From the NCBI RefSeq assembly GCF_902150065.1, contig NC_043996.1, positions 24,796,745 to 24,860,744 on the forward strand: DNA of 64,000 nt. Direction: 5' to 3'. Origin of the DNA: Myripristis murdjan (Eukaryota). The notes beneath the pieces are model-generated. The model did no database searches. It worked only from the letters and a program-made list of their open reading frames with translations, and had not been told where the DNA came from. The position numbers were made by a program, and so were the translations under genes. Below are positions 1-64,000 of this stretch, one piece after another; position 1 is the stretch's first letter, and the number at the start of each line of letters is the position of its first letter.

Positions 1-1439
1 GATAATTTTCTCTGAAGTACTATATGTGTTTATCTGTGTATATTAAACTTTTTGTTTCTCATTTATTCTGTTGATTTGTTGAAAAATGGGCTATTCTTGT
101 TGATTTGATATAATATGTATCTACAGGGTTGCTGTGTGTGTTTGGATGTGGACAAACTGGCAGTTAACAGACGCTGTTTGGAGGTTATTTTACATTGTAA
201 AGGTCAAATTTTGTTGGTAGAAAAGTGAAATCCACCATGTAGCTCTTTGATGATATCATTTGCTTTAATGGGGCTCAGGCTAGGGTTCTCTCTCATAATC
301 CCTGCTCTCTAATTTAAAGCATGCCTGGCCCTATAATCCAACAGATTACCTCTTCCTTTCAGCTTTCACCATTATGACACCCACATCTTTGGCCATTTCA
401 GTTGCAGAAGCCAGTCTGATTTTTTTTTTCTTTTTTAAATTGCTGTTTACTCCAAAAAAAAAAAAAAAAAAAAAAAAGGATCAAAAATATTATAGGCTAC
501 TGTGGCTCTGAGAAGCTTACAGCCTCATTCTCCTGTGATCAGTCTTAATTTGTGTTTCTGCCCTCAAAGAGCTCAAAAACACACATAAGGACAGTTTGGC
601 TGCCAAAAAATGACATGTATCCTGCTGGAAAGGTGAATTCAAGTTGGACTAAACATGATGGACATTATCTACAACCAGAAAAACCTTATTGGCAGGCATG
701 CAGAGGAAAATACTTCTTGATTGATATTAAAATAAGTATTTGATAACTAATTTTATCACAAGTGTGATGCAGAAGTATGGAGGGACGTTCAGAGGATGGA
801 GGTCTGTTTAAAGATGCCCGACTACTACTGGGAAATTTTGTATTTTGTTTTGTTTTATGGTGTTTCTATCTGAATAATGCTATTTTCTTACTGAAGCAAT
901 AAAAATATACTTCTTTTTGGCTGGATCTACGGAATAATTTCTCCAAAAAAAAAATTATACAAAAATGTCATTCTAAAAAAGACTGATATATTACTCATGT
1001 TTATCAATCCCAATTTTTCAACAGATGAAACTTGAAACTAATTTGATTATTGTTTTGGCTAAATATGACTATCCATAAAATGATTTGGCTTTAAAAATTG
1101 CCCTCATCTTATATTTTTAAGATTACGATTTTAAAACACATTTGACACCTATTGAAAATATAAAACTTACAAATCATAAATCGGCAAACATTATTAAATT
1201 ACTCAGACATTTTAAATATTCTCCAATTATTTAGCAGCCCCTCAAGGTTTTTTGTTTGTTTGATTCTTTTCTTTTTTGTTTGTTTATTTTATTGTTTTTG
1301 TTGTTCATTATAACTTATTTTTATATTACTTTTACACCTAAGTATATTTACAGAATCTCCTCTAATGAAAAGTGTATGCAACATGTTTACTTCATGGGCT
1401 TGACCTGAATTTAATCAAATAAATAAAAAAAATAAAAAA

Positions 1440-1776
1440 TAAAAGCACAAATTTCCGGTGGTTTGCAGGGCGGACTCTTATTTTCCAAAAGGTGAGCGTG
1501 TTCACAAGTTACCACGCCACGCCGGTAGGTGGTGTTTTCCGCCCGCTGCATTAGTCAGCGCTAAGCCCCGCTCACTCGGTCGGCCCCAAATTTAAAATGC
1601 AGCGTCCGCGCTGACGACTGCGCCATCGTCGGTTGACGTTCCATTAGCTTCGTGGCTAAAAGAGAGCTAGCCCGCTTTTTGACTCCAGGACTGGACCACT
1701 GCTCTCCCCAAAGGACGACTTTACTAACAATTTGACCGATTTTACTGAAAGCAGCCCATTTTACTCTTAAAGGTCG
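1440..1776 (+). promoter_or_regulatory. hnrnpc: CpG-rich promoter plus non-coding first exon of the hnRNP C gene; splice donor GT at about 1777
   Basis: A CpG-dense block (cgccacgccgg, ccgcccgctgc, cgcgctgacgactgcgcc) lies about 4.3 kb upstream of the ATG exon. An 'aaag|gtcgtggtgagt' donor is present, followed by a long first intron that ends at the acceptor 'cctgccag' near 6107. Confidence 0.4.
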
Positions 1777-4638
1777 TGGTGAGTATTTTGTCTCCAGACA
1801 TTTTTCATTTTTGCCTTCCTTTTTTTCTTTGTTTTTGAGCTTTTGTTTTATTTTTTTATTTTTTTTTTTCAACGGTGCTTTTTTCTGTTTTGCCAGTGGA
1901 AAGAACGTAATGTGCTGGCTAGCGAGTTAGCTAAGCTAGCTAGCTAGCTTGCAGCTAACTGAACGGCGGACATGCTCATCCCCCCTGCAAACACCAACAT
2001 TAATGGCGATTTTCAGAAATACATCGGCTTGGACATCTTGTAGTAGCGATTTTCTTTTGAGGTTGTTTTTTTTTTTCAAGCTTTCCATTTTTTAGCAGCC
2101 ACTGAAAAGACTTTTTTTTTAATGGATGGGATTGTTTTTGGCACGCCTTTCAGCCACCCCGCTTGCTAGCCTTAGTTAACAACGTTAGCTGGCGGTTAAC
2201 GTTAGCGCTAGATTGTTTGTTATGAAATGCTCCAACCTGGTTCATTACTCATTGTAGTTTTTAAATACGATATGATGGACTCGATCATTTTAGTCAAGTC
2301 AGATGCTCTGAACACTCTGTTTTTTTATGCTTTTGAGTTGGTCTTTGGCTAGCTCGTCTAGCCGGCGGTGAGCCCAGAGGCTGACACAGGCCTGTGTTTC
2401 TCAGCGGACCTGCAGGTGGCGCTGTGGAGGCCTTGTGGAGCGGCCTGCTGCGCTGTGGATGACTTTAGGTCGTTTTTCATCCTCTGGTTCTGCTTCCTGG
2501 CTCAGTGAGCTCTCTTTTTCAAGAATAGGTTTTTTTCCCCCAGTGATTTTTTTCCTTTTCTCAATGTGGGAACTTTCGGACTGCCTGTGGCCTCAGTGAT
2601 GTCACATTCAAATATCACATCTCATTAAGTAATTAATTAAAGGTTTATATTCCTGAAAGAGCATGATGCGTTTTTATCTTGGCTGTTGTTGGATCCACAA
2701 ATTTGAGTCATTCCTTCATCTTCATGTCTGAGCTTGGAGGCTGTTGGCCTTATTGTTTCATTATGTAGATAGAAGCCATCATATTAAATCAGTCTTCACA
2801 TATTCTGGGGAAATAAGCAGTCGTAATGCATCCTGAGGAACAAATGGACACATCTTAGAAATGTTCCTCTTTGAATAGATCTGAAAGATGAGAAGTGCTG
2901 TCAAATGATTCTGTTCCTAATTTCCACAGACATTAAGTGCAGATGAACTGCAGAATTTAATCCATTAGACAAATCTTTGTAAATAATTAAGTTACCCAGT
3001 TATTGTCATATGCATATCACCTTTCCTTATCTTTAGCTGTAATTGCAAATTACAGTGAATAACTTTAGTATGAAGTTTATCATTTCACAATAAAGTCGTG
3101 GCAAACAGTTTCTTGAAGGCTATCCCTGTTGAATATAATTTTAAAGGAAAATAAACCGAATCATAATAAGTGTCTCAAGCTTTAATGATTAATGGGTGAT
3201 GTAAGATATCCAGTGTCTGATTTCTCCAAATTACCCCCCACACAGATACACACACAATTTCTCAGTCTAAAATGAATGAAAAACCCATGCCAAAACTGTA
3301 AACACATGGACTTGAGAAGCCCAATTTACACGAATTTGATTATGGAAGTGGTGTTTTCTGACTGATACATTTGTCAACTTGAATTTTATTCCCAGCATAT
3401 TAAAGAACCATCTAATTCTCTCTCTCACACACAATTGTGGCAAGAGGGCCCTTGAGTTAAACTGATGACTGCAAACATGGGAGGGATATTTTTCATCAAA
3501 ACATGGCTTACCTCATATTTCTCATTTAGTGCAGTTTTGTTTTGGATGCCTGTTAATTGTGTTGGTTAAGGATGATAAAAGGTCATGAATTTGATTAAAT
3601 GTAACAGTGTTGGCCAATTTGAGCTTATTTAAACGAATTTCTATCCATTTTGGATTTAGCAACAGTTCTCTTTGCAGGTCTTTTCGCATGCTTTGATTGG
3701 CCCAGCACACAGATTTTGAAGTCTTAAAAAGTGTAATGGTCCTATAGTAAATATCAAGACCAGTATTTTTGTTGTCCATCATACTAGTTCTGTCACTTCT
3801 CATAGCTTATATGTAATGGAACAAAAAATAGTGTTTGAGTTGGTGGTGCTTACACTCAAGACTGCAGTGGGTTTAGGTCAGTGTCCCAAAATAGCTAGTA
3901 GTGGTGGGATGTCGTGGAAGTGAATACGTCTTTGTGGAGCCGTCTTACTGTGTTTGCATCGTCACCCGACCCTGTACGCACTCCGACCAGGTAAGACTTG
4001 GTGCAAGATAACCCTGTACAGCTTGACTGAGGTGTGTTTTCTGTCACCTCAGTATAAATCACGAGGGGGCGAACATCAAGGTCAACTTTCTGAGAGTGTG
4101 CCGCTGTAGACCAAACTGACCCCCGCCCACAGTGTCAAACAGCAGACAGACGACATCCCTGCCTGCACACAAACGCTATGGAGTGAGTGATGACTATTCC
4201 AACCCTCTGTCAGCAGGGGTCACTGTTGATGCCTCTACTGTTTTCACTGTTGTTGCAGCAGGGCTCACTCCTGACTCCCTAAATGCACCTAGACCACTAG
4301 TTTTACTCAGCGTCTGTGTCTTTTCCTGGCCTCTTCCATTAAAGGAAGGATAGTGTGTGTGGTTTACAACATATATCCATCCTAGCACCCCAGTCTTAGT
4401 CTAGCAATCCAGACCAGAGAGGTACTTAGGAACTTAAACATAACTGCATGTATTTTAATCCTGACAAAGTGGAAATAAAACCCCCTAACCCTTGCAATGT
4501 TAGTGCCATACTTCACCCATTGAGTTAAACAGGACCCTAAACTCATTATACGCCACATATTAGGCCCAACACATATAGGATAAGTAAAGTCATAAGTCAC
4601 AGCATCAAATAACAGTATTACAGATCATAGCTCCTGTG

Positions 4639-4639
<1 letters not shown>

Positions 4640-4672
<33 letters not shown>
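4640..4672. repeat. (CA)n microsatellite
   Basis: Seen directly in the sequence. Confidence 0.95.
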
Positions 4673-4675
<3 letters not shown>

Positions 4676-6055
4676 TGGGAGTGCAGGAACTGATATTTGC
4701 TGTTGCAGGAGACTTAACTTGAGGTTCTTCCCAAGGTTCTCACAGGCCTTTAAAATCCTTGAAGGCTTTTGAGGGAAAACAAGGCCTTGAAAGGTTTTGA
4801 AAATTAATGGATGGCTTGAATCATTTTATTTACTTATTTGGATATACATTTAGCAGCAACACTCATTAATGTGCCTCATTTTCCTGGACTTCTCTGTTTG
4901 GATCAACACTGTCCTGAGAAAAACTGATGGGCATTTGTGTTGGAAATGGTTTTACAATGAGGCTAATGATTTCAGTGATTTCTTGACAAGATCACGAGTT
5001 TAAGTAAAAGACATCTGTCAGGCCTATTTAATATACCAAATAACACTGAAACAAGACCTTTTTATAAATCACTGAAATGTCTTTGAAGTTTTTGTCTAGG
5101 TGACTGTGGGAAACCTTTTATTTGTATGCATTGTGATTTTTGGTTTTGGTGTAAGGCCTTGCATGGTCTAATCTCTCTCCCAGTGACTCTCTTTCCTGTG
5201 TTATACAGTGTAGCATACCATATTGTGCTACAATGAATTGGACAAAATCCACTGCATCGAGCGTAGCGTGTCCTTGAAAACAGCAACTACACAAATCATG
5301 TGCTGTTAAATTTGGACTGCAAGGTTTTAATTTACTTCTTAGTAACTGCAGAAACACATCACTTAAATCCAGCAGCAGAAAATTGCCAGTAAAAGGGGAA
5401 GACTGCAATTGTAATGCATTGTGTCCACGTGTGGCGGTTGTACCTGGAGGTGGGAAAATGTTTTGGTGCTAGAACCAGGATTTGATCCCAAATAAACTGT
5501 ATGATCAGCAGCCGTTGCGGCATGCTGTAGTTTTAAGTGGCATTTTATCATGGATGCTTATGTTACAATGTCTAACCTAATTTGACTGCTGTCACCCAGT
5601 TTTTTGGGTTGAGTAATTAGATGAGATGAGTTTTTGGTGACATTTTTTTCTCATCAGTGGGGACATTTATACAGTTTTCATTCAGATCATGGGTGTTGAA
5701 TGAATGGGAAACTGTCATGCAGCCAAACTTTTGTACCAGTAACAGAAGGAGAGATAAATATTCTTGGACTATATTAAGAGGGCATCCAAATTCAGGCTGT
5801 TGTGGACACATGCCACCTGTTAATCGAAGAATAAAACACTATAATGAGCTTAAAGCTACAGCCCTTTCCTAGTCAGTCACTGTCCCCAGTGCTTAATGTT
5901 TTCAACTTTTATTTAATGTTTGAATGATTTAGTTTTCCAAGGAAAGCTTGGATCATGCACACTTAAACCCATCAGTGCCTTGCTTCACGCTCATCCTACA
6001 TGCACTTACAAGTGGGAACATCCCGGGGCACTACAAGTGTATTTTTGTAGGGTGA

Positions 6056-6397
<342 letters not shown>

Positions 6398-7090
6398 TGA
6401 ACTGAGTGATGGTTATTGGAATTAGATTTTATCGATTTACTATTATTTAGATTTTAATACTTTTACATTAGGTAATCGTTGTTGCTGACCATATTTGTAA
6501 TCAAGTTTATGTTTTGCTTATTGAAAGCTTAATTATATTAATATACTTAGAAACTTTGAAGTGGAAGGACCATGCAATCTGCATTAAGGTGAACTGACGT
6601 AATACACGAAAAGGAAATAAAACTCAGAATAAAATAAAATTCAGTAAAGACATGGCAGAAGAAATGCATTTTTTATTTTATTTAATTAATCTATTTATTT
6701 ATTCTTTTTTGCTGTAGTTATTCTATTATTTGCCCCCTCCTGTTTGGTCATCATATCCATTATTACTAATGATTGTCTATCAGAAATATCTTGTGTGTAA
6801 ATATCTTAGGAAAGCACAGATAGTTGTCCCTACAGTATTGCCATGATATTCATAATCAAGGTATTTTATCAAAGATATTCTGATATTTAATTTTGCCCAT
6901 ATGAACCAGCCCTAACTCCTAGGATTATCAGTCTAATCCTGTAGTTTGAAATAATTACAAAATGATTCTTTAATGACTGGATGCACGTACCATTTCAGGA
7001 CGAAAGAATTACACATTCTAAAGAAGGTCCAGTTCCTGAAGTGATTGAATCTAAAATCTTGGCTTTCCCTGTGTTCCCCTGCTCTTCATT

Positions 7091-7165
7091 AGACATCAAC
7101 CTGGCTGGAGAACCCAAACCACACAGGTCAAAGACGACCAAGCGCTCAGCCGGAGACATGTACAG
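7091..7165 (+). CDS. hnrnpc: hnRNP C coding exon (DINLAGEPKPHRSKTTKRSAGDMY)
   Basis: Acceptor 'ttcattag'; donor 'tacag|gtcagt'. In frame with the previous exon (G|AC gives D). Confidence 0.85.
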
Positions 7166-7390
7166 GTCAGTCAGCAGCATGATGATGATGCCATGCCAAT
7201 CTGATCATTGCTGGTTTTAGACAGCACTTCAAAATTGGTACAAAGAGCTTTAGCCAAAGTTGAAGGAAACATGAAAGTTTTAAGTAAATATGCAAAAATG
7301 TGTTTTGAAAGAGAGAAAATCTTGGAAATAAAGTTTTGATCTGTCATTGCCCTTCCTTTATACTGGTTATGTTATTTTTCTCCTGGACAG

Positions 7391-7441
7391 CAGTTCCTCA
7401 TTTGACCTTGACTATGACTTTCAGAGAGATTACTACGACAG
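7391..7441 (+). CDS. hnrnpc: hnRNP C coding exon (SSSFDLDYDFQRDYYDR)
   Basis: Acceptor 'ctggacag'; donor 'gacag|gtgagt'. The motif SSFDLDYDFQRDYYDR is conserved in HNRNPC. Confidence 0.85.
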
Positions 7442-7890
7442 GTGAGTAGAATGATCTCTTTGTCTCTCTTTTGAATTATTTGTCCTGCAATCCTTTTGGC
7501 AATAAAACATCTACAAATGATTTTTTTTTGTATAACTTGGATGACAGATTCAAGAGCATGTAACACATGTTGTCAGAGTGATAATTTAATTTTTGAAATG
7601 ATGACAAGTGTGCTTCATCAACGAGTCAGTGCTGACTCAGTCACATCTCTGAAGGCATTAAATAGCAGAACACATCAGCTTGTTGTACCTCATGTGGCCA
7701 GAATGAACTTTTTTAAAATATGGAATAAAAAGCAAGCAATAGAAAAATGAGTAATTTTTGTTGCCGTGCCATTAAATCTCATTTTAAAATGAAAAGCAGC
7801 ATATAGACCATGGCTCTGTATTCTGTTGTATTCAAGTCTCGACCAAAGTCACTCAATAAGTTTGTACTGATCTGCTGTTTTTGATACCAG

Positions 7891-8063
7891 AGTGTACTCG
7901 TACCCATCCCGCGTGCCCCCTCCCCCTCCTCCCCTGTCGCGGGCCGTGATCCCGTCCAAGCGCCCGCGGGTCAGCATCAGTGGCGGAGGAGGCAGCCGAC
8001 GCACCAAGACCAGCTTCTCCTCCTCCTCCAAGAGCAGCCAGAGGACCTCCTCATCCAGAACAA
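7891..8063 (+). CDS. hnrnpc: hnRNP C coding exon (VYSYPSRVPPPPPPLSRAVIPSKRPRVS...; Pro-rich, nuclear-localisation region)
   Basis: Acceptor 'gataccag'; donor 'aacaa|gtcagtg'. Matches the HNRNPC segment [27 protein letters not shown]. Confidence 0.85.
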
Positions 8064-8621
8064 GTCAGTGTCACAGTTATCAACAGTTCACAGTACAAAA
8101 TTAGATTCACGGTGACACCTTGGGGGTAACTGGGTTATTGTAGCAACAAAGGAATAGATTCTGCAGTGGCCCAAAAAAATGAAATCAGTAGATCAAAAAT
8201 AAATAGCTGACACAATGGAAATAACACAGTAAAGTAGAATATATAAGAGTTGTGATGTTGCATAAACAAGAGTTTCAGCATGTAGACTGTTTGGATGGGA
8301 TATATGGCCAGGATATGGGTTGCTTCCTTAGATGATTTAAACTACAGTTTCAGATTTAATGACCAAACACACACATTGTGCACATTGTGTGCAGCAGAGG
8401 CTGAGTGATCCTAAAATGTTGGAAACAACACAATATAGCACTTTCCTGTGCCTGCTCTGTGTTATTGATTATACCGAACTGGATGGTGAAGAGACAGTGT
8501 GTAACCAAATCGCTGCAGTCACCCCCAGCTTGGTCCTATGTTTATTTGGTAGATGCTGTGTGTGTTCAAGCTGTATTTTTATCATTTAGAGATATGCTTT
8601 GTCTCAGTCTCTTAAACATAA

Positions 8622-8825
<204 letters not shown>

Positions 8826-9049
8826 TAACGCAGAAAACAACATCTAGCGCTCTCTGTTGGTTGTTCACGGGGCTTTTCTCACAGGGTTTTGAACACAATC
8901 ACAAGAGAGATTTGAAGACATTACTTTCCTTCTTGTGTTGCAACAGTTGATGCCAGTGCACTGTTAAGTGTTTTCCTCTGGGAATTTCTTCAAGTTCCCC
9001 CGTTTAAGATTTTTTTTTTTTTTTTTTACCCCTGTGCTGTCTTGTTCAG

Positions 9050-9213
9050 CAGAAGCGAAAAATGTGAAGACGGAGCCAGGAGAGGTGACGTCGCCCCAGC
9101 ACCCCAGCAGCAAGAAGGAGGAAGGGCTGAAGAGAGAGAGGGAGAGCCAGGAGCTCAACGACTCTGAAGAGGAGGAAGAAGAGGAGGGAGACCTGCTGGA
9201 GGAAGAGGAGGAG
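9050..9213 (+). CDS. hnrnpc: hnRNP C coding exon (acidic region: ...SQELNDSEEEEEEEGDLLEEEEE)
   Basis: Acceptor 'cttgttcag'; donor 'gaggag|gtgagac'. Matches the HNRNPC acidic domain (AEEGDLLDDDD). Confidence 0.8.
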
Positions 9214-9772
9214 GTGAGACAGAAAAACTGACAATGTAGAGATGAGAAGGGACTAACTTGGAACAGGGCTGCCCGAACTACAAACCACTGGCAGATTTTA
9301 ACCACCTGTAAAATTGTTTTGACCTTTCAGAGGGTGTCAGGGAGTTTGACCCCCCCAAAATTTGAAGGCTGATAATGGCCACTCTTTTTAAAACTAAAAT
9401 AAATATTAACAATGACAAGAATTCAATGTTTCATTGTTTAGTAAACTCCTGATGATTTCCTTCATGCATTTTTAAGTGTTCCAGATCAACCGAATTAACT
9501 TTATACTTGTCATACATGAAGAGAAATCCAAGAAAATCCTTTTACTTATTATCCCAAGTTCTGTGGGAAAAAAAAAAAAGGACTTAAATTTGATTAAAAT
9601 TTGTCTTAAAAGCATGAAATTGAACTTGGTGATACCTGTAGACAGCCTGTATGTAAATAAATGTTTTTTATTCCATGCACCTCACTGCAGTTTGAATGCT
9701 CCTTTCTTTCTACCAGTCACCTCTACTTGATAATGATCTGTCGCTTTTTCCAATGCTTATCTAATTCTTCAG

Positions 9773-9883
9773 GTGAAGAGTCAAGAGAGGGAGGAGGAAG
9801 AGGAAGAAGAGGAGGAGGAGGAAGGGGAACATGTGGAGGGTGATGATGAAGGCGACAGCGTCAACGGTGAAGAGGACTCCTAG
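9773..9883 (+). CDS. hnrnpc: hnRNP C terminal coding exon (VKSQEREEEEEEEEEEEGEHVEGDDEGDSVNGEEDS*), stop TAG 9881-9883
   Basis: Acceptor 'ttcttcag'. The C-terminus DSVNGEEDS* matches the HNRNPC end DSANGEDDS*. It contains a coding (GAG/GAA)n tract. Confidence 0.8.
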   Translation: MKSQEREEEEEEEEEEEGEHVEGDDEGDSVNGEEDS

Positions 9884-10412
9884 ATACTGAACGGACAGAC
9901 GTGTCGCGGCATCCACACGGCTTCCAGTGGGAACTTGGACTCCTGTTTTAATACCCACATCGCGGATACACTAGCGCAGCAAACACATGCGCGCGCGCAC
10001 ACACACACAAGCATGGCGTACCGTACCCCACACGTGATCCATTGTCCAGCACATCATTTGATTGGCCCGTTTTTCATTTTTAGTTGTGTTGTCGTTTTTC
10101 TTTTCCCGGATGTATCAATGGAACAGGAATAGGTAGCTGTAGGTTTATTTCTGCTTTTACTGAGCTGTTTTTTGTCTTCTGTCCAGCAGAAGGCAGGAAC
10201 ATGGACACTAATCTTCTCAGAGAGACCACAGCTTGAAATGTCTTAATGCAATTATGATGGTGATGATGATATTTCAGCCACAAAAGACTGGTAATGTTTT
10301 TAAGTTTGTATTTTTTTCTAGGATGTGAAGTTTGTTTGACCTTGTGTGTTCAATATTTTCATGTCACTGTTTTTTATACTATTCAGTTTCTCTTCAACTG
10401 TAAAGAATTAAA

Positions 10413-10418
10413 TTGCAA
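10413..10418 (+). other. hnrnpc: Candidate polyadenylation signal AATAAA in the hnrnpc 3' UTR
   Basis: 'gcaataaaatattaaa' lies about 530 nt after the stop and is followed by a T-rich tract. Confidence 0.3.
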
Positions 10419-12082
10419 TAAAATATTAAAATTGGACATGTTTTGTTTTGTTTTGTTTTGTTTTGTTTTGTTTTGCTTTTTTTTTTTTTTTTTTTTCCAG
10501 GAATTATGCAGCGTAATTCGGAGGGAATGTATTTCCGTAAGTTGAAACAGAGATGGAACTGATATCATTGATGAATTGACAGTCACTCAGTTTCCTAGTC
10601 CACTGCCAACCCAGTTTTACTGGCTTGTTTTTTTAATAATAGCACTTCCTCCTTCCTGACGGTTTCAGTCAAATAGCGCAGAGAGAATCCATGGGAACTG
10701 TGCACCTTCAGTTTATATTTCAACACATAGCTATGACTAAATGTGTTGTCTGTAATAAGTGACACTCGTAGTTGGTGCATTTTTATGACAAGAATAGATG
10801 TAATAAATGACAGATGCTCTTTGGTTTTCCTCTCCTGCACTGAGGGTCATAGGTTGGTGGTAACTATGTAACTGGTTTGAAAGCCAGGTGGGACAACTTT
10901 TTTTTTTTTAAACAAAGCTGTTTTTTTACAACTTCACATGACTTGAGGGCAGACCAGCTATCTAGCCTAGATATGATATACCTCCTGTGAGTAGATGTCG
11001 ATATTCGGCTGCATTTTTATACTTGTGTGCGGTATCTTAACAGCACAAGATGGGTGTTTTTGCTCTAGCTGTGAAAGGGGAGGATCCAAAGTTTATTTTA
11101 ACTGGTAATCTCAGTAATCTGGCACCTTAGTAACCAGTCCAGCCCACAGGGATGGACATCTGTTCAGTCATTCGGCACCAGTCAGACCTGCCTCAGCTTG
11201 TCAAGGCCTTACTGAATAGTTGACTAATTAAACTGTGCCAGCCGAGAACTGAGCAAATGTGCAATCAGCGAGTCATGCCGAAAAGGTTCATGAGCTTTAA
11301 GTGTGGTGGTTCAGTTGGCCACTGTGGTTTTGTGGTGCATTTAAGGTTGAAGTGAGTGGGTGTACAATGTGACGCTAAAAAAAAAAAAAAAAAAACACCT
11401 CATTACGGACACAGAGGTTTTCTTTTTCAGCTTTATTTTTCAACTTTATTGAACAGTAGCATTTACTAAGTTTTCACTGGCTGAGGACTTAACCCTCACA
11501 ACACAGATTTTGCTTTCACATCAACTGCATAATGTAGTTGCCAATCACTCATCTTGTGATGACTTCATAGTATTTATTGCCTATAAATACTCTGGCAGTG
11601 GGGAAGGGTTTCCCAAAAGCAGTTTAAGTGTCACATCACCTCGGTGGTTTTGAAAGTTAAGGTCTATTGCCTGTCAAGATTTTTCATAAGAATCCATCTC
11701 AGAACCAGTCTGAACCAGATCTGACAGAAAACACCGTCTGAAAGTTGGAGATTTGGCATCCAGTGACAGAAGAGGACCAAACTGACCAATACTTTTCTGT
11801 CTGAATCTAAAACTAAAAACTAAAACTAAAATCATTAAAAGTCTCTGTAAATGACATCTGACCCCAGGTTTACTCTGAGCTTCTCTGAATTAGCTACAGT
11901 TTTGATGCTGTTCATGACACTAGCCTATAGTGTAATACAAAAGACATTGTTCAGCATGTCTCAATAACCTACAATAAAAATTAGATATTTGACACTTATT
12001 AATTTCTGATACTGAGTCGGTCAGCACTGATTCCGATGCAACTGACTTCACTGTATCCTCGTCACAGCGCCCCTGGTGTCTC

Positions 12083-12135
12083 TCAGACTCTCTGCATGGC
12101 GGTGCAGATGAGGATACCCAGCAGGAGGAGCACAG
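12083..12135 (-). CDS. DOMON-domain protein terminal exon (AVLLLLGILICTAMQRV*; hydrophobic transmembrane or GPI-anchor signal plus stop)
   Basis: Acceptor 'tctcccag'. A 17-codon hydrophobic C-terminus ends in TGA (12085-12083). Confidence 0.5.
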
Positions 12136-12731
12136 CTGGGAGAGAAAGAAAAGACGCACTGAATGGAAACGGCCTCTTTCTTTAACCTGCGTCCAATATC
12201 TTGATTCTCCATCTTTAAGCATGAATTAAGACGTGAAAGTTGGAGTATATTTAATCAGTGATAAGATTTTATCAGTGTTGTAACTCTGGTAAAGACTGTC
12301 CTGTAACTGAAAGGTCACAGGTTCAGTCCCTGCAACAGTTTTGCACACAAAACTGCATGTTGGCATTAGTATTGATTTACGGGAAGATATCAGATATTGG
12401 TGTTGGCCTAAACATTCCAAAAAATATATATCAGAGCATTCCTACAACCTAGAATTGAATCAATAAAGACAACCGCATGACATTTATATTGCTTATAGTG
12501 CCTGTGGTGCCATGACAGCAAATATGCAATAACAAAAAGGATCATTTTCAACCAATCAAATTAAAGCTCTAAGAAAGAAAACATGCTTTGGTTGCTTGTC
12601 ATCGCTTGAGCAACCATATATCGTTTATAGCTGATGGTTATATTTATAGTTATTGTTCTGGGTGTGAATGGGCCCAGGAAATGGGTGTGTAACTGTGCAT
12701 CTGCAGGGTCTTGTGTGACGGTGCGGTTTAC

Positions 12732-12866
12732 CATGAGGCTGGAAGGCGGCTCCTCCAGACATGCCCTGCGTGGTGGTGGGTGCCGTTGTGGTGGGGATGT
12801 TGCTGGCCGGGTCGGCCAAGTTCAGACGACCCGCTTTCAGGATGAAGTTGATGTTTCCAATAGTAG
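12732..12866 (-). CDS. DOMON-domain protein exon 5 (TIGNINFILKAGRLNLADPASNIPTTTAPTTTQGMSGGAAFQPH; Thr-rich stalk)
   Basis: Acceptor 'tcccccag'; donor 'catg|gtaaac'. The exon is 135 nt and keeps the reading frame open. Confidence 0.5.
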
Positions 12867-13423
12867 CTGGGGGACAAAACAACACACACAACAGCGGGAA
12901 CATGTAAAGTTTCTCTTTAAGGGTGTGTTGGCGTATCCACTTAAAGGCACAGTTCACCCAAACCATACAAAAAAAGACATTCTCTCTATTCACTCCACAA
13001 GAACACTGACAAAATTTATCTGCCCGCTCCGAATTCATGAATACTCCTTCAGGGTGGATCGATACAGCTTGCCAATGTACTTCGGCAGCAAATAGTTCCC
13101 CAAAAATCTTGTCTAACCAGACAGCTGTGGATTATTCCAGGATCCATGTCACTGCTCTTGAAAAGACTTGTTGCTGTTGTGTTTTTCACATGTAAATTTT
13201 TGATGATTTCAGCTAAATAAAGCTACACCCCTCCAGCATCATGATACTGGGGTGACAGTAAAGAGGGAAGACCTCACCAAATCTAAAGTATGCGGATGGA
13301 TAGGCCGCACTGAGGAAAACAGATTTGTTATTTTGAGTGAACTGTGCCTTTACAGTCAAAATGAAACAGTGGGCATCTCATTGTTACTGTTACAGCATGT
13401 GTTGTCGTTAACATTGGAGCCTA

Positions 13424-13457
13424 ACCCTAACCCTAACCCTAACCCTAAGCCTGCCGT
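13424..13457. repeat. Interstitial telomeric repeat (CCCTAA)5, equivalent to (TTAGGG)n on the minus strand
   Basis: 'gcctaaccctaaccctaaccctaaccctaagcct' lies inside an intron of the DOMON gene. Confidence 0.9.
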
Positions 13458-13666
13458 GGGATCAGTCTGGCCTCAGGTGTGCAGATTTTGAGGTCATTTA
13501 TTTGATTCAGTCAGTTTGTTTGTGTGTTTTGTTTTATTTTTATTCAGGTGTTTTGGTCGACATATAGCCAATGATGGGTGTTTGGGGAGCAGCTAATTCT
13601 CCACATGCCCTCCTACCTCCCCTTCGCCAGAGAAAATGATGTTATTGATCAAAAATGGCCACGTAC

Positions 13667-13799
13667 CGCTGTCTCCAATCGCGAGGAAGACGTAGAAGGT
13701 GTGGTCGACGCTCTTGGTGCTGGAGGCGTTCAGAGAGGGAACCGTGAACTCACACCGGATCACAGAGCCGTTCACTAAGCCTCGGATATCCTTCACTCT
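13667..13799 (-). CDS. DOMON-domain protein exon 4 (RVKDIRGLVNGSVIRCEFTVPSLNASSTKSVDHTFYVFLAIGDS)
   Basis: Acceptor 'ctgtgcag'; donor 'agcg|gtacgt'. The exon is 133 nt and leaves phase 1. Confidence 0.55.
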
Positions 13800-13847
13800 C
13801 TGCACAGAGGGGATCAAAAAAGTAATTTTTTAAAATATGGAAGTATG

Positions 13848-13878
<31 letters not shown>

Positions 13879-14898
13879 GGGAGGTTGGATAAATGAGGGT
13901 CACTCATTCACTTTGCTCATCAAGACGTTCAGAGGTTAACCCTTTAACTGCCTGCTTGACCATTTGGTAGAGCACATTTTCATCCACTGCATGTTGATGA
14001 AAACTGTGTTAAACTTATCAATCTGATTGAGTCATCTCTACCACTCGGTTGAAGTACGCTCTGCTGAAACAATCCACTAGATGGCACAGTGTCTGAAAGC
14101 AGCAGGCCTTTATAGTCTGCTGCCCCCTAGGGATTGAGCAAATGAAAATTTGCATCAGAGATGAGGAGTCTGTTCGGCTAATTTTTTGCAGGTAAGCATA
14201 TTTTCTCAAAATATTATGGTTTTAGAGATGTAAGTGAACAGAATCATGAATCTTTATTCATAATAAATAACTTAAGTAAAGGTCAAATAATTTTCCAAAA
14301 ACATGCTCAATCAAATGGTTGATTTGTCATTTTATGGTAAAGCCAATGATGAAAAGCCATTGTAAATAAAACTGACTCCTGCCATGAAAAAAAAAAAACC
14401 TTTTGATCTAATTTGTTTTGGTTCCATTACAAATATGCTAAAATAAATTCATGGGTGTGATTATTTAACTGTTTAAAAACATTTTCAACAAATGGTTGAT
14501 TTGTCATTGAATGGTAAATGTAGTAATAAGATAACAATTTTATCTACTAAAATTCACCCTTTTATTCACCCTTGTTATTATCACCCTTGTTATTAACAGT
14601 GTTTCATAAAATCTTTGAATGGAAAAAAAAAATCCATCATTAGAATTTTTTACCATGTCTAGAATGTTTTAAAAGTACATATTTAGACGAAATACATAAA
14701 AATAAAATTAGTCTGGTAATGGTGATTTCATGGTAACAAACTGACACGTTGATATACAAGAACATATTAAAGGCTCTGGTATGGCTGTTCAAATCCCCTG
14801 CTGTTTACCATATATCCTTTCATGATTGTGCATAAACTGATGGAGACATTGCCACGGTCATTTTTTTTTTAATCACAAATTTTTAAAATCTATTCATT

Positions 14899-14936
<38 letters not shown>

Positions 14937-15003
14937 TTTTATTTTGCAGGCAGTTTCCTAAACGCCCTCTCTACACGGTACTGAGGGGAAGGGAAGGCCT
15001 CAC

Positions 15004-15111
15004 CCTCTCGTTGGCCATAAAGGCGGTGCTGTTGGCGCTGTTGTTTGTCTGACCGGTGCGGAAGAAGAACATGGAGTTGTTTTGACCACAGACGAAAACC
15101 ATGGTGTAACC
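15004..15111 (-). CDS. DOMON-domain protein exon 3 (GYTMVFVCGQNNSMFFFRTGQTNNSANSTAFMANER)
   Basis: Acceptor 'tctcctcag'; donor 'gag|gtgagg'. The exon is 108 nt (36 codons), phase 0. Confidence 0.55.
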
Positions 15112-15328
15112 CTGAGGAGAGAGCAGAGGAGGAGCACATTAATCCATGAAATGAAAACAACAGTGATCTTCTTAACATCACACAGTTCAGTTTCCAGCTT
15201 TTCTTGTTTGTCTGTCTCTGTCTGTGTTAGTCTGTGCTCAGCTATGCCTGAGCAAACATTGTGCATTCATGTTTGCCTCTACTTCCCCGACTGCATGCAT
15301 GGATGTGTTTCCTTGTTTGCTGTGTGTA

Positions 15329-15372
<44 letters not shown>

Positions 15373-15653
15373 TGTTCATGTTGCTCTGAAACTGTTGTTA
15401 TGTCTGTGTGTACATGGGTTTCTATGTGTGTATCAAAGGCTCTAACACAGAATTGAGACATTTCCAGGTCTCTTATTAAGATGAGAAATTGCACAAAAGG
15501 AAAAGATCGCTGTCATTTCAGATGTTCTGACATTTGTGGCTGTGGGATAATTATAACCTGTAAAGTGATGTGCACTTAACACAAGGGGCAAAATAATCAT
15601 AATGATCACCACAATCTTAAAACTAGGATAATAAGACCTGGAGAATGGTGCTA

Positions 15654-15690
<37 letters not shown>

Positions 15691-16827
15691 GTAGGAAGCA
15701 ATAAGTAACAAATTACACTCCCTCTCTTCACTTTGCTCTACTTGAAATTCGAAAGTAAGGTTTGAAGTTCACTTCATTGTTATGTTAGTATCTCAGAACA
15801 AACGATTTCCTGCAGAACAAGATTTGCTTATTTTATCTGCCAGGTAAAGAAAGACCACGCCAAGCCAACAAACCGGAACAAAACTAAAGTCACCTGAGAG
15901 CGAGGGTATCAAAGGAAGGGGCTGCTACCTGCCACAGGTGTGTGAGGGAATTAAGGCATGGGGATGTAGAGAGGAGTCCCCGTGGGCTTCACATAAGAGG
16001 GTGATGTTAACTCTCTCCAATAATTCTTCAAAACATCCCTTTCATACATGACACACACGCGCATAAACCACACTGCACCAACACGACCAACCCTGGCATC
16101 ACCACTTAGGCTCCACGTCCACTTTGGAATTCAGTTTTAAATTATTTTACCAGTTTTTAAAGCAGCACATGGCTGAGCATCAAACAATATTATCAATCTT
16201 TTTGCCCTCAGTAACACCAGGAGGCCTCAGAGCCCCTCCCACTGAAACTCCAGAATGAAAAAGGACGGCGATCGAAGCCCCAAAAAAGTTTCCATGCCAG
16301 AATATTCCCCTATTTAACCATGAATTAACCATGAATGTATGTATTAGTTTTGTTTAATATCATTTCTTCTTCGTGGAAAACACTGCATCTTTGGTCATGA
16401 TGACATGAGGAACCCATTTGTTCACACTATTTAACCATGAATTTAAAAAGAATTAACCAAAATGTTATTTATCTATTTGTTTGTTTGTTTTTGTATGTAT
16501 GTATGTATTTTTATTTATTTATTTATTTTTTTAAATAAAATCTCATTATTTCTTGTTCCTGGAAAACACTGTATCTTTTGGTGAGGACATGAGGAACCCA
16601 TTGCCTCACATGTTTGAGAGATACCTCTTCATTGTGCATTTAGCATCTTACCTTTAATTTTAATTTTAATGTGTCTTATCTGCATATCTGTCCTTTCTTA
16701 TTCTTATGTTTTATCTGTTTTTCTGGATTTATCTGTTGAAGGTGTTGATGATGATGGTGTACGTGTTCTCTCCTGTTTTACTCAAAAAGATTAGTCTTCA
16801 ATAGTTTTTTCCTATGCCACATACCCT

Positions 16828-16842
16828 GTGTTTGTGTGTGTT

Positions 16843-16878
<36 letters not shown>
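16828..16878. repeat. (GT)n microsatellite abutting the DOMON exon 2 donor
   Basis: Seen directly in the sequence. Confidence 0.95.
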
Positions 16879-16879
<1 letters not shown>

Positions 16880-17086
16880 CTGAGAAGGGTCCTTAGCGAG
16901 TCCCAGGGCGACGTATCCAGAGGAGTTTCCTTGGAGCCCGACGGCCAGGTCGGAGCCGTTGGGAGCCATCGTGTTCATGATTTGCAGAGAGCCAAACAGA
17001 CAGGAGTTGTTCTTGGCGGGGTCGCAGTCGTCTGGTGTCTCCACACACAGCTTCTTCGTTCCACAGCCGGCACGAGTGACGTTCAC
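16880..17086 (-). CDS. DOMON-domain protein exon 2 (VNVTRAGCGTKKLCVETPDDCDPAKNNSCLFGSLQIMNTMAPNGSDLAVGLQGNSSGYVALGLAKDPSQ)
   Basis: Acceptor 'tctcctag'; donor 'ctcag|gtacac'. The exon is 207 nt (69 codons). The G[YW]VA[LI]G[LF][AS]xD motif is typical of a DOMON domain, and there are several N-glycosylation sites. Confidence 0.6.
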
Positions 17087-17185
17087 CTAGGAGACGCAAG
17101 TTGGAGAATTGGGTTTGCACTCCCAGTCTGTCACAGGGTTATGAAAACAACTTTACGCTCAAATATAGGTGATAAAATTAGCGAT

Positions 17186-17490
17186 GCATGATAATATCGG
17201 CACATTACCGGTAACGACCTGAAATGAAAATTTCTACCGATATGACATGCTGATAAGAGAAATAGATCAAATCTGCTCTGGTCACAACAGTGCTCTTATT
17301 TTGCCCAGCGATTGTGTACATTTTGAAAAGCATTGTGCATTGGCCTTCACAGTGAGAGTAGGCATAATAAAATGTTAATTCCACCACAGCAATTAGGTGG
17401 AAAAAATATCTGCATATATCGTTATCGGTATTGGCATTGGCCAAAATATCGGCATATCGGATATCGGCAAATAACCAATATCATGCATCC
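17186..17490. mobile_element. Non-autonomous DNA transposon (MITE) with terminal inverted repeats 'gatgcatgata(a)tatcggc'
   Basis: The left end 'gcgatgcatgataatatcggcacattaccgg' and the right end 'cggcaaataaccaatatcatgcatccc' are inverted complements. An internal 'tatcggcatatcggatatcggc' palindrome is present. Confidence 0.5.
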
Positions 17491-17959
17491 CTAAATAAAA
17501 AACTATTAATGATATTGAGAATGTGTCTGACAAAATGCTTTGGAAGCTTAATTAATTGAATCAGTGCCACCTGTGTTTACCTGCTATATCATGTCAAAAT
17601 GGAGAATTTACCCTGCTATTTATTTATTTTAATCTCTCTCTTACTTTTGAATGTGCTTGTGAGTCAAAAATTAATGAAACAAAACCCCACAACGCCTCAT
17701 GGCACCACCCAATAGGCAGCTGCTAGTATGCTGTTGTTTTATTCCACTTTACTCTTCCAGCCTTTTTCGATAGCAGCCGGTCATAATTTTGAAGATTTTT
17801 TTCAGAGTAATTTTAAGCTGTTAAACCAACTGGGAAGGTCAGCAAAGCAAAGGACGAAAAAAAAAAAAAGAAAACAACGACGGAGGAAGAGCTTTGTTTC
17901 CTGTTCGGGCTGTAAAGGTCACAGTGGAGCTGAGCTGAGAGTATCAAAAAGGAGTTTAC

Positions 17960-18058
17960 CTCTGTGGTGTTGTCAAAGGTCAAATGAGATGTGCCGTGGA
18001 CGCCGGGCGCCAGGAAGACCATCAGGGTCACGGCCAACAAGATCAGTCCTCGCTCCAT
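17960..18058 (-). CDS. DOMON-domain membrane protein, exon 1 (start codon plus signal peptide MERGLILLAVTLMVFLAPGVHG)
   Basis: ATG at 18058-18056 on the minus strand. The hydrophobic N-terminus has an AxG-type cleavage context. Donor 'gag|gtaaac'. The exon is 99 nt (33 codons). Confidence 0.6.
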
Positions 18059-18687
18059 TCCTGCCGGGATGAAAAGTAAATTTATAGAGAAAATAAAGTA
18101 CAAAAAAAACAAAAAAGCGAGGTTTTTCAGTGCCTTTAAACAGCCACAATAACACTTTCACTTACTGTACTTTTATCATCAATATACTATCTTTAAAGTT
18201 CAAATTCTGTTGTGGATCCTATCAATAATTAATATGCATTTTCATCTTCACATATAAAATCATTCTTCCATTCTTTAGGTTGATTCATATTTAAGTAAAC
18301 TGATGAATCAAATACTAGTATAACCATGGAAACAGCCCAAATAACACAAGTTCTGTACAATTTTGTTGATTTGTATACAGCTCGAAGCTCCACTGAGACT
18401 AACCTTATTTATCAGAAATATATAATTCAAAATATCCTCATTTTTTTCTCACTAATTACTTTTGTTTTGGTTAAACAAGAAGTAAAAGAAGTTGTCATGG
18501 AGAATCAAAGTGTCTCATCACAGATTGTGGTACATAAACTATAAAGTGAAGCAAAAACAAACCCAGAAATATAAAAATTTTCTTTGATCACGTCTCTCAG
18601 GTTCATTTTCTTGACCGACTTACCTGTGTTTTTGAAAATCAGCTGTTGAGGTGGATTTGTTTTGGTTTTTCTTTGACGGTTGCTTTC

Positions 18688-18718
<31 letters not shown>

Positions 18719-18831
18719 GGTGAGTGTGTGGTGTGTGTGTGAAGCCTGCCGGGTTACTCTGACAGTCCAGGTCTGTGGTGATGCTAAAGGTGATGCAGTG
18801 GGAGGGTCCGTCCTACAGCATCCTGCAGTGG

Positions 18832-18835
18832 GCGG

Positions 18836-18878
<43 letters not shown>
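18832..18878. repeat. (GT)n microsatellite
   Basis: Seen directly in the sequence. Confidence 0.95.
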
Positions 18879-20059
18879 AATGTGGCTGACAGGTGGATCC
18901 AAACTACTTCCTTGTGGTTTTCTGTCAAAGACGCATTGTCATTGTCTGGAGGAAATCCATTTTTGTCATGCATAGCTCGATGTGTTGACCTCACAAAACC
19001 CTTTAGGGTAAAATTAATTAGTGCATTTTAGCTCAGAAGTGACTGATACTGATACGGATAAAAATTTAAAACATGTAGCAAAGCACAAGGAAGTAAGCGA
19101 GTCTGTTCTAAGGTTCAGCCGCACTGTTTAGGATTGTAATTATTAATCTGTTGCTTGTGCTCAAGCCAGTAAAAATAACCTCCTTTAACTGATATTTCAT
19201 CACATCACTTTTCAGTTTCTGTTTTCCTGGCAAAAAAAAGCTACTTCACAAATTCCTCTTTGAAATTCTCAAAATATCCACTCAGTGTCCGCTTTATCCG
19301 CTCCACCTGTACAGTCTAATGCAGTTCAACACAACAGCTCTGCCATAAATTCTACCTTTTAACAAAGTTAATCATGTTCAGTTCTTGTTGACATTGTGGA
19401 GAATGTGTACATTTAATTATATGTTTATTATTGAGGTTGTAGTTTGCAGAGATCTTGTACTGGACTACATTATATTGAGAGGTGTTTCTAATTTTTTGTC
19501 CTCCCTACTTATATACAATATGGTGGGACAAAATAGTGGAAACACTTCAATAAAATGCAGTCCAGTCCAACAGCAGCACTAACTGTGAGCTCAGTGGCAA
19601 ACATAGAAGTGAATGAACACCTCTATTACTACAAAAAGAAAAGCTGAGCATTATAGGTAGCAGAAAAGGAAACTTTATGGCAGAATATTTGTACTGGATT
19701 GTATTACAAGGTGTACCGAATAAAGTGGCCACTGGTAGTATATCAAAATCTTCACTATATTTACCACCTCAGGGACAGTTTTCAGTTCAAATTCTAGGTC
19801 CATTACTATGGAAAAATGCAGTATATCCTTGAAATACTGTGTATATTATGTATATTTTGATTTAAGTTACTCCGCCTCCCCATGTTCCTTGTTTAAAGTG
19901 TTTATGGTCATATTCACTGTATCATCAGGATGTTTTTGGAGGTTACTTTAATTGGACTGACTGGGTTTTTCAAATACAGTTAATGTTAATATTGTGTGCT
20001 GTTTACCTTTAAATGGTGTTACTAAACTAAACTAAACTAAACTAAAGGGTTCCAGAAAT

Positions 20060-20417
20060 GAGAAAAGGTTTACAGCAGAGTTCTCATCGGGCCTGAAAAT
20101 TAAGACCTTACCCCAACCGGGCCCTACTGGGCCAGCCCGAGGCCCTGCCCTACCCTACTAATTAGCTGAGCTTTAGGCCTGACAGCCCGATAAAGCCCGA
20201 AAAAAAAGAAAGGAGAGGGAAAAAAAATTGCTAAATTCGCCATTATTTAGCAGCGCAGGTGGCTCACATTCTAGTCGCAGTGAGAGACACAGAACCAGAA
20301 CCTGAAGCCCTACCCTACCCGACCAATTCACATACATTTTAGGCCCGACCCTACCTGAAAATGTCGGGTAGGGTCGGGTAAGGTTGGGTTCGGGCAGAAT
20401 TTGAGAACTCTAGTTTA
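20060..20417. mobile_element. MITE-like element with ~60-bp terminal inverted repeats (gagttctca...cgggc...gaaaat / ...attttcagg...cccg...tgagaactc)
   Basis: The left end is 'tttacagcagagttctcatcgggcctgaaaatt'. The right end is 'cctgaaaatgtcgggtagggtcgggtaaggttgggttcgggcagaatttgagaactctagtttacag'. Internal 'ccctaccc' repeats are present. Confidence 0.55.
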
Positions 20418-22849
20418 CAGGAAAAGTTAGACTTTAAATTAATTGTCATTATCAAATGAAGTGTTTAATTCGAAAATGACATGTTGAGTGATGGAAAACC
20501 GCCATGTTCACTCCTTCAAGATGAAAGCTTTTGTGTACGAAGGCCTAAATGGCATGATAATCCCTTTTTCCATGATTAATACATCTCAGTAATGTTCTGA
20601 GCGTCTCTGTGTGAGTGTCAGCTGACCGTGACTGTAGCATCATGACGTCGGGCCTCATCACGTCTCGTCTGCGTGCTGCAACATTCCTGATGGGACAGTC
20701 ATGTTGCTGCAGTCGGAGCAGGGCCGGGCCCCTCTGCTGCTCCTACAGGAAGTCTGATGTTTCCGTGGTGGTGCTGCTGCTGGGAAGAGAGCGGAACACC
20801 GAAGCCACCGACTGCTTGATGGAAAATGTGACTGCATCTGTCATGGTTGATTTTACATCACAGTTTGGTGACTTAATTACCATAACAATCGACACTCCAC
20901 AAATCTCACTCATTCTTTTCTGAAGGGAAAAAAAAAACAAAACGAAGAAACCATATTTTGATATCTGAATATCAAACGTTGAGCGTTATCGATTCTTGAA
21001 CCGCCAACACCGATGTTTTCAATCCGCTCCGTTTTTCAGTGGATCTGTGAGGGTTTTCTGCTGAGCTGCCGGCCCGTGGAAAACCCAGCTGACCAGCTTA
21101 GGCTTCATGTTTTGAACGAAGGAACAAAGGAGCCACTGCATCGGGCGTCATGGCAGGCCTCTGAATGTATTTTAGATTTGAAAAGCACGGTGATAAAGAG
21201 GAGCTGGACAAAAGGAAAGCGGCAAAACTAGTCCTGCAAGTGAAATATGATAAAAAAAAAAAAATATGAAAAATGATAAAAAATGATTAACTACAATGAT
21301 CCATCTACAAACGGGCATGGAGAATATCTGGGTTGTGCAATGTGTTTTTTTCATGTCAACAGGACTCCATACTTTCACTGTGCCATGAAACAATATCTTT
21401 TCTTTGGATCAGTAGTGTGGAGATGCATAGATGCATAACGTTCTCCTTTATTCTGTGCCATGACGCGTCTGTGTGTGTTTGCATGTATTTGACAGAGAGA
21501 AAGGCGCAGTTCACCCGATGGACTTTCATCATGCAAACTGCAGCCCCAGAACATGAATACACAAACAAACACATATGACCTACAGTGACACACACACACA
21601 CACATGCACACAATGAAGACTGTGTTCCGTCCAGAATCTGTCACACCGGATTGTGGCCACAACTTCCCCATTCCCAGAGGCGAGGATTCCCCCTACCTCG
21701 GTCTGGTAGGCATTTGCAGAGCAGATTTACAGTAAAGCTTCACCCAGCCTGCTGCTGCACAACACTTCCAAGGTAGATAAGACTAAGACGCTTAGGCGGA
21801 AATATGTAGGGGTATGGGGAAACAGTAAATATAAAATACCAAATACCAATACAATTTGCTGATGTAATTAAAATACTGGTGTAAAAGTCTGTTTGATGTA
21901 GTCAGTTAATGTAGTTATGGTAAACGGTGCATGTAAATCTAAGAGGACAAGAGCTCAAGCTTTTTTTTTAACTGGAAAATTTGGAAATTGTGGAGTTTAG
22001 TGTACAAATTAAAGGCAGATTACTCTTCTCTTGTTTGTTCATTGGCCCCGTGGTTTGCCAGTTTCTGTCACCAATGGAGAACCTGCAGAACCTGTTCCCT
22101 GCAATGAGTGTGAATTAAAAAATAAGGTGCTTTAAGTGGGGGGAAAAAAAGTCCCGTAAGTGCCAGTTCTCCCCTTACTCACACGTTTGGAAATGAAGAA
22201 AGTCATGAAGGGGGCCATGCGCTTGTGCACGAGTGGCTTATCTTAGTCGTGGTTGAACCGCAGCGACTCACTTATATTTTACTGTATTTTATCTGGACTG
22301 CTCTTAAGGGTGACTTTCGTCTTAAAATAGGCTGCACCAACAGGACGCAGACCAAAATGTTTTCCCAAAATTACCATCCGGTTATGAGGCCCCCCTCTTT
22401 ACTGGAATTCGGGTCAATTGCAACTTTCCAGATACTGTTTTTAAGTGATAATGATAATAATAATAGTAATCTTTATTTATTTAGCTCTTACACACAGACC
22501 TAAAGTTGTTGTCTTACTGTGTACATTCTGATTAAAGGGTACCCAGTGCCTGCAGTTTTGTGTTGAGAGGACTGTACCTTTAAAAAGCAACGTATTTTCC
22601 GAGCATGCTTCAGCTGTTACAAATAAAACTCCCATTTCTAGTTTGACACCTTTCGATATCATGCTTATGAAAGGTGATACTGTCCTGTTTTGTTTGTGTT
22701 TTCCACCAATCCACATTTTTCACATTCTTAGGTGCGCGCCTTTGGTAACACGGCGCATTTTCTTGCGTACTTCTAATTATTGTGGCCGCTTACACTTCGG
22801 AACAAAATTTCCCTGGGTTTTTTGCACAACACCCAAACACACAAACACC

Positions 22850-22884
<35 letters not shown>

Positions 22885-24671
22885 CGTGCGGTCAAGTTTC
22901 GACAACGATGCTATTACTGATTTTTCGCAACTTCAATTTATATGCAAATTTCGGCCCATTAGAAATGAATGGGTGAATTTGTGTGAAGCTCGATATCACA
23001 CAGATTTTGCGCTACGTTGACAAATTAAAAAAATCTACGTCTTGTTGAGGAGAAGAAGGCCGTTGTGCGTTTTCGTTGTGATCCGACCAACCATTTTTTC
23101 ATGATTGCAGATTAAATGTCCATTAAATGGGACGGAACACACACAAATGGGAAAACCACACATTTTCAAACCCTCACAGCTCCCCCATACTTTGCCCTTC
23201 AAACTCCATTTGAAGTTGAAACGGATCACCACAAGTAAAAGTCTGTGTGTGTAAAATATCATCTTGATATCTGCTGTACTTTGATAGAAAACACAGTTCA
23301 CTGCATTTCATGACTAGGTAACTAACATAGGTTTGTGCTGTGCGTTTTGAGAGTTAACTTTTATAATATTATATAACAGTTTACAGTAAAAGCATAAAAA
23401 CCAAGAGCCAAAAATGATAAAATCAAGGTCATGCGGGCCTGGGTCGTGAAAATGTGGCCAGAAGCGAGAAAAAGGGAAACAAATACGTAACAGGAAGTCT
23501 GCAAAAAGGGGTTTTAATACATGATTGAAAAGTAATTTCACATAAAAGCAATAAACAGGAAGAAGGAAACAGTGACAAATGAAGCGCTCACCTGCTCATG
23601 CGGCTTTCTGACGCTCCCAAGAGTTATTTTGGCCCAGAGCACCGCACGTCTCCTCTTTCACATCAGGACAGTAGAAAATTGAACGACTATTGAGTGTCCA
23701 CAAACATGACTGTTCTTGTCTCCTGTCAGTTTGGATATAATAATTTCTATAATGCTTCTCTGTATACTTTATATTTACTTCATTATAAATATGAAACTGT
23801 TTTCTTACTCCCTGACTTCTATCATCCTGGTCAAGAGTCATCATGCATCACTGCTGAAAAAACAGAAAAGAGGCTACTTCAGTTTTCCATGGAGCTCACA
23901 CTGAACAAACTGAGACAAAACGCCCAAAATAACCTCTGTACATCCATTTATTTATTTAGTTATTTATTTATACAATGAAAAACTGGCACCATAGAGAAGA
24001 ATATTTGACCCATAAAAAAAAAAAAATACATACAGATATCAAAATACACCAGTGATGAAAACTGACCAGGCTGCATCTGCCGCCGCAACCGATTCCAGTT
24101 AACATTACAAAACCGACCTTTTCATACTGGCGCACATTTACATTTATTTAAAGGAGGAGTCATGACTGACAGTAAACCTGAGAGCAGAGCAGCAGCAACT
24201 TGCTAAAGTGCATAGTTAAGTGTAAAAGTTTCCATAACAGGCCCGTTTTGTGCACGGTGAGATTTTAAGGCGTCGACCAAGTGTTTGGCTTAAATAGAGT
24301 TAATAACTTATACGATTCCACCGAGTTGGTACATCTCCCATTCATAAGTGGCGTTTTTGGTAGAGAAAAAAAAACACTTAAAAATCCCACTGAAACACCA
24401 ACAATAAAGCAACAAACACCATGTTAGTTATAAACGGATGAATCAAAAGTTAAAGGTGCTATATGGCATCAATACATCATTACCACATTTTGACACATCA
24501 GTTTAAGAACCGGAAACACACGAGAGACCCCTGAGGAAAAACTGCAGTGTGTGCATTGCATTTTAGTGTTTCATCTAAGCAAACCTCACGTCGCTCAAAG
24601 ATAAATAAATTTCACAGGAACAGAATGGATGATTACATTTTCAAAACCAATGAAACCTGGAAGGAGTCCAG

Positions 24672-24677
24672 ATTTAT
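24672..24677 (-). other. Candidate polyadenylation signal (AATAAA on the minus strand) for ApoL-like gene A
   Basis: Plus-strand 'tttatt' lies about 170 nt downstream of the gene A stop codon. Confidence 0.3.
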
Positions 24678-24846
24678 TCACGTCACACAAATCGAGAGCA
24701 AAACCGCTTCTTCCAAACACTCTGAGCCGCCGGAGGGAAATCTGCCAGGCTGCTATATGGCACAAAACAGGAAGAGGGCGCTCTGGCACAAAAAGAGCTA
24801 AATCATTTAGTGTTTTTTTACAGCATCTTTGTTTAAAAATGCCGAG

Positions 24847-26625
24847 TTAAATGTACAGTCCGTCCTCCATGGTGCCTTTTGATCGAGTGTGAGAGCCTCG
24901 GCGGGTGGGGTCGTGCCCTCTCTCCCTGTCACTGCCTCTCCTGTCTCTCTCCCTCCGCTGACTCGCCCTGCCGCCGCCGCCCTCAAACTGCATCCTCATG
25001 CTCTCCACTTTGCTCCCTCGTTTCTCCTCCCCTCGCTCCCGTTGGCTCCTCCCTGCCGCTCTTTCGTTGTGTGGCGCCGCCCCTCTCGTGTGCGAGCTCC
25101 TCTTCGCGTCCGATTCCTCCCCCCGTCTGTCCGAACGCTCTCTCCTCGCCGCGGCTTCGTGACTCCGCGATGTCTCTTTCCTCGCCTGGCCCCCCACTTC
25201 TGCTTGTTTCAAGTCTCTTTCCGTCTCTCTCTTTGATTCGCTGCCGTGCTTCTCGTCCTTACTTGCCCTTTCCGCCCTGCAGTCCCTCGCTGGAGCCTTC
25301 TCGGTCCGTCTCTCCTCGTCTCTCTGGTTGCTTCCTCTCGTTTCATCTTTGCTCCGTCTCTCGCTCCTTTCCTTCGTTCTGTCTTTCTCACTCCTGCTGC
25401 CGTGCCGGCTCGAGCTCCCTCTCTCCGCCTCTTTTTCCTTCCTCTCCCGGTCGGCTCCGTGCCGATCTCGATCCCTCTCGCTCGTCGCTCTTTCGCTCTC
25501 CGTGCTGCTCTTCCTCATTTCGGCTCCTCTGTCGCTCCTCGCCCTCTCTGGATCCGCCTTTCCGCTCCAGCTTTCTCTTTTTGGGCCGCCCGACCTGCTT
25601 TTAGCTCGCTCCTGGTCTTTTTCGTTCGTGCTCTTTTCATCCGTCTCTTTCCTCTTCTCTTCTGTCCTCTCCCTCTTGCTAGTTGTGTGTTTTTCCTTTT
25701 CCCGCTTACTCTCGTTTTTCTCCTTTTCGGTGTTCATTTGATTATCCGTTTCTTTCTCCTCCTTCCCTCCTTTGTCAGGTCGTTCCTTGGAACGCTTCTC
25801 CTTGTTTTCTTTCTCAGATTTGACACTCTCACTCTTCTCCTGTTTATTTTCATCCGGTAGCCTCTTCAGCTTGGACTCAGATTTACCCTCCATGATGCCT
25901 TCTTCCTTCTTGCTCTCCTTCTCTCCCTCTACCTTAGCATCCTTTTCTCCTTCCTCCTGTGCTTTCTCCCTCTCCTTAGCCCCTTTATTCTCTGACTCTG
26001 CTTTATCATTCTTGCTCTCCTTCTCTTTCCCCTCCTTCTTGCTCTCCATAGGTCCTTTCTCCTTCATCTGACTCTTCTTTTGCTCCTCCTCGACCTTTTT
26101 GTCCAGTTTCTCCTCCAGGAGGTCCAGCTCCTGCTCCAGCTGAGCCAGCTTCACCGGGTCCGATTCCAAATCGTCTTCCACCTCCACCTCCACCTCCTCG
26201 ATTTCCTCATACTCCTCCACCTCGATGCCGTCCATGGTCTTCTGCAGCTGAGTCTTCACTTTGTTTAGCTCCAGGAGGCCATCTTGGAGGTCTTTACATA
26301 CTTCACGGATCTTGGTAGCGAACTTGGTTTTGGCGCCCTTGCGGAGCTCGTGGGAGTCCTTGGCCAGGAAGAAGACGTCCAGGGCGAGGAACAGGGCTGA
26401 CATGACGCCCGTGGTGACGCTGATGGCCTGGGCGGCTTTGGCGGCGCCGCCCGCCGCGCCGAGGACCTGCACGGTGCTGATGAGCTTGTCGGTGTTGATC
26501 ATCAGGGCCTTGCCGGCTCGACCGCCCTCCTTCATCACGTGCTTGATGTTGTGGTTCAGAGCCTTCTTGGCCGCGCTCTCTGAGTACTTCTCAAAGTCCC
26601 ACTCCTGCAGGGTGTCCATACCTTC
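24847..26625 (-). CDS. ApoL-like gene A terminal exon: C-terminal half of the apolipoprotein-L domain followed by a ~430-aa E/K/R/S/D-rich low-complexity tail, with stop codon
   Basis: Acceptor 'cccctgcag|GAAGGTATGGAC'. The upstream frame is closed by TGA, so the intron is required. The translated sequence GMDTLQEWDFEKY...ALMINTDKLISTVQVLGAAGGAAKAAQAISVTTGVMSALFLALDVFFLAKDSHELRKGAKTKFATKIREV aligns with gene B and with the ApoL family. The tail is rich in EKEK, RERS and RDRDR runs. Confidence 0.7.
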   Translation of the reverse strand, partial: EGMDTLQEWDFEKYSESAAKKALNHNIKHVMKEGGRAGKALMINTDKLISTVQVLGAAGGAAKAAQAISVTTGVMSALFLALDVFFLAKDSHELRKGAKTKFATKIREVCKDLQDGLLELNKVKTQLQKTMDGIEVEEYEEIEEVEVEVEDDLESDPVKLAQLEQELDLLEEKLDKKVEEEQKKSQMKEKGPMESKKEGKEKESKNDKAESENKGAKEREKAQEEGEKDAKVEGEKESKKEEGIMEGKSESKLKRLPDENKQEKSESVKSEKENKEKRSKERPDKGGKEEKETDNQMNTEKEKNESKREKEKHTTSKRERTEEKRKETDEKSTNEKDQERAKSRSGGPKRESWSGKADPERARSDRGAEMRKSSTESERATSERDRDRHGADRERKEKEAERGSSSRHGSRSEKDRTKERSERRSKDETRGSNQRDEERRTEKAPARDCRAERASKDEKHGSESKRETERDLKQAEVGGQARKETSRSHEAAARRERSDRRGEESDAKRSSHTRGAAPHNERAAGRSQRERGEEKRGSKVESMRMQFEGGGGRASQRRERDRRGSDRERGHDPTRRGSHTRSKGTMEDGLYI

Positions 26626-26834
26626 CTGCAGGGGACAGAGAGGACGAGAGGGTCAGGACACTCTCAGACAGAAAGAAACGCGCCATTTTTGATGCATCTG
26701 TGTTTGTAGTTTGAGATGATGACACATTTGGCTACATGTGATGCTTGAATCTGATATAAGTGACTCATAATGGAGAAACGTCTGTGCTGCTTTGCTCCAT
26801 AAAAGCAAATATGCTTTTTTGTCATTGCCAGTGT

Positions 26835-26935
26835 GAAGATAAGATATAAGATAAAATATTCCTTTATTAGTCCCACAGTGGGGAAATTTCAAGCATTACA
26901 GCAGCAAAGTGGATAGCAAAATATGAAGCACTGCT
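26835..26935. repeat. Copy 1 of a dispersed repeat family ('gataagata...ttcctttattagtcccacagtggggaaatttcaagcattacagcagcaaagtggatagcaaaatatgaagca')
   Basis: About 95% identical to the copy at 31540-31650. Both copies lie in introns and both begin with a (GATAA)n microsatellite. Confidence 0.7.
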
Positions 26936-27644
26936 CGTTTTCCTCTATGGTCCTAGCCATTCATGCCAAAATGGCAGCGACCCGCACTACATAGATTGAA
27001 ATAGCTTAATCTAAACCCACAAAACACTTTGGCTCTTCATCTTATGTGAGCTGCAGATATGGCAAAGGTACACACATTATTAACTAAAGCAAAGGTACAG
27101 AGACTTGTGTAAAAAAAAAAAAGACTGGTAAAAGTAGCATACTGCTTCAACTTCTTTACTCAAGTAAAAGTAAAAAGTACAGGCTCTGAAATGAAAGTAT
27201 AAAAGTAAAACGTAGCCCTTTACGAGTATTGCTCCAGCCCTTTTTTCGACAACCGGCTGTTTCTGTTAATTATTAGTGGGGTAATAGCATAAGTGCAAAG
27301 CGACCTGAACCTCACATCACATTAATACAATTGCTGTGTTACATCTGTTGAGTGTGATATGCAAGGATGGATACATCATGGGATTTGGGGTGAAATAGGT
27401 CTTGAAGTTGTGAAGGCATGCAAAGCAAAATAAAGGTAATTGATAATTGCCTTTGAATGCATTAAGACTAAAATAGGAAAGCCTGTTTTGAAAATGTAAG
27501 GAATAGATAGTACAGATATTTTTTGTAAAAATGTAGGGAGTAAAAGTAAAATGTTGTAAGAAAAATACATACTGAGATGTATATTTTACTAAATAATCTT
27601 TAATATCAAAAAACTGTTTAAATACAAGTGTAAAAGCTCCTCAC

Positions 27645-28060
27645 CTGTACGAACTCCAAACACTCCCTGATGTCACTGATCTCCTCCTGGTAGCCCTGGA
27701 TCATCTTCTCCACCTTCTTACGATCCATGTTGGAGTGAACCGTGTCTGTGATGTTGGCCGTCGCCGAGGTGATGCTGCCGGCGGTCGCCACGCCGATGCC
27801 CACCGCTGTGACGATGACCGAGGCGCCGAAGGTGAAGGGCGCCAGGATGAGGCCCGTGATGGTGGCCACGCTGCCCGCCACGCTGGCCACCCCTCCCCCC
27901 ACAGCGGCCGTCACCGTCCTCTTGTGGAACTGGTCGGCGGCGTCGGCCTGGGCCAGCAGCTCCAGGATGCGGTGCTGTAAGGACGCCCCCCGCTGGTTGA
28001 AGAGACGCACAAAGAGCCGGGCTGCCATGAACACACGGTCTGCAGCCTGCTCCACCGCCC
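27645..28060 (-). CDS. ApoL-like gene A exon: N-terminal half of the ApoL domain (AVEQAADRVFMAARLF...TVTAAVGGGVASVAGSVATITGLILAPFTFGASVIVTAVGIGVATAGSITSATANI...ECLEFVQ)
   Basis: Acceptor 'tctccag|GGCGGTG' is homologous to the gene B acceptor. Donor 'gtacag|gtgagg'. The Gly/Ala-rich membrane-insertion hairpin is typical of apolipoprotein L. Confidence 0.7.
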
Positions 28061-28067
28061 TGGAGAG

Positions 28068-28102
<35 letters not shown>

Positions 28103-29488
28103 GCTGCGAGGCCTGACATCTCAGAGCAATGTGGTGTAATTAAATCGCACTGTAATGAACTAGAGGAAATTTTGGAAACTCAAACATTTTCAACTCCTGG
28201 AAAGCTCTTCAAAAACAGAAACATCCATAATGTCTTTGAAACATGAAATGTCAAGGTTACCTGCTGATGGAGCTGATAAATGAGGAGTTCATTTGCAAAA
28301 ACAGATTTCTCCATTTCAATTTATTAAACCTTTTTAAACTTTTTTGAGTTTTTTTTAAAATTTACTTTATATTTATTTCTATTTTTTATATGTTTATTTA
28401 GTCTGGCATAATGTTTATTATCCTAAATCATGCTTTGTGTGTGTGTGTGTGTGTGTATATATGTGTGTGTGTACTCCAAGCAGTATCGGTGAAAAAGGTG
28501 TATTCATTTTAAGAATGGCTTTTATCTGTTTTTGCAAATGAACTCTTCAAATATATCTAACACATCTGACTATGTTTTATCGTTCTTTTATTGAGTCTGT
28601 TATCACATTTTCCTTTATCTGTTGGTTTCAATCCTTGAAGGTTAAACAGAGAAACATACTTTACAGGGTTGTCAGTGTTAGCAGCAAAATCATGGGGTCT
28701 GCACAACAAACTCTACAAGAGCTCTACAACAAACAACTTATGAAGAAAGCAATCTCCGTCCTGTCTGACGGCTCTCATCCTTTACACCAGCCGTTCCAGT
28801 TTTTACCATCAGGTTCACTACTCAGACTCCCACTTGCAAAAACAAACAGATATAAGCGCTCCTTTGTACCCTCCGCTGTTTCTCTTTTAAATAACAGGAG
28901 GAAAAGGTAGCTGGGTGGAATAGTCTTCCTAACTTTAAAATGATCTCTCTAATTCGAGTGATCATTTATTTATTTATTTTTATTTTTATTTATTTATTTT
29001 TTTCTATAATGTGCATTTGGAATTATCTATAATGTGCACTTGGAATTGTAATTTACTATGTCATGTGTATTTGTTTACTTTGTTGTGTGTGCTTCCTCTG
29101 TTGTGAAACTAATTGCCCCACTGGGGACAAATAAAGATATTGATTGATTGATTGATTTTCTGATTATACAATTTTACAATTTTACAATTTTAAAATATAT
29201 AAATGAATATAAATGTCTCATGAGATCGCTATGCCTGTGCACAGCGAGACCTGGGACGTTCAAATTAGTTATTTAACGAAACTTTCAACACTGAAGTTGA
29301 CAAACACAGGTCATGGAAATATACTCAAAGTATAAAAAGTGGTAGAACAAGATTAGCACAAAGTAAACCTGGAACGAGGTTTCTTAAAATCTAATCTGAC
29401 ATTCATGAGCATGAATGCCACCTCATGGCAGGATTTCCTAAATGGCAAGTTAAAAAAAAAAAAAAAAAAAAAAAGATGCCCCACTTAC

Positions 29489-29540
29489 ATTTCCTCATCC
29501 TCCTCCTGAAAATTGGATGTTTCATTCCACTCGGTCCAGC
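29489..29540 (-). CDS. ApoL-like gene A small 5' exon (GWTEWNETSNFQEEDEEM; 52 nt)
   Basis: Acceptor 'ctgttaccag'; donor 'aaat|gtaagt'. It has the same 52-nt length and phase as the gene B homologue at 58890-58941. Confidence 0.55.
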
Positions 29541-29773
29541 CTGGTAACAGGATGAATACAATCAGCAGAAATTAGACAAACTCACAAAGCAGTGATTTTT
29601 AAAGTCATCAACTCTACATGTCAGAAATAGGGTTTGTGTTTAACTGGGAAAGTGAACTTTAATTTCACACCTTCTCCAGCAGTAGTTTTTTGTGGTGCTG
29701 CCCTAATACAAAGCAAACACTGCAAGCAAAAATTTATTTATTCCAAATCAAAGACGAATACGATTGCACTCAC

Positions 29774-29813
29774 CTTCGACCGATTTCCACCAGTCCATCA
29801 AGCCGTCGTTTTC
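29774..29813 (-). CDS. ApoL-like gene A small 5' exon (ENDGLMDWWKSVE; 40 nt)
   Basis: Acceptor 'cctctcag'; donor 'gaag|gtgagt'. It is paralogous to the gene B exon DVEGLMDWWNTVE (also 40 nt). Confidence 0.6.
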
Positions 29814-29891
29814 CTGAGAGGAGAGAATTATTTTAATTGAAACAGATCATGCTAGAAATACATTTACGTAGCAATCCAGAGTGGGATGTGT

Positions 29892-29929
<38 letters not shown>

Positions 29930-29931
<2 letters not shown>

Positions 29932-30004
29932 CCTCAGAGTCCAGCGGGTTGCCCTCAGTAGGATAAGCTGCCATCTCCACAGGCTGGATCTCTACTGTGC
30001 TCTC
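29930..30004 (-). CDS. ApoL-like gene A 5' exon (ESTVEIQPVEMAAYPTEGNPLDSEE; 75 nt, phase 0)
   Basis: Acceptor 'ttttccag'; donor 'gaggag|gtgtgt'. The TVE[IM]QPV motif is shared with the exon at 31201-31263. Confidence 0.5.
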
Positions 30005-31200
30005 CTGGAAAACACACACACACACACACACACATTAACACACATTTGTCAATGCACTATTTAGTCTGTTGTTACCTGTGTGCCTGTCACCTTATTATAG
30101 ATAAAGAGACGTCCTAACATGTATAAGTTGATGGTTTACATCATGATGTACAGTGGTGGAAAAAAGTTTTTGGACACCCCGTGCATTTGTGAAATATTGC
30201 ATTAAGAATCACTCTTAAATCTTCAAGTGCAATTTCTATTAGTACAGTCACAGCCAAAATACCAAACAAATCCTAAAAAAAGCCATTAAAAACATTAAAT
30301 TGATTGGTTCCATAAAAATACATAAGAAATTTTGAGTATTGGGTCATTTTGGTACCAGTGATGAAGGTCGTTCTTTTCATTAAAAGACACAATTTTTGTT
30401 GCCAAGCTTGGTGTCTATATAAAGCCAACACATTTGAAAGTTCTTCAGACACAAAAATGGCTAAAACAAGGAACCTAACGCAGGAAACACGCCTGAAGAT
30501 AAACAATAAACAAAAAAAATATAATTTGTATTTGTTTGTATCTGTTATTGTCTAAGGGTGTCTGAAAACTCTTTTCCACCACTGTTTCCCTGCACATCTG
30601 ATTTTTTTAGTCGGTGCAGCTCCATAACACCAACACTGAGAGGATAAATGGAGCCAACAAAGCTGTAAATGTATGTAAGTCAGCGGTCCTTCCCCTTGTG
30701 ACTCCTTAAAGAAATGCTCCGTCGAACGCTGCCTATGCAACAACTTTCCTTCTTTGGGTTATTTCATTGAGGAACAGAGGCTGAAAACTAGTCAGTGTGT
30801 CACAAGGAAAAAAGCAGAGGAGACAATAACAATATGAAGATGATCATTTGCACAGCAGAAATACAAATGTGCTGTTTCTTAACTATTTCTCCAACTAGTT
30901 TTACGGTGTTTGTTCCTCTCCTTAGGTGTCTATTGTCATTAAATCATATTTTACTTGATTATTCTTGATTATTACTTGATTATTACTTCTAAATATAGCC
31001 CAAAAATGATCTTATGACCCTTTGCAAGGTCATGACCCCGAGAATGAGAACAGGTACTGTAAGGTGTGTTAGATAAAAGCAGACATATAACAGCTTATAC
31101 TATGAGATGAAGTTGACAAAACAATAAAAGCCACAGCTTTGGATGGAGAAGTGACAGCAGAGGCTGACTGTGTGTCCTACTGGGTGTCTGTCTGTCTAAC

Positions 31201-31263
31201 CTGTGTTGTGTTCACGGGCTGCATCTCCACAGTCTCCTCGAGAATCGGCAGCTTGTCAGAACT
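31201..31263 (-). CDS. Linker exon (SSDKLPILEETVEMQPVNTTQ; 63 nt, phase 0) between the repeat array and the ApoL exons
   Basis: Acceptor 'cctcccacag'; donor 'acacag|gttaga'. Confidence 0.4.
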
Positions 31264-31539
31264 CTGTGGGAGGAATAATAATAATAATAAAAAAATAAAA
31301 AAAAAGATCAAATTTTCCTCAATGACACTGTAATAAACTGCTTTTTGATGCTAGGAGTAACACAGTATTTCACACACATTCATAATCATACCATGCATCA
31401 TAAACAAGAAAGAGAAATATTGAGGAAATAATCTCTTGTTGGTTAAGACATATAGAGAGGCATGAGACTGGAAGGTTGCTGGTTTGAGTCCTGAGGCTGT
31501 GTGAGCAAAGTGAAAGTGTGATCGCTCTCTTTCCTCATT

Positions 31540-31650
31540 AACTAAGATAAGATAAGATAAGATAAGATAAGATATTCCTTTATTAGTCCCACGGTGGGGA
31601 AATTTCAAGCATTACAGCAGCAAAGTGGATAGCAAAATATGAAGCATAAT
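31540..31650. repeat. Copy 2 of the dispersed repeat family, with a (GATAA)6 head
   Basis: Directly visible identity with the copy at 26835-26935. Confidence 0.7.
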
Positions 31651-31899
31651 TTACATTATAAACAGTATAAACAGATAATAAATAGCAAAAAGCAATATAA
31701 ACATTATAAACTAACATGAATGTGCCCTTGAGCAAGGCACTTTACCAAAAATCCCCTCAGAGGCATTCATCAGAGTAAGAAGCTTGCAATGTGAAGAGGT
31801 TCTGAGTGCATGACAACACCTTCCCACGAATAAATAAAAAGGTAAAATAAAAGATAGCAGAGGTGTTTGACAGTAATAAACAGAGGACGGCAGCGATAC

Positions 31900-31962
31900 C
31901 TGAGTGTTGAAGTTAAGTTTGGGAATTCTGGGAAGAGTTTTCTTGACTCGGAAAGAGACAAC
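31900..31962 (-). CDS. Linker exon (VVSFRVKKTLPRIPKLNFNTQ; 63 nt, phase 0)
   Basis: Acceptor 'ctccttcag'; donor 'actcag|gtatcg'. Confidence 0.4.
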
Positions 31963-32276
31963 CTGAAGGAGAAAAAATTTTAAAAAAGCCTTGATGGTGC
32001 AAAGTCTGTTTTATTTAATTGCATTTATTTTACCATTTTTCCAGATATAAAATCTTTATCCTATCCTATCCCGTGACCTTTGACCTTCAAAAATCCCACA
32101 AAAAGTAGTTACGGCACTTTCACTTGCATCATCATTATTTAAAAAAAAAAAAAAAAAAATACTGATACACACTAAAATGTGTTTTAATCACACAGAAATA
32201 CACTCTTATCTCACACGCTTATTACAGTGATTCTAGTTGATGCAGTTCTCCATCACATCACCGGATGACAACTCAC

Positions 32277-32351
32277 CCGTCTCTTCTTCTTGATGGTCCT
32301 CCGGCGCCTCAGCTGACTGCCGCCCTCTGGTGGCTCCATGTCCTCACTGTC
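32277..32351 (-). CDS. Linker exon (DSEDMEPPEGGSQLRRRRTIKKKRR; 75 nt, phase 0; basic NLS-like run)
   Basis: Acceptor 'ctccatcag'; donor 'gacgg|gtgagt'. Confidence 0.45.
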
Positions 32352-33135
32352 CTGATGGAGGAACACACACACACACACTGCCCTCTGTAACTGCTCTACA
32401 AACACAGATGTGAGATCCAGACGTCTGCAGGGTGCCAGTTACCCGGCTCAGCCACTTATTCTGAACATTTTTCCATCCACTGACTGTAGAGACAGTGAAG
32501 TGCTGAACATCATGATGTGGAAAATGAAAATGGCAAACACACGGGTTCAGATCTGGGTCACATCATTATAAATATGAGGTTTGGATGGGAATCTGCAAGT
32601 AGAGATAAAGACCATCCGGCTTTGATCCTCCTCTGTCTGTTGTTACAACTACAGTTACTACTAAAGTCATTACAGCTACTGCCACTACTGTAAAAACATC
32701 TACTGGTATGTTTAAGTTCTTTTATTAGGATAACCCCTTGAGATGAAGCATCTCGTTTTCGAGGGGGTCCTAAACACAGCACAAAGAAAAAGACATTATT
32801 TTGACAGACATAAATTTGACAAACAAAGCAGTAAATAAATCATGACAGAAACTTAAAAAGAACCAAAAACAAGCAAAAATTAAACATAGAGCCTACAATT
32901 ACAACATATTAAACAACAGAATAATGATCATTCTAGAGATATCCCGGCGTTATTGTAAAATATAAAAGAAAAATGTCAGTGAAAGGGAAGAAATATTAAG
33001 TGTACATGTACAATTGGTATGCAGATGACTTGCCAAGGCATGTTTAAGGCATGTAGTGCTACTAAAGTACAGTGAATGACATTGTGCTGGAAGAAAACAA
33101 GTTTCTCCTTCCCCTCAGTGCTGATAACGTCGTAC

Positions 33136-33195
33136 CTGCTGCTCCACTGCTTTAGGAGTCCTCCTGAACATGCCAGCGAACCCCGTTTTCTTTTC
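33136..33195 (-). CDS. Repeat-array exon, basic type (EKKTGFAGMFRRTPKAVEQQ; 60 nt)
   Basis: Acceptor 'ctgacacag'; donor 'cagcag|gtacga'. Shares the motif family [QE]EKGG.FSG.FKK.PK. Confidence 0.5.
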
Positions 33196-33734
33196 CTGTG
33201 TCAGAAACACACGAGGCGGTAAGACAGCGGGCATGCAGACGTGCTGGGAAAATCAAGTGGGATCACTGTGCTCGACTCACTTTTGAGGCGCCTGTCGCTT
33301 CAATCAGATTATCGGTGCTGGCTGACAGTTCACTTTGTGCTAAAAGATTGTCCTAAAAAAAAAAAAAAAAAAAAAAAAAACAAAGAGGAAAAAAGGCTCA
33401 TTTTTAAGCTTCTGTGTTGTCGGCTATCATACAGTGATATTAGGCACATTTTGGGCAGGGGAGAAGAGAAATGATTTCAGCAAAAGGCAAGAAAGAAAGA
33501 CACAAAGCTTCCTGAAGGTCACGAGTTGTTCCTGTGATTAAAATTGCTTGTGGTGATAATACACAAGGCACTTTAGGCAAATTAGAGAGAAAAAAAAATA
33601 GGCCTAAGATGCATTTTTATGGTTCCTGGCAACATGATGTTTTTTATATGAGTGAAGCCACAGTGACGAGGCGGTTCTCGTGCACGGTGTCCTGCCGGTA
33701 TTACCCGACATGGTGGCCCTCAGGTCGCTCTCAC

Positions 33735-33797
33735 CTTGGCGATGTCGGTGAGGCTGTCCCAGCTGGCCGACAGCTCCCTCGAGTCGCTGAGAGGATC
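33735..33797 (-). CDS. Repeat-array exon, acidic type (DPLSDSRELSASWDSLTDIAK; 63 nt)
   Basis: Acceptor 'ttttcccag'; donor 'gccaag|gtgaga'. Carries the LSAS.DSL motif. Confidence 0.5.
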
Positions 33798-34920
33798 CTG
33801 GGAAAAAAACAGCAGGGGTGTTAGACATCACATGTGGGCTGCATTATATTTATATTATATTTTCTAGTTCTGTTTATATTATATATACACTGTTTACATT
33901 TATATAGGCTGTTTATATTTATTACATATACGGTTTATAGTTTATACATGCTGTTTATATTTATACATATTGTTTACAATTGATATATACTGTTTATACT
34001 TATATATTTTATATTTAAATTTTTTTTTCTTTTCCTATTTTTTTTTTTTTTTTTTTTGTTACCTTGCTTTATTTATTTATTTAGGCTTATACTGGGACCT
34101 GAGTCCTAATTTCGTACCATTAACGTGTAAATGTGAGCTGGTATGACAATAAAGTTCCTTGAATCCTTAAATCCTTGATGGCTGTTGTTTTTTTCCCAAG
34201 AAAGCCTGAAGCGTGTGGCGCTGAAGCCAAACACGAAAATGACAAGGTGGAGCGTAGCACTCACACAGTCAGTAGCGGTTTTAGGCACGGGCGAAGCGGG
34301 CAGCCGCCCGGGGCGGCATATATTCATGTCACGTGGGGGGCGGCATGAGAGCAAAAAAAAAAAAAAAATCATCCTCGCTGCAAAGCAGTTTTCTATGACC
34401 GTATTCATCTGCATATAAGACAATATTTTTTCCATTGAAAATGCCCCGAAAAAACGCCCTCGTCTAATATTGGGGTCTAAGCAAACACACATGTATTGTG
34501 CTTGCATATAAACCAGTAGGTGGGCTCGCCTGATACCGCAATTACCGGCGAATGGCCGCATTGCGCAGTCAATAATCAACCATGTTGTCTGTGTCATTGT
34601 CCGCTGTGCTGCTGCAGCCGCGTATGAACAAAAGTTGATTTATAATGAGAGGATGGCAGTATGTGTGCGCCGCTCACCTGTCAGATCCGGCAGACCTGAC
34701 CGGGTGGGCGCGGCACCTGTAGGCATCAAGCCGGTGCCGCGACCGGCCCGCCTGATGCTGACCAGTGGCTTTTTTTTATGCAAACAAGATTTTGTTCATA
34801 TAAAAAGTATTTTTCCAAAAAAGGTATTTGTGCAGGTGTTGGCGCCCCTGCTCTGGGAGGGGCGCGTCTAGCCGCCAGAGGGGCACCGGTAACGGCCGTT
34901 ATCGCTTGGAAGTCCTCGCC

Positions 34921-34950
34921 TTGTGCGCGCGCGCGCGCGCGCACGCGCGG
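34921..34950. repeat. (GC)n dinucleotide tract 'gcgcgcgcgcgcgcgcgcacgcgcgg' (Z-DNA-prone) inside a GC-rich island
   Basis: Seen directly in the sequence. The flanking region 34250-35000 has far higher CpG density than the surrounding introns. Confidence 0.8.
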
Positions 34951-35448
34951 GGCTAGAACGGTAGGGCGCAAGACAGTAATTTCGCCCAGGGCGGCAACAT
35001 GGGCAGAACCGCCACTGCACACAGTTTAGAAACATATTACATAAACCTCAATTACAACATGATTTATTTGGTCATATCAGTGAAAATAATGCACCGACTT
35101 GATCTAGATGGCCTTTATTAGGACATAATGGTATAAGTGAGGTCCTGCATCTTTTTGCTTTATTTTCTGTTTCAACCTGCTTCAGTTATTTGCACATACT
35201 ATTTGACCCTGGTCTGGTTAGCATCTGCTTCTCAGATGGGAGCACAACAAGGGGTCTGAGATGTTTTTTTAAATTTTTAGTTTAAAAAATATGAGTCAGG
35301 CATAATAACTAAAACAATTAGTCTTTGCTAAGGTAGGTAAGGTCTACAAATTGAAATTGAAATTACAATTGAGAAATATCATCAGTATTAGGTTGTTATT
35401 TCAGACACTGATGGGGCTCGGTTGCACCTCTTTTTGTTTTTTTTAATA

Positions 35449-35484
<36 letters not shown>

Positions 35485-35621
35485 CCACTGGTCAGGGCAT
35501 ACTTGGCTGAAAAAATATGTCACATTCATTTTACATTACTGAAAAAAGTTTGAGAACCACTGGCGTAAAGCATGCAGATGAGAGCTCGCGTTGACAGAAA
35601 CACATTTACACACCTGATAAA

Positions 35622-35668
<47 letters not shown>

Positions 35669-35705
35669 TCAACACAAGCCAAACAGAATCACAGTATTTG
35701 CATAC

Positions 35706-35777
35706 CTTGGTGGCGACAGTGCGTGGAGCTGGTTTGGGAGACTTTTTGAAGAAGCCTGAGAGGCCTCCCGCCTTCTC
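35706..35777 (-). CDS. Repeat-array exon, basic type (EKAGGLSGFFKKSPKPAPRTVATK; 72 nt)
   Basis: Acceptor 'gtttttcag'; donor 'accaag|gtatgc'. Confidence 0.55.
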
Positions 35778-35781
35778 CTGA

Positions 35782-35820
<39 letters not shown>

Positions 35821-35923
35821 ACCGTCATCAGTGAAGGACCAGAGAAAACCAGACCGAGACGGAGAAACGGAGAACAAGGTAACATCTCCAGATAATTTAC
35901 TGGGCGTACCTTCGATGCTGTCG

Positions 35924-35992
35924 TGTCTGAGAGGTTTTCACAGCTGGCAGACAACCGGTCCATTCCTGCGTTCGACTCCTGCAACAGGAAAT
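35924..35992 (-). CDS. Repeat-array exon, acidic type (ESNAGMDRLSASCENLSDTTASK)
   Basis: Acceptor 'cctgttgcag'; donor 'tcgaag|gtacgc'. Confidence 0.55.
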
Positions 35993-36116
35993 AAAGCGCG
36001 GTACAGACTAAAGCCAGTGCAATGAGCAATGTGGCTAAGACTTTAAAGGCAAAGTTCACTTTAAATATCCTGTTTAATGTGCTGTAAACTTCTGTGTCAA
36101 GGTTGAATAAAGTCAC

Positions 36117-36183
36117 CTCATCTGCTGTAGTCTCCTCTGCTGGTTTAGGAGCCTTCTTAAATATCCCACTGAAAATATTTTTC
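36117..36183 (-). CDS. Repeat-array exon, basic type (EKNIFSGIFKKAPKPAEETTADE)
   Basis: Acceptor 'ctttag'; donor 'gatgag|gtgact'. Confidence 0.5.
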
Positions 36184-36536
36184 TCCTAAAGAAAATACAG
36201 TCAACAATACTCAGGTTACCCAAAATATATCAGCATTACAACAGTGGAGCTCTGGACAGAAGACGGACAAACTGAAATCCAAAGCTTTTAGGCAGCAACA
36301 TGTGGACTCGTGATGAATTGAAAAGCAAAATTACAGAACTTGCATAATATTCAGATTTTTTTTTTTTTTTTTTTTACAGTAAAAGCACGACAACAACCAG
36401 TGAAAACTAAATGAAACATTTTGGTTCCATTACTTGTTGCGGCAGGTTAAAATACACATTTTAAAGTTGCTTCAGGTCCCAGATCTTTCTGTTTAATTCA
36501 AAAGCAGCGATATTTCTCATCGTACCTTAGTGCTGA

Positions 36537-36590
36537 TGTTCTCCGACAGGCTGTCATTGCTTGCAAAGAGCTCTTTGTCCTGAGACAGAG
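36537..36590 (-). CDS. Repeat-array exon, acidic type (DKELFASNDSLSENISTK; 54 nt)
   Basis: Acceptor 'tgtctcag'; donor 'actaag|gtacga'. Confidence 0.55.
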
Positions 36591-36665
36591 AAGTGAACTC
36601 AATTTCAGCACATAAAAATCACAGAGGTGACGCTGTATGAGTGAATATGACACCAGACGCACGCT

Positions 36666-36737
36666 CACCTGACCAGCAGCCTCTTCTCCAGAGGCTTTGG
36701 GTGTTTTCTTGAGGAGTCCGCTGAACAGCCCTCCTTT
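36666..36737 (-). CDS. Repeat-array exon, basic type (EKGGLFSGLLKKTPKASGEEAAGQ; 72 nt)
   Basis: Acceptor 'tgttcaccag'; donor 'ggtcag|gtgagc'. Confidence 0.55.
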
Positions 36738-37013
36738 CTCCTGGTGAACAGAGAGAGGGGTTAGACTAGGGAAAAAAAAAACAAGTAAATTTAATGCGAA
36801 TTCTGAAATTCCCATTAAACTGTGGTGAGGTCAATCAAAAAATTCCAACCAACAGTATATTGCAGATTTTGAACAGTCCTTGCATTAAGATAAAAGCGCC
36901 TTTCGTTAAGTCCCGCCCCAACATCCAGTTTCAACAGGATTTGAATCAAATTCAAGGAAGCAAGATGCTTTTTCAGTCCTGCTCCAGGCCGTGACGTGTG
37001 ACACTGACCTCAC

Positions 37014-37076
37014 TGTCAAACAGGTCGTCAGTGCTGGCGGACCTCTTGAATATGCCGGACAGGCCTCCCTTCTTCT
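37014..37076 (-). CDS. Repeat-array exon, basic type (EKKGGLSGIFKRSASTDDLFDSE)
   Basis: Acceptor 'ctgttttag'; donor 'agtgag|gtcagt'. Confidence 0.45.
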
Positions 37077-37401
37077 CCTAAAACAGACACTTCAGTTATT
37101 TCAGAAAACTTAATGTTCGCAAAAACAAGAGGAAAACGGGTTCAGCGTGGTTTCCACCATCTGATCAGAACCACAAAGCAGATTTAACTCATTTTGCTAC
37201 TGAATTATGAGGATCCCTTGGGAAAGGTAATGAACTGTGAACATAGTAATACAATAATAAGAACATAATGTTAAGCTTTATGAGCAGTTTAAGAGCAATG
37301 CAAGATTAAAGTAAAATTAAGATAATATTAAAACAGAAAAATAAAAGATGCAAGAGGGAAGATCTTCTATAAGACCAAGCTGAGAGAAAAATGAGAATGA
37401 A

Positions 37402-37473
37402 CCTTGGGGACGGTGGTTTGTATGAGATTCTCACAGCTTCCAGAGATCTGCTCTCGGCTGCTCTCCTCCAGCT
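37402..37473 (-). CDS. Repeat-array exon, acidic type, copy 4 of the tandem unit (ELEESSREQISGSCENLIQTTVPK)
   Basis: Acceptor 'ggactcag'; donor 'ccccaag|gttcat', which is a weak donor. Confidence 0.4.
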
Positions 37474-37561
37474 CCTGAGTCCAGACAGAAAAAGGTGAAC
37501 ACACAAACGCTCGGTCCTCAGGATACAAATAATGAGAGTTTTAAAAACTGTGGTCAAATAC

Positions 37562-37630
37562 CTCGTCTGTTGTGGCTCCATCAGCTGGTTTCTGTGGCTT
37601 CTTAAACATGTTGCTGAAGATGCTTTTCTC
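37562..37630 (-). CDS. Repeat-array exon, basic type, copy 4 of the tandem unit (EKSIFSNMFKKPQKPADGATTDE)
   Basis: Acceptor 'catgtttcag'; donor 'gacgag|gtattt'. Confidence 0.5.
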
Positions 37631-37924
37631 CTGAAACATGACAGAAATGATTTGAACAAAAAGGTTTTCTCATTTTATCTACAAGAGCGCATTCAGGTAT
37701 CAGGAAAGGCAAAAAAATGATATTTTAACATCTCTACTATAAACACAGTGAAGCAATGTAAACAGAATTATCATCTCATATTGTCTGTTTCATGTTGCAT
37801 ATTTTTATGGGAAGCATCTTTGGGTCTCTTGAAATCCCCTATGTAAATTTAAATTCTTCTTCTTCTTAATATACTCTTATCTCTACATGATCAGGTGTTA
37901 ATATTCACAAAGAAAGACAAAAAT

Positions 37925-37995
37925 GAGAATGAACCTTGGGGACGGTGGTTTGTATGAGATTCTCACAGCTTCCAGAGATCTGCTCTCGGCTGCTC
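37925..37995 (-). CDS. Repeat-array exon, acidic type, tandem copy 3
   Basis: Near-identical to 37402-37473 and sits inside the ~535-bp tandem unit. Confidence 0.4.
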
Positions 37996-38103
37996 TCCTC
38001 CAGCTCCTGGGTCCAGACAGAAAAAGGTGAACACACAAACGCTCGGTCCTCAGGATACAAATAATAAGAATTTAAAATTAAAATTAAAATTTTTGTTCAC
38101 ATA

Positions 38104-38173
38104 CCTCGTCTGTTGTGGCTCCATCAGCTGGTTTCTGCGGCTTCTTAAACATGTTGCTGAAGATGCTTTTCTC
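38104..38173 (-). CDS. Repeat-array exon, basic type, tandem copy 3 (EKSIFSNMFKKPQKPADGATTDE)
   Basis: Carries the same flanks as 37562-37630. Confidence 0.5.
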
Positions 38174-38458
38174 CTGAAACATGACAGAAATGATTTGTAC
38201 AAAAGGTTTTCTCATTTTATCTACAAGAGCTTGTTCAGGAATCAGGAAAGGGAAAAAATGATACTTTAACATCTCTACTGTAAACACAGTAAAGCAATGT
38301 AAACATTATCATTATCATCTCCTATTGTCTGTTTCACGTTGCATGTTTTTATGTAAAGCATCTTTGGGTCCCTTGAAATCCGCTATGTAATGTTATTATT
38401 ATCATCACTACACTCGTATCTCTACATGGTCAGGTGTTTATTTTCACAAAAAAATGAG

Positions 38459-38530
38459 AATGAACCTTGGGGACGGTGGTTTGTGTGAGATTCTCACAGC
38501 TTCCAGAGATCTGCTCTCGGCTGCTCTCCT
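38459..38530 (-). CDS. Repeat-array exon, acidic type, tandem copy 2 (ELEESSREQISGSCENLTQTTVPK)
   Basis: Tandem-unit copy. Confidence 0.4.
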
Positions 38531-38627
38531 CCAGCTCCTGAGTCCAGACAGAAAAAGGTGAACACACAAACGCTCGGTCCTCATGATACAAATAATGAGC
38601 AACTTTTAGATTTGGTTCACATACCTC

Positions 38628-38696
38628 GTCTGTTGTGGCTCCATCAGCTGGTTTCTGCGGCTTCTTAAACATGTTGCTGAAGATGCTTTTCTCCTG
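38628..38696 (-). CDS. Repeat-array exon, basic type, tandem copy 2
   Basis: Tandem-unit copy. Confidence 0.5.
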
Positions 38697-39004
38697 AAAC
38701 ATGACAGAAATTATTTGAACAAAAAGGTTTTCTCATTTCATCTACAAGAGCTCATTCAGGTAACAGAATCAGTATTGGAAAGGGAAAAAAATGATATTTT
38801 AACATCTCTACTATAAACACAGTGAAGCAATGGAAACAGAATTATCATCTCATATCGTCTGTTTCATGTTGCATTATTTTATGGAAAGCATCTTTGGGTT
38901 TCTTGAAATCCGCTATGTACATTTAAATTCTTCTTCTTATTATCATCACTACACTCTTATCTCTGCATGATCAGGTTTCAGTATTCACAAAAAAAAAGAC
39001 AAAA

Positions 39005-39076
39005 ATGAAAATGAACCTTGGGGACGGTGGTTTGTATGAGATTCTCACAGCTTCCAGAGATCTGCTCTCGGCTGCT
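39005..39076 (-). CDS. Repeat-array exon, acidic type, tandem copy 1
   Basis: Tandem-unit copy. Confidence 0.4.
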
Positions 39077-39176
39077 CTCCTCCAGCTCCTGAGTCCAGAC
39101 AGAAAAAGGTGAACACACAAACGCTCGGTCCTCATGATACAAATAATTAGAATTTTAAAAACTGTGGTCAAATACC

Positions 39177-39245
39177 TCGTCTGTTGTGGCTCCATCAGCT
39201 GGTTTCTGCGGCTTCTTAAACATGTTGCTGAAGATGTTTTTCTCC
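39177..39245 (-). CDS. Repeat-array exon, basic type, tandem copy 1 (EKNIFSNMFKKPQKPADGATTDE)
   Basis: Tandem-unit copy with one substitution (S to N). Confidence 0.5.
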
Positions 39246-39339
39246 TGAAACATGCCAGAAATGAATTTGAAGGTGTGACTGAAAAGTGCCTGTCTGGTCA
39301 TTTTACCTGCAGGAGCTCGTCACAAAGCGACTCACTTTA

Positions 39340-39405
39340 CTGCTGCTGTTCTCAGACAGGTTGTCCCTGCTGGACGAGAGCTCTTTCTGGGCGTCTTTGT
39401 CCTGA
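39340..39405 (-). CDS. Repeat-array exon, acidic type (DKDAQKELSSSRDNLSENSSSK)
   Basis: Acceptor 'ctgtttcag'; donor 'agtaaa|gtgagt'. Confidence 0.5.
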
Positions 39406-39490
39406 AACAGAGAAATTTGTGTCGGATGAAACTGTGAGGAAAGTGAACGGAGGCTTGGACGGCGCCTTTATAATCACAACGAGTCTCTCA

Positions 39491-39561
39491 CCTGTGAATC
39501 GGCCTTTTCTCCAGGCGCTTTGGGGGTCTTTTTGAGGAGCCCGCTGAACAGCCCGCCTCTC
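39491..39561 (-). CDS. Repeat-array exon, basic type (ERGGLFSGLLKKTPKAPGEKADSQ)
   Basis: Acceptor 'tgcaccag'; donor 'tcacag|gtgaga'. Confidence 0.55.
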
Positions 39562-39676
39562 TCCTGGTGCACAGACAAACAAATATTTACATATCAAAAG
39601 GTGAATTATCAAATGGTCATTTTACTGAAACAAATGAATCACAAACCCAGTTCATTTAGTCTGAAACCCTGACCGA

Positions 39677-39736
39677 CCTTGTTGTCAGATAAACTCTCAT
39701 TGCTGGCAGAGAGCTCGCCATGCAGAGACTCCTTAT
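39677..39736 (-). CDS. Repeat-array exon, acidic type (DKESLHGELSASNESLSDNK)
   Basis: Acceptor 'ctacag'; donor 'aacaag|gtcggt'. Confidence 0.5.
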
Positions 39737-39892
39737 CCTGTAGAAAAATAAATAAATCACAAATAACCATGAAACTTGCAGTAATAGCAAATGTTATGCA
39801 GTCAAGACTCAGTAAAAATGACAAAAATTTGGAAATAAATGGAGTTGCTGCTGTAAACAGTGTCCAAGGAAAAATGCTGCAATTATGATTTA

Positions 39893-39933
<41 letters not shown>

Positions 39934-40084
39934 CCACTGCTTTTTCCACTCAAAACAACACAAACAGTGTAAATGAGGATACAAACTATGAAGGATGAAA
40001 AATGACAAAACAATAAACAAATGAATAAATAAATAAATACACATATATAAATGCACGAATAATTAAATTAATAAATATTTCTAC

Positions 40085-40345
40085 ATGTATTTATTTATTT
40101 ATTTCTGTTTTTATTCATGCATTTATTTATTTATTTGTGTATTTATACATTTATGCATGTATGTATTTATTTATTTCTACATTTATTTATTTATATATTC
40201 ATTTATTTATACATTTATTTATTTATTTGTGTATTTATATATTTATTTTTACATTTATTTATTTAGATTTTTATTTATTTATACATTTATTCATTTATTT
40301 ATTCCTTCATGTACATTTATTTATTTATTCCTACATTTATGCAGT
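40085..40345. repeat. Low-complexity (TTTATTTA / TTTAC)n tract of about 260 bp
   Basis: 'tatttatttatttctgtttttattcatgcatttatttatttatttgtgtatttatacatttatgcatg...' It creates spurious Leu/Ile/Tyr/Phe ORFs (40085..40429 and 40137..40439). Confidence 0.85.
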
Positions 40346-40644
40346 CAAGAACAAACAAATTTCCAAACAAAATTTGGAAATAAATGGAGTTGCTGCTGCA
40401 GTGTCCAGGGAAAAATGCTGCAATTATGATTTAAAATAAATAAATAAATAAATAAAATCCACTGCTTTTTCCACTCAAAACAACACAAACAGTGTAAATG
40501 AGGATACAAACAATATAAAGGTTGGGATAACAGAGGAGGAGGGGTTCTTTTGAAAATGAAACCGAAATAGAAACAATGCAGTGTAACAGTTTATCTTTAT
40601 AACTGAGCACTGCTCCAGACAGCGGACCAGAAAAATGTACTTAC

Positions 40645-40698
40645 CTCTTCAGGTTTAGGAGACCTCCTGAACATTGCACTGAATATTCCTCCTTTCTC
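40645..40698 (-). CDS. Repeat-array exon, basic type (EKGGIFSAMFRRSPKPEE)
   Basis: Acceptor 'gtgtttcag'; donor 'gaagag|gtaagt'. Confidence 0.55.
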
Positions 40699-40787
40699 CT
40701 GAAACACACACACGATGAGGGTTATCTTGGGGAAATGTGAAGCTGATCAGTGTAAATTGCAGGTAAAAGGATGCAGGTAAACTCACG

Positions 40788-40853
40788 GTGGTGCTGTTCT
40801 CACACAGACTGTCGCTGCTGGCTGAGAGCCTGCCGTCTCCGGGCTGCTTGTCC
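40788..40853 (-). CDS. Repeat-array exon, acidic type (DKQPGDGRLSASSDSLCENSTT)
   Basis: Acceptor 'cctgtcag'; donor 'accacc|gtgagt'. Confidence 0.5.
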
Positions 40854-41089
40854 TGACAGGAGATCACATCAGTCAGGAATTTTTACCCACAACAGCTAAA
40901 AATGGCCTTCCACTTAATAATTACAACAGTCTCTTAAGGTTTATTTAAACAGGGAAGCACAGAAATTTCTCAAGGATGCCTTGCTCAAGAGCAGGAGTAA
41001 AGAGAGTTAGTCATTCAGTTACTGTAAAAAATAATAATAATAATAAAAAAAATAAAATACTGTAATGAAAGTAGAGGTGAAACTGCACA

Positions 41090-41164
41090 CCTCCTCTGTG
41101 TGAGGATCATCTGCGAGTCGGGACGTCTTCTTCAACTTTACGCCGAACACGCTTCCTTTCTCCT
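41090..41164 (-). CDS. Repeat-array exon, basic type (EKGSVFGVKLKKTSRLADDPHTEE)
   Basis: Acceptor 'gtgtttcag'; donor 'gaggag|gtgtgc'. Confidence 0.5.
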
Positions 41165-42370
41165 GAAACACCAAGGAGCTGCTCAGTTGAATTAATTGAA
41201 ATGTACCTGAATTAAAGCTACATTTTCCCCTTTTTAAATGGGTAAAAAACTGGTAAAAAAAAAAAAAAAAAAAAAAACAAGGCCAAAAACGACTGAGGTG
41301 TTTACCACTTACTGCTGTGCTTCTCACTTCTGTCTCCTTTATGGAAATTTGATTTAAAAATCTGTATCCTTTACCAAATCAGTATCATTCCACCTTATAA
41401 CCACAAACAAATGAGATCATTGTGGAGGAGACCATCAACCGCTCTGCTGTATTTCAAATCATTTACCACCAGGCTTCAGATTTCATGAGAAAACTGCTTT
41501 AGGGCACAAAAACAGAGAAGCGGGATCTGTTCTTAAAGGGAAAACATGAATTTCAGTTTTATGCGATGGTGGATTAAGTGAAAGGCTGATGGTGGAAAAA
41601 AATCACTTCAAACATGTCGATCCTCTTTAAAACAGGATAAAAATGCACACCAGGAAACGAGACCCTTCTTGCTGTTGACTGGCAGCAACATCACAAAGGC
41701 TCATGGGAAGTGTAGTTTTCATTTTGAAAGACAGAATCATGGACTGCACGTGTGGCCTGAGATATAGAGACTTCAAACACTACATAAGTACCATCTTTGA
41801 TGAAAACTGACTGTGTTTCAAACAAATCACATTTCTGTTAAGCAGTGTTGTCTTTAACTTGTCGCATTACATTCATCTGTAACGCAGTAATGTAACATGT
41901 TACCGTTCCTTAATCCATTAATCACATTACAGTTACAAATCAAACAATTGTGGTGTTTCTTGAGCTACATAAGTTCTCTGCATAACAGGTGGGAGAGACG
42001 ACAAAATGACAGAGCGGTCTACAACTTCTGAGGTGCGGCCATCTGCACATTACTGAGAACTTGTTGAACTGAGGTATTAATTATTAAAGAGCATCAAAGA
42101 GATAATTTGTGTATGCCCTTTACATTAAGATGGAGATTTGTGCTGATTCGTAGGCAGATGTAAGGTTTATCATCACACTGTTAACTGGCAGAACATGAAG
42201 ATGCAGCTCAGGTGATGTTGTGGAGTAACACAAATAATGTACTTTCCACAGGTGGTAACTAAGAAAAGCAACGCATTACTTTTTAAAACACTAACGAGTA
42301 ATGTGTACAATACATGACATTACAACAGTGGTTTTTAGACGCACGGGTTTCTGACGGTGGCAGTGACTCA

Positions 42371-42443
42371 CCTTGGTGTTGCTGCTGCTCTCAGACAGGC
42401 TGTCGCTGCTGGCAGAGAGATCTTTCTGAGCAGAGAGATTCTC
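42371..42443 (-). CDS. Repeat-array exon, acidic type (ENLSAQKDLSASSDSLSESSSNTK)
   Basis: Acceptor 'ttgtttcag'; donor 'accaag|gtgagt'. Confidence 0.55.
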
Positions 42444-42700
42444 CTGAAACAAAACGACAGCGGAGTAAATCATAATCATAAATCATCAAAGTGAGGTGAA
42501 AGAGCGGTCAACATCCACGAAGGAAACTGCTCCAACAGCTCATGGTCTGTCATGTTGTGAAACCCCTTCGCTCAGTGTTGGATCTATACAGAGCAGCAGC
42601 TGTTTCTGAGAGAGTGAGAAGCTGTGTGGTTTGTTTGGACGGTCTGCAGAAAAAAAACGAACCGTTCTGCTGTGTTTGTGGGATGCAGACCCACCTGCGC

Positions 42701-42762
42701 CTCTCCGGGGGCTCGGGGCGTCTTCCTGAGGAGCCCGCTGAACAGCCCGCCTCTCTCCTGTG
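42701..42762 (-). CDS. Repeat-array exon, basic type (ERGGLFSGLLRKTPRAPGEAQ)
   Basis: Acceptor 'agccacag'; donor 'gcgcag|gtgggt'. Confidence 0.5.
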
Positions 42763-43026
42763 GCTGAAAACACAGCACAACAGCTTTAAAGCACTCAGAC
42801 GACTTACGCTCCTGAATTTCAAAGGTAACGTCATTTTTCCAGCCACGGCCCCAGACAGGTTTCAGGGGAAAAAAAAACAAAACAAAACCACCACCAGAAA
42901 AAGAAAAAAAAAAAACAATCCACCCCCGGGTCTATTTTCATGTTCGTCACAGTGACTCATCAGGTTTCTGTGGGTGTCTGGTTAGTTTTCTGAAAGTTTA
43001 AACACAGCTTTGTAATTTAGACTTAC

Positions 43027-43087
43027 TTTGCTCTCTGACAGACTGTCATTGCTGGCAGACAGCTCGCTGTGCAGCGACGCCTTATCC
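43027..43087 (-). CDS. Repeat-array exon, acidic type (DKASLHSELSASNDSLSESK)
   Basis: Acceptor 'ttttgcag'; donor 'caaag|taagtc' (boundary ambiguous by ±1 nt). Confidence 0.45.
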
Positions 43088-43929
43088 TGCAAAAAAAAAA
43101 AAAAAAGAAGAAGAAGTTAGCAAACATGAGTAAACACAACAAACACCGACAAACATGACACTGATAACGGAGGCAGACAAACAGGGATGAATTCTGGGTA
43201 AAATAAGACTTGACTGAATGGCACTCGGCAGGAAACTCACTCTGTAATTTCCTTGATATAAGTTTTTTAATGCCAGAATTTATTCATTTATTTATGGTTC
43301 TCCTTATTCTTGTGTGAATGATATTGCTAATAGTGTTGTAATATACAGAGGACACTGTTTTTGTTTTGTTTGTTTGTTGCTGCGACTTTCCCTTTCAATA
43401 AAATTTAAGTCCTGAAATAAATGACAGTATAATTACAGTAAAATTAGAATAATTTCATTGATTCATCTCTGTTTATCTCAATCAGTCAAGATGTGTAACA
43501 GTACTGATGGCATAGATTGACATTTCACCTGAAATGAGATTAGATTAGATACAATTAGATGAGAATAGATTAGATTAGATTAGATTAATTGACACTTTTA
43601 TGATTCTAGTGGTGCAATTGGGCCCCAGCATTGGGAAACAGTTAATAATAAAATAATAAAATAATAATAAAATTACAAAGGAATAGAACAAATGGCAGTT
43701 ATTTAAAAATATAAAACTGACGCATCAACACTCATTTTATATTAAAGTATGTAAAAAAAAAAAAAGTCAGCATGAGGCTTGCCAAAGGCTTGCCCTGTTC
43801 AAAATCATGCATCTTGTAGGAATGAAACTCCTTTCTTAAAAAAAAAAAAAAAAAGCGATTTAAGTTAGAAAACGGAGGATGAGCACAGCAAGTCAAAAGT
43901 CGGGGCTAAGGACAAACGTTTCCAGTCAC

Positions 43930-44002
43930 CTCGTCTTGTTGGGGGGCTTCAGACGTTTTGGGCGTTTTCTTGAACATTCCTCCGAACACACTTCCTTTCT
44001 CC
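43930..44002 (-). CDS. Repeat-array exon, basic type (EKGSVFGGMFKKTPKTSEAPQQDE)
   Basis: Acceptor 'gttcattag'; donor 'gacgag|gtgact'. Confidence 0.5.
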
Positions 44003-44150
44003 TAATGAACAGAAAAAAAAACTGGGTGTCTGTTTGGCTCTAACTTCTTTGTAAAGACGAGACAGGGATGTGTAAAGCTGCAAAAATCTGATTAAACTGT
44101 TTGTTATACGGACAGTGATGAACTGAAGGATCTGGATGCTCTCTGTACCT

Positions 44151-44210
44151 TGTTGTTGCTGTTCTCATTCAGACTGTCGCTGCTGGCTGACAGCTCACTC
44201 TGCTTGTCCT
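44151..44210 (-). CDS. Repeat-array exon, acidic type (DKQSELSASSDSLNENSNNK)
   Basis: Acceptor 'gtgtttcag'; donor 'aacaag|gtacag'. Confidence 0.55.
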
Positions 44211-44512
44211 GAAACACAAATCAGAAAAAAAAAACAGTTGAGTCAAATGAGACAGATATGACAAATCGATGTATTTATGCCATTTCAGTGGTTTATGATT
44301 TGATCAATCAATGGAAATCCACCCTTTGGTCCAATCAGCAACAAGAACAGCATCATTAAATCTGGACCAGAGGTGTTACAGTCAGCTTTAAATTGTGAGT
44401 CAGCTACAATGCATCTACATGCTATGTTTTTTGGCATAGAAGTTACTATCACACTATCACACTTAAATCTCCATCGCCCCCATGTGTAGATTTCTCTGTC
44501 ACACACACATTA

Positions 44513-44586
44513 CCTGCCCAGGTGTCACCTCTCCAGGTGGCTTGGGAGACTTGCGAAGGATCCCGCTGAAAAATCCCCCCTTTTCC
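44513..44586 (-). CDS. Repeat-array exon, basic type (ERGGFFSGILRKSPKPPGEVTPGQ)
   Basis: Acceptor 'gtcagcag'; donor 'gggcag|gtaatg'. Confidence 0.5.
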
Positions 44587-44688
44587 TGCTGACATCACAC
44601 CAGTTAGTTGTATTAGCAGAAGCCGTTACACAACAATATGAGCATAATCCCATGAATTCACAGATGAATACTTCCAAACGCACCTTTG

Positions 44689-44751
44689 AGGTTTCAGACA
44701 GATTGTCGCTACTGCCCGACAGATCGCTGTGCAACGACTGCCGGTCCTGAG
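44689..44751 (-). CDS. Repeat-array exon, acidic type (DRQSLHSDLSGSSDNLSETSK)
   Basis: Acceptor 'gtctctcag'; donor 'tcaaag|gtgcgt'. Confidence 0.55.
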
Positions 44752-45574
44752 AGACAAAACGAACAGAGTCAGTACAAACATCAGGCAACAAGATTTGTCC
44801 AGTGATACTTGACCTTTTTGGCTCTGCATGAATAACTGAATTTTAATAATTTAACAGCTGATGACACAAACGCAGGCAGCTTGACTCATTCAGATTCAGT
44901 GAAAATCACGACTTTTCAAGCAAAATGTAACTGGGCAGATACACAAAGAGCTTTTTTGTGATAAAGATAATATTCAACAACATTTCTGGATAAGGATTTT
45001 TTTTCGATTTTCTCCTGTTTTTTTGCTCTTATGTATAGGCTATGTTTTGAAGGGGATGCAGTTTATTGCAACCATTACTCTGGTGTGGCCGGCAACACTC
45101 TGCGGCCACTGAATCACCGTCATTTCACAACCACAGGAAAGATTAGTCAGACACACTTCTGTCACGACATCGAACTACACATGCTGTCAAAAAGATTTGT
45201 TTAGTCCCAAAAGCTGCAACGCCTGTCAAGCGATGGTAAAATGACCAATGGGACGGCTGTGAAGACATTAAATGAACTTGGATATATAGACATACAGACA
45301 GACAGATGCACTTTATTGATCCATAATGCAACATTGCACAGGGATAATAATAAAGGCTGCACATATATGCCTTTCAGCACTAGAAGAGAGAAATAAATAT
45401 CTTTAGAAAAGTAAATACAACAAAGAACAAAATAAAATAAAGTAGGTCAATGCAAAGAATATGAGAAAAAAAAACTTCTCATACCTTATAAGAGTAATAA
45501 AATAAGTTAAACATACTAAAATATATGTATAGGTTATCTATAAAGCATTCAGTGAACGTCATTACCTCTTCAGG

Positions 45575-45647
45575 TGGAGCGGCTTCTGTTGTTCTGGGAG
45601 ATTTCTTGAACATCCCACTGAATATTCCTCCTTTCTCCTGAGGCAGA
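45575..45647 (-). CDS. Repeat-array exon, basic type (EKGGIFSGMFKKSPRTTEAAPPEE)
   Basis: Acceptor 'ctgcctcag'; donor 'gaagag|gtaatg'. Confidence 0.55.
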
Positions 45648-45764
45648 CACACGAAATAACTGTTTTTGTCAGGTGAATGACGGCCTGCATGTTTTTATGT
45701 CTGCACTATAATGACTTGCATTATCTCGGCTCTCATGTCAGGTAAATGTGGAGCTGCTCACCTT

Positions 45765-45823
45765 GCCGTTGTTCTCCGACAGGCCGTCGCTGCCGGCTGC
45801 CGGCTCGCTCAGATCCTCCTGAA
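45765..45823 (-). CDS. Repeat-array exon, acidic type (EDLSEPAAGSDGLSENNGK)
   Basis: Acceptor 'ctgcttcag'; donor 'ggcaag|gtgagc'. Confidence 0.5.
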
Positions 45824-45994
45824 GCAGCAAACATCAGTAAAATGAAATAAACACAGGCGGAAATATTTATTGCTATACATTGTGTGGTGGAAGACTTTAT
45901 CCAAAACACCTCATGTTACCAGATAAAAAGGCATTTTCAGCGTTTTAGTTTCAGAGGGTGGGAAGAAATCACTGTTGGGTCTAGTTCACCTGTG

Positions 45995-46060
45995 CAGCCG
46001 CCTCATCTGCTGGTCTGTGGGATTTTTTCAGAATGCCAAAGAAGCTTCCTTTCTCCTGCA
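45995..46060 (-). CDS. Repeat-array exon, basic type (EKGSFFGILKKSHRPADEAAAQ)
   Basis: Acceptor 'ctctgcag'; donor 'gcacag|gtgaac'. Confidence 0.5.
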
Positions 46061-46809
46061 GAGGGAGAAAAAAATTGTTTTCAACACGTTTTTAAAAGTG
46101 TTGCATAAAACACAACACTTGACGAGTGTCCGAATGTCTATCATGAGTAGAATCAGACCCATAAATCTGGAGTTTATGCCCTGACTGATACACCCAGAAC
46201 CGCATCACATGAACAACTAAATCTGATATTTGATCCAACATGGATTCACATCTACATTCTCATTGATTTTATTTATTTTATTGTCATTACAAACTTAATT
46301 GTGCTTATTTTAGGATCATCATTTATCCCTGGTTTCTATGCACTTCCATATTTTTTGTACTTTTAAATCCAAGAGTTTGCACCTTTAGTGGCATTGTGTT
46401 TGTTTGACATGAGATCATTATGTATTTGCCTTTAATTTAATCATTTTTTATATTTGCGTTTGTATATGTGGTCATTTCCTTTACTCAAATTTCATCTGCT
46501 TTATGTGAGTTTATTTCTTTTATGCGTGCTTGACATCGAGTTACATGGTGCACATTTTTTATTTTTATTCTGTAAATCCTTGAACCTGGAAAGGACTTTT
46601 GCTTGAGCTTGAAAAGTGCAATATAATTAAAAAATACTATTATCATTATTATAATATAGATTCAGATGTACATTGTCATTGCACACCCTTCATATTACAC
46701 CAGCTGACAGACGCTGGTCAGTTTTTTATTAATTTGCATGATTATTTGACTGCGTCTCAAACTGAACTACAACAAGAGAAGCCGCTGAAACAAAACCTAC
46801 ATGTGTGTG

Positions 46810-46869
46810 TTCAGATGTTTTCTCCTCTGCGTCATCGGCGTCACTGTCCACTGTGCTGACCTGGCAGAC
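46810..46869 (-). CDS. Candidate array exon, divergent acidic type (VSTVDSDADDAEEKTSEHT)
   Basis: Acceptor 'gtctgccag'; donor 'acacat|gtaggt'. Weaker match to the family. Confidence 0.3.
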
Positions 46870-47007
46870 ACAAAAAAATAACATTGACATGAGTCCAGAA
46901 TATTCTGTCAGCAGCAGATTCAGAAACGAAGCACTGAGAGGAAAAGGGTTAGTGAGAGCAAGAACGAGACCGGGAGTGAAATTAAATATCAAACGACGGA
47001 GAGAGCC

Positions 47008-47096
47008 GATGTTACCGTCACTGCAGGAGACGGAGCTTTCTCTTTCTCTTTGGGTGTTTTCCTGAACATCCCGGCGATGAGGCCTCCTTTGTCCTG
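47008..47096 (-). CDS. Repeat-array exon, basic type (DKGGLIAGMFRKTPKEKEKAPSPAVT)
   Basis: Acceptor 'tgttccag'; donor 'tgacg|gtaaca'. Confidence 0.4.
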
Positions 47097-47665
47097 GAAC
47101 AAAAATGAATAAAATGTCCAAAAACGTAGGAAGAAGCTGTGATGGCTCTTTTTACACAGCCCCAAAATGGATATGATGATTTATACAGCCCACAACACAT
47201 ACTAACGCATTTGCACCCTATAGTTTTCATTGTATATGTAAGATCCTTGTGTAATGTGTTAGTATGAATCATAAAACTCCATGTTGTTAATGTCTCTGCT
47301 ACTTTACAGATAATTTAGTACAGTTTTCATTTATGGAAAATACAAATATGGTGACTTTCATTTTTAAAAGTCATTTTCTGTGAAATTCTCACATCAATAT
47401 GGCAGCATGTTGCACTACCGCTTCATGCAGCACAAGAGCAATCCAACTTTCTCTTAGTTTGCGATAGTTTTTACATTTGTTGTTTTAAACACAAATACTC
47501 AAGGCTGCAGGAAGAGGTGCTTTTTATGTTTCTGAAGAACAAATAGTGTTCGCTTGGAAGCAGCAGAAGAAGAGCTGCGTAGTCAACATGAGCAGCAAAA
47601 GCCACCGCGGCTGAACAGACAAAGTCCACCGAGGAAGACACCTCACAGTGTTTCTCATTCTCTTA

Positions 47666-47770
47666 CCGCTTTGGGCTCTGCCGGCTTGTCCTGCTTGGTG
47701 TTTTCTGAGGAATTTTCCTTTCCTGGAGGCGGTTCGTCGGCGCTGGGATCCGGGCTGGGCTCTCTGCTGG
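47666..47770 (-). CDS. Candidate upstream exon of the repeat gene (TSREPSPDPSADEPPPGKENSSENTKQDKPAEPKA)
   Basis: Acceptor 'cgccccgcag'; donor 'aaagcg|gtaaga'. The ORF is open throughout. Confidence 0.35.
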
Positions 47771-49090
47771 TCTGCGGGGCGAGTCAGAGCAAACTTCAGC
47801 ATAATATGATCAGCCTGGGGTTATTATCCACACAGCCGGACAAGAAGAGACACGGGCATTTACACTGTGTGTTCAAAACATGAGGAAGACCTCCCTAAAA
47901 ATCATGCTGTACCCCTGTTTGTGCAATCCATGTCTTAAACTCTCTCCGGAATTTAACCCATTACATCTCCTTCATTTGCATCTACACTTTCTGATGCTTT
48001 TCTGATGCTTTTGATTAAAATAATAATAATTTAAAAAAAAGAAAATACAAGAGTGTATCATTTTGTGATGTACAGTTAAACGTCCATTATAATGAGCTAG
48101 CAAGGTGAAAAGTCATTTTTTATTGCCTTGTCCATTAATTGCACAAGCAGGTGTTACCTACATCCTTTAAGCCACTGTGTATGAACCACTGATATTGAAT
48201 GAAAGTGAATTCCATTAAATGTCTGTGGTATAAACACATTAACCAAATAAAATTCAGTCCTATTCAAATTGAAACTGATCTAGCTTCCACCACACAGACA
48301 CAAAAAGCTGTCACCACCACCAGCACCAGCTCCAGGCCCTCGAGCAACAACACACTCTGAAAATTAACCCTGCCAGGATATTTCCAGGTAAAGAGTTAAA
48401 AATAGATTTTGCAAAACAATTTCTGACACCAGGAAAGTCCCCACTCTGTTGTCAGAGTGAAGCCCAGCCGCCACCGGCAGGAGAAAACAGCAGAGCAGAC
48501 GGACGTTCATACCTTCGGCGAGGGTCTGATCTGTAAACCTTTCATTACTCCCTTGAGAACGCCCTGCCCATCACAGCCGCACGGCACAAACAGGGGAGGA
48601 AGACACATGCACAGGTTAAGAACTTCATTTCCTCTCCTATTTCATTTCATCCCGTTGATTTCATTTTGGTGCTTGGCACAGATGAACATTAAATTTGAAC
48701 CACTAAGATTTGATTTAGCTTCTTTCCTTACAGACGAAGATGGTTCTGTTTTCCCCTTCCTGTGCCCCAACTTCATTTTTTCCCCATCAAACTGGTTACT
48801 TAATTTTTAGATGATAGTCATGTGGAATTAGAAATTACTTCTACGTTTTCTGCTGCTTCACGCTGCCATGTTCCTTGCACGCTACATACTTGGGTGTTTT
48901 CTGCTCCAGTTGTCAGTGAACATTCGACAACTCAGTGGGTAAAATGTGAACAGAGGGAAATGAAACCAATCCTTATCACTGCGGGGGATTTTTCTGCACT
49001 GAGCCTCTGTTCATCACGCATACAGGTACACACTGGTACAGATTAGTACACACTCCCTCTCTCTCTCTTTCTCACACATACAAACACACC

Positions 49091-49172
49091 TGCTTGCCAC
49101 TGGGAGCCTGTTTTGCAGGGAGATCTTCAGTTTTTTCCTCTTCGTCACCGTCTTTGATCACATAACTCTGAA
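49091..49172 (-). CDS. Candidate upstream exon (SYVIKDGDEEEKTEDLPAKQAPSGKQ)
   Basis: Acceptor 'cttttcag'; donor 'aagcag|gtgtgt'. Confidence 0.3.
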
Positions 49173-49337
49173 AAGAAGAAGAATGGTCAGACAGTGACTC
49201 ATGAGGTGAGCCTCAGGTGCAGCAGGTGATTTGAGGAGGGTAAAAGGAGGAGTTACCACACTCCTTGTTAGCAAAATGTCCAAAATGCATCTCCTTTATT
49301 AATCGGCCATCCCTCCTCTCCTTCTCCTAGTACAGGG

Positions 49338-49531
49338 GTGTCAAACTGGCGCCATGAAGGGCCGATAGGCTGCAGGTTTTCATTCCAACCGAAAACTCCA
49401 CCAGGTGATTTCACTGATGACCTCACCTTCAAGCAGAGAGGAGGAACCAATCAGCGAAATCACCTGGTGGAGTTTTCGGTTGGAATGAAAACCTGCAGCC
49501 TCTCGGCCCTTCATGGCACCAGTTTGACACC
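49338..49531. mobile_element. Foldback MITE: a near-perfect ~95-bp inverted repeat pair separated by a short loop
   Basis: The left arm 'caggggtgtcaaactggcgccatgaagggccgataggctgcaggttttcattccaaccgaaaactccaccaggtgatttc' is the reverse complement of the right arm '...gaaatcacctggtggagttttcggttggaatgaaaacctgcagcctctcggcccttcatggcaccagtttgacacccgtg'. The flanking 'ctagta' is duplicated. Confidence 0.7.
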
Positions 49532-50396
49532 CGTGCCCTAGTAGCAGAGAGAGTTCAGGGCCATGAGGGTTTTCCAGCTGAACATGTTAGTCTAGTCTGC
49601 CTGACTCACTGATCCTTTATCTGACTGAGCTTTGTGCAAATTAAAATCCACAGCCCTGACCACGGCTCTGAGGCATCCGCCGCCTCACTGGGCTGTGTAT
49701 TGATAAATCCATGACGCTGTCCGTGGTGCTGAAGTCGCAGACAGCCGTGTCATTGCGGCTTTTTCTCTCAATCCCGTTCTCCTGGCAGTTTAGTCTTGGA
49801 TTTATAACATTCTCTAAAATCTATACTACAAATACTCAATTTAATACTGAACTGTGGCCTATATACTCTACAGACTAGTGGCACCTTCACGATTAAAGTG
49901 ACAAATAGCAATGTGTAGTCGCAGACGAGCAAGAGGATAATACAGACACACTGCTGCCTGTAGTATTCCTATAATATTGCTTTAATATTTCTATGATCAT
50001 TCAGTAGCATCTGTGCTGCTGAAAATACACCCCAGACCAGGCCATCTCTATAACAAAATATTTTAGGAGAGACATGAGACAGTTATAGTTTTTACTACAG
50101 ATGTTTGGTGTAACCTGGGAGTGGAGCAGGTCATGTGACGGAGGAAATTAACCTGTGCTGATCGCACTTTGTAAGCTTTGTTAAAATGCTTACTGTCCAT
50201 ACTCAGTAAAAGAACAGTTGTGGCTGAGGTGTCCAGCAACAGTGTCCTTTGGAAGGTGTATTTGGGTGTGTGTGTGAGCAAAGGGTGTGTTATTATCGGG
50301 CCCCGTGTTAAAAAATAACAAATCACCGCTGCTCGTCTGATTCAAGCCCCAAAACAACAGCCAGCTTCTGCTTTACATCACCGTCACTCACGGTGA

Positions 50397-50462
50397 AAGT
50401 CGGAGTTTTCTCTTTCTGGCTCCAACGAAACATCCCGCTCAGGGCGCTTTGATTGTCCTAAA
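50397..50462 (-). CDS. Candidate upstream exon with a basic-type-like motif (DNQSALSGMFRWSQKEKTPTFT)
   Basis: Acceptor 'ctgtttttag'; donor 'cacc|gtgagt'. The ALSGMFR motif resembles GGIFSGMFK. Confidence 0.3.
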
Positions 50463-50649
50463 AACAGGAAAAAAGATAAAGACAGTGTACAAAACACACA
50501 AAGTAGGTCAGAGATGGAAATCAGAATCACACATTAAATACCGTTTCATCTTTGGCTTCCTCTGACGGGGCCGTCTCTCTGCAGCCCTGCTGAGGAAGAG
50601 GAAGAGGTAGGCAGTTGCAGTTGGATATTTTGCTATGAGGAACGTGTTA

Positions 50650-50658
50650 TTTCATTGT

Positions 50659-50697
<39 letters not shown>
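50650..50697. repeat. (GT)n microsatellite
   Basis: Seen directly in the sequence. Confidence 0.95.
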
Positions 50698-50698
<1 letters not shown>

Positions 50699-51519
50699 CT
50701 GTGTGTCCTCAGCCTGTACCTTCTTGTGGTGTCTGTGTCTGGTTGTGGCATTCAGCTCCTGTTCCCATGCACAGACACAACAACATAACAAAAGAGAGTT
50801 GGACCAGGAAAAGAAACATGAAACCTTGAATATTACAGCGTGACTCTTTACTGTAAACTTCCCTCATAACAAAAAGCCAACACAAAGCAGCGGCTCGCAG
50901 TTTGAGCTTCACTTGAACTCCAGTTAAATCTGCAATTTTAGTTCTATAAAGACCACAAGGGCACATGAAAATCAGAGAATACTTCCTGAACAGTGACTGA
51001 ATGTTTGGGTGTACTGTACCTTTTCTGTGGGTCTGGCTGGAACCACAGTCCCAGATGGTTTCACTTTAGTTTCTGCTTGTATCAGGTTTCTGTTGGCCTG
51101 GTAGGGGTAGAAAAAAAGGTATTTGTCAAAGACTTATTATTTTTTGATGCTTTTAAGTTGCCTCAGAATATTTGAGCACTCCCACATCGCTCTCGCTCTC
51201 ATCTTTGATGTTTCTTTCTAATTTCCTGTACACAGATTAGACAAAGTAAGAAAAAAAAAGATACCTTATTGTCTGCTGGTGGCATCATCTTGGTGCGGAA
51301 TTGTGTTTTACTCAGTTCCTGGGCAGAAAAAGAGTTGAGGAAACGCCACAAGTATTAAAAAAATGCATTTAAACCATCTGAAGCGGCATTTTCTCCTCCT
51401 CTCCTCTCCTTTGTAAAATACCCAAGGATGAAGTTCAGGAGAAAAGTGCCGGCAGACAAAAATAATGTAATGCCGATATTCAGATTATTTGAATTTGACT
51501 GTTTTGGTGTCCAAACCAT

Positions 51520-52020
51520 ACTGAGGCCGTGTTCAGACTGCAGGCAAATCAGATCTGTTTCTCAAATCAGATCTTTAAGACAGACTGTCCGCAGTGTTTT
51601 TTTTGCAAGACATCAAAGCGGGTTTGTGCATCCAGACATCACCAACCTATCTGCACCGGTTGCTATGGTAACAACGTAGGCATCAGTAACAGTGTGCGCC
51701 GGTGATGCAGCTTTCCAACCAAAGAAGCAGGAGAAATGTCCAGAAGTTGCTGGCAGAAATTTTATTTCAGCGTCGGTCCTCGGACTTTTTGACGTTGTCA
51801 TTGTCATTGTCATTTTGAGAGACATAACAGACACTTTGAAATCCTATTTGAGCGACCAGAGTGCCCGGACTGAGAAATCTGATTGGAATCACATTTCAAA
51901 CCACCTCAAATGTGGTTTGGATCTGATTTTTTTGCAGTCCAGACTTTCTAAAATCGATCTGGACACAATCTGGATACGACAAAAAACAGATTTGGCCTGG
52001 CAGTCTGAACAAGGCCTAAG
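51520..52020. mobile_element. Non-autonomous TIR element (~500 bp) with ends 'gtgttcagactgcaggcaaatcagatctg' / 'cagatttggcctggcagtctgaacaagg'
   Basis: The ends are inverted complements of each other (gttcagactg / cagtctgaac; cagatctg / cagatttg). The internal sequence is AT-rich. Confidence 0.45.
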
Positions 52021-53079
52021 ACTGTCCACTGAAAAACTCAAATTACTACGGTTCTTATAGTTCAGCAGCTGAAGGCAACGCCACACTTTTTCAACGGGAG
52101 GAGAAACACTGAGATTCATTACATAGCTCTGGTCGGGGAGGAAGCTCCATTATAAACAACAATGGATGAAACTCACTGCTTGACATCTGATATTGAATAA
52201 AAGGCCCTGATATTCTGGCTCCTGGACTATCAGGTTACAGTCTGGTGTTCTTTATCAGCAGATTGAAAGAGCGAGAAATGACTCAAATCAGACTCACAGC
52301 ATCTGTAGGTCGTGGAGGCACCACAGGTGTCGGTTTCCCCACCTTCGCAGGTTCATTTCCATTTATCTGTTCACATAATGTCAGAATAAATCCTTTACAG
52401 AAGGCTGTGGGCTTGCTAATAATGGCACTGCACATATTCATTAAGCAGATGTAAATAACCAGACCAGGAGAACACGTGGTTAACCTGCTAATCTAAGTCT
52501 TGGGATTATTACTATACCTCAGCAGGCTTTGGAGGAGGCTTGGGCTGTGAAAAGAAGAGGACAATAACAGACATTGTGAGACCTCAGGGTTTTAGGAAAT
52601 CAATAGAAAACCATTTGCAAACCATTAAAACCTATATTACTAGTAAACGCACTAAGAATTCATAAACTTTTAGTTTTCAAGTGTAGGCTGATTCCTACTG
52701 CACACGTATCATTTTTAGTGAATTTTCACAGACACTGACGTGAATACTCACTTGACTGGGATGGGACAATATTTTGAAATTCCATATATCACAAAACAAA
52801 ATTAATCACCATATTAGCTACATTTTATTCTGCTGTAGTATCACAAAATAAATCCTGATGAACGTCTCACAAGCTCTCCATCAAAATATACGATTCTAGA
52901 ATTTGCAAAGACAACATTGTTAGGTTTTTTACCTTCCAGCAAGGCAGAGCCATTGCTTGAAAAATATGTTCATTGAATCATGAACCCCATATTGTGTATA
53001 ACATCATATCATGTGATAAACATATCATTCCATCCCCGGTGTTTGATATTTGGCTGTGAGTGATTCCTCTCACCGGTTT

Positions 53080-53117
53080 GGGTTTCCGTTTGACCTCTGG
53101 CTTCACCATACACTGCT
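53080..53117 (-). CDS. Speculative first coding exon (MEQCMVKPEVKRKPKP) of the repeat gene
   Basis: An ATG in a Kozak-like 'caggATGG' context is followed by the donor 'aaaccg|gtgaga'. A possible downstream partner exon at 52517-52543 encodes PKPPPKPAE. Confidence 0.2.
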
Positions 53118-55304
53118 CCATCCTGCCTGTTCACACAACACAGGGAGGAAAGTCTCAGCCCCGAGATCAAAACTGTGGAATCTACCAAAAATGTAAGCCT
53201 ACGTTGCTCTGACCTCGACGCAGCCTTAAGGTCTGAAAAGTCTGAATCTCTGCATCACTCGGAGAAACACAAAATAGTGTTTGACAAGCCCCCTGGCCTT
53301 TAAAATGTTGCATTTCGGGGTCCAATTTGTTGTTTGGTTGTGTATTTTCCTATTCCTGCAGATTACAGGTCGAATGTAGATGACATGATGCTGCATCAAG
53401 ATGTTTATGGTGCAGCTGCAATGAAATTTAATATCAGAAAATGGCTCACTGACATAAAACATCACCCGGTTTTTGTGTCTGAACCTTAAAAAGAGGAAGG
53501 GCTTACTTGTAAAGCTGACATTCAACACAGAAATCCAACAGTCACACAGGGAGAAATCCGTGTCAGAAGTGAGACAGATAAAGAATAATACTTTGCAAAC
53601 CAATTTCATGAAGTTACATAGAGACTCCTGCATTCTGGCTTAACTTGCAACGATGCTTTTATCTGCAAAGTTTCAGTGCTAGACCTTCATCATGTAAAAA
53701 CAGGAGATGAAGAGGAGGGAGAGTTTCTCCACCAGCAGTGAAGTCAGTGACCCAAGATGCAATGCACACGTGCCACAAAACATGCTGATTAAGGCTGAAC
53801 AGTTAGAGTGTGCATCAGAGCATGAGAGTGTGAGAGGGGGAAATTTCGTCTTTGTACGGCGCAGCTCCAAGACGTAAACACATATAACTGCAGGAGAAGC
53901 AGCTACAGAAGATGTTGCCAAAAAAAAAAAAACAAACAAACAAAAAAAAAAAAACATGCATGCCTTGTAAATCCTCCCTGGTGGAAATAAAGTTGGATAA
54001 CACTGTTTAAGCAGTAGACAAAAACAACAAAAAGCACTTGAGCTGACATAAGCAACTTGATGTGACTTATGAATACATCCAAAGCCATATTTCTTTTGCG
54101 GGGCAGAGTCTAAGTAATTACTTAAATACTTTCATAAATTATGTTTACTGAAGTTTAATGCACCAATGGCACATTTATACGAAATATTCCAACAGTCTTA
54201 ACATCTGTAAAGTATTAGTAGGCTTGTACCAGCGTGTGCCAGCAATTATGTGTAATTTTCTACGTTTATAACTATTAAAAAAGCAGGGGAAGTATTACAA
54301 AGGCATGTTAAAGCAATTGTCCATTTGTGTGGCTGCATTTAGAGAAGTACAATAATCCACATTTCCTTAGTCAGCGTCGCTCCACACACTCAGTACAGTA
54401 TTTTACATGCTGACATGCCTTAAGGACAGGATCGTCTTGTTATTTAAAGGGACCGGGAACTTAAACGGCACCGACTCGCCTACATCTGCCTTTTCTTTTC
54501 CCTTTTTTTTTTTTTTTTTTTTTTGTAACGAGTTGTTGTCCGACTGAGCGGCTCACCTTCCAGAGGCTTGAGGTCGACTCACGGCTACTTCACTGGCAAC
54601 TTAATCTGTTTTCGTACAGGGAAAGACGCTCCTTAGCTGGAAAAAAAAAAAAAAAACATACACACATTCCCAGGAGTTTGAACCACACCCGCACCACGAA
54701 CACAACATCTGCACTCATGCTGCATTCAGGTGCTGCTCGAAAGCTCCGAACTTGTACTTCTATCTATGTATCCATCGTGTCTGACATTATTACTTTTTAC
54801 TTACTGTTTGGAGTATATAAATTTGAATTATTATCAATTATCCCTTCCGTTTTCCATTAATAAGTCTACACCAGTTACAAAGGAAGAGCTATAGCTAAAG
54901 AGAGGCTGATAATTACAGACATAAAAAATGCGACATTTAAGACATGGATGCGCAAAAAGGGTCTCAATATCTGAAAGATGTACGCAAAATATTTCTGAGC
55001 ATCCAGGGTATTAAACGCTTAAATGTCTCGATCAAGTGCGCTCAACTCGTTATTTCGTGATTTCCGATAGCACTCGAAGGCAGCATCAGTTTCAGGTCTC
55101 CCCAGCGCATCCCAAACAAACTAAAACACGCCCTGCAAGCCTCTGCGGCACAGATATTCCCTTTTAAAACAACGAATTGCGTATCTGCACTGGCTTTCTC
55201 GTCACTGCCACGTAAAAAATATATATATTATATTTTCACAATCATCGTCTGCCAAGTGATCTAGAGATGAAAAGCAGCATCAAAAGTGACAATCTTACCG
55301 AGTT

Positions 55305-55371
55305 GCTGCAGTCGGAGAGGATGTGGGACATGAAACCTTTGTCTTCCTGACTGTGTGGGTGCGGACTCACC
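55305..55371 (-). CDS. Speculative 5' exon with a basic-type-like motif (…SQEDKGFMSHILSDCSNS)
   Basis: Acceptor 'cctttcacag'; donor 'aactcg|gtaaga'. 'EDKGFMSHI' resembles 'QEKGGIFSAMF'. A CpG-moderate region lies 5' of it at 54400-55200. Confidence 0.2.
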
Positions 55372-55399
55372 TGTGAAAGGGGCGTGGTTAGTTTTGAGA

Positions 55400-55402
55400 T
55401 CT

Positions 55403-55441
<39 letters not shown>
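55400..55441. repeat. (GT)n microsatellite
   Basis: Seen directly in the sequence. Confidence 0.95.
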
Positions 55442-55443
<2 letters not shown>

Positions 55444-57750
55444 TGTGTGTGGGAGTGGAAGAAATGCGACTCTGACTCATCAAAGCCAGTTTCACGGGCG
55501 TCAGAGGCCAAGGATGATGTCTTGCTTGTCATGGTTGGTAAGGAAAACACAGGGAGAGACTTGGTTCCAAAAATAGAGCAGGAGAGGTAGTCACACACCT
55601 GTCATCATCTATTAAAAACACCCAAAGCAGTCTATTTGTGCAGTACACTACATTTTGGGGTGCTATATATCCTAAACATCAAAATATTACAATATCATTC
55701 ATCGACTATGTGTAAAATGTAGCCTTCACACAAGCTCATTAAACCTTTAAGAAAAAAAATACTGTAAAATACAATTAAGCAGCTACAAGATAACTGTTGT
55801 GTAACTGTAATTTATTGTAAAACCATAAAACCTAATCTCTCAATATTGGTCTTACAATAAATATCAGTGTCAGTGTCACCACCAATATGACCCTTCACCC
55901 TGACATTAAAATTCTTGGGGAAACACTGGATAATTAACATTTCAAATTGTCAGATATGAGGAAATTTCATATCCTTGCGAAATATCAGCTCTCAGTGACT
56001 TCAGTCTCAAAAATATCGGCGTCAGGCCTTTGAAAATCCATATCAGTGGAGCCCGAGACTCAGTAGCTCTGTGTTGGCAGTGTTAAATCTTGTGTGTAAA
56101 TCCTGTTTTATGACTTAATAATTCAAACAAAGGACCAGAACAGCCACGAAACTTGTTCTTCACCTCCATTGTTCATGGCGGTATCTGAGCAACAGCAAAC
56201 ATTACTGAAGGACAATTTAACAAACGTGTTTACTTTGGTTGTAAGTGAGCAAATACAGAATCAGTGAAGAAATGACTTCAGCCCCAGTAGTAAGTAGAAG
56301 GAAATGAAGTGTTTAAGTGCTGTGCAGTCATTTAATGTCAACCCATAACACACATATTTTTGTCTGACCTTTTATTATCAACTTTACACACATGTAATAC
56401 ACATATTGTCCAATATTGCACATAAAAGGTACCACACATAGTGACACACAGTTCCACCCAGAACAAAATGAAATCATATGCATAACGTTTATTAAACAGA
56501 ACACAGAGCTGATATTAATGGGACATTCTGATGTCCGCAGTGTTACCTTGAACACTGTTCAAGCACCTTGGACTTTTTCTTTGGAACTGCAGTCTAATGA
56601 GGAGGGATTACAGTTCCTCCATCAGTGTCATGTTAAAGAGAAAAGACAAAAGTCAGAAATGCAGTGGTTGTCAGCTGGTTTTCACTCAAGCCACCACACA
56701 GTAACGATTTTACACCTGGGATACCAGGAGAAAGCGATTAGTAACCCAGTATGACAGTAAACCAGAAATACTCTGTAGCTTAGGCTGGCAATATCACCGT
56801 CAGCTTTCATATCACCTCTAAAAACACATCAGGTAGGCTTTTACTACATTCCTTATCAGCTATTTTTTGCCTGATTTGTTCTGCCCCAACCTTGATTTTA
56901 TTGGTGTGAAAGGAAAAAAGTACTTTTTATACAGCAGCTTTCCAAACAGCTTTAAAACTGACTGGTGTCATCAAAAGCTGTTCAATCAGACAGACCGACT
57001 GGTAGAATCACCACAGGTTTGACACATCAGCAAGTCAGATCCATAACCTCCAGCAGAGGAGAGGAAATGGAGGATTGGTTTGCATAGCAGCTCTGAAACC
57101 CACAAAACCAGGATCTACAAATAGAATGATTAAACTGCATTGGATTTCTAAGGCATTATAAATAATGAAGGCACTGCTCCCTAACAGTACACACAATCTG
57201 TAATGTTACACCTGGCAAGTAAAATCTCAGTATTTCAATATGAACTAATACATCTGAATGAATCTCTAAGCAGCAAATTAAGTCAAATGCTAAACCATGT
57301 TATAGATAACAATCTTTTGCTTCTAGTTCTTTTACTAATCTAAAATTAGGCTGTCAAAATATTTGGCTCTGTTAGCCTCCCATCTTAAGAAAAGACACCA
57401 TGGCAGTGTTTAGGCACTGGCACATTTTCTATCAGAAACAGATTTGATACTTTAGCTAACTAATTTTCTCCCTGTAGTGTAACTGCAGACCAAAAACCAG
57501 AGCGTCAGTCTCTAAAAAGAAAAAACTGAAGCACCCCTCTTAGGACACTCAAAATATTTTGAAGCTATTCTTTGAGAGAAATTGGCACCAACCTCCTGCA
57601 ATCAGCAATGCAGGGAGATGCTGGGATAATATATGATACTTTCAAAATAAAAAGTTTAATGTCCCAAGAGGGCAACTGATAAAGAGTCTTCCCATGAAGA
57701 CATCAATAATGCAGTATGGTTTTAGGACTTCATCAGCTTTGAAGCTTTGG

Positions 57751-58705
57751 TCAGACATATTCACGGTTTTCATAATCCTTTTTGATGGCTTTTTTAATGC
57801 GGTCAATTTCATCTTCTGAACTGTCAGAGTTCTCATCTTTCTCTTTGTTGGCATTGTCTGAGGTAGCTGTGTTATCACTGCTGTTGTTTTCTTGTGGGCT
57901 GGTGGACTGCAGCTCCTCTCGTATCCCGTTGAGCTCCACCAGACCTTCGTGCAGCTGCCCAGCAACCTCTCTGATTTTGGCAGCAAACTCTGATTTGGCC
58001 CCTTTCTTGAGTTCTTTTGAGTCTTTGGCCACAAAGTAGATGTCCATACCTACAAAGAGTCCGGTGAGCACCCCAGTAGCCATACTGGCGATCTGAACTG
58101 CTCTGGCTGCTGTGCTGCCTGCCACGTTGGCAATCTGCACCACGCGCATGATCTCATTAGCATTGATGAGGATAGCCTTGCCCACCATGGCGCCGTCCTC
58201 ATAAATATTGTTAAGCGCAGGGAAGTCCCGGTTGTAGGCATGCTTTTTCATCTTGATCAGGTCGAACTTACGCAGGTTCTCAATTCCCTGCTTGATGAAC
58301 ATCATGCACTTATTGAGGTCGGCCATCTTTTCCTGGTAGTCCTCAACTATTTTCTCCACCTTCTTGCGGTCCATGGAGTTGTTAACCTGGTTAGAGATGC
58401 CAGCACCGGCTGAGGTAAGACCGCCAGCTGTGGCCACGCCAAGCCCCACCGCTGTGACAATCAAGGAGGTTCCCATGGTGACAGGGGCTAGAGCCAGGCC
58501 AGCGATAGTGGCCACACCCCCGATAGCACTGGTGGAGCCGCCAGTGATTTGGGCAATCTTTGTGTTCTTGTTGAATTTGTCCAGGCCGTCAGCGATGGCA
58601 TTGAGGTCGATGACGTGCTGCCACAGGCTCTCTGCTCGCTCTGAGAACAGCTTGTTGAAGACACGGATACCTTTCTGCACCTTCTCCGCTGTCACAGCAA
58701 ACGCC
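57751..58705 (-). CDS. ApoL-like gene B terminal exon: a complete apolipoprotein-L domain in a single exon plus a short acidic tail (…SSEDEIDRIKKAIKKDYENREYV*)
   Basis: Acceptor 'ccacccag|GGCGTTTGC'. The translation AFAVTAEKVQKGIRVFNKLF...IAQITGGSTSAIGGVATIAGLALAPVTMGTSLIVTAVGLGVATAGGLTSAGAGI...MDIYFVAKDSKELKKGAKSEFAAKIREV is paralogous to gene A and to the ApoL family. Confidence 0.75.
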
Positions 58706-58889
58706 CTGGGTGGAGCAAGGTCAAACAAGGAATTACTCAGAGTTAACGTAGAGCAGACGTAGTCAGTAGCACATACCCAGTCATCACTATATCTTCAGAT
58801 AACTTGGGAAATGGCTTAATTTATTAGCAAAACAAGGAGACATAAGTGATGAAAAATCTTATTTACATCAACCGTGTGCCATCACTTAC

Positions 58890-58941
58890 TTTGCTTCTTC
58901 TTTTTCTGTCATGTCATCGTCTTGAGGCGTGTCCTCCCACG
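58890..58941 (-). CDS. ApoL-like gene B small exon (WEDTPQDDDMTEKEEAK; 52 nt)
   Basis: Acceptor 'ttcccgcag'; donor 'gcaaa|gtaagt'. Length and phase are identical to gene A 29489-29540. Confidence 0.55.
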
Positions 58942-59192
58942 CTGCGGGAATAAAAGTTTGAATGAAAATAATTTCCCCTCTTTCTTATGCCACATTATAA
59001 TGTAAATGTTAAAATGAGGACTGTATAAGGCTTGGCAGGACAGTGAGTTCAGAACAAGCCAGGCAGTATCAGAAAGGGATGTATTGATTATGTCTGGTGG
59101 ATGCCACTGATCTGACCCACAAAGGACTCAAGTAAAACAAACCCAACAGCCAAACCCAAAGGAATATATCTCTGTATTTGTGTGTAACTTAC

Positions 59193-59232
59193 ACTCCACT
59201 GTATTCCACCAATCCATAAGCCCCTCCACATC
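59193..59232 (-). CDS. ApoL-like gene B small exon (DVEGLMDWWNTVE; 40 nt)
   Basis: Acceptor 'ctctttcag'; donor 'ggagt|gtaagt'. Paralogous to gene A 29774-29813. Confidence 0.6.
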
Positions 59233-60022
59233 CTGAAAGAGAATGTTAGATTGTAAAAAGCTTTGCAACTTTGCAGGTACACAGATACAAAGGTCCAGTG
59301 TAGTAAGAACTGCATTTCTGAATTTCATGATAATTAAAAGCTGCGGTAGGCAATTTTTGGGGGGTATTACTGGCCAAAAATTTCATAATAACCTTTCAGT
59401 GTATTGTAATTCAAGTGGTCTGAGAGAAAACGAGACTTCTGCACCTCCTCTTGACTCTGTATTCAGGCTTTAGAAACTCTAGCCTAACAGGAAACTTAAG
59501 CCAATGACAGGTCATTTCAGAGAGAGGGCGCTCCCACTGACTGTTGTACAAATGTTTTATTTTTAAAAAAAATCAACAAGACAAACTCAAATGGCTTCAC
59601 ATTAACAATATTTATGTGAGTGAGTCTTGTTTTGACATTTCCTGGCAAATGCCTGCACTTGTCTGGAGAGGGGGGTAGCCATGTACTTCAAGGTGGAAAT
59701 GATGAAGTTTAATTGATGCTCTGATTGGTTGACAGCGTATGTAGTTACTAAGCTGACCCATAGCTTATCAGACCATAGCCAGTCAGCCAACTACTGGTCA
59801 AATTAGCCATTGTTGTAGTATATGCAGTGGATGCAGTGCATAATTTTATAGATTAGGCTCTTACTCCCTCAGGTTTTGAACCACTGGATCATAAATGACA
59901 GACGAAATTATGCACATTGTATTAGAAATCAGTATCAAACTTTTCCTGGCTGAGTTAAAATCATCAAATATAATGAAGTATCAAGGATGATAAAATAAAA
60001 GTATTAATATAATGGCACGAAC

Positions 60023-60100
60023 CATGTCATCCTCAGGCTCCGCTGGGTTGACACGGAAGTCTTCCAACTGGTCAAATAAGGATCTTTGTCCGCCTTCATT
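60023..60100 (-). CDS. Candidate gene B upstream exon (NEGGQRSLFDQLEDFRVNPAEPEDDM; 78 nt, phase 0)
   Basis: Acceptor 'ccctctcag'; donor 'gacatg|gttcgt', which is a non-consensus donor. Positionally equivalent to gene A 29930-30004. Confidence 0.3.
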
Positions 60101-60845
60101 CTGAGAGGGCAGAAACAATCACTCTTTAAAATCATATCTGACACCAGAATTTCTTTCCAGAACAAAATACCTATGTAGTAGATTTCAGCTGGGATGAGTC
60201 AGCAAGGCAAGGGCAGAAAGATGAACAAACATGAACAAAGAGCAATAGGTCAAAACAGCTGAATGCTATTGTATAGCATATATCTATGAGGAAATCATCA
60301 GTTTCACTTTTCATAAACATCCACATGAGGAGGAGGAAGTGGTAGTAATGGCGATTTTGAATGCACAAGCGTTCTAAAGACAGTTTTTGCAGAAGTGTGA
60401 GGGCCAAAATCTCCATGGACATGTTGAGAAAAAGGAAGCACAGAAACAAGTTTGGGCACATTGCAGAGTAATCTCATCTCATCCTTCATGCTAAGGGACT
60501 GCGCACACAACATTGTGTGGTGGTGTTTAGGTGGGGGGTGGGGAGGATTTGTGTCAAGAAGACAGGGAAATAAAGGAGGAGAAACCACATGTTCACTGTA
60601 ATTGTGTCCGTGGGGGGAGCAAAGCGGATGCCCTGGAGAAAAATTCTGTAAATGACCGCTGTAGAGAAGTTGTTTTGAGGGAGCAGGAGGGGAGGAGTCA
60701 GGTGACTGAAACCATGTGATGGAGCTTTTGTAATCCTGGACCTTTATGTGCCAGACTGAAACACCTCAGCAAGAATCAGACACAAAACCTTGACACACTC
60801 TGAGCTTATTACATACTGACAGGGACGGTAGTTATAGTTTAAAGC

Positions 60846-60895
60846 TGGTATGAGAGAGAGAGAGAGAGTGAGAGAGAGAGAGAGAAAGAATAAGT
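60846..60895. repeat. (GA)n microsatellite
   Basis: Seen directly in the sequence. Confidence 0.95.
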
Positions 60896-63800
60896 GTGGG
60901 AGTTTGATGACTGAATGAATGAGCTGCAGTCTGCTCTTCTGCAACTTTTGTGTACATTTGTTTAATTGTCTTATGTCTTGTGTGCATTCCAACTACCTTT
61001 TGTGCTTTCACTAAGGAGTGACATAATGCACTGTCCTCCAATAGAATGATACCAAAAACAGCTTGGCGTGAATCCTCAGTTATTAGCTCCTTTTACACTG
61101 CCTGTTCAAGACGGGAATGTTGTACCTTTATTCCACCTCACTCTGCCCAAACTGATTAAAAAAAAAAAAAAATGCTGTCATGGCTCACCAAAATTCTTCA
61201 ATATAGCATAATAAAATACTTGTGATCATATATGCACTAGAATGTGGATAGGAATGTACAATGCAAAAATAAAGCTACTTTCCATTTCTGCCTTCTGCCC
61301 TAAAAATAAAGAAAAATAAAAGGGACAGCTCAAATACAAAAAAATTAGAGCCAAAGTAAACTGCAAAACAAGCCATATGTGAAGTTGAAGTGTACTGCGT
61401 GCCGCACACGCTGGTGTGTACAAGCATAGAGAGGGAGAGAAAAGCTGAGTGCTAAGCAGCACGTGCTTTACAAATACGTGTCTCACAAATGGGCCTGAAA
61501 ATGCCAGACACCACGGCAAGAATAAGCAGAACTCCAGCTCCCCTATGCCACAGAACCAGAGGCAGTGGTGCACAATGCAGATTTACGCTGCTGTTTGGTG
61601 TCAGTGGAGCTGAAGAAAAGGTTTGATCAAGCGATTAAAGACACAAGCAGCGAACCGAGAGAGGGCAACTATAGCGGCAGCAGTGGACCTGTTAAAATGC
61701 TGTGTGTAGCCTATTTGGATAGGTCATATGCTGTGCACAACAGGCTTTTGGACAAGTTCAAATATGTAGTCTATTTGGACAGGGTCTTGGTGCACAACAC
61801 ACTTTTTTATACTATCTGGAAACACTGGCCTAGACACCCAAAGGTATTGTGTTACACATCACGCCTCTGCGTGTAAAAGCACAAAGCCGGTGTAAAAACA
61901 GGTCTTCATAATGGTAGCGTTGTGGAATCTCTGTGTAAAAAGTGCTACTGTCTTTACCTCTGCAGTGTTACTGCCTGCAGCTCCGTCCTGCTGGTTCTTC
62001 TGTACAGCTTTAGCCTGAATCAAACACAAAAAGAAGCACAGTTAAAGCTAGTAGTATCAGTTTACTTTTTTGTTGTGGATCAAAACACTGTTTCCTCCCT
62101 GTTTGTGTTTTAATTCTAAAAAAAAAAATCTCTGGACTCACATTTCTCAATGGTTTAGTAAAACCTCAAAATGCTGATCCAAAGAATCACAGCTGTTTTT
62201 GTTAGCTGACTGGCAAACTTGTATGACAAAGATATAAGCAAAATATTCAAATGGCAGTGATTTATTTTCTTGGTTCATTCAAAATCTGGTGGGTCAGCAG
62301 ATCTATAAGCTGGTGTGCCGAGTTTGAAGCTAGGCTGACTAGCTCACAAAGCCAACCTTACCTGGCTAGACTGCATTTTTTCAGTTAGCAAGAACACTGC
62401 TACGCTTCATATTAGTTTCCTCCTCTCCTACCTTTCACTGTTTAAACTTGGTGTCAGTCAAAGTAAAGTGACAAAACCAGGTTCTTTGGCTCTGCCCAGA
62501 GGATATTTATGTTAACGGTACCAGTGTTCTTTCAGATGGTGCAAAATGATGACTCCAAATTAACATCTCCTTTCAGGCAAATAGTGGTTCACAGCTGTGT
62601 TAAATGAATTTGAAGATGTTTCTGGGAAAAACAAACACTGTCAAAATGTAAGGGAGCTCATTTGTTTGAGTCATGTGTTTTAATTTTACCTTAATCCGAG
62701 GCAAGAAGGGATTGTTTTTCTTGGGTTTCCTCACTTTGGTCTAAAAAGGATCAACAGAATTTAATTGTTAACTGAAAGACTGTAATACACAATGGTAAGG
62801 AAGGATAATTAAAATCAGAATAAAAATCTTTCTAATTGACCAAATACAACAGCTGCACAAGGAATTTGACTATAAGACCTCTTTGTCCTTGTCCTCCTCT
62901 TTCTTTTCTTCTTTGGATGAAGACTCTTCTTTTAGTTCCTCATCATCAGATGCAGCCTGGAGTAAACAACAAACAAATAAGCAATGACAAACTGTCACAG
63001 GAATATTGACATAATTACTTGTAACTTGCATACTGCCTTCACACTGATGTGAATTCATATCTAGAGGGTGTACTTGCAAATATTTAATCAATTATACAGA
63101 ATCTGTATCACACACACATAACAAAGGGGAACAGGTGCAATGCAAATAACAGCCATACGCATGTACCCAACAGATGATAAACAAAAAATGCAGAGTAAAG
63201 AAAAATGAAGGATGTCATGTACCTTGGCTGCAGTACGTGGCATAAATGGATTATGACGTTTGGGTTTTTTCACCTTAGTCTGTAAAATGACAGAGTGACA
63301 TCATGGAAGATGGCATGAGAATCAATTAAATGAACCGATTTCATTAGAACTGATGATTTGTATGTGTATGAAATAACAGTCGATATGCTCAGACAGGCTG
63401 CTACATAACCATCTTGGTATATGAAAAGCTTTGTTAAAAAGCTCTTTATTTATTTACCCTCTGAATACAGAATATGCGATATGTATGTTTTTGTACATTA
63501 ATACACACACATACTTTTGTTTACTATATATTAAAAACAGATGTAGTTTGATTTCAATATGGACCAAAATGTCTACTCTGAACGCTTTCATACTGAAAAT
63601 TTCCATGTCAACACCCACGTGACTTATGGGCAAATGTGATCAAACTGATAGCGATCGGTTTCAGGATGTGATAATGTATTGGAGTGAAGCCAGATCATTT
63701 GTATAGCACAAGGCTGAAGGAACAATACGATGCAGAGCTGAAACGCAAACTGAAAGGCAAGGTGCTGTGCTGAAAGGTACAGTGACATCGAGCAAAAAGA

Positions 63801-64000
63801 GTTCAGTTCCATGATTTGATAACTATTTATTAAACTATTTAACTGAAATAGTGTACTTTTTTTTTTTTTTTTTTTTACTCGAGTGAAAGAGTTCATAACA
63901 AGGATCGGAGCCTGATAAAATCCCTGTTGCAAATAATTCTCAGTGTTTGTTTTCAGGTAAAGGAACAGCACATGGATGGGGGCTATCACAAACAAGTAAT

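Follow-up and report, generated by a model that had tools for sequence, protein, structure and literature searches.

ApoL-family genes and analogous mini-exon arrays

The locus described here shares the Pfam ApoL domain with mammalian APOLD1 (VERGE) and APOL1-6. Mammalian APOLD1 is a protein of about 280 aa, and the fish genes called 'apold1a' carry that name by annotation. To our knowledge, mammalian APOLD1 has neither an array of A and B modules nor a long charged tail. Titin PEVK and the fibrillar collagen genes (54-bp exons) likewise encode disordered repeats in many consecutive symmetric mini-exons. These serve as an analogy only, in that phase-0 short exons permit duplication and skipping without a frameshift; their sequences are unrelated to the locus, and two module types alternate only in the latter. 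The ApoL domain of the locus, like that described for the family (PMC7891394, PMC11726835), has hydrophobic segments for membrane insertion and, after them, a heptad-leucine segment. Literature searches by gene names and symbols returned nothing on the fish apold1a / apol1-like family, a search on 'apolipoprotein L', teleost and APOLD1 gave nothing on a fish repeat array among the top-ranked matches, and nothing was found for APOL1 with ClyA.

The closest relatives are teleost apold1a orthologs (NP_001025308.2, LOC560271; the 'claspin-like' P0121; Dissostichus eleginoides P0123), which like the locus carry A and B modules upstream of an ApoL domain, the latter 60-93% identical to that of the locus. 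They share with it the junction motifs RRRTIKKKRR, VVSFRVKK, VEMAAYPTE and LMDWWxxVEGWxEWNE. The N-terminus MExCMxKPEVKKKPKPPKPPPKP is common to the locus and the longer percomorph and Polymixia models (P0121, P0122, P0128, P0129 and P0150), and an acidic/leucine-heptad segment with a tail ending DGLYI is found in the locus and in P0004 and P0014. Cyprinid apold1a is unlike the locus, being much shorter (~670 aa), with degenerate repeats and a start at MSRRSD... The apold1b / 'apolipoprotein L1-like' proteins (Amphiprion P0127, Lampris P0114) follow the same plan of A/B-type array, spacer, LMDWWxTV and ApoL, but the ApoL domain is only 45% identical and the spacer, N-terminus and tail are unlike. 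A repeat array fused to an ApoL domain had been put forward as a novel architecture, whereas the teleost apold1a, apold1b and 'apolipoprotein L1-like' paralogue groups have it as their standard plan. The layout is a normal, already annotated family architecture with a somewhat larger array here, and what is specific to this locus is a set of four tandem A+B exon-pair units.

Gene model and orthology

The window is a stretch of 64,000 nucleotides from Myripristis murdjan (GCF_902150065.1 NC_043996.1:24796745-24860744), and all positions are counted from its first letter. By comparison with other teleosts, we infer that the array and ApoL exons very probably form one minus-strand protein-coding gene (gene A), the ortholog of teleost apold1a (zebrafish si:rp71-1g18.13). 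As modelled, this gene has about 54 coding exons spread over at least 28.3 kb, from an ATG at 53121 to a stop at 24847, and would encode about 1,859 aa in the order Pro/Lys-rich N-terminus, 35 mini-exons, six junction exons, two-exon ApoL domain and charged tail.

The orthology call rests on top matches, colinearity and exon order. Top matches were apold1a / si:rp71-1g18.13 proteins with 59-93% identity (E 1e-242 to 1e-156), and the best match to the exon chain, Lampris incognitus P0001, is 93% identical and colinear. When the end of the array, the junction and the ApoL domain were used as query, many proteins of 650-850 aa covered 95-99% of it, while the array query matched proteins of ~1,000-1,180 aa, nearly all with PF05461. 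Global alignment with Scomber scombrus P0121 gave 757 identities in 1106 aligned residues without rearrangement, colinearity extending from Met1 to the end of the first ApoL-domain exon, the point at which the P0121 model stops. Array, junction motifs and ApoL are also joined in one colinear polypeptide in P0123, P0183 and P0135. Across many teleosts, single predicted proteins share the order N-terminus, A/B array, RRRTIKKKRR/VVSFRVKK exons, VEMAAYPTE, LMDWWxxVEGWxEWNE, ApoL and charged tail.

In other teleosts (zebrafish and a salmonid) the array and the ApoL domain were shown to be spliced into the same mRNA. Zebrafish RefSeq NP_001025308.2 carries the array-to-ApoL order and is encoded by an intronless Logan contig of 2,254 nt (L004), and an intronless salmonid Logan contig of 4,743 nt (L001) carries a single ORF that runs from the array through junction and ApoL into the tail. 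At the genomic level, the Dissostichus locus (L003) preserves the order of exons E38-E50 and E54. The proposal that the array and the ApoL domain of gene A belong to one transcription unit is strongly supported, the RNA contigs being those of zebrafish and a salmonid only.

The original prediction ended the unit upstream at 47096, which is not the start of the gene; 11 colinear coding exons lie further upstream, to the ATG at 53121 (~6 kb). As an exon edge this position is also slightly displaced, the first array exon beginning at 47093 and 47096 taking in the acceptor cag. The first coding exon (53074..53121, minus strand) was found by tblastn with the N-termini of P0121, P0122 and P0129, together with splice sites. 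It begins with the ATG at 53121, ends at a donor gtgaga and encodes MEQCMVKPEVKRKPKP, which matches the N-terminus of Polymixia P0150, MEQCLMKPDVKKKPKP. Ten further N-terminal coding exons on the minus strand (47667..52544), all phase 0, are colinear with Scomber P0121 and Polymixia P0150; these are located at 52518-52544, 52298-52366, 51265-51318, 51020-51097, 50699-50758, 50542-50589, 50392-50457, 49090-49167, 48513-48563 and 47667-47771. Together the eleven encode 228 aa.

The 5'UTR and promoter are placed upstream of the first coding exon. At the other end, a probable minus-strand 3'UTR (23952..24846) is placed from hexamer positions only, with AATAAA hexamers starting at 24678, 24148, 23968, 23956 and 23952 as candidate poly(A) signals. 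An Rfam scan of the whole window at gathering thresholds gave no match.

The ApoL domain, the tail and gene B

The first ApoL-domain exon (27645..28059, minus strand, 415 nt) contains the hydrophobic stretch VGGGVASVAGSVATITGLILAPFTFGASVIVTAVGIGVATAGSITSA. It had been predicted as 27645-28060, and although the exon is real its true start is 28059 (acceptor ...ctccag, then GGCGG), 1 nt off; a start at 28060 breaks the concatenated frame, whereas 28059 keeps it open to the TAA at 24847-24849. That stop closes the last coding exon (24847..26625, minus strand), which encodes the second half of the ApoL domain, the acidic/leucine-heptad segment and the tail. The domain matches PF05461 over profile positions 41-297 of 298 (E=1.1e-31, 110.9 bits against a cutoff of 25.9). 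In an AlphaFold2 model of the junction and ApoL segments (26 sequences) the fold was all-helical, but with a mean pLDDT of 51 and values below 50 in the hydrophobic segments, a quality too low to search for similar folds. The K/E/R-rich tail of ~450 aa ends in ...MEDGLYI; the tail and its DGLYI-type C-terminus recur in orthologs P0004 and P0014, with a similar end in P0183, and a Pfam scan of the tail found no family.

A further ApoL sequence, gene B (57751-58728; PF05461, E=4.9e-38), is located in tandem upstream of gene A. Its ApoL domain is contained within one exon, whereas that of gene A is divided between two. Gene B is the last exon (3' end) of a second, tandem array and ApoL gene, the ortholog of Amphiprion P0127.

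Composition and growth of the mini-exon array

The array consists of 35 mini-exons of 54-78 nt each (33136..47093, minus strand), all phase-0 symmetric, and totals 778 aa as modelled rather than the ~1,300 residues estimated originally. Type A modules (EKGG[LI]FSG[LM]FKK[ST]PK...) are basic and aromatic, type B modules (DKxSLHSELSASxDSLSExxK) are acidic and Ser-rich, and the two alternate across most, not all, of the mini-exons. Apart from lineage-specific duplications the array is colinear with mackerel P0121. By regex count there are 19 A and 15 B modules here against 16 and 14 in mackerel and a median of 3-4 among the retrieved proteins, and no retrieved protein has more than the Myripristis murdjan locus.

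Pfam searches found no family at E<=0.01 in the first ~325 aa of the array and none at E<=0.1 in the N-terminus plus the first ~170 aa of the array, and these two array-containing segments showed no MARCKS or WH2 profile similarity. The module A string GLSGFFKKSPK resembles the MARCKS segment ...LSGFSFKK..., and LKKT was also considered, but the likeness is compositional. A SPAR_C match in Albula P0177 (E=5e-10) was set aside as low complexity, being a sum of weak matches to Ser-rich B motifs of which no single stretch passes.

Four tandem A+B exon pairs (EKSIFSNMFKKPQKPADGATTDE / ELEESSREQISGSCENLIQTTVPK) occupy 37403..39244 on the minus strand, repeating every 520-551 bp. At that position mackerel has a single A+B pair, seen as a gap in the P0121 alignment, so three copies are extra here. 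Between units 1-3 the exons diverge by 0.7-1.4% and the introns by 7.7-12.8% (Fisher p from 1e-3 to 2e-5). Exons of the duplicated units thus diverge ~10-fold less than introns, and this exon-specific conservation shows that each recent duplicate exon copy is still constrained. Because the array exons are phase-0 symmetric, the array can grow by tandem exon-pair duplication, and it probably did so as in the four near-identical units at 39244-37403. The same symmetry would make single exons skippable without a frameshift, giving many isoforms.

There is a real, if minority, chance that the locus is one gene in which the array is largely optional, most transcripts skipping many array exons or starting downstream, so that the full 1,859 aa would be made rarely, if ever, as a maximal isoform. 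Consistent with this are the phase-0 symmetry of all array exons, the predicted zebrafish isoforms X1-X16, which differ within the repeat region by in-frame indels about as long as a cassette exon, and the multiple isoform numbers, up to X12, under which many orthologs are catalogued. Donors are also weak (GTTCAT) at the duplicated B exons of all four units, so constitutive inclusion of every duplicated B exon is not required. However, the mackerel, toothfish and Notothenia models hold most of the orthologous array exons together, and each copy among the recent duplicates is still constrained. We consider it very improbable that the four near-identical units result from misassembly of a repeat, by collapse or expansion, and that the extra exons are unreal; ~0.5 kb tandem units of 90-94% identity are sequence that assemblers can miscount, yet these diverge at 8-13% of intron positions and show several indel differences, enough for unambiguous assembly, and the same array region has been independently duplicated in Dissostichus (the EKNIFSNMFKKPQKP exon, three times) and in mackerel.

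From the array into the ApoL domain

The chain of exons that had been traced from the array into the ApoL domain is real, 10 of the 10 having minus-strand AG/GT splice sites with a polypyrimidine tract and AG on one flank and GT on the other. Two are at the end of the array (33735-33797 and 33136-33195, minus strand). The six junction exons (29489..32351, minus strand) are colinear in P0001, P0002, P0004, P0121, P0123 and P0183, and Dissostichus DNA has them in the same order. Four of these are phase 0 (32277-32351, 31900-31962, 31201-31263 and 29930-30004), and the remaining pair, 29774-29813 (40 nt) and 29489-29540 (52 nt), compensate in phase exactly as claimed, leaving 'AT' that is completed to ATG. 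A conserved B-type exon at 33281-33352 was absent from the earlier chain, and the present model contains further exons at 36526-36579, 45762-45818 and 46801-46860.

The exon at 31201 had been read as a duplicate of that at 29930, arising during expansion of the array. Since zebrafish, eel, salmonid and mackerel orthologs already carry the two exons, a duplication, if there was one, is ancient. The tie to array growth was rejected, the two sharing only a 19-nt local DNA match that 2 of 2000 shuffles reach; a comparison of the exon flanks found no similarity.

Contrary to the statement that no AATAAA precedes the ApoL exons, ~30 minus-strand hexamers are found between the array and ApoL exons, all in modelled introns (for example at 35164, 35119, 35068, 34081, 33923, 32726, 32029, 32015, 31584 and 29742). 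They are uninformative either way, because ~19 are expected from base composition in 28 kb of AT-rich DNA.

It is highly unlikely that the region holds two genes, an array gene ending at an intronic poly(A) site at ~30-33 kb and an ApoL gene driven by a separate promoter immediately 5' of the junction exons. Annotations in some species do separate the parts, with P0129 (array) apart from P0014 (ApoL) in Syngnathoides and P0122 apart from P0013 in Anableps. The Lampris P0001 model starts at the Met of exon 33136-33195, and in Hippocampus the P0208 model reads through past the counterpart of exon 29930-30004 and ends there. However, the split points vary by species, falling at the equivalents of after 33136, inside 32277, inside 31900 or after 29930, and annotation breakage is therefore likelier than a conserved gene boundary. 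The bridging exons (RRRTIKKKRR, VVSFRVKK) are moreover conserved, in frame, and contained within the array-to-ApoL mRNA contigs. Hexamers at 32726, 32029, 32015 and 31584 could serve a separate array gene, and a CpG-rich 0.9-kb segment is located in the intron at 34.1-35.0 kb, but the far shorter Dissostichus intron contains nothing equivalent to the latter, and 30-31.3 kb shows no CpG enrichment (CpG o/e 0.3-0.45). A CpG island marking a TSS at 30-31 kb was sought and is not present there. The 34.1-35.0 kb segment is not repeated elsewhere in the window, is not matched in L003 and lacks clear terminal repeats. Given the intronic AATAAA hexamers and this CpG-rich segment, shorter isoforms are possible beside the long one, and extra internal promoters or intronic poly(A) sites may produce them within the single gene.

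Proposed role and significance

For this single gene, the most likely role suggested by sequence is that of a putative long, disordered, multivalent arm attached to the membrane-inserting ApoL domain. The arm would probably be phosphorylation-regulated and bind peripherally to membrane or cytoskeleton. A bolder reading, which we regard as speculative and rather unlikely, is that the teleost apold1a/apol1-like proteins represent a module that the literature searched does not describe, in which a disordered A/B arm, constrained exon-pair growth and splicing combine to tune ApoL tethering. Under such a scheme basic/aromatic exons would be membrane- or actin-binding in the manner of the MARCKS-ED and acidic exons would carry phospho-Ser, while exon pairs would duplicate under purifying selection and be combined by cassette splicing. 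Were this true, no example would be larger or more recently expanded than the Myripristis murdjan locus.

These findings are not surprising enough to alter a field, and they are chiefly useful for annotation. A single gene model of ~54 coding exons and ~1,859 aa, starting from 53121, is called for, and splitting the locus into an 'array gene' and an 'ApoL gene' should be avoided; several public fish annotations appear split, and the apold1a / apol1-like family is annotated in many teleost genomes. The mini-exon array offers a clear case of repeats growing through tandem duplication of exon pairs, with constraint specific to the exons, and a disordered arm on an ApoL domain could inform the targeting of ApoL-family proteins, including that of the vascular gene APOLD1.

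Structure of gene A

Gene A, the minus-strand ortholog of teleost apold1a / si:rp71-1g18.13, is very probably a single gene whose long mRNA would join an array of mini-exons to the ApoL exons. The window is genomic DNA of a teleost and contains microsatellites, short introns and genes of fish type. Inspection of splice sites on the minus strand revealed that a polypyrimidine tract with AG, and a GT, border all ten exons of the original prediction. The start it gave for the first ApoL exon, 28060, breaks the frame; the true acceptor lies one base further (...ctccag/GGCGG), so that the exon spans 27645-28059. With this boundary, concatenation of the exons leaves the frame open to a TAA at 24847-24849, and the proposal that the 40-nt and 52-nt exons leave an 'AT' which is completed to ATG holds. 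The last two exons encode the ApoL domain (Pfam scan, PF05461, E=1.1e-31).

The gene had been taken to start at the top of the array (47093), but orthologous proteins extend further. The N-termini of proteins from mackerel (P0121), Anableps (P0122) and Syngnathoides (P0129) read MESCMMKPEVKKKP... and lie about 240 aa upstream of the equivalent of the exon at 47093. Using tblastn and splice-site inspection, eleven colinear phase-0 exons were located in the window, the first beginning with an ATG at 53121 and the last ending at 47667, and a Polymixia protein (P0150) corroborates them. The full model runs from 53121 to 24847 and comprises 54 coding exons with a CDS of 5,580 nt (1,859 aa).

The array and ApoL exons as one unit

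Comparison with other teleosts, namely zebrafish, a salmonid, mackerel and Dissostichus, strongly supports the proposal that the array and gene A form one unit. The zebrafish RefSeq protein NP_001025308.2 (P0239) contains degenerate A/B repeats, the junction and ApoL; an NP_ accession denotes a model resting on an mRNA record. A Logan contig of 2,254 nt assembled from an SRA run (L004) contains the identical 669-aa ORF without interruption and can only be cDNA. A salmonid Logan contig of 4,743 nt (L001, SRR10006208), near-identical to the Oncorhynchus protein P0125, carries in one ORF array modules, RRRTIKKKRR/VVSFQVKR, the VEMAAYPTD and WW motifs, ApoL, the charged tail and a stop, followed by a 3'UTR.

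Two separate genes would be the reading of several annotations that are split or start late, as in Syngnathoides (P0129 and P0014), Anableps (P0122 and P0013), Lampris (P0001) and Hippocampus (P0208). The break points vary by species and two of these models end by read-through into an intron, a pattern suggestive of broken gene models and not of a boundary conserved between genes. CpG enrichment was sought at 30-31 kb of the window and none was found. Contrary to the statement that no AATAAA lies between array and ApoL, about 30 such hexamers occur in those introns; as evidence, intronic hexamers carry little weight. Shorter isoforms from internal starts or ends are possible beside the long mRNA. 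With its coordinates and counts corrected, the original observation of a joined array and ApoL gene is essentially correct.

Composition of the mini-exon array

A motif and splice-site scan gave 35 phase-0 symmetric mini-exons of 54-78 nt each between 47093 and 33136, together encoding 778 aa; the array had been put at roughly 1,300 aa, and the model reduces this to about 780. Exon 33281-33352 was missing from the previously quoted junction chain, and further array exons in the present model are 36526-36579, 45762-45818 and 46801-46860 (all minus strand). Two module types mostly alternate: type A, EKGG[LI]FSG[LM]FKK[ST]PK followed by an acidic end, and type B, DKxSLHSELSASxDSLSExxK. Pfam scans of the N-terminus, the tail and two array segments gave no family.

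At 39244-37403 there are four A+B units in tandem, each 520-551 bp long. Between units 1-3, pairwise differences affect 0.7-1.4% of exon positions versus 7.7-12.8% of intron positions (Fisher p 1e-3 to 2e-5). Because exon divergence is far below intron divergence, the duplicated exons are constrained and real coding sequence. The number of modules is the highest among the retrieved proteins, and this number and the recent four-unit expansion are the locus-specific traits of gene A.

A (TATT)n microsatellite with a 72-nt period at 40085-40329, inside an array intron, supplies 26 of the 79 minus-strand AATAAA hexamers of the scanned interval. Microsatellites adjoin exons elsewhere, for example (GT)n directly 3' of the donor of 29930-30004, and read-through in the Hippocampus model P0208 enters the corresponding sequence.

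A CpG-rich segment at 34100-35000 (GC 0.49-0.57, CpG o/e about 1.0-1.1, with a (CG)n run) occupies part of the 1.9-kb intron that separates array exons 35706-35777 and 33735-33797. Downstream of it is exon 33136-33195, which contains the Met at which the Lampris model P0001 begins. Searches yielded no second copy in the window, no Rfam hit, no clear terminal repeats and no match in the Dissostichus locus, whose corresponding intron measures about 460 nt. The segment may represent either what is left of a transposon or an internal promoter.

Orthologs in other teleosts

A 530-aa query running from the last array exons through the junction and ApoL domain matched hundreds of proteins that in teleosts bear the names apold1a, si:rp71-1g18.13 or apold1b, the best being Lampris incognitus P0001 at 93% identity. 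Many matched proteins of 650-850 aa span 95-99% of the query, and therefore hold repeat modules, junction and ApoL together. PF05461 is present in almost all of the proteins matched by an array-only query, which are about 1,000-1,180 aa long. Aligned end to end with mackerel P0121, the model shares 757 of 1106 aligned residues, and the sole large gap falls where the window carries three additional copies of one A+B exon pair. In genomic DNA of Dissostichus eleginoides (L003), exons 37009-37077 through 29930-30004, plus the last exon, map in unchanged order.

Within the array, separate duplications have arisen independently in Dissostichus and in mackerel. The toothfish locus contains three tandem copies of the EKNIFSNMFKKPQKP exon (L003 16014-17481, period about 700 bp), and a different exon pair is duplicated in mackerel P0121; array expansion has therefore occurred separately in several lineages. 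Exons 31201 and 29930 had been read as a sign of recent duplication; however, both are present in zebrafish, eel, salmonid and mackerel, and their DNA match is only 19 nt.

The K/E/R-rich tails of P0004, P0014, L002 and the window model (24850-24870) end in a conserved [ED]DGL[YN]I, MEDGLYI in the window; P0183 has a similar end, ...CQFYI. The conserved end suggests a putative functional motif.

Gene B and neighboring features

Gene B, upstream of gene A on the same strand, has an ORF at 57751-58728 whose ApoL domain is 45% identical to that of gene A and which is 83% identical to Amphiprion P0127. Gene B is a multi-exon gene, with 57751-58728 as the last exon of the ortholog of the P0127 'apolipoprotein L1-like' protein. 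Upstream exons on the minus strand are 58889-58939 (WEDTPQDDDMTEKEEAK), 59194-59235 (QDVEGLMDWWNTVE), 60029-60106, 62681-62740 and 63220-63288. The A/B array of gene B must be located past the end of the window, which therefore has two tandem array-plus-ApoL paralogues, gene B being only partly inside.

On the plus strand, an open exon at 6056-6400 encodes an RRM domain (Pfam RRM_1, E=7.7e-14), presumably of the hnRNP C / RALY type, and is part of a neighboring gene. The gene A intron that separates 29489-29540 from 27645-28059 contains, on the opposite (plus) strand, a 112-aa ORF at 28572-28910 (MFYRSFIESVITFSFICWF...) with no Pfam hit. We take it to resemble a fragment common in fish retroelement ORFs, and it is probably an intronic transposon remnant.

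Possible mode of action

Among zebrafish isoforms X1-X16 the repeat region varies by in-frame indels of 4 to 32 aa, sizes that fit whole cassette exons or alternative exon ends, and downstream of the first ApoL exon an alternative 3' exon also occurs. The array would grow and shrink by tandem duplication of exon pairs and may be used combinatorially through exon skipping. The A module, with Gly, bulky hydrophobics and KK, then S/T-P, would resemble a basic/aromatic peripheral membrane- or actin-binding motif, and the B module an acidic multi-phosphoserine spacer. The ApoL part would provide hydrophobic segments for insertion; a leucine-heptad segment comes next, then the K/E/R tail with its conserved ...DGLYI end. 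The role given here to the modules is offered as a hypothesis, since the Pfam scan of array-containing segments gave no profile similarity to MARCKS or WH2.

Among PDB sequences, phmmer gave weak matches (E=1.2e-4, 25 bits) of the ApoL hydrophobic hairpin (27645-28059) to 6tao_A, a bacterial 'non-hemolytic enterotoxin lytic component L1', and 6w08_A, Vibrio MakE, centered on TITGLILAPFTFGASVIVTAVGIG versus TIFGVVLAPFTLGGSLILAGFGV. Both are presumably ClyA-type alpha-pore-forming toxins. A literature search found no paper combining APOL1 with ClyA, and the AF2 model (pLDDT 51) was too poor for a fold comparison with ClyA-type proteins. The likeness may reflect remote homology or convergence of hydrophobic segments.

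Place within the family

The disordered A/B array with ApoL and a charged tail had been considered a novel architecture, but this is how teleost apold1a is normally built. Gene A has the array-plus-ApoL plan in common with apold1b (P0114) and the 'apolipoprotein L1-like' group (P0127), and the plan is found from eels (P0135) to percomorphs. A literature search by gene names and symbols found no paper on fish apold1a / apol1-like genes; the family is already annotated, with no dedicated study found. Gene A is a somewhat expanded member of this known, annotated family. A correct gene model is one of the main values of the locus, and the array is a tidy example of exon-array evolution.

What the first reader, a model, noticed from the sequence alone, without database searches (positions are those of the whole stretch)
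24847..25950. ApoL-like gene A carries a ~400-aa ultra-charged E/K/R/S/D low-complexity C-terminal tail that is absent from paralog B
After the conserved ApoL C-terminal helix (…KTKFATKIREVCKDLQDGLLELNKVKTQLQ), the open reading frame continues for about 430 codons. It is composed almost entirely of E, K, R, S, D, G and T (EKEKNESKREKEKHTT…RDRDRHGADRERKEKEAERGSSSRHGSRSEKDRTKERSERRSKDETRGSNQRDEERR…). Paralog B ends only about 45 residues after the equivalent helix. RS/RD/RE-rich tails are characteristic of nuclear speckle and SR-like proteins or of polyelectrolyte spacers. Such a tail is not a known feature of apolipoprotein L. On the plus strand it generates long spurious Pro/Ser/Leu-rich ORFs because of the purine-rich coding strand.
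Basis: partly seen in the sequence, partly recalled or inferred. Interest (0 to 1): 0.6.

Follow-up and report, generated by a model that had tools for sequence, protein, structure and literature searches.

The report
Charged disordered tail of fish apold1a
The long, highly charged tail on this fish apolipoprotein-L-like gene is real coding sequence and is shared by the same gene (apold1a) in most spiny-rayed fishes, so it is a conserved, already annotated but unstudied disordered extension rather than a one-off oddity.

Summary
On the minus strand the last exon (26625 to 24847) continues 464 codons past the ApoL C-terminal helix, from 26241 to 24850. This frame has no stop codons, against 8 and 23 in the other two. 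None of 5000 dinucleotide shuffles was stop-free.

The gene is the teleost orthologue of predicted 'apold1a'. Dozens of fish proteins carry a collinear 214-550 aa tail. In spiny-rayed fishes it ends in a conserved ...DGL(N/Y)I C-terminus. Spliced cDNA-like contigs from other species join the ApoL exons to the tail in one ORF.

Tail dN/dS is 0.18-0.53 in the coding frame only (about 1 in shifted frames), against 0.05-0.13 for the ApoL part.

The tail has four parts:
- an acidic linker;
- a conserved zipper-like helix;
- a lysine/glutamate-rich stretch conserved mainly in composition;
- an arginine-rich half with conserved short motifs, including RRGS.

AlphaFold2 predicts coil (pLDDT below 50) from about tail residue 63 onwards. 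The tail fails a published RS-domain definition and has no basic NLS cluster, so the SR-like reading is not supported.

Gar and paddlefish relatives and paralog B lack the tail.

Best reading: a membrane-tethered disordered mixed-charge scaffold. Its function is inferred, not shown. Interest is moderate to low.

The parts
24847..26625 (-). Last exon of gene A (teleost apold1a orthologue): C-terminal half of the ApoL domain, the whole tail and the stop codon
   Evidence: Acceptor tgcag|GAAGGT at 26625. The frame is open down to TAA at 24847-24849. Pfam ApoL PF05461 matches residues 45-119 of the ORF. Etheostoma, Cottoperca, Pelmatolapia and Anarhichas have the same single-exon layout.
27645..28059 (-). 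Preceding exon of gene A: N-terminal half of the ApoL domain, including the Gly/Ala/Val-rich hydrophobic hairpin
   Evidence: Pfam ApoL E=8.7e-22. Splice sites were read. It is 89-96% identical to fish orthologues.
26242..26325 (-). Last ApoL helix (LZ2-type, ...KFATKIREVCKDLQDGLLELNKVKTQLQ), after which the tail begins
   Evidence: AlphaFold2 helix at exon residues 101-131. The columns are invariant or nearly invariant across 35 fish proteins.
26158..26232 (-). Acidic linker (DGIEVEEYEEIEEVEVEVEDDLESD), net charge per residue about -0.4
   Evidence: coil. Conserved from eel and zebrafish to percomorphs.
26059..26157 (-). Conserved amphipathic helix (PVKLAQLEQELDLLEEKLDKKVEEEQKK...) with 3-4 spacing of Leu/Val, an extra zipper-like helix
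   Evidence: AlphaFold2 helix at exon residues 157-189, pLDDT about 85. Nearly invariant columns. Also present in zebrafish apold1a, and its beginning in apold1b-named proteins.
25552..26058 (-). Lysine/glutamate-rich (KEKE-type) half of the tail, predicted disordered
   Evidence: K 49 against R 11 in the first half of the tail. Nearly contiguous KEKE-type stretches at tail residues 36-211. pLDDT below 50, coil. Positional similarity to orthologues beyond composition is weak except for the closest one: z = 13 for Cottoperca, about 0-3 for most others.
24850..25551 (-). Arginine-rich mixed-charge half (R/E/S/D/G) with conserved short motifs (GSxxRHxSRSxKD, DxRAE, SRSHE, RGEEKRGSxVESxRxQFE, RRGSDRE)
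   Evidence: K 16 against R 52. Conserved islands. Alignment scores are 8-21 SD above composition-preserving shuffles for Cottoperca, Micropterus, a cichlid, a poeciliid and a Logan transcript contig of unnamed species (P0026). dN/dS for this half is 0.26-0.31.
24850..24942 (-). C-terminal module: two RRGS basophilic-kinase-type sites (24931-24942 and 24892-24903) and the terminal ...MEDGLYI-COOH motif
   Evidence: RRGS at tail residues 434 and 447. The ending (L/M)xDGL(N/Y/D/H)I occurs in about 30 orthologues from many acanthomorph orders.
24673..24678 (-). AATAAA polyadenylation-signal-like hexamer about 170 nt after the stop codon
   Evidence: Read directly. Function not tested.
29488..50454 (-). 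Upstream exons of gene A: many small exons encoding repeats of a ...KEK(K)GGxFxGxFKKxPKP... motif (approximate extent)
   Evidence: tblastn of orthologues P0001, P0003, P0026 and P0123 against the window.
57751..58707 (-). Last exon of paralog B (apol1-type ApoL gene) with a short 51-aa C-terminal end
   Evidence: Pfam ApoL E=4.9e-38. 85% identical to guppy 'apolipoprotein L1' P0158, including the short ...DRIKKAIKK end.

Best explanation
The region is the translated C-terminal extension of the window's orthologue of teleost apold1a. This is a large, multi-exon, membrane-associated ApoL-domain protein.

The tail is a near-neutral, intrinsically disordered polyampholyte appended directly to the last ApoL helix. 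It has four modules:
1. an acidic linker;
2. a conserved zipper-like helix;
3. a roughly 170-aa lysine/glutamate (KEKE-type) stretch whose composition, rather than sequence, is conserved;
4. a roughly 230-aa arginine-rich mixed-charge stretch that carries conserved short linear motifs. These include two RRGS kinase-type sites and a conserved hydrophobic C-terminus, ...DGL(N/Y)I.

Shown here: it is coding, under purifying selection, conserved across acanthomorph fishes, and absent from the gar and paddlefish relatives and from paralog B.

Inferred: the tail most likely lies on the cytosolic side of the membrane that holds the ApoL hairpin. There the K/E part would act as a flexible, non-sticky spacer. 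The R-rich end would act as a regulated (phosphorylatable) docking or cohesive module for partner proteins or anionic surfaces. This would add a scaffold function to the membrane-remodelling ApoL core.

The tail probably arose in the teleost 'a' lineage by expansion of purine-rich coding sequence beyond the shared acidic-plus-helix segment.
For: Coding status:
- The coding frame has 0 stops, against 8 and 23 in the other frames. None of 5000 shuffles was stop-free.
- Third-position base composition differs from positions 1 and 2.
- Tail dN/dS in frame is 0.18-0.53 (Fisher p from 5e-5 to 1e-32). The same nucleotides read in shifted frames give 0.84-1.28, not significant.
- Logan contigs L001/P0013, P0016 and P0026 are intron-less. 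They join upstream exons, both ApoL exons and the tail in one ORF, followed by a 3' UTR.
- The same single-exon layout is found in four other genomes.

Orthology and conservation:
- 445 hits. The top 120 are all fish ApoL-domain proteins, many named apold1a, 550-1270 aa long.
- Tails of 214-487 aa with 50-60% charged residues and the shared ending ...DGLxI.
- The window's tail aligns end to end with Cottoperca at 48% identity.
- Conserved islands. R-half similarity is 8-21 SD above shuffles.
- K-to-R polarity is present in all 15 orthologues tested; it is clear in 13 and weakest in a poeciliid and the eel.

Disorder and architecture:
- AlphaFold2 gives a helix at exon residues 157-189 (pLDDT about 85), then coil with pLDDT below 50 to the end.
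- Net charge is +2 and the fraction of charged residues is 0.5-0.68.
- No Pfam family matches the tail.

Lineage restriction:
- Gar and paddlefish relatives (53-54% identical) end about 20-25 aa after the helix.
- apold1b-named proteins end after the start of the helix. Cypriniform apold1a tails are 50-80 aa.
- The other ApoL-family proteins checked (teleosts, bichir, lungfish and a caecilian) are 244-322 aa.

Cytosolic side (inference): orthologue N-termini (MEACMMKPE.KRKPK.PKPPPK...) have no hydrophobic signal-peptide-like start. The main hydrophobic element is a hairpin. RRGS sites are conserved.
Against: - There are no expression, proteomic or localisation data for this species or any fish apold1a. 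Translation of the tail is inferred from evolution, not observed.
- Topology is uncertain. If the second hydrophobic helix (HC2-type, ...GVMSALFLALDVFFLAKD) spans the membrane, the tail would be luminal or extracellular and the kinase-site reading would fail.
- The K/E half shows almost no positional conservation outside close relatives, and tail dN/dS is 3-5 times that of the ApoL domain. Part of the tail may therefore be only weakly constrained.
- Protein-guided alignments bias dN downwards somewhat.
- One annotation (Oryzias javanicus P0086) ends right after the helix, and the Dissostichus assembly has a frameshift inside the tail. Tail-less isoforms or losses cannot be excluded.
- The eel tail shows no positional similarity, so a single origin is not proven.
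Confidence: 0.6

Rival explanations
1. The tail is translated but largely non-functional. It would be a tolerated, drifting low-complexity expansion of GA-rich codons, with selection acting only against aggregation or toxicity and on the proximal helix. The ApoL core would do all the work.
For: - Low positional conservation of the K/E half (z about 0-3 for most species).
- Large length variation: 214-550 aa among long-tailed species, only 50-80 aa in cypriniforms, none in gar and paddlefish.
- Tail dN/dS is several times higher than in the ApoL domain.
- No domain hit.
Against: - dN/dS is clearly below 1 in both halves.
- The distal R-rich half, farthest from the folded domain, is the better conserved half (z = 8-21).
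- The extreme C-terminus and the RRGS sites are conserved across orders.
- The K-to-R polarity is kept in all 15 orthologues tested, though weakly in a poeciliid and the eel.
Confidence: 0.2
2. The tail is luminal or extracellular and works like the KEKE-rich tails of triadin and junctin or other charged luminal tails. It would bind cations or acidic/basic cargo proteins inside a secretory or storage organelle. Mammalian APOLD1 localises to Weibel-Palade bodies, which makes this conceivable.
For: - The proximal half is nearly continuous KEKE-type sequence.
- ApoL proteins have a debated second membrane-inserting helix (HC2) just upstream of the tail (PMC11726835).
- APOLD1 localises to Weibel-Palade bodies and cell contacts (PMC9973481 abstract).
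Against: - Orthologue N-termini have no signal peptide.
- Conserved RRGS-type sites suit cytosolic basophilic kinases.
- There is only one cysteine in the tail, and I noticed no conserved N-glycosylation sequon (not systematically tested).
- Orthology with mammalian APOLD1 rests on pipeline names only.
Confidence: 0.1
3. This is the first reader's idea: an SR-like or nuclear-speckle type domain. The tail, or a cleaved fragment, would target the nucleus or speckles or bind RNA.
For: - The distal half resembles arginine-enriched mixed-charge domains. The charge ratio is about 1, and 79% of Arg codons are the GA-type AGA/AGG/CGA.
- Such domains drive speckle condensation (bioRxiv 10.1101/771592) and are encoded by purine-rich mRNA (PMC12629991).
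- If every serine were phosphorylated, 149 windows would pass the mixed-charge-domain threshold.
Against: - The RS-domain criterion is not met: S+R reaches at most 0.43, against 0.6 required.
- The mixed-charge-domain criterion (fraction of charged residues >= 0.7) is narrowly missed, at 0.683.
- There is no K/R cluster of 4 or more residues and no bipartite NLS pattern. RS dipeptides are sparse and not in runs.
- The tail is fused to a membrane-hairpin protein of more than 1000 aa.
- No RNA-binding domain is present.
Confidence: 0.07
4. The region is not coding. It would be a purine-rich 3' UTR or low-complexity DNA in which an ORF is open by chance because T is rare.
For: The sense strand has only 7% T, so stop codons are rare. 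The antisense strand shows chance ORFs of up to 250 codons.
Against: - Shuffles still give a mean of 10.6 stops in frame, and none of 5000 was stop-free. The other two sense frames have 8 and 23 stops.
- dN/dS below 1 is frame-specific.
- The ORF is conserved, with the stop placed right after a conserved motif, in many species.
- Spliced cDNA-like contigs exist.
Confidence: 0.02

Closest known systems
Predicted teleost apold1a proteins (zebrafish si:rp71-1g18.13 / 'apolipoprotein L domain containing 1a'; RefSeq and UniProt models such as Cottoperca gobio LOC115022310, Pelmatolapia mariae apold1a)
   Same: - The architecture is the same from end to end: N-terminal GGxFxGxFKK-motif repeats, the WW-rich segment, an ApoL domain (89-96% identical over its N-terminal exon), acidic linker, helix, K/E-rich stretch, R-rich stretch and the ...DGLxI C-terminus.
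- The ApoL C-terminal part and the tail lie in one exon.
   Different: - Tail sequence identity is only 31-48%, and lengths differ.
- Zebrafish and other cypriniform members have only 50-80 aa after the helix.
- None of these proteins has been studied experimentally, as far as the searched library shows.
Mammalian APOLD1 (VERGE) and APOL1-6
   Same: They share the ApoL domain (PF05461): a hydrophobic hairpin flanked by amphipathic helices and a C-terminal hairpin of a hydrophobic helix plus a leucine-zipper helix. The family has a role in membrane insertion and remodelling (PMC11726835).
   Different: - No charged tail is described in the APOLD1/ApoL passages of the two ApoL papers read. From my own knowledge, mammalian proteins end at or soon after the LZ2 helix, and human APOLD1 is about 279 aa.
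- They lack the long N-terminal repeat region.
- Orthology of fish 'apold1a' to APOLD1 is a pipeline assignment that I did not test. The literature traces APOLD1 only to amniotes (PMC8557400).
Paralog B in the same window (apol1-type ApoL gene, 57751-58707)
   Same: 46% identical ApoL domain. It lies on the same strand about 31 kb upstream. Its orthologues also have N-terminal GGxFGGMFKK-type repeats.
   Different: It ends 51 aa after the helix with a different, conserved short end (...DRIKKAIKK...). There is no intron inside the ApoL domain.
Arginine-enriched mixed-charge domains of nuclear speckle proteins (Greig et al., bioRxiv 10.1101/771592) and their GA-rich mRNAs (Faraway et al., PMC12629991)
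   Same: The distal half is R/E/D/S-rich and near neutral. It is encoded by purine-rich sequence with mainly AGA/AGG/CGA arginine codons.
   Different: - It narrowly misses the published threshold for the fraction of charged residues (0.683 against 0.7).
- It fails the RS-domain threshold.
- It has no NLS and sits on a membrane protein.
KEKE-motif tails of membrane-anchored proteins such as triadin and junctin (definition recalled from Realini et al. 1994)
   Same: A membrane-anchored protein followed by long alternating K/E stretches that lack aromatic residues and proline.
   Different: - There is no sequence homology.
- Those tails are luminal, in the sarcoplasmic reticulum.
- Here the topology is unknown and the distal half is arginine-based.

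Membership tests
Apolipoprotein L family (Pfam PF05461) | Significant match to the ApoL profile above the curated cut-off | tested here: met
   The exon at 27645-28059 scores 78.3 bits and the last exon 34.2 bits, against a cut-off of 25.9. Together they cover profile positions 49-297 of 298.
Apolipoprotein L family (Pfam PF05461) | Gly/Ala/Val-rich hydrophobic hairpin plus a C-terminal pair of a hydrophobic helix and a leucine-zipper helix | tested here: met
   The sequence ...VGGGVASVAGSVATITGLILAPFTFGASVIVTAVGIGVATAGS... was read. AlphaFold2 places helices at exon residues 60-88 and 101-131. The description of the family is taken from PMC11726835.
Teleost apold1a orthologue group | Best matches are apold1a-type proteins, collinear over the ApoL domain and the tail, including the C-terminal motif | tested here: met
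   The window tail aligns over residues 1-464 with Cottoperca P0001 residues 580-1029.
Teleost apold1a orthologue group | Conserved gene neighbourhood (synteny) | not tested
   Only the Cottoperca locus was fetched with flanks. Its neighbours were not compared with the window.
Mammalian APOLD1 orthologue | Phylogenetic placement with tetrapod APOLD1 rather than with other ApoL genes | not tested
   The name comes from annotation pipelines. Other pipelines call the same fish proteins 'apolipoprotein L3' or 'L6'. The nearest non-teleost relatives found are gar and paddlefish 'apolipoprotein L6-like' proteins.
Protein-coding sequence | Open frame beyond chance, frame-specific purifying selection, and presence in spliced transcripts | tested here: met
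   Transcript evidence comes from other species, not from the window's own species.
RS domain (SR proteins) | Ser+Arg fraction >= 0.6 in a 60-aa window with S:R about 1 (Greig et al. methods) | tested here: not met
   The maximum S+R fraction is 0.43 in the window and 0.20-0.42 in 13 orthologues. There are 15 scattered RS/SR dipeptides.
Mixed-charge domain (MCD) | Fraction of charged residues >= 0.7 and positive/negative ratio 1 +/- 0.3 in a 60-aa window | tested here: inconclusive
   The window's maximum is 0.683 at ratio 1.05, so no window passes. Several orthologues pass (for example P0012 with 33 windows). 149 windows would pass if all Ser counted as phosphorylated.
Classical nuclear localisation signal | Cluster of 4 or more K/R residues, or a bipartite KR-(10-12)-KRK pattern | tested here: not met
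   A regular-expression scan found none. This is a crude test and no dedicated NLS predictor was available.
Single alpha-helix (SAH) E/K domain | Long uninterrupted E/K/R helix | tested here: not met
   AlphaFold2 predicts coil with pLDDT below 50 for exon residues 191-592. Gly, Ser and Pro are interspersed throughout.
KEKE motif | At least 12 aa, more than 60% K+E/D, no W/Y/F/P, no 5 like charges in a row (definition recalled from memory) | tested here: met
   Six stretches of 17-61 aa cover most of tail residues 12-211.
Tandem-repeat protein region | Head-to-tail repeated units at the DNA or protein level | tested here: not met
   TRF finds only six short, weak arrays of 2-6 copies with scores of 62 or less.

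The most novel reading that the evidence does not exclude
The tail may be a membrane-tethered mixed-charge module with a built-in division of labour: a non-cohesive K/E spacer followed by a cohesive, phospho-tunable R-rich end. It would nucleate a charge-driven condensate or coat on the cytosolic face of ApoL-containing membranes. This would be a teleost-specific way of coupling an ApoL membrane-remodelling core to phase separation.

In parallel, its 1.4-kb purine-rich coding RNA could subject the mRNA to GA-multivalency-dependent nuclear capture of the kind described for R-MCD genes.
Probability: 0.1. Interest if true: 0.65.

Novelty: new member of a known kind. Interest (0 to 1): 0.33.

Why it matters
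The result corrects the picture of the ApoL family, which has been drawn almost entirely from mammals. In teleosts the apold1a lineage is a protein of roughly 700 to more than 1600 aa in which the ApoL core sits between a repeated N-terminal motif region and a conserved mixed-charge tail. Automatic names such as 'titin homolog', 'myb-like protein X' and 'neurofilament medium polypeptide' hide this.

For annotation, the tail should be kept as coding sequence, and models that cut it off are probably wrong.

For biology, it offers a natural experiment. Long-tailed acanthomorphs, short-tailed cypriniforms and tail-less gar can be compared to ask what a charged disordered tail adds to an ApoL membrane protein. 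No function is shown yet, and similar low-complexity extensions are common, so the finding is useful but not surprising.

Tried and rejected
1. Searching 5.8 billion proteins with the distal R-rich half alone (24850-25551) gave no hit at E <= 0.001. It therefore gave no evidence that the tail was captured from another gene. HMMER's composition correction probably also hid the true orthologues. I replaced this with shuffle-calibrated local alignments.

2. Looking up the window's own 590-aa ORF product in the assembly index found nothing. The species and its transcripts remain unidentified.

3. Three orthologue look-ups (P0061, P0032, P0029) returned no locus. This limited the number of close species pairs for dN/dS. 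The only very close pair (Anarhichas genome against a Logan transcript) has too few substitutions: 7 synonymous and 18 non-synonymous.

4. A literature search for apold1a, apold1b or rp71-1g18.13 returned no papers. The APOLD1-plus-zebrafish and ApoL-plus-teleost searches turned up nothing whose title or abstract concerned a fish ApoL tail.

5. The tandem-repeat origin was rejected.

6. The single alpha-helix reading was rejected.

7. The RS-domain and NLS reading was rejected.

8. A coding role for the plus-strand ORFs was rejected, because composition alone explains them.

9. Fold search was not used, because the model is mostly disordered (mean pLDDT 45.5) and matches would be meaningless.
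Full report
**1. What is in the sequence**

The window is vertebrate (teleost) DNA. On the minus strand an exon starts at the acceptor tgcag|GAAGGT at 26625 and stays open to a TAA at 24847-24849. It is in frame with an upstream exon at 27645-28059, whose donor is GTACAG|gtgagg. Both exons match Pfam ApoL (PF05461) above the curated cut-off. Together they cover profile positions 49-297 of 298.

After the last ApoL helix (...KFATKIREVCKDLQDGLLELNKVKTQLQ) the frame continues for 464 codons, from 26241 to 24850. Its coordinates (24847-25950) cover only the distal four fifths of the tail, and the true length is 464 codons rather than about 430.

The tail is 21% E, 14% K, 14% R, 10% S, 7.5% G and 6.5% D, with a net charge of +2. 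An AATAAA hexamer lies about 170 nt after the stop codon.

**2. Is the open frame more than chance?**

The sense strand of the tail has only 7% T, so open frames are cheap and the question is a fair one. The other two sense frames nevertheless contain 8 and 23 stops. Dinucleotide-preserving shuffles give a mean of 10.6 in-frame stops, with a minimum of 2, and none of 5000 was stop-free.

The antisense (plus-strand) ORFs are different. The longest open run is 250 codons, against a shuffle mean of 270, and 55% of shuffles reach or exceed it.

The region is not a tandem repeat. No Pfam family matches it.

**3. Comparative evidence that it is coding**

A search with the joined ApoL exons plus tail returned 445 proteins. 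The 120 listed are all fish ApoL-domain proteins of roughly 400-1280 aa. Many are named apold1a or si:rp71-1g18.13. Others carry low-complexity-driven automatic names such as 'titin homolog', 'myb-like protein X' or 'neurofilament medium polypeptide'.

I measured the part of each protein that follows the conserved helix.
- Acanthomorph species have tails of 214-487 aa with 50-60% charged residues. These include notothenioids, centrarchids, cichlids, medaka, poeciliids, percids, pipefishes, soles and anabantoids.
- About 30 of these tails end in (L/M)xDGL(N/Y/D/H)I followed by the stop. The window ends ...TMEDGLYI.

The window's tail aligns end to end with that of Cottoperca gobio at 48% identity.

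In genomic loci from Etheostoma, Cottoperca, Pelmatolapia and Anarhichas, the tail lies in the same single open exon as the ApoL C-terminal part.

Three Logan contigs (L001/P0013, P0016, P0026) are intron-less. They run through upstream exons, both ApoL exons and the whole tail in one ORF, so they are spliced transcripts. L001 continues into about 1 kb of 3' UTR.

Nei-Gojobori estimates on protein-guided codon alignments give the values below.

| Region and reading frame | dN/dS | Significance |
|---|---|---|
| Tail, coding frame | 0.18-0.53 | Fisher p from 5e-5 to 1e-32 |
| Tail, same nucleotides shifted by 1 or 2 | 0.84-1.28 | not significant |
| ApoL C-terminal part | 0.05-0.13 | - |

Neither is met with the data available. 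Direct transcript data for the window's own species are still missing (one search found nothing).

**4. Anatomy of the tail**

A 21-35 species alignment and an AlphaFold2 model of the last exon show four modules.
- (a) An acidic linker at 26232-26158 with net charge per residue about -0.4. It is predicted coil.
- (b) A helix at 26157-26059 (PVKLAQLEQELDLLEEKLDKKVEEEQKK), pLDDT about 85. It has 3-4 spaced Leu/Val and is nearly invariant across fish, including zebrafish and eel.
- (c) A lysine/glutamate-rich stretch at 26058-25552. By the KEKE-motif definition as I recall it, this is almost continuous KEKE sequence.
- (d) An arginine-rich R/E/S/D/G stretch at 25551-24850.

From exon residue 191 to the end the model is coil with pLDDT below 50, which is consistent with intrinsic disorder.

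Charge is well mixed. Net charge per residue stays within about ±0.1 along modules (c) and (d), and the fraction of charged residues is 0.4-0.68.

The base switches from lysine to arginine near tail residue 200-230. Counts are K 49 and R 11 in the first half, then K 16 and R 52 in the second. The same polarity appears in all 15 orthologues tested. It is clear in 13 of them and weakest in a poeciliid and the eel.

Against composition-preserving shuffles, the R-rich half retains positional similarity to five distant fishes.

| Comparison | z (SD above shuffles) |
|---|---|
| Cottoperca | 21 |
| Micropterus | 16 |
| A cichlid | 10 |
| A poeciliid | 8 |
| Logan transcript contig P0026 (species not named) | 8 |

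For medaka and a pipefish the R-half signal is weak (z = 2 and 4). The K/E half is positionally similar to the two closest species (Cottoperca z = 13, Micropterus z = 9) and otherwise only in composition (z about 0-3).

Conserved islands in the R half include GSxxRHxSRSxKD, DxRAE, SRSHE, RGEEKRGSxVESxRxQFE, RRGSDRE and the C-terminus. Two RRGS sites fit basophilic-kinase consensus. That reading is an inference.

**5. Phylogenetic distribution**

An exhaustive search of 1.84 billion cluster representatives with the ApoL domain, followed by name look-ups, gave the following.
- The closest clusters are 1300-1700 aa teleost proteins from Solea, Dunckerocampus, Eucyclogobius and Pungitius. All have tails.
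- The nearest non-teleost relatives are from spotted gar (412 aa) and paddlefish (390 aa). They are 53-54% identical and share the upstream D/EWW motif. They end about 20-25 aa after the helix.
- Proteins named apold1b stop within the conserved helix segment, 32-44 aa after the ApoL helix. Cypriniform apold1a has 50-80 aa.
- An eel protein has a 270-aa charged tail with no positional similarity to the window's.
- The other ApoL-family proteins checked, from teleosts, bichir, lungfish and a caecilian, are 244-322 aa.

The long tail is therefore restricted to the teleost apold1a lineage. In its recognisable form it is at least as old as acanthomorphs, and it also shows positional similarity to the transcript P0026, whose species I could not name. 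Whether the eel tail and the short otophysan tails reflect one origin with later loss, or independent expansions, is open.

**6. Paralog B and gene context**

Paralog B (last exon 57751-58707, minus strand) is 46% identical to gene A in the ApoL domain. It is 85% identical to guppy 'apolipoprotein L1', including its short conserved end ...DRIKKAIKK.

Orthologue exons map from about 29.5 kb to at least 45.6 kb, and probably to 50.4 kb. They encode many copies of a KEK(K)GGxFxGxFKKxPKP motif.

**7. How it most likely works**

Shown: the tail is a translated-type, conserved, disordered polyampholyte attached to a membrane-hairpin protein.

Inferred:
- Orthologue N-termini lack a signal-peptide-like start.
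- The main hydrophobic element is a hairpin.
- Conserved RRGS sites are present.

For these reasons I place the tail on the cytosolic side. There the K/E segment would serve as a flexible, weakly interacting spacer. The R-rich end, with its conserved motifs and hydrophobic C-terminus, would be the interacting and probably phospho-regulated part.

Work on mixed-charge domains shows that arginine, not lysine, gives cohesion (bioRxiv 10.1101/771592). This makes the conserved K-to-R polarity meaningful, but it remains an analogy.

My confidence that this is the conserved coding tail of apold1a is about 0.95. My confidence in the scaffold/spacer mechanism is about 0.4-0.5.

**8. Rivals**

- The non-coding reading is effectively excluded.
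- The SR-like or speckle reading fails the published RS-domain threshold (S+R at most 0.43 against 0.6). It narrowly misses the mixed-charge-domain threshold (0.683 against 0.7) and has no basic NLS cluster.
- A luminal KEKE-type binding tail, like those of triadin and junctin, remains possible if the HC2-type helix crosses the membrane.
- A largely neutral low-complexity expansion is the main rival for the K/E half. It does not explain the conserved distal half.

**9. Novelty and verdict**

The window's gene is one more orthologue of a protein family that is already predicted in many fish genomes. The tail is therefore not new as sequence. I found no paper that mentions apold1a or apold1b, and the ApoL papers I consulted treat APOLD1 as a short, amniote-traceable protein.

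I rate the finding as a new member of a known, though unstudied, kind, with moderate to low interest. It is a sound observation, a useful annotation point, and a possible entry to how disordered mixed-charge tails modify ApoL membrane proteins. It is not a surprise to a specialist in low-complexity regions, and its function is unproven.

Noticed in passing
window 29488-50454 (minus strand): Gene A is far larger than the two ApoL exons. More than 20 small upstream exons encode repeats of a ...SASxDSLS...KEK(K)GGxFxGxFKKxPKP... motif that is also found in orthologues (up to about 1600 aa) and, in a variant form, in orthologues of paralog B. The function of the motif is unknown; it may be an amphipathic membrane-binding peptide.
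   Followed up: partly
window 37387-39300: A segment of about 540 bp is repeated four times in tandem (61-94% identity). Each copy carries one of the N-terminal motif exons of gene A, which suggests recent exon-block duplication.
   Followed up: partly
L007 16616-16682 (Dissostichus eleginoides): The orthologous tail is split by a frameshift. The annotators ended the gene there and called the rest as a separate 289-aa gene. The downstream part is still open and homologous to its end, so this looks like an assembly error or a very recent change.
   Followed up: no
P0086 (Oryzias javanicus) and P0060 (Chanos chanos) protein models: Some public gene models cut the tail off right after the helix (...QLQRHG). 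Another fuses a short tail to an unrelated domain (PF03351). Annotation of this exon is inconsistent across species.
   Followed up: no
window 6056-6400 (plus strand): An exon encodes an RRM domain (Pfam RRM_1, E=7.7e-14). Its sequence ([23 protein letters not shown]...) resembles hnRNP C/RALY-type proteins, from memory, so a neighbouring gene lies about 18 kb from the tail.
   Followed up: partly
window 28572-28910 (plus strand): A 112-aa ORF (MFYRSFIESVITFSFICWFQ...SFVPSAVSLLN) lies in the intron upstream of the ApoL exon. From memory it looks like the C-terminal fragment typical of a fish retroelement ORF. Pfam gave no significant hit.
   Followed up: partly
window 28063-28100, also 15082-15456, 16814-17191, 18620-19031, 35526-36116: There are CT/GA and CA/GT dinucleotide microsatellites. 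One is a (CT)n run immediately upstream of the acceptor of the ApoL exon at 28059.
   Followed up: no
window 57751-63276 (minus strand): Paralog B lies in tandem, on the same strand and upstream of gene A. It has no intron within its ApoL domain, whereas gene A has one at 26626-27644. Upstream exons of B map to at least 63276, so the gene probably runs off the window.
   Followed up: partly

What the first reader, a model, noticed from the sequence alone, without database searches (positions are those of the whole stretch)
33136..47096. Expanded array of about 40 alternating phase-0 mini-exons encoding basic and acidic Ser-rich modules
On the minus strand, short exons of 54-75 nt recur every 150-900 bp. 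Every one has a length that is a multiple of 3 and is flanked by canonical AG|...|GT sites. They alternate strictly between two types. The first type encodes [QE]EKGG[LIVF]FSG[LMI][FL][KR]K[ST]P[KR]..(E/A-rich). The second type encodes D[KR].(S)L(H)[SG][ED]LSAS[SN]DSL[SC]E[NS]...K. Every exon is symmetric (phase 0-0), so any subset can be spliced together or duplicated without breaking the frame. This is the signature of exon-duplication-driven expansion of an intrinsically disordered, amphipathic, heavily phosphorylatable (CK2-like SxxS/E sites) repeat protein. I cannot confidently assign the motif to a named family; the basic module is loosely reminiscent of MARCKS or AKAP12-type lipid or calmodulin-binding basic motifs. 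In a fish, so large and regular an array sitting immediately upstream of an ApoL pore-forming domain is unusual.
Basis: partly seen in the sequence, partly recalled or inferred. Interest (0 to 1): 0.8.

Follow-up and report, generated by a model that had tools for sequence, protein, structure and literature searches.

The report
Mini-exon repeat array of fish ApoL gene
The alternating mini-exons are real and form the disordered N-terminal half of a conserved teleost gene for a roughly 1,800-residue ApoL-domain membrane protein, so the array is a larger-than-usual copy of an ordinary but unstudied fish gene feature, not a one-off oddity.

Summary
On the minus strand, 34 mini-exons (47093-33136; 54-78 nt) are all multiples of 3 with AG/GT flanks. 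They comprise 18 basic-hydrophobic 'A' and 16 acidic Ser-rich 'B' modules. A 35th, A-like exon lies at 50457-50392. The count is 34, not about 40, and alternation breaks three times.

The array belongs to one 50-exon gene (53121-24847). Its exons join into an uninterrupted 1,784-aa ORF: N-terminal region, array, linker, Pfam ApoL domain, charged tail. The window matches Myripristis murdjan.

Orthologues ('apold1a', 'apolipoprotein L1-like') occur across teleosts, from eels to percomorphs, with 14-25 modules in full-length models. Two further paralogue families, one partly in this window, carry related arrays. The array is therefore ancestral, and here only about 1.4-fold enlarged, partly by four tandem A'/B' di-exon units.

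The mini-exons are under purifying selection: about 1% exon versus 8-13% intron divergence between tandem units, and dN/dS 0.20 against Cottoperca. AlphaFold2 predicts disorder. No Pfam, PDB or literature match exists for the modules.

Function is inferred: a multivalent basic-hydrophobic membrane- or partner-binding tether with phosphorylatable acidic spacers. CK2-site enrichment, helical amphipathicity and charge blockiness were tested and not supported.

The parts
53074..53121 (-). First coding exon (ATG): MEQCMVKPEVKRKPKP
   Evidence: Matches orthologue N-termini MEACM...; donor GT; part of the in-frame 50-exon model
52518..52544 (-). N-terminal exon: PKPPPKPAE
52298..52366 (-). N-terminal exon: INGNEPAKVGKPTPVVPPRPTDA
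50699..50758 (-). N-terminal exon: ELNATTRHRHHKKVQAEDTQ
   Evidence: 82% identical to Perca
50392..50457 (-).
   Evidence: Profile hit at 11 bits; AG/GT flanks; orthologous to Cottoperca P0006 residues 116-136
49090..49167 (-). N-terminal exon: SYVIKDGDEEEKTEDLPAKQAPSGKQ. Its counterpart is alternatively spliced in Solea and Pholidichthys isoforms
48513..48563 (-). N-terminal exon with a degenerate A-like motif: GVLKGVMKGLQIRPSPK
47667..47771 (-). N-terminal exon: TSREPSPDPSADEPPPGKENSSENTKQDKPAEPKA
47016..47093 (-). Array exon 1, type A (78 nt): DKGGLIAGMFRKTPKEKEKAPSPAVT
45990..46055 (-). Array exon 2, type A (66 nt): EKGSFFGILKKSHRPADEAAAQ
45762..45818 (-). Array exon 3, type B (57 nt): EDLSEPAAGSDGLSENNGK
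45566..45637 (-). Array exon 4, type A (72 nt): EKGGIFSGMFKKSPRTTEAAPPEE
44684..44746 (-). Array exon 5, type B (63 nt): DRQSLHSDLSGSSDNLSETSK
   Evidence: 76% identical to its Cottoperca counterpart
44514..44585 (-). Array exon 6, type A (72 nt): EKGGFFSGILRKSPKPPGEVTPGQ
   Evidence: 92% identical to its Cottoperca counterpart
44149..44208 (-). Array exon 7, type B (60 nt): DKQSELSASSDSLNENSNNK
43930..44001 (-). Array exon 8, type A (72 nt): EKGSVFGGMFKKTPKTSEAPQQDE
43027..43086 (-). Array exon 9, type B (60 nt): DKASLHSELSASNDSLSESK
42695..42757 (-). Array exon 10, type A (63 nt): ERGGLFSGLLRKTPRAPGEAQ
42372..42443 (-). Array exon 11, type B (72 nt): ENLSAQKDLSASSDSLSESSSNTK
41091..41162 (-). 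Array exon 12, type A (72 nt): EKGSVFGVKLKKTSRLADDPHTEE
40787..40852 (-). Array exon 13, type B (66 nt): DKQPGDGRLSASSDSLCENSTT
40645..40698 (-). Array exon 14, type A (54 nt): EKGGIFSAMFRRSPKPEE
39678..39737 (-). Array exon 15, type B (60 nt): DKESLHGELSASNESLSDNK
39492..39563 (-). Array exon 16, type A (72 nt): ERGGLFSGLLKKTPKAPGEKADSQ
39336..39401 (-). Array exon 17, type B (66 nt): DKDAQKELSSSRDNLSENSSSK
39176..39244 (-). Array exon 18, type A' (69 nt), tandem unit 1: EKNIFSNMFKKPQKPADGATTDE
39017..39088 (-). Array exon 19, type B' (72 nt), tandem unit 1: ELEESSREQISGSCENLIQTTVPK
38625..38693 (-). Array exon 20, type A', tandem unit 2: EKSIFSNMFKKPQKPADGATTDE
38466..38537 (-). Array exon 21, type B', tandem unit 2: ELEESSREQISGSCENLTQTTVPK
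38105..38173 (-). Array exon 22, type A', tandem unit 3
37935..38006 (-). Array exon 23, type B', tandem unit 3
37562..37630 (-). Array exon 24, type A', tandem unit 4
37403..37474 (-). Array exon 25, type B', tandem unit 4
37009..37077 (-). Array exon 26, type A (69 nt): EKKGGLSGIFKRSASTDDLFDSE. Has 1:1 orthologues in notothenioids, Perca and Cottoperca
36669..36740 (-). Array exon 27, type A (72 nt): EKGGLFSGLLKKTPKASGEEAAGQ
36526..36579 (-). Array exon 28, type B (54 nt): DKELFASNDSLSENISTK
36117..36185 (-). Array exon 29, type A (69 nt): EKNIFSGIFKKAPKPAEETTADE
35910..35978 (-). Array exon 30, type B (69 nt): ESNAGMDRLSASCENLSDTTASK
35706..35777 (-). Array exon 31, type A (72 nt): EKAGGLSGFFKKSPKPAPRTVATK
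33735..33797 (-). Array exon 32, type B (63 nt): DPLSDSRELSASWDSLTDIAK
33281..33352 (-). Array exon 33, type B (72 nt): DNLLAQSELSASTDNLIEATGASK
33136..33195 (-). Array exon 34, type A (60 nt): EKKTGFAGMFRRTPKAVEQQ. Last array exon
32277..32351 (-). Linker exon: DSEDMEPPEGGSQLRRRRTIKKKRR (polybasic)
31900..31962 (-). Linker exon: VVSFRVKKTLPRIPKLNFNTQ
31201..31263 (-). Linker exon: SSDKLPILEETVEMQPVNTTQ
29930..30004 (-). Linker exon: ESTVEIQPVEMAAYPTEGNPLDSEE
29774..29813 (-). Linker exon (40 nt): ENDGLMDWWKSVE, first half of the Trp-rich motif conserved in all three paralogue families
29489..29540 (-). Linker exon (52 nt): (G)WTEWNETSNFQEEDEE(M)
27645..28059 (-). ApoL domain exon 1, containing the first hydrophobic hairpin
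   Evidence: PF05461, E 8.7e-22; 88-90% identical to notothenioid and Perca orthologues; hydrophobic segments in the model
24847..26625 (-). Last exon: second half of the ApoL domain, an acidic coiled segment, a Lys/Glu/Arg-rich tail of about 450 aa, the C-terminal ...EDGLYI, and the stop codon
   Evidence: PF05461, E 2.5e-08; GC skew -0.28

Best explanation
What it is (shown). The feature is the N-terminal repeat region of a single protein-coding gene of about 28 kb and 50 exons on the minus strand (53121 to 24847). The gene is the Myripristis murdjan-type orthologue of the teleost long ApoL-domain protein that automated pipelines name 'apold1a', 'apolipoprotein L1-like' or 'uncharacterized'. 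If all exons are included, the product is 1,784 aa. It consists of a Pro/Lys-rich N-terminus with no signal peptide, then 34 one-module-per-exon repeats (763 aa), a polybasic and Trp-rich linker, an ApoL domain with two hydrophobic hairpins, and a long Lys/Glu/Arg tail.

The two modules are position-specific linear motifs conserved across teleosts. Module A is E-K-G-G-phi-F-[SG]-G-[MI]-F-[KR][KR]-[ST]-P-K-P followed by an acidic or Pro-rich tail. Module B is L-S-x-x-S-E-L-S-[AG]-S-[NS]-D-[SN]-L-[ST]-[ED]-N. Nearly every exon of the gene is symmetric, so the array grows and shrinks by tandem duplication of A+B di-exon units. Four such units are present here, and other lineages have independent ones. 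The copies remain under purifying selection.

How it most likely works (inferred, about 35-40% confidence for this step). The ApoL hairpins anchor the protein in a membrane, with the disordered array in the cytosol. Each A head carries four hydrophobic residues, including two Phe, plus three or four Lys/Arg (net +3). It would act as a weak basic-hydrophobic contact for acidic membranes or for a partner protein. Tandem repetition would give avidity and reach. The acidic, Ser-rich B modules and the conserved [KR][KR][ST]P site would provide phospho-tunable spacing or release.
For: Gene identity and structure:
- All 35 mini-exons are multiples of 3 with AG/GT flanks.
- The 50 exons join into one ORF of 5,355 nt with no internal stop.
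- The ApoL domain is confirmed by Pfam.

Orthology:
- 160 homologues were found, most of about 1,000 aa with PF05461.
- Exon-for-exon matches exist to Notothenia, Dissostichus, Cottoperca, Perca, Tautogolabrus and Anableps.
- Synteny with the second paralogue is conserved in Cottoperca.
- Full-length orthologues of 1,450-1,703 aa carry 14-25 modules.

Expression of the architecture:
- Uninterrupted cDNA contigs carry A/B modules joined to ApoL, for paralogue 2.

Selection:
- Between tandem units, exons differ at 1-2 of 141 sites and introns at 30-48 of about 380 sites (Fisher p = 1.7e-5, 1.2e-3 and 1.8e-5).
- dN/dS is 0.20 at dS 0.77 against Cottoperca, compared with 0.07 for the ApoL exon.

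Motif specificity:
- Logos were built from 498 unique A and 392 unique B copies. K2 is 99% conserved, G8 92%, K15 93%, S10 of module B 99% and L14 of module B 98%.
- [KR][KR][ST]P occurs 10 times, against 0.2 expected.

Disorder and topology:
- AlphaFold2 gives pLDDT of about 30 across the modules.
- There is no N-terminal hydrophobic stretch, and the only hydrophobic segments lie in the ApoL domain.

Charge:
- Every A head has net +3 to +4. A tails are mostly -1 to -4 (range -4 to +2), and B modules are -1 to -4 (mostly -2 to -3) with 3-10 (mostly 5-8) Ser/Thr each.

Weak resemblance:
- There is a sub-threshold Pfam match to the FtsA C-terminal membrane-targeting helix.
Against: - No transcript data for this species or this paralogue's array were available. 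The species' own product is absent from the protein collection.
- The membrane-binding mechanism is untested. The helical hydrophobic moment of A is not better than shuffles (7-16% of shuffles reach it), and charge patterning without phosphorylation is not blocky (SCD z = 0.28).
- CK2 minimal sites are not enriched.
- The position-specific conservation of Gly, Pro and Lys is stricter than non-specific membrane binding would need, which favours a specific partner.
- The dN/dS estimate used only exon pairs that were easy to align, so it is biased low.
- One or two N-terminal exons seen in orthologues (ELSxTQYRMKK...) were not found, so the 5' part of the model may be incomplete.
Confidence: 0.8

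Rival explanations
1. The modules are specific protein-binding short linear motifs rather than membrane binders. On this reading the array is a multivalent scaffold that recruits a partner, for example endocytic or trafficking adaptors or calmodulin, to the ApoL membrane domain.
For: - Conservation is position-specific, including Gly, Pro and Lys positions.
- The homologous arrays of the other two paralogue families embed NPF tripeptides, the classical EH-domain ligand, in their basic-hydrophobic modules: KVNPFKS in apold1b, and KLNPFRS and RHNPFMPR in paralogue 2.
- Helical amphipathicity of A is not significant.
Against: - This gene's product contains no NPF.
- Modules A and B match no Pfam, NCBIfam or PDB entry.
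- No partner is known.
- A basic and aromatic composition is also what non-helical membrane binders such as the MARCKS effector domain use (from general knowledge).
Confidence: 0.3
2. The array is a composition-driven entropic spacer or spring, like the titin PEVK region. Only length, charge and disorder matter, and exon number tunes length.
For: - AlphaFold2 predicts disorder.
- There is one module per symmetric exon, and module number varies between species and, in paralogue 2, between isoforms.
- Basic and acidic modules alternate, as do the PPAK and poly-E modules of PEVK (from general knowledge).
Against: - Residue-level conservation across about 500 A copies and about 400 B copies is much stronger than a purely compositional constraint would give.
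- Charge patterning is not distinguishable from shuffles.
- dN/dS is 0.20.
Confidence: 0.1
3. It is a secreted acidic phosphoprotein for biomineralisation, as the automated names 'starmaker-like', 'dentin sialophosphoprotein-like' and 'dentin matrix acidic phosphoprotein-like' suggest.
For: The region is Ser/Asp/Glu-rich, and automated names were given to orthologues.
Against: - There is no signal peptide. The maximum Kyte-Doolittle 9-residue average in the first 40 aa is -0.21.
- The array is fused to a membrane-inserting ApoL domain.
- S-x-x-[DE] sites are not enriched.
- The automated names disagree with each other (titin, piccolo, dao-5, ATRX and others), which indicates compositional matches.
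Confidence: 0.03
4. The array is non-functional (pseudo-exons or a decaying minisatellite), or it is a separate gene unconnected to the ApoL domain.
For: - Some annotations split the locus into a repeat-only model and an ApoL model: Cottoperca P0006 and P0030, and Anableps P0001.
- This species' product is absent from the collection.
Against: - Exon conservation is about 10 times higher than intron conservation between tandem units.
- dN/dS is 0.20.
- No stop codon occurs in any of the 34 exons, and the 50-exon ORF is continuous.
- Only 278 bp separate the two Cottoperca models.
- Single full-length models exist in Perca, Solea, Sardina, Scomber and Pholidichthys.
Confidence: 0.03

Closest known systems
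Teleost 'apold1a' / long ApoL-domain proteins in RefSeq and UniProt (for example Sardina pilchardus XP_062386586 'apold1a isoform X2', 1,703 aa; Solea senegalensis XP_043885659, 1,627 aa; Notothenia coriiceps XP_010770098-102; Perca fluviatilis XP_039670600)
   Same: - The order of parts is the same: MEACM-type N-terminus, alternating A/B modules, polybasic and Trp-rich linker, ApoL domain (85-95% identical), Lys/Glu/Arg tail ending ...EDGL(N/Y)I.
- The 3' array exons match 1:1.
- The tandem neighbour, paralogue 2, is the same.
   Different: - This locus has 34-35 modules against 14-25 in other full-length models.
- It includes a lineage-specific fourfold A'/B' di-exon duplication.
- Its product is not in the searched protein collection.
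The two other teleost paralogue families: 'apolipoprotein L1-like' (paralogue 2, partly in this window at 57.7-64 kb; M. murdjan XP_029930316) and 'apold1b' (M. murdjan XP_029931911)
   Same: Both have an N-terminal array that alternates basic-hydrophobic modules with the same S(L)HSELSASxDSLxD acidic module, then a Trp-rich linker and an ApoL domain.
   Different: - ApoL domains of paralogue 1 and paralogue 2 are only about 45% identical.
- Paralogue 2 and apold1b carry NPF-containing modules that are absent from this gene.
- Paralogue 2 has fewer modules per model (6-14).
Mammalian APOLD1 and the APOL1-6 family (Pfam PF05461)
   Same: They share the ApoL domain with hydrophobic hairpins. As with most intracellular APOLs, there is no signal peptide (PMC8557400 for topology and family history).
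   Different: As I recall the mammalian proteins, which are about 280-400 aa, they have no A/B array. This was not tested here. The published family history traces APOLD1 only to amniotes and does not mention teleost long forms.
MARCKS effector domain and AKAP12 polybasic domains (basic and aromatic membrane- and calmodulin-binding segments with phospho-switches)
   Same: There is a compositional resemblance in the clusters of Phe/Leu and Lys with nearby Ser/Thr (for example ...LSGFSFKK... against ...LFSGMFKK...). The proposed electrostatic and hydrophobic membrane contact is similar.
   Different: - No sequence-family match was found: there were no MARCKS or AKAP12 Pfam hits even at E <= 1.
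- There is no N-terminal myristoylation Gly; the N-terminus is MEQC.
- The motif is Gly-rich and is repeated 18-19 times, interleaved with acidic modules.
- The phospho-site is proline-directed ([ST]P), not PKC-type.
Arrays of symmetric mini-exons that encode disordered repeats: titin PEVK (PPAK and poly-E exons) and the 54-bp exons of fibrillar collagens (from general knowledge)
   Same: These also have one repeat module per short phase-0 exon, expansion by exon duplication, and alternation of basic and acidic module types (PEVK). Exon number is a tunable parameter.
   Different: There is no sequence relationship. The protein context differs (a membrane ApoL protein rather than a sarcomeric spring or a triple helix). 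Differential splicing of this array has not been demonstrated.

Membership tests
ApoL family (Pfam PF05461), for the gene product as a whole | A significant match to the ApoL domain profile covering the pore-forming and membrane-addressing region | tested here: met
   Exon 28059-27645 scores E 8.7e-22 (profile positions 49-172). Exon 26625-24847 scores E 2.5e-08 (profile positions 222-297). Both exceed the 25.9-bit cut-off. The array itself lies outside the domain.
Teleost apold1a-type long ApoL protein (orthologous group) | Collinear architecture: MEACM-type N-terminus, A/B array, RRRRTIKKKRRVVSFRVKK linker, (M/L)(D/E)WW..V.GW.EWNE motif, ApoL domain, charged tail | tested here: met
   Exon-by-exon tblastn matches to P0002, P0004, P0009, P0017, P0030, P0006, P0261 and P0153. 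The assembled 1,784-aa ORF is continuous.
Teleost apold1a-type long ApoL protein (orthologous group) | The ApoL domain is closer to paralogue-1 proteins than to paralogue 2 or apold1b | tested here: met
   Identity is 85-95% to the paralogue-1 class and about 45% to the paralogue-2 class.
Teleost apold1a-type long ApoL protein (orthologous group) | Conserved synteny: tandem position downstream of the 'apolipoprotein L1-like' paralogue on the same strand | tested here: met
   In Cottoperca gobio LR131924.1 the order is paralogue 2, then P0006, then P0030. The window shows the same order.
Teleost apold1a-type long ApoL protein (orthologous group) | Transcripts join the array exons to the ApoL exons in this species | not testable with these tools
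   No RNA data for Myripristis were available. The cDNA contigs found belong to paralogue 2 of other fishes. RefSeq full-length models exist for other species.
MARCKS / MARCKS-like | Match to the MARCKS family profile, an N-terminal myristoylation site (Met-Gly), and a single Lys-rich effector domain with PKC serines | tested here: not met
   No MARCKS Pfam hit at E <= 1. The N-terminus is MEQC. The motif is repeated 18-19 times and its Ser/Thr is followed by Pro.
AKAP12 (gravin/SSeCKS) | Match to AKAP12-specific profiles (WSK motif) and a PKA RII-binding helix | tested here: not met
   No such Pfam hit on the 785-aa conceptual repeat protein at E <= 1, and none among 45 orthologues.
SPAR/SIPA1L C-terminal domain (PF11881) | A consistent profile match across family members | tested here: not met
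   Only the Albula glossodonta protein matched, 1 of 45, through summed weak hits of identical B modules. The window's protein has no hit.
Secreted acidic phosphoproteins (starmaker, DSPP, DMP1; the SCPP type) | An N-terminal signal peptide, and secretory-pathway kinase sites (S-x-E) or CK2-type sites in excess | tested here: not met
   There is no hydrophobic N-terminal segment. S/T-x-x-D/E sites number 32, against 28.5 +/- 4.3 in shuffles. S-x-E sites were judged by eye only.
Exon-duplication array of symmetric mini-exons (architectural class, not a homology family) | One module per exon, every exon a multiple of 3 in the same phase, and tandem duplicated units that include the introns | tested here: met
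   34 of 34 array exons are phase 0-0. Four di-exon units of 520-553 bp align across their exons and introns.

The most novel reading that the evidence does not exclude
All three teleost long ApoL-domain paralogue families share an ancestral N-terminal array that has not been found outside teleosts. On the most novel reading, this array is a phosphorylation-switchable, multivalent tether that controls where and when an ApoL membrane or channel domain acts. Module number, set by exon duplication and possibly by cassette splicing, would serve as an evolutionary and developmental rheostat. The A module and the NPF modules of the paralogues would be variants of a single previously undescribed trafficking or membrane-binding motif.
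Probability: 0.15. Interest if true: 0.6.

Novelty: new member of a known kind. Interest (0 to 1): 0.4.

Why it matters
ApoL proteins matter for innate immunity and for APOL1 kidney disease, yet what regulates their membrane activity is poorly understood. The published family history traces APOLD1 only to amniotes (PMC8557400).

Teleosts turn out to carry three conserved long ApoL-domain genes. In each, the N-terminal half is a modular array with one motif per exon, and neither motif has a Pfam family, a solved structure or a publication that I could find.

This gives a natural system in which motif valency varies from 2-3 modules (cyprinids) to 35 (here). That makes a membrane-tether or scaffold hypothesis for ApoL regulation directly testable. 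The locus is also a clean example of exon-duplication dynamics under purifying selection.

On the practical side, automated names for these genes (starmaker-like, piccolo, titin homolog, dao-5-like and others) are compositional artefacts. Several genomes split the gene or fail to annotate it.

Tried and rejected
1. Amphipathic-helix reading of module A. The helical hydrophobic moment is 0.37-0.50, and 7-16% of shuffles reach it, so it is not significant. AlphaFold2 predicts no helix.
2. Blocky polyampholyte or coacervation reading. The sequence charge decoration score is not different from shuffles (z = 0.28) without assuming phosphorylation.
3. CK2 enrichment. Not supported (z = 0.8).
4. SPAR_C relationship of module B. 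Only 1 of 45 orthologues matched.
5. FtsA_C and AP205_coat Pfam matches. These are sub-threshold repeat artefacts.
6. PDB and NCBIfam searches with four di-exon units. No hits.
7. Zebrafish 'apol1' of the nephropathy literature. It is a small 2.6-kb locus with a different architecture.
8. Literature searches for apold1a, the motif strings, and APOLD1 with zebrafish. None described the array.
9. Handing the spliced conceptual protein to the exhaustive search.
10. Retrieving the M. murdjan genomic locus and its annotation through P0079 and P0321. Neither is on record.
11. Retrieving the Perca locus through P0009. Not on record.
12. Rfam and tRNA scans of the window. Nothing found.
13. Logan cDNA contigs. 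I expected them to prove splicing of this array, but they belong to paralogue 2.

Full report
**1. The observation**

I translated the minus strand and searched for the two peptide patterns. A strict search gave 14 A-type and 10 B-type matches on the minus strand between 33.1 and 47.1 kb. The plus strand of the whole 64-kb window gave 0 A and 1 B-like match. Profile HMMs built from the clear copies then recovered every module. All hits above 20 bits lie on the minus strand inside 33.1-47.1 kb.

The nucleotide context shows the same anatomy for each copy: a pyrimidine tract, a YAG acceptor, an open frame whose length is a multiple of 3, and a GT(R)AG donor.

The final inventory in the stated range is 34 exons of 54-78 nt, comprising 18 A and 16 B. 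The B set includes four divergent B' copies (ELEESSREQISGSCENLIQTTVPK) that the first pattern search missed. A 35th, A-like exon lies upstream at 50457-50392. Introns are 85-1908 nt, median 238.

Alternation is the rule but is broken three times. A follows A at 47093/46055 and at 37077/36740, and B follows B at 33797/33352.

The corrections are 34 exons rather than about 40, and imperfect alternation.

**2. The gene it belongs to**

Pfam finds an ApoL domain (PF05461) in two downstream minus-strand exons at 28.06-27.65 kb and 26.6-24.8 kb. It also finds one in a separate ORF at 58.7-57.75 kb.

A search of the large protein collection with the conceptual repeat protein returned 160 relatives. 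Most are about 1,000 aa, carry PF05461, and come from fishes. Their automated names are inconsistent: 'apolipoprotein L1 isoform X..', 'apold1a', 'starmaker-like', 'dao-5-like', 'titin homolog', 'piccolo' and others. This shows the names are compositional.

The homologues carry the same alternating A/B modules at the N-terminus.

Mapping the closest proteins onto the window shows that the window holds two tandem paralogues.
- **The array gene.** The array belongs to the gene whose ApoL domain is at 28-24.8 kb. Its N-terminal exons lie at 53.1-47.7 kb and six linker exons at 32.4-29.5 kb.
- **The second paralogue.** The ApoL ORF at 58.7 kb is the last exon of a second paralogue. That paralogue's own A/B array must lie beyond the window's end.

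After I fixed the splice boundaries, 50 exons join into one ORF of 5,355 nt (1,784 aa). It has no internal stop, and every junction is AG/GT. 47 of the 50 exons are multiples of 3. One or two N-terminal exons seen in orthologues were not found, so the 5' end of the model may be incomplete.

The paralogue-2 exons are 100% and 99.7% identical to Myripristis murdjan XP_029930316. The window is therefore from that species or a near-identical relative. No identical product of the array gene is in the collection.

**3. Conservation and distribution**

The 3' part of the array (37.1-33.1 kb) matches orthologues from Notothenia, Dissostichus, Cottoperca and Perca exon for exon. Several 5' exons also have 1:1 counterparts.

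In Cottoperca gobio the locus has the same gene order. Its 'repeat-only' and 'ApoL' gene models are separated by only 278 bp, so they are one gene that the annotation split.

An exhaustive phmmer search of 1.84 billion representatives with the Anableps orthologue found only 65 matches. Every hit whose organism I identified is a teleost: moray and conger eels, sardine, a catfish, opah, soles, mackerel, saury and others. The set includes full-length RefSeq models of 1,450-1,703 aa with 14-25 modules.

Classifying homologues by ApoL domain shows two old classes that are about 45% identical to each other. A third family, apold1b, has its own array. In it, a variant basic-hydrophobic module (KQNPGMFKGMMQKVNPFKSS) alternates with the same acidic module. 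Cyprinid apold1a, including zebrafish si:rp71-1g18.13, retains only 2-3 degenerate modules.

The two-module array is therefore ancestral to the teleost long ApoL genes. The locus in this window has the most modules of any model I examined, about 1.4-fold above the 20-25 modules of the largest full-length orthologues. It is not qualitatively unusual.

**4. Evidence that the exons are functional coding sequence**

Four tandem A'/B' di-exon units of 520-553 bp lie at 39.2-37.1 kb. Among the three fully comparable units, exons differ at 1-2 of 141 sites. Introns differ at 30-48 of about 380 sites (Fisher p = 1.7e-5, 1.2e-3 and 1.8e-5).

For ten collinear mini-exons compared with Cottoperca, dN/dS is 0.20 at dS 0.77. 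The ApoL exon gives 0.07. The exon pairs were chosen for ease of alignment, so this ratio is biased low.

Two short contigs assembled from sequencing runs carry uninterrupted ORFs that join A/B modules to an ApoL domain. They are spliced mRNAs, but of paralogue 2.

Within-species RefSeq isoforms of paralogue 2 differ by exactly one or two A+B units, 47 or 94 aa. Isoforms of paralogue 1 in Solea and Pholidichthys keep the whole array and vary only in N-terminal non-array exons. For this gene the array therefore looks mostly constitutive. Combinatorial splicing is possible in principle but has not been shown.

**5. What the modules are**

Logos were built from 498 unique A and 392 unique B copies across teleosts.
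- **Module A** is E-K-G-G-phi-F-[SG]-G-[MI]-F-[KR][KR]-[ST]-P-K-P. K2 is 99% conserved, G8 92% and K15 93%.
- **Module B** is L-S-x-x-S-E-L-S-[AG]-S-[NS]-D-[SN]-L-[ST]-[ED]-N. S10 is 99% conserved, L14 98%, and L7 and S8 91-92%.

These are position-specific linear motifs, not merely biased composition.

None of Pfam, NCBIfam or the PDB sequences recognises them. A SPAR_C hit is confined to one species.

AlphaFold2 on an orthologue with a 30-sequence alignment gives pLDDT of about 30 and no secondary structure across the modules and linker. The ApoL domain is predicted helical, at low confidence.

The product has no signal-peptide-like N-terminus. Its only hydrophobic segments are the ApoL hairpins.

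**6. Mechanism**

What is shown is a disordered N-terminal extension of a membrane-inserting ApoL protein. By inference it is cytosolic. It is built from conserved motifs, one per exon, and it expands by di-exon duplication under purifying selection.

What is inferred is the following. Each A head has four hydrophobic residues, including two Phe, plus three or four Lys/Arg, with net charge +3 to +4 in every copy. I propose that it acts as a weak basic-hydrophobic contact for acidic membranes or for a partner protein, and that tandem repetition supplies avidity. The B modules have net charge -1 to -4 (mostly -2 to -3) and 3-10 (mostly 5-8) Ser/Thr each. Together with the conserved KK[ST]P site (10 observed against 0.2 expected), they would supply phospho-tunable spacing or release.

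Three quantitative tests gave no support for the simplest versions of this idea.
- The helical amphipathicity of A is not significant.
- Charge blockiness without phosphorylation is not significant.
- CK2 minimal sites are not enriched.

The strict conservation of Gly, Pro and Lys positions, and the NPF tripeptides in the homologous modules of the two other paralogue families, keep a specific protein-binding scaffold as a serious rival.

I put about 95% on the gene-level identification. I put about 35-40% on membrane tethering as the mode of action.

**7. Comparison with what is known**

The closest known entities are the automatically annotated teleost apold1a orthologues, which have the same architecture with fewer modules.

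Mammalian APOLD1 and APOL1-6 share only the ApoL domain. The published family history traces APOLD1 to amniotes and does not mention teleost long forms. The zebrafish 'apol1' used in nephropathy models is a small, different locus.

MARCKS and AKAP12 resemble module A only in composition, and their membership features were tested and not met.

Architecturally, the closest analogues are other arrays of symmetric mini-exons that encode disordered repeats, such as titin PEVK with its alternating basic PPAK and acidic poly-E exons. This comparison rests on general knowledge, and there is no sequence relationship.

I found no paper describing these modules or the array.

**8. Verdict**

The finding is real and correctly described in outline. 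Its claim of unusualness does not hold. It is the largest copy I saw of a conserved, teleost-wide, automatically annotated but unstudied gene feature.

I class it as a new member of a known kind, of moderate interest. The value lies in the uncharacterised motif pair, its wide natural range of valency, and its attachment to a medically relevant membrane domain.

Noticed in passing
window 57751-58734 (-), with upstream exons at 58889-58942, 59194-59235, 60029-60106 and 63223-63279: This is a second, tandem ApoL-domain gene (paralogue 2). Its exons are 100% and 99.7% identical to Myripristis murdjan XP_029930316, 'apolipoprotein L1 isoform X1'. Its own A/B array must lie beyond the window's end (above 64000). 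Exon 63279-63223 encodes TKVKKPKRHNPFMPRTAAK, and the full protein has five NPF tripeptides, which are classical EH-domain ligands.
   Followed up: partly
proteins P0257 (M. murdjan), P0250 (Chanos) and P0253 (Synaphobranchus); not in the window: A third paralogue family, 'apold1b', has an N-terminal array of KQNPGMFKGMMQKVNPFKSS modules alternating with the same SLHSDLSASSDSLTD-type acidic module. This suggests that the A module and the NPF module are variants of one ancestral motif.
   Followed up: partly
window 24847-53121 (-): Neither protein search retrieved an identical product of the array gene, although the neighbouring paralogue's M. murdjan proteins are present. The gene may be unannotated or mis-annotated in that genome. 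In Cottoperca the orthologue is split into two gene models 278 bp apart.
   Followed up: partly
window 6056-6400 (+): An ORF contains an RNA-recognition motif (Pfam RRM_1, E 7.7e-14). By eye it resembles an hnRNP C or RALY-type exon, so it is probably an exon of a neighbouring plus-strand gene.
   Followed up: partly
window 24847-26200 (-): The last exon encodes a tail of about 450 aa that is extremely rich in Lys, Glu and Arg, and it ends in ...EDGLYI. The C-terminal ...EDGL(N/Y)I is conserved in orthologues even though the tail evolves fast (57% identity to Cottoperca over the whole exon). The region shows the window's strongest GC skew (-0.28).
   Followed up: no
window 28572-28910 (+), inside the intron between exons 29489 and 28059: A 112-aa ORF (MFYRSFIESVITFSFICWF...LLNNRRKR) has no Pfam hit. 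It looks like a fragment of a repeated element, possibly transposon-derived.
   Followed up: partly
window 40085-40329; also 35560-35700 and 35780-35830: Simple repeats lie inside array introns. There is a (TATT)n / 72-bp array at 40.1-40.3 kb, and (GT)n tracts directly flank A exon 35777-35706. Long poly-T tracts serve as pyrimidine tracts for several acceptors, for example at 43086 and 33352.
   Followed up: no
protein P0034 (Albula glossodonta), residues 225-255: The B module (EIASIHGELSASNDSLSDIDTK) gives a summed Pfam SPAR_C (PF11881) score of 39.9 bits, above the cut-off. None of the 44 other orthologues scanned does so. This is probably an artefact of identical repeats, but a shared short motif with SIPA1L proteins has not been excluded.
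   Followed up: partly
window 35250-35276 and 40534-40566 (-): Weak A-like profile hits (KFKKTSQTP and FGFIFKRTPPP, 4-6 bits) lie inside the two long introns. They may be remnants of decayed modules.
   Followed up: no

Follow-up and report, generated by a model that had tools for sequence, protein, structure and literature searches.

Tandem copies of a two-exon block in the mini-exon array of a teleost ApoL-domain gene

An ApoL-domain gene with an N-terminal mini-exon array

The window, a stretch of 64,000 nucleotides from Myripristis murdjan (contig NC_043996.1), carries on its minus strand a teleost ApoL-domain gene extending from about 24850 to beyond 50442 (all positions are those of the window). 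In tblastn searches, the proteins P0001 (Scomber) and P0029 gave colinear exons from 50442 down to 24850. The ApoL-domain exon (27642..28058, minus strand) matched PF05461 with E=1.5e-21 and was 90% identical to its Scomber orthologue, and the terminal exon (24850..26631, minus strand), also located by Pfam and tblastn, encodes the C-terminal part of the domain followed by a K/E/R/S-rich tail of about 450 aa. In Pfam, the stretch 28058-27642 scored 77.6 bits and the stretch 26652-24850 scored 34 bits, both above the gathering cut-off of 25.9. A second ApoL gene adjoins the first and is 92% identical to fish 'apolipoprotein L1' (best matches Diretmus, 92%, and Lampris, 91%). The host gene is variously named 'apold1a' or 'apolipoprotein L1 isoform X', and its orthologues are inconsistently annotated, among others as claspin-like, titin homolog, starmaker-like and piccolo. 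A literature search found no paper naming 'apold1a'. An Rfam scan of the whole window gave no match, and a suspected DOMON-like exon at 17086-16781 had no Pfam match.

The N-terminal half of the protein is encoded by an array of about 35 mini-exons (33136..47093, minus strand), which was delineated by exon analysis and comparison with homologues. These exons are 54-78 nt long, each a multiple of three, and alternate between a basic type with a Phe/Lys motif and an acidic type rich in Ser, Asp and Glu. The introns of the array (87-323 nt) are long enough for splicing. The array matched teleost proteins of 800-1200 aa, many of them with PF05461, at E-values down to 7e-209; the best match was to Scomber (51%). 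No Pfam family was found for the array at E-values up to 1. We considered a WH2/thymosin 'LKKT' or MARCKS-like motif in the basic exons, an idea that stays purely speculative: searches gave no match in Pfam (E up to 1) or, by sequence, in the PDB (E up to 10), and the basic exons do not share a conserved LKKT.

Structure of the amplified block

In the middle of the array lies a block in which exons and introns are repeated together. A sequence-only reading of this DNA had described a four-fold tandem amplification of a ~535-bp unit, comprising an exon pair and its introns, between 37386 and 39545. Self-BLASTN of the first unit (37386-37922) against the window bore out the tandem arrangement, with copies at 37919-38454 (88.6% over 543 columns, E=0), 38450-39004 (90.5% over 558 columns, E=0) and 39001-39271 (97.0% over 271 columns, E=9e-129). 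A repeat search of the window gave periods of 532, 531 and 551 bp. The repeat was absent from the output of TRF on the window because its period exceeds the longest period of that program, 500 bp.

The layout of the block (37386-39271) can be written as (A-B)3-A, with three complete units of about 531-551 bp and a shortened fourth of 271 bp. Segment A (271 bp) bears the exons and is present in four copies; in unit 1 it consists of 17 nt, the acidic exon, an 87-nt intron, the basic exon and a 27-nt acceptor flank. Spacer B (250-280 bp), part of the long intron, is present in three copies, each confined to a gap between two A copies. By BLASTN and alignment, the segments on the minus strand are A1 (37386..37657), B1 (37658..37918), A2 (37919..38200, whose short intron has an 11-nt insertion), B2 (38201..38449, the most divergent spacer, 87-89% identical to B1 and B3), A3 (38450..38720), B3 (38721..39000) and A4 (39001..39271, 97% identical to A1 and without a spacer). 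The fourth of the units is part A only, so that there are not four full ones. The repeat stops at 39271. The remainder, 39272-39545, holds older, non-amplified exons of the array (39401-39336 and the start of 39563-39492), and the flanking sequence is unique on both sides (<37386 and >39271).

The claim of over 90% identity including introns was somewhat high: in ungapped comparison the exons are 97-100% identical, the long intron 87-92% and the short intron 85-97%. The identity between aligned units nevertheless stays far above the background of the array, where elsewhere the exons alone align. The only further match of unit 1 in the window was 36115-36190 (77 bp, 75%), which belongs to an older paralogous exon pair, EKNIFSGIFKKAPKPAEETTADE and ESNAGMDRLSASCENLSDTTASK (35910..36185, minus strand). 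Only the basic exon of this pair aligned by BLASTN (75%), and the pair was also found in Scomber and Dissostichus. The copies in the block therefore have the hallmarks of tandem exon-block duplication, that is, a head-to-tail order that includes intronic sequence and similarity well above chance.

Amplified exons and their predicted splicing

All eight exons in the block (8/8) are open on the minus strand, are 69 or 72 nt long, contain no stop codons and have AG/GT boundaries. The acidic exon (72 nt) encodes ELEESSREQISGSCENLIQTTVPK in copies 1 (37403..37474), 2 (37935..38006) and 4 (39017..39088) and ELEESSREQISGSCENLTQTTVPK, with an I to T change, in copy 3 (38466..38537). The 69-nt exon encodes EKSIFSNMFKKPQKPADGATTDE in copies 1 (37562..37630), 2 (38105..38173) and 3 (38625..38693) and EKNIFSNMFKKPQKPADGATTDE, with an S to N change, in copy 4 (39176..39244). 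The codons are AGC or AAC at the S/N site and ATA or ACA at the I/T site, and a CCA/CCG difference also marks individual copies. The peptides quoted in the sequence-only reading, including both of these amino-acid changes, are correct to the letter. Of the two exons called acidic and basic there, the acidic exon has a net charge of -3 and the 'basic' exon a net charge of 0. The latter combines a Phe/Lys motif, EK[SN]IFSNMFKKPQKP, with an acidic tail; its first 15 residues, with a pI of 10, make up a Lys-rich N-terminal end, and its C-terminal end is acidic.

Each A copy thus holds an in-frame exon pair of 69 nt and 72 nt, which together encode 47 aa. As both lengths are multiples of three and the AG/GT boundaries are kept, each unit that is spliced in would add a 47-aa module and leave the frame unchanged. 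The exon lengths and boundaries show that any subset of units could be skipped, and that the predicted module would bring a net charge of -3 to a low-complexity N-terminal region. Single-sequence AlphaFold2 models of the modules drew 34-residue helices with pLDDT of about 70-75 (mean pLDDT 56). An amphipathic helix of the ApoA-I/perilipin-4 type was rejected as unsupported, as the hydrophobic moment (0.12-0.14) was not above that of shuffled sequences (P about 0.5).

The splice sites of the two exon types differ in quality. Pyrimidine tracts are good at every acceptor, and the donors of the basic exons are GTATGT or GTATTT. The acidic exon has the donor AAG|GTTCAT in 4/4 copies, and these four alone among the 35 array exons have T at +3; the corresponding donor is GTAC in the orthologues and in the older paralogue of the acidic exon in the window. 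It is possible that the GTTCAT donor causes the amplified acidic exons to be poorly spliced.

Predicted proteins of other fish were used as a proxy for the mode of splicing. The duplicated copies occur in series in P0003 and P0004, and in predicted proteins of Dissostichus and Notothenia the orthologous exon appears two or three times in a row, which is not the pattern of a mutually exclusive cluster of duplicated exons. In each of three predicted isoforms of Micropterus salmoides (X3, X4 and X5), a single array exon of 19, 20 or 21 aa is missing, although not one of the amplified exons. By analogy, it is plausible that the amplified exons are cassette exons, and we infer that the four copies would be present in mRNA.

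Comparison with other fish

The fish compared included Scomber (a protein model), Cololabis (a genomic locus), Dissostichus, Notothenia and Cottoperca, none of them close to Myripristis. A single orthologous exon pair was found in each of two of them, Scomber (protein P0001) and Cololabis (locus L004, 15513/15667), and none of the fish compared showed the four-fold state. On these sequences, the four-fold state would be derived relative to the orthologues, and the notothenioid units have a different structure.

Other block duplications were found in the same array. Dissostichus (L001, 8490-10503) has a four-exon unit of about 700 bp in three copies (83-90% identity), Cololabis (L004, 10867-15462) a three-exon unit of 2.2-2.5 kb in two copies (84-88%), and Cottoperca (L005) a unit of about 935 bp in two copies (68%); in Scomber P0001, an exon pair encoding 43 aa is duplicated in two identical copies. 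These different duplications indicate that the predicted module number of the array is evolutionarily labile. Judging by unit-specific exon junctions in P0004, the Dissostichus amplification appears to be common to Notothenia, and such arrays could thus persist across genera.

Divergence, origin and maintenance of the copies

Exons and introns of the block differ sharply in variability. Among the four copies, variable sites were found at 3/141 exon positions versus 23/130 intron positions (Fisher p=1.3e-5), and among the three full copies at 2/141 versus 58/370 (p=7e-7). No indels separate the exons, whereas the introns have many, of up to ~12 nt. The introns diverge by 8-15% between units, and the B spacers by 8-13%. 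Teleost neutral rates are roughly 2-5e-9 per site per year, and at such assumed rates the intron divergence would, barring an unusual local rate, correspond to an age of millions to tens of millions of years. The greater conservation of the exons points to copies that were kept or homogenised over time rather than newly made, and it would reflect purifying selection, gene conversion, or both. These observations, with introns 85-92% identical and many indels, do not support the earlier view of a very recent, still growing and polymorphic expansion.

We consider it probable (about 75%) that the block arose by tandem duplication of two exons within the mini-exon array of a long teleost ApoL-domain gene and that its copies were kept by selection or conversion. 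In the most likely mechanism, two A copies came to flank spacer B, after which A copies that were misaligned would have recombined unequally by homology and so added A-B units. The (A-B)3-A layout is the one expected of such recombination, in agreement with the unequal crossing-over proposed in the earlier reading. Homologues of spacer B were not found in the flanking introns, the introns of the older paralogue, the rest of the window or the orthologous loci L001-L004; scores were not above those of shuffled controls, and all E-values were >0.07.

It is possible, if not the likelier course, that the duplication is old and under concerted evolution, with conversion centred on A, such that the identity of the copies greatly understates their age. 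At the end of the short intron, a tract of 57 nt varies as little among the copies (2/57) as the exons do. We considered this tract, which lies upstream of the acidic exon, as a deeply conserved splicing element, but found no conservation of it in Dissostichus, in Cololabis or in the older paralogue. As a tract can be invariant among copies and yet unconserved between species, the exon conservation may in part reflect conversion tracts. The copies also group in a mosaic manner, (u1,u4)/(u2,u3) in the short intron and (B1,B3) versus B2 in the spacer, so that no simple order of duplication can be reconstructed, and the outermost A copies are 97% identical whereas the spacers differ by 8-13%. However, the pair is single in Scomber and Cololabis, which argues that the duplication is not ancient at the teleost scale. 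With one genome, conversion is inseparable from selection, and we regard concerted evolution as a refinement of the preferred explanation rather than an alternative to it.

The duplicated exons might instead be pseudo-exons, produced by neutral duplication and rarely or never spliced into mRNA. The weak, atypical donor of the acidic exon in 4/4 copies would fit this explanation, as would the longest predicted isoform of Micropterus, which lacks the orthologous NIFSNMFKK exon; moreover, substitutions are so few that frames would be expected to stay open by chance. We consider it unlikely, however, as the introns have ~8-fold more frequent variable sites than the exons, the exons are free of indels, the acceptor tracts are good, the donors of the basic exons are GTATGT or GTATTT, and orthologous exons are included in proteins predicted for Scomber, Dissostichus, Notothenia, Cololabis and others.

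A very recent, minisatellite-like array that expands by ongoing unequal crossing-over and is polymorphic in copy number is, in our judgment, quite improbable. The (A-B)3-A structure is prone to unequal recombination, A1 and A4 are 97% identical, and the mosaic site patterns suggest exchange between copies. On the other hand, full units are just 88.6-90.5% identical and carry indels of up to ~12 nt, the spacers differ by 8-13%, conservation of the exons well beyond the introns needs time, and the comparable Dissostichus array is apparently common to Notothenia. Units are nearly identical in intragenic repeats known to be copy-number-polymorphic, among them LPA KIV-2 and the triplicate region of NEB, whereas the introns here are 85-92% identical.

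In a broader and distinctly speculative scenario, to which we give little credence, the array would be a fast-evolving, selection-driven counter of modules, shaped by a recombination hotspot or by convergent selection for more copies of the motif. Amplifications with differing unit boundaries cover the same small neighbourhood of the NIFSNMFKKPQKP exon in at least three lineages, namely Myripristis, Dissostichus with Notothenia, and Cottoperca; the Cololabis duplication ends just upstream of this exon. Were this so, the protein might possibly be an ApoL-family effector in host defence, loosely comparable to the rapid evolution of the primate APOL genes. Finally, although tandem repeats are error-prone in assemblies, an artefact in which one unit was multiplied in error or haplotypes were piled up is hardly credible, as haplotype stacking or polishing would yield near-identical copies, whereas the divergence among these is 3-13%, individual copies have indels of their own, two amino acids are changed, and other fish, assembled independently, have comparable arrays.

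Relation to known systems

Tandem exon duplication is a general means by which genes grow and become alternatively spliced (PMC9013439, PMC9741552, PMC8373072). The Myripristis block shares its main features, with exons and introns repeated head to tail and splice sites and frame preserved. However, the well-studied cases mostly concern single exons that are mutually exclusive, so that one copy substitutes for another, whereas here a two-exon block is repeated and, according to the orthologue annotations, the copies would add in series.

Kringle IV-2 of LPA is a 5.5-kb two-exon unit present in 1 to >40 copies and highly polymorphic in humans. As in the Myripristis block, the unit consists of two exons with their introns and supplies one in-frame protein module. 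In KIV-2 the nearly identical units vary in number between individuals, in contrast to the 85-92% intron identity observed here; the Myripristis unit is also ten times shorter, and it encodes 47 aa of low-complexity sequence, where a KIV-2 unit contributes to a folded domain. The PEVK region of titin and the triplicate region of nebulin are built from short frame-keeping exons that encode charged low-complexity motifs, with extensive exon skipping and tandem multi-exon blocks. The long run of short frame-keeping exons, the alternating charged motifs and the block duplications are common to those genes and the array. Titin and nebulin are, however, muscle filament proteins unrelated in sequence to the ApoL-domain host, and identity among the triplicated blocks in humans is about 99%.

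The host gene carries PF05461 and adjoins a second ApoL gene, which relates it to the ApoL family; to our knowledge, mammalian APOL proteins have no such N-terminal mini-exon array. Teleost 'apol1' has been used in zebrafish kidney studies (PMC4492502, PMC4854397). If the modules prove to be expressed, the locus would provide a compact natural series for the effect of module number in a charged low-complexity region on an ApoL-type membrane protein, and would also help annotators to join split or misnamed gene models. Set against the systems above, the block is one more case in which exon-block duplication, a fairly ordinary route, lengthened a repetitive, probably disordered protein region. 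Its modest value lies in the setting, an ApoL-domain gene that many teleosts possess and whose roughly 35 mini-exons all keep the frame, with a number of modules that changes repeatedly and independently between lineages.

Structure of the amplified block

A BLASTN search with the first proposed unit (37386–37922) against the whole window, with inspection of the stretch 37000–40200, identified two further full copies at 37919–38454 (88.6% identity to the first unit, 543 aligned columns, E = 0) and 38450–39004 (90.5%, 558 columns, E = 0), and a truncated copy of only 271 bp at 39001–39271 (97.0%, E = 9e-129). The sole additional match in the 64 kb was a 77 bp segment at 75% (36115–36190). A separate repeat search of the window found the same family (D3) at spacings of 532, 531 and 551 bp. 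TRF reported no such repeat, because its longest period was 500.

Alignment of the four minus-strand copies with MAFFT revealed the layout (A-B)3-A, in which A is an exon-bearing segment of ~271 bp and B a spacer of 250–280 bp present only between A copies; unique sequence lies on both sides (below 37386 and above 39271). In minus-strand order, A is composed of a 27-nt acceptor flank, a 69-nt exon, a short intron (87 nt; 98 nt in copy 2), a 72-nt exon and 16–17 nt past the donor. A sequence-only reading had described a four-fold amplification extending to 39545. All four exon pairs are indeed present, but the alignments resolve three full units and a truncated fourth, and the end was placed too far, as 39272–39545 consists of older array exons without amplification.

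The basic-motif exons (39244–39176, 38693–38625, 38173–38105 and 37630–37562) and the acidic exons (39088–39017, 38537–38466, 38006–37935 and 37474–37403) are on the minus strand. Each of the eight is bounded by AG and GT, with a multiple-of-three length and no stop codon, and the peptides first read from the DNA, EK[SN]IFSNMFKKPQKPADGATTDE and ELEESSREQISGSCENL[IT]QTTVPK, proved exact. The "basic" exon has a neutral net charge, with pI 10 over its first 15 residues and an acidic tail; the acidic exon has a net charge of -3, and the 47-aa module a pI of 4.7. Exon differences among the copies amount to three, one synonymous and two amino-acid changes. The short intron of unit 3 only (38538–38624, 87 nt) is open in frame, so its retention would keep the reading frame; this is probably a chance occurrence.

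The donor AAG/GTTCAT, with T at +3 and no G at +5, was found in all four amplified acidic exons (37395–37402, 37927–37934, 38458–38465 and 39009–39016). Position +3 is a purine in 29 of 35 array exons, T only in these four and C in the other two. Since GTTCAT occurs in all four copies, and GTAC in orthologues and in an older, non-amplified exon pair of the window (35910–36185, minus strand), the GTTCAT donor would either predate the amplification or have spread together with it. With so weak a donor, the amplified acidic exons may often be skipped, or may not be used at all.

Host gene and its neighbors

The block occupies the middle of a ~35-exon array (54–78 nt per exon, all multiples of three; 47093–33136, minus strand), in which a Phe/Lys type (e.g., EKGGLFSGLLKKTPK) alternates with a Ser/Asp/Glu type (e.g., DKxxLSASSDSLSENSxxK). 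Concatenated array exons matched proteins of ~800–1200 aa (E down to 7e-209), mostly with the Pfam ApoL domain (PF05461); among the matches listed, every one with a named source was from a teleost, and the best array identity in the searched collections was 51%. Two orthologues mapped onto the window by tblastn delineated a colinear gene starting at 50442 or further upstream and extending to 24850. Its ApoL-domain exons at 28058–27642 and, terminally, 26631–24850 (both minus strand) scored 77.6 and 34 bits, respectively (Pfam cut-off, 25.9 bits). The terminal exon is within a 601-codon stop-free stretch (24850–26652, minus strand), whose last ~450 residues form a K/E/R/S-rich low-complexity tail. 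This tail is kept in outline among orthologues, which end in ...EDGLNI (...EDGLYI in the window). The array itself matched no Pfam family, and a PDB sequence search revealed nothing resembling it.

Array matches were named "apolipoprotein L1 isoform X" or "apold1a", or bore the misnomers claspin-like, titin homolog, starmaker-like, dentin sialophosphoprotein and piccolo. In the Cottoperca gobio annotation, the array and the ApoL part appear as two gene models, P0007 and P0048 (locus L005, 1–2723 and 3001–11165). Split models and unrelated orthologue names affect the annotation of this gene family systematically. A literature search found no publication mentioning apold1a, and the zebrafish APOL1 literature concerns the neighboring conserved apol1 type.

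A second ApoL gene adjoins the host gene (57754–58794, minus strand, onward upstream to ~63300; PF05461, E = 1e-38). Its identity to "apolipoprotein L1" is 92% in Diretmus (the best match) and 91% in Lampris, which places it in the conserved teleost apol1 type. Long apol1-type isoforms of other fish, which make up most protein matches of the array query, also bear an N-terminal EKGGxFSGMFKK/acidic array; thus, the two neighboring paralogues have a common array architecture. The window also contains an RRM-domain exon of an unrelated neighbor gene (PF00076, E = 8e-14; 6056–6397, plus strand), which by eye resembles RALY or hnRNP-C-type proteins, and an interstitial telomere-like repeat, (CCTAAC) x 5.5, at 13420–13452.

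Divergence, mechanism and age

Ungapped pairwise identity among the copies was 97–100% in exons, whereas it was 85–97% in the short intron and 87–92% in spacer B, which also had numerous indels. Variable sites numbered 3/141 in exons versus 23/130 in introns for four copies (Fisher p = 1.3e-5), and 2/141 versus 58/370 for the three full copies (p = 7e-7). Intron conservation was uneven: only two sites varied over four copies in the 57 nt that close the short intron and directly precede the acidic exon (37475–37531 in copy 1). This conservation did not extend to the older window paralogue or to the orthologous introns in Dissostichus and Cololabis; the stretch may represent either a conversion tract or a splicing element restricted to the lineage. 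Site patterns were mosaic, with units 1 and 4 set against units 2 and 3 in the short intron, and B1 and B3 against B2 in the spacer, as expected if copies exchanged sequence. The exon-intron contrast may reflect selection on exons, gene-conversion tracts centered on A, or both.

The most likely origin, judged from the sequence, is tandem exon-block amplification through unequal recombination, as originally proposed: two A copies flanking one B would, by unequal homologous recombination between the A copies, yield (A-B)3-A with unique flanks. Duplicating one segment just once would place B beside a flank, unlike the layout seen. Searches for a relative of B in the flanking introns, within the older paralogue's introns, elsewhere in the window and in the orthologous loci L001–L004 detected none. 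Jukes-Cantor distances among B copies were ~0.08–0.14, which, at assumed teleost neutral rates of roughly 2–5e-9 per site per year, correspond to millions to tens of millions of years. This age, the exon-intron contrast and a similar notothenioid array that lasted across genera speak against a very recent, still growing repeat. The initial interpretation was thus partly right, and overstated recency, growth and, from one genome, polymorphism.

A second local duplication (39858–39989 and 40399–40514; 89–92% identity, spacing 525–541 bp) flanks a (TATT)n/72-mer microsatellite (40012–40340), both within a 907-nt intron immediately upstream of the block. They suggest a neighborhood prone to slippage or unequal exchange.

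Exon use and properties of the module

In the Micropterus salmoides orthologue, NCBI predicted isoforms X1–X13 differ by single array exons; for example, X3 lacks a 19-aa basic exon, X4 a 20-aa acidic exon and X5 a 21-aa exon. In this orthologue, single array exons are thus skipped at least in the predicted isoforms. The presence of duplicated copies in series in predicted Dissostichus and Notothenia proteins argues for additive, rather than mutually exclusive, use.

Single-sequence AlphaFold2 modeling of four modules with flanks gave a mean pLDDT of 56, with helices of 34 residues (pLDDT ~70–75) formed by each acidic exon and the start of the basic exon that follows. An apolipoprotein-like amphipathic helix was rejected as unsupported, since the helical hydrophobic moment was not above that of shuffled sequences. 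Our working view is that the N-terminal region encoded by the array may be charged and largely disordered, with alternating short Phe/Lys and phosphorylatable Ser/acidic patches, and that the amplification would just add copies of one module subtype, "NIF", without the Gly-Gly seen in the generic basic exon.

Comparison with other fish

The orthologous pair was found once in a Scomber protein (P0001; EKNIFSNMFKKPQKPAEGAAAEK then ELSSENQLSGSCDNLSDTAAPK) and once in the Cololabis genomic locus (L004, at 15513 and 15667); exons of the window copies align clearly with it, whereas introns do not. The four-fold state was seen in none of the fish compared, which included no close relative. In Dissostichus (L001), a roughly 700-bp unit occurs about three times (83–90% identity), with four exons per unit judging from its predicted protein P0003; the unit contains the orthologous NIFSNMFKKPQKP exon with partner exons other than those in the window. 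Notothenia protein P0004 carries exon junctions specific to this unit, and the Dissostichus-type amplification therefore appears, from these predicted sequences, to predate the split of the two genera. Cottoperca (L005) has two copies of a roughly 935-bp unit (68%). Cololabis has two copies of a 2.2–2.5-kb three-exon unit (84–88%) that end just upstream of the NIF exon, and in Scomber two identical copies of a 43-aa exon pair lie in a different part of the array. Tautogolabrus (L003) showed no comparable long-period duplication. These patterns indicate that the same array is independently remodeled in other fish. The host gene is an uncharacterized and badly annotated teleost ApoL gene with an evolutionarily labile array, and its amplification is one more case of a well-known type of event.
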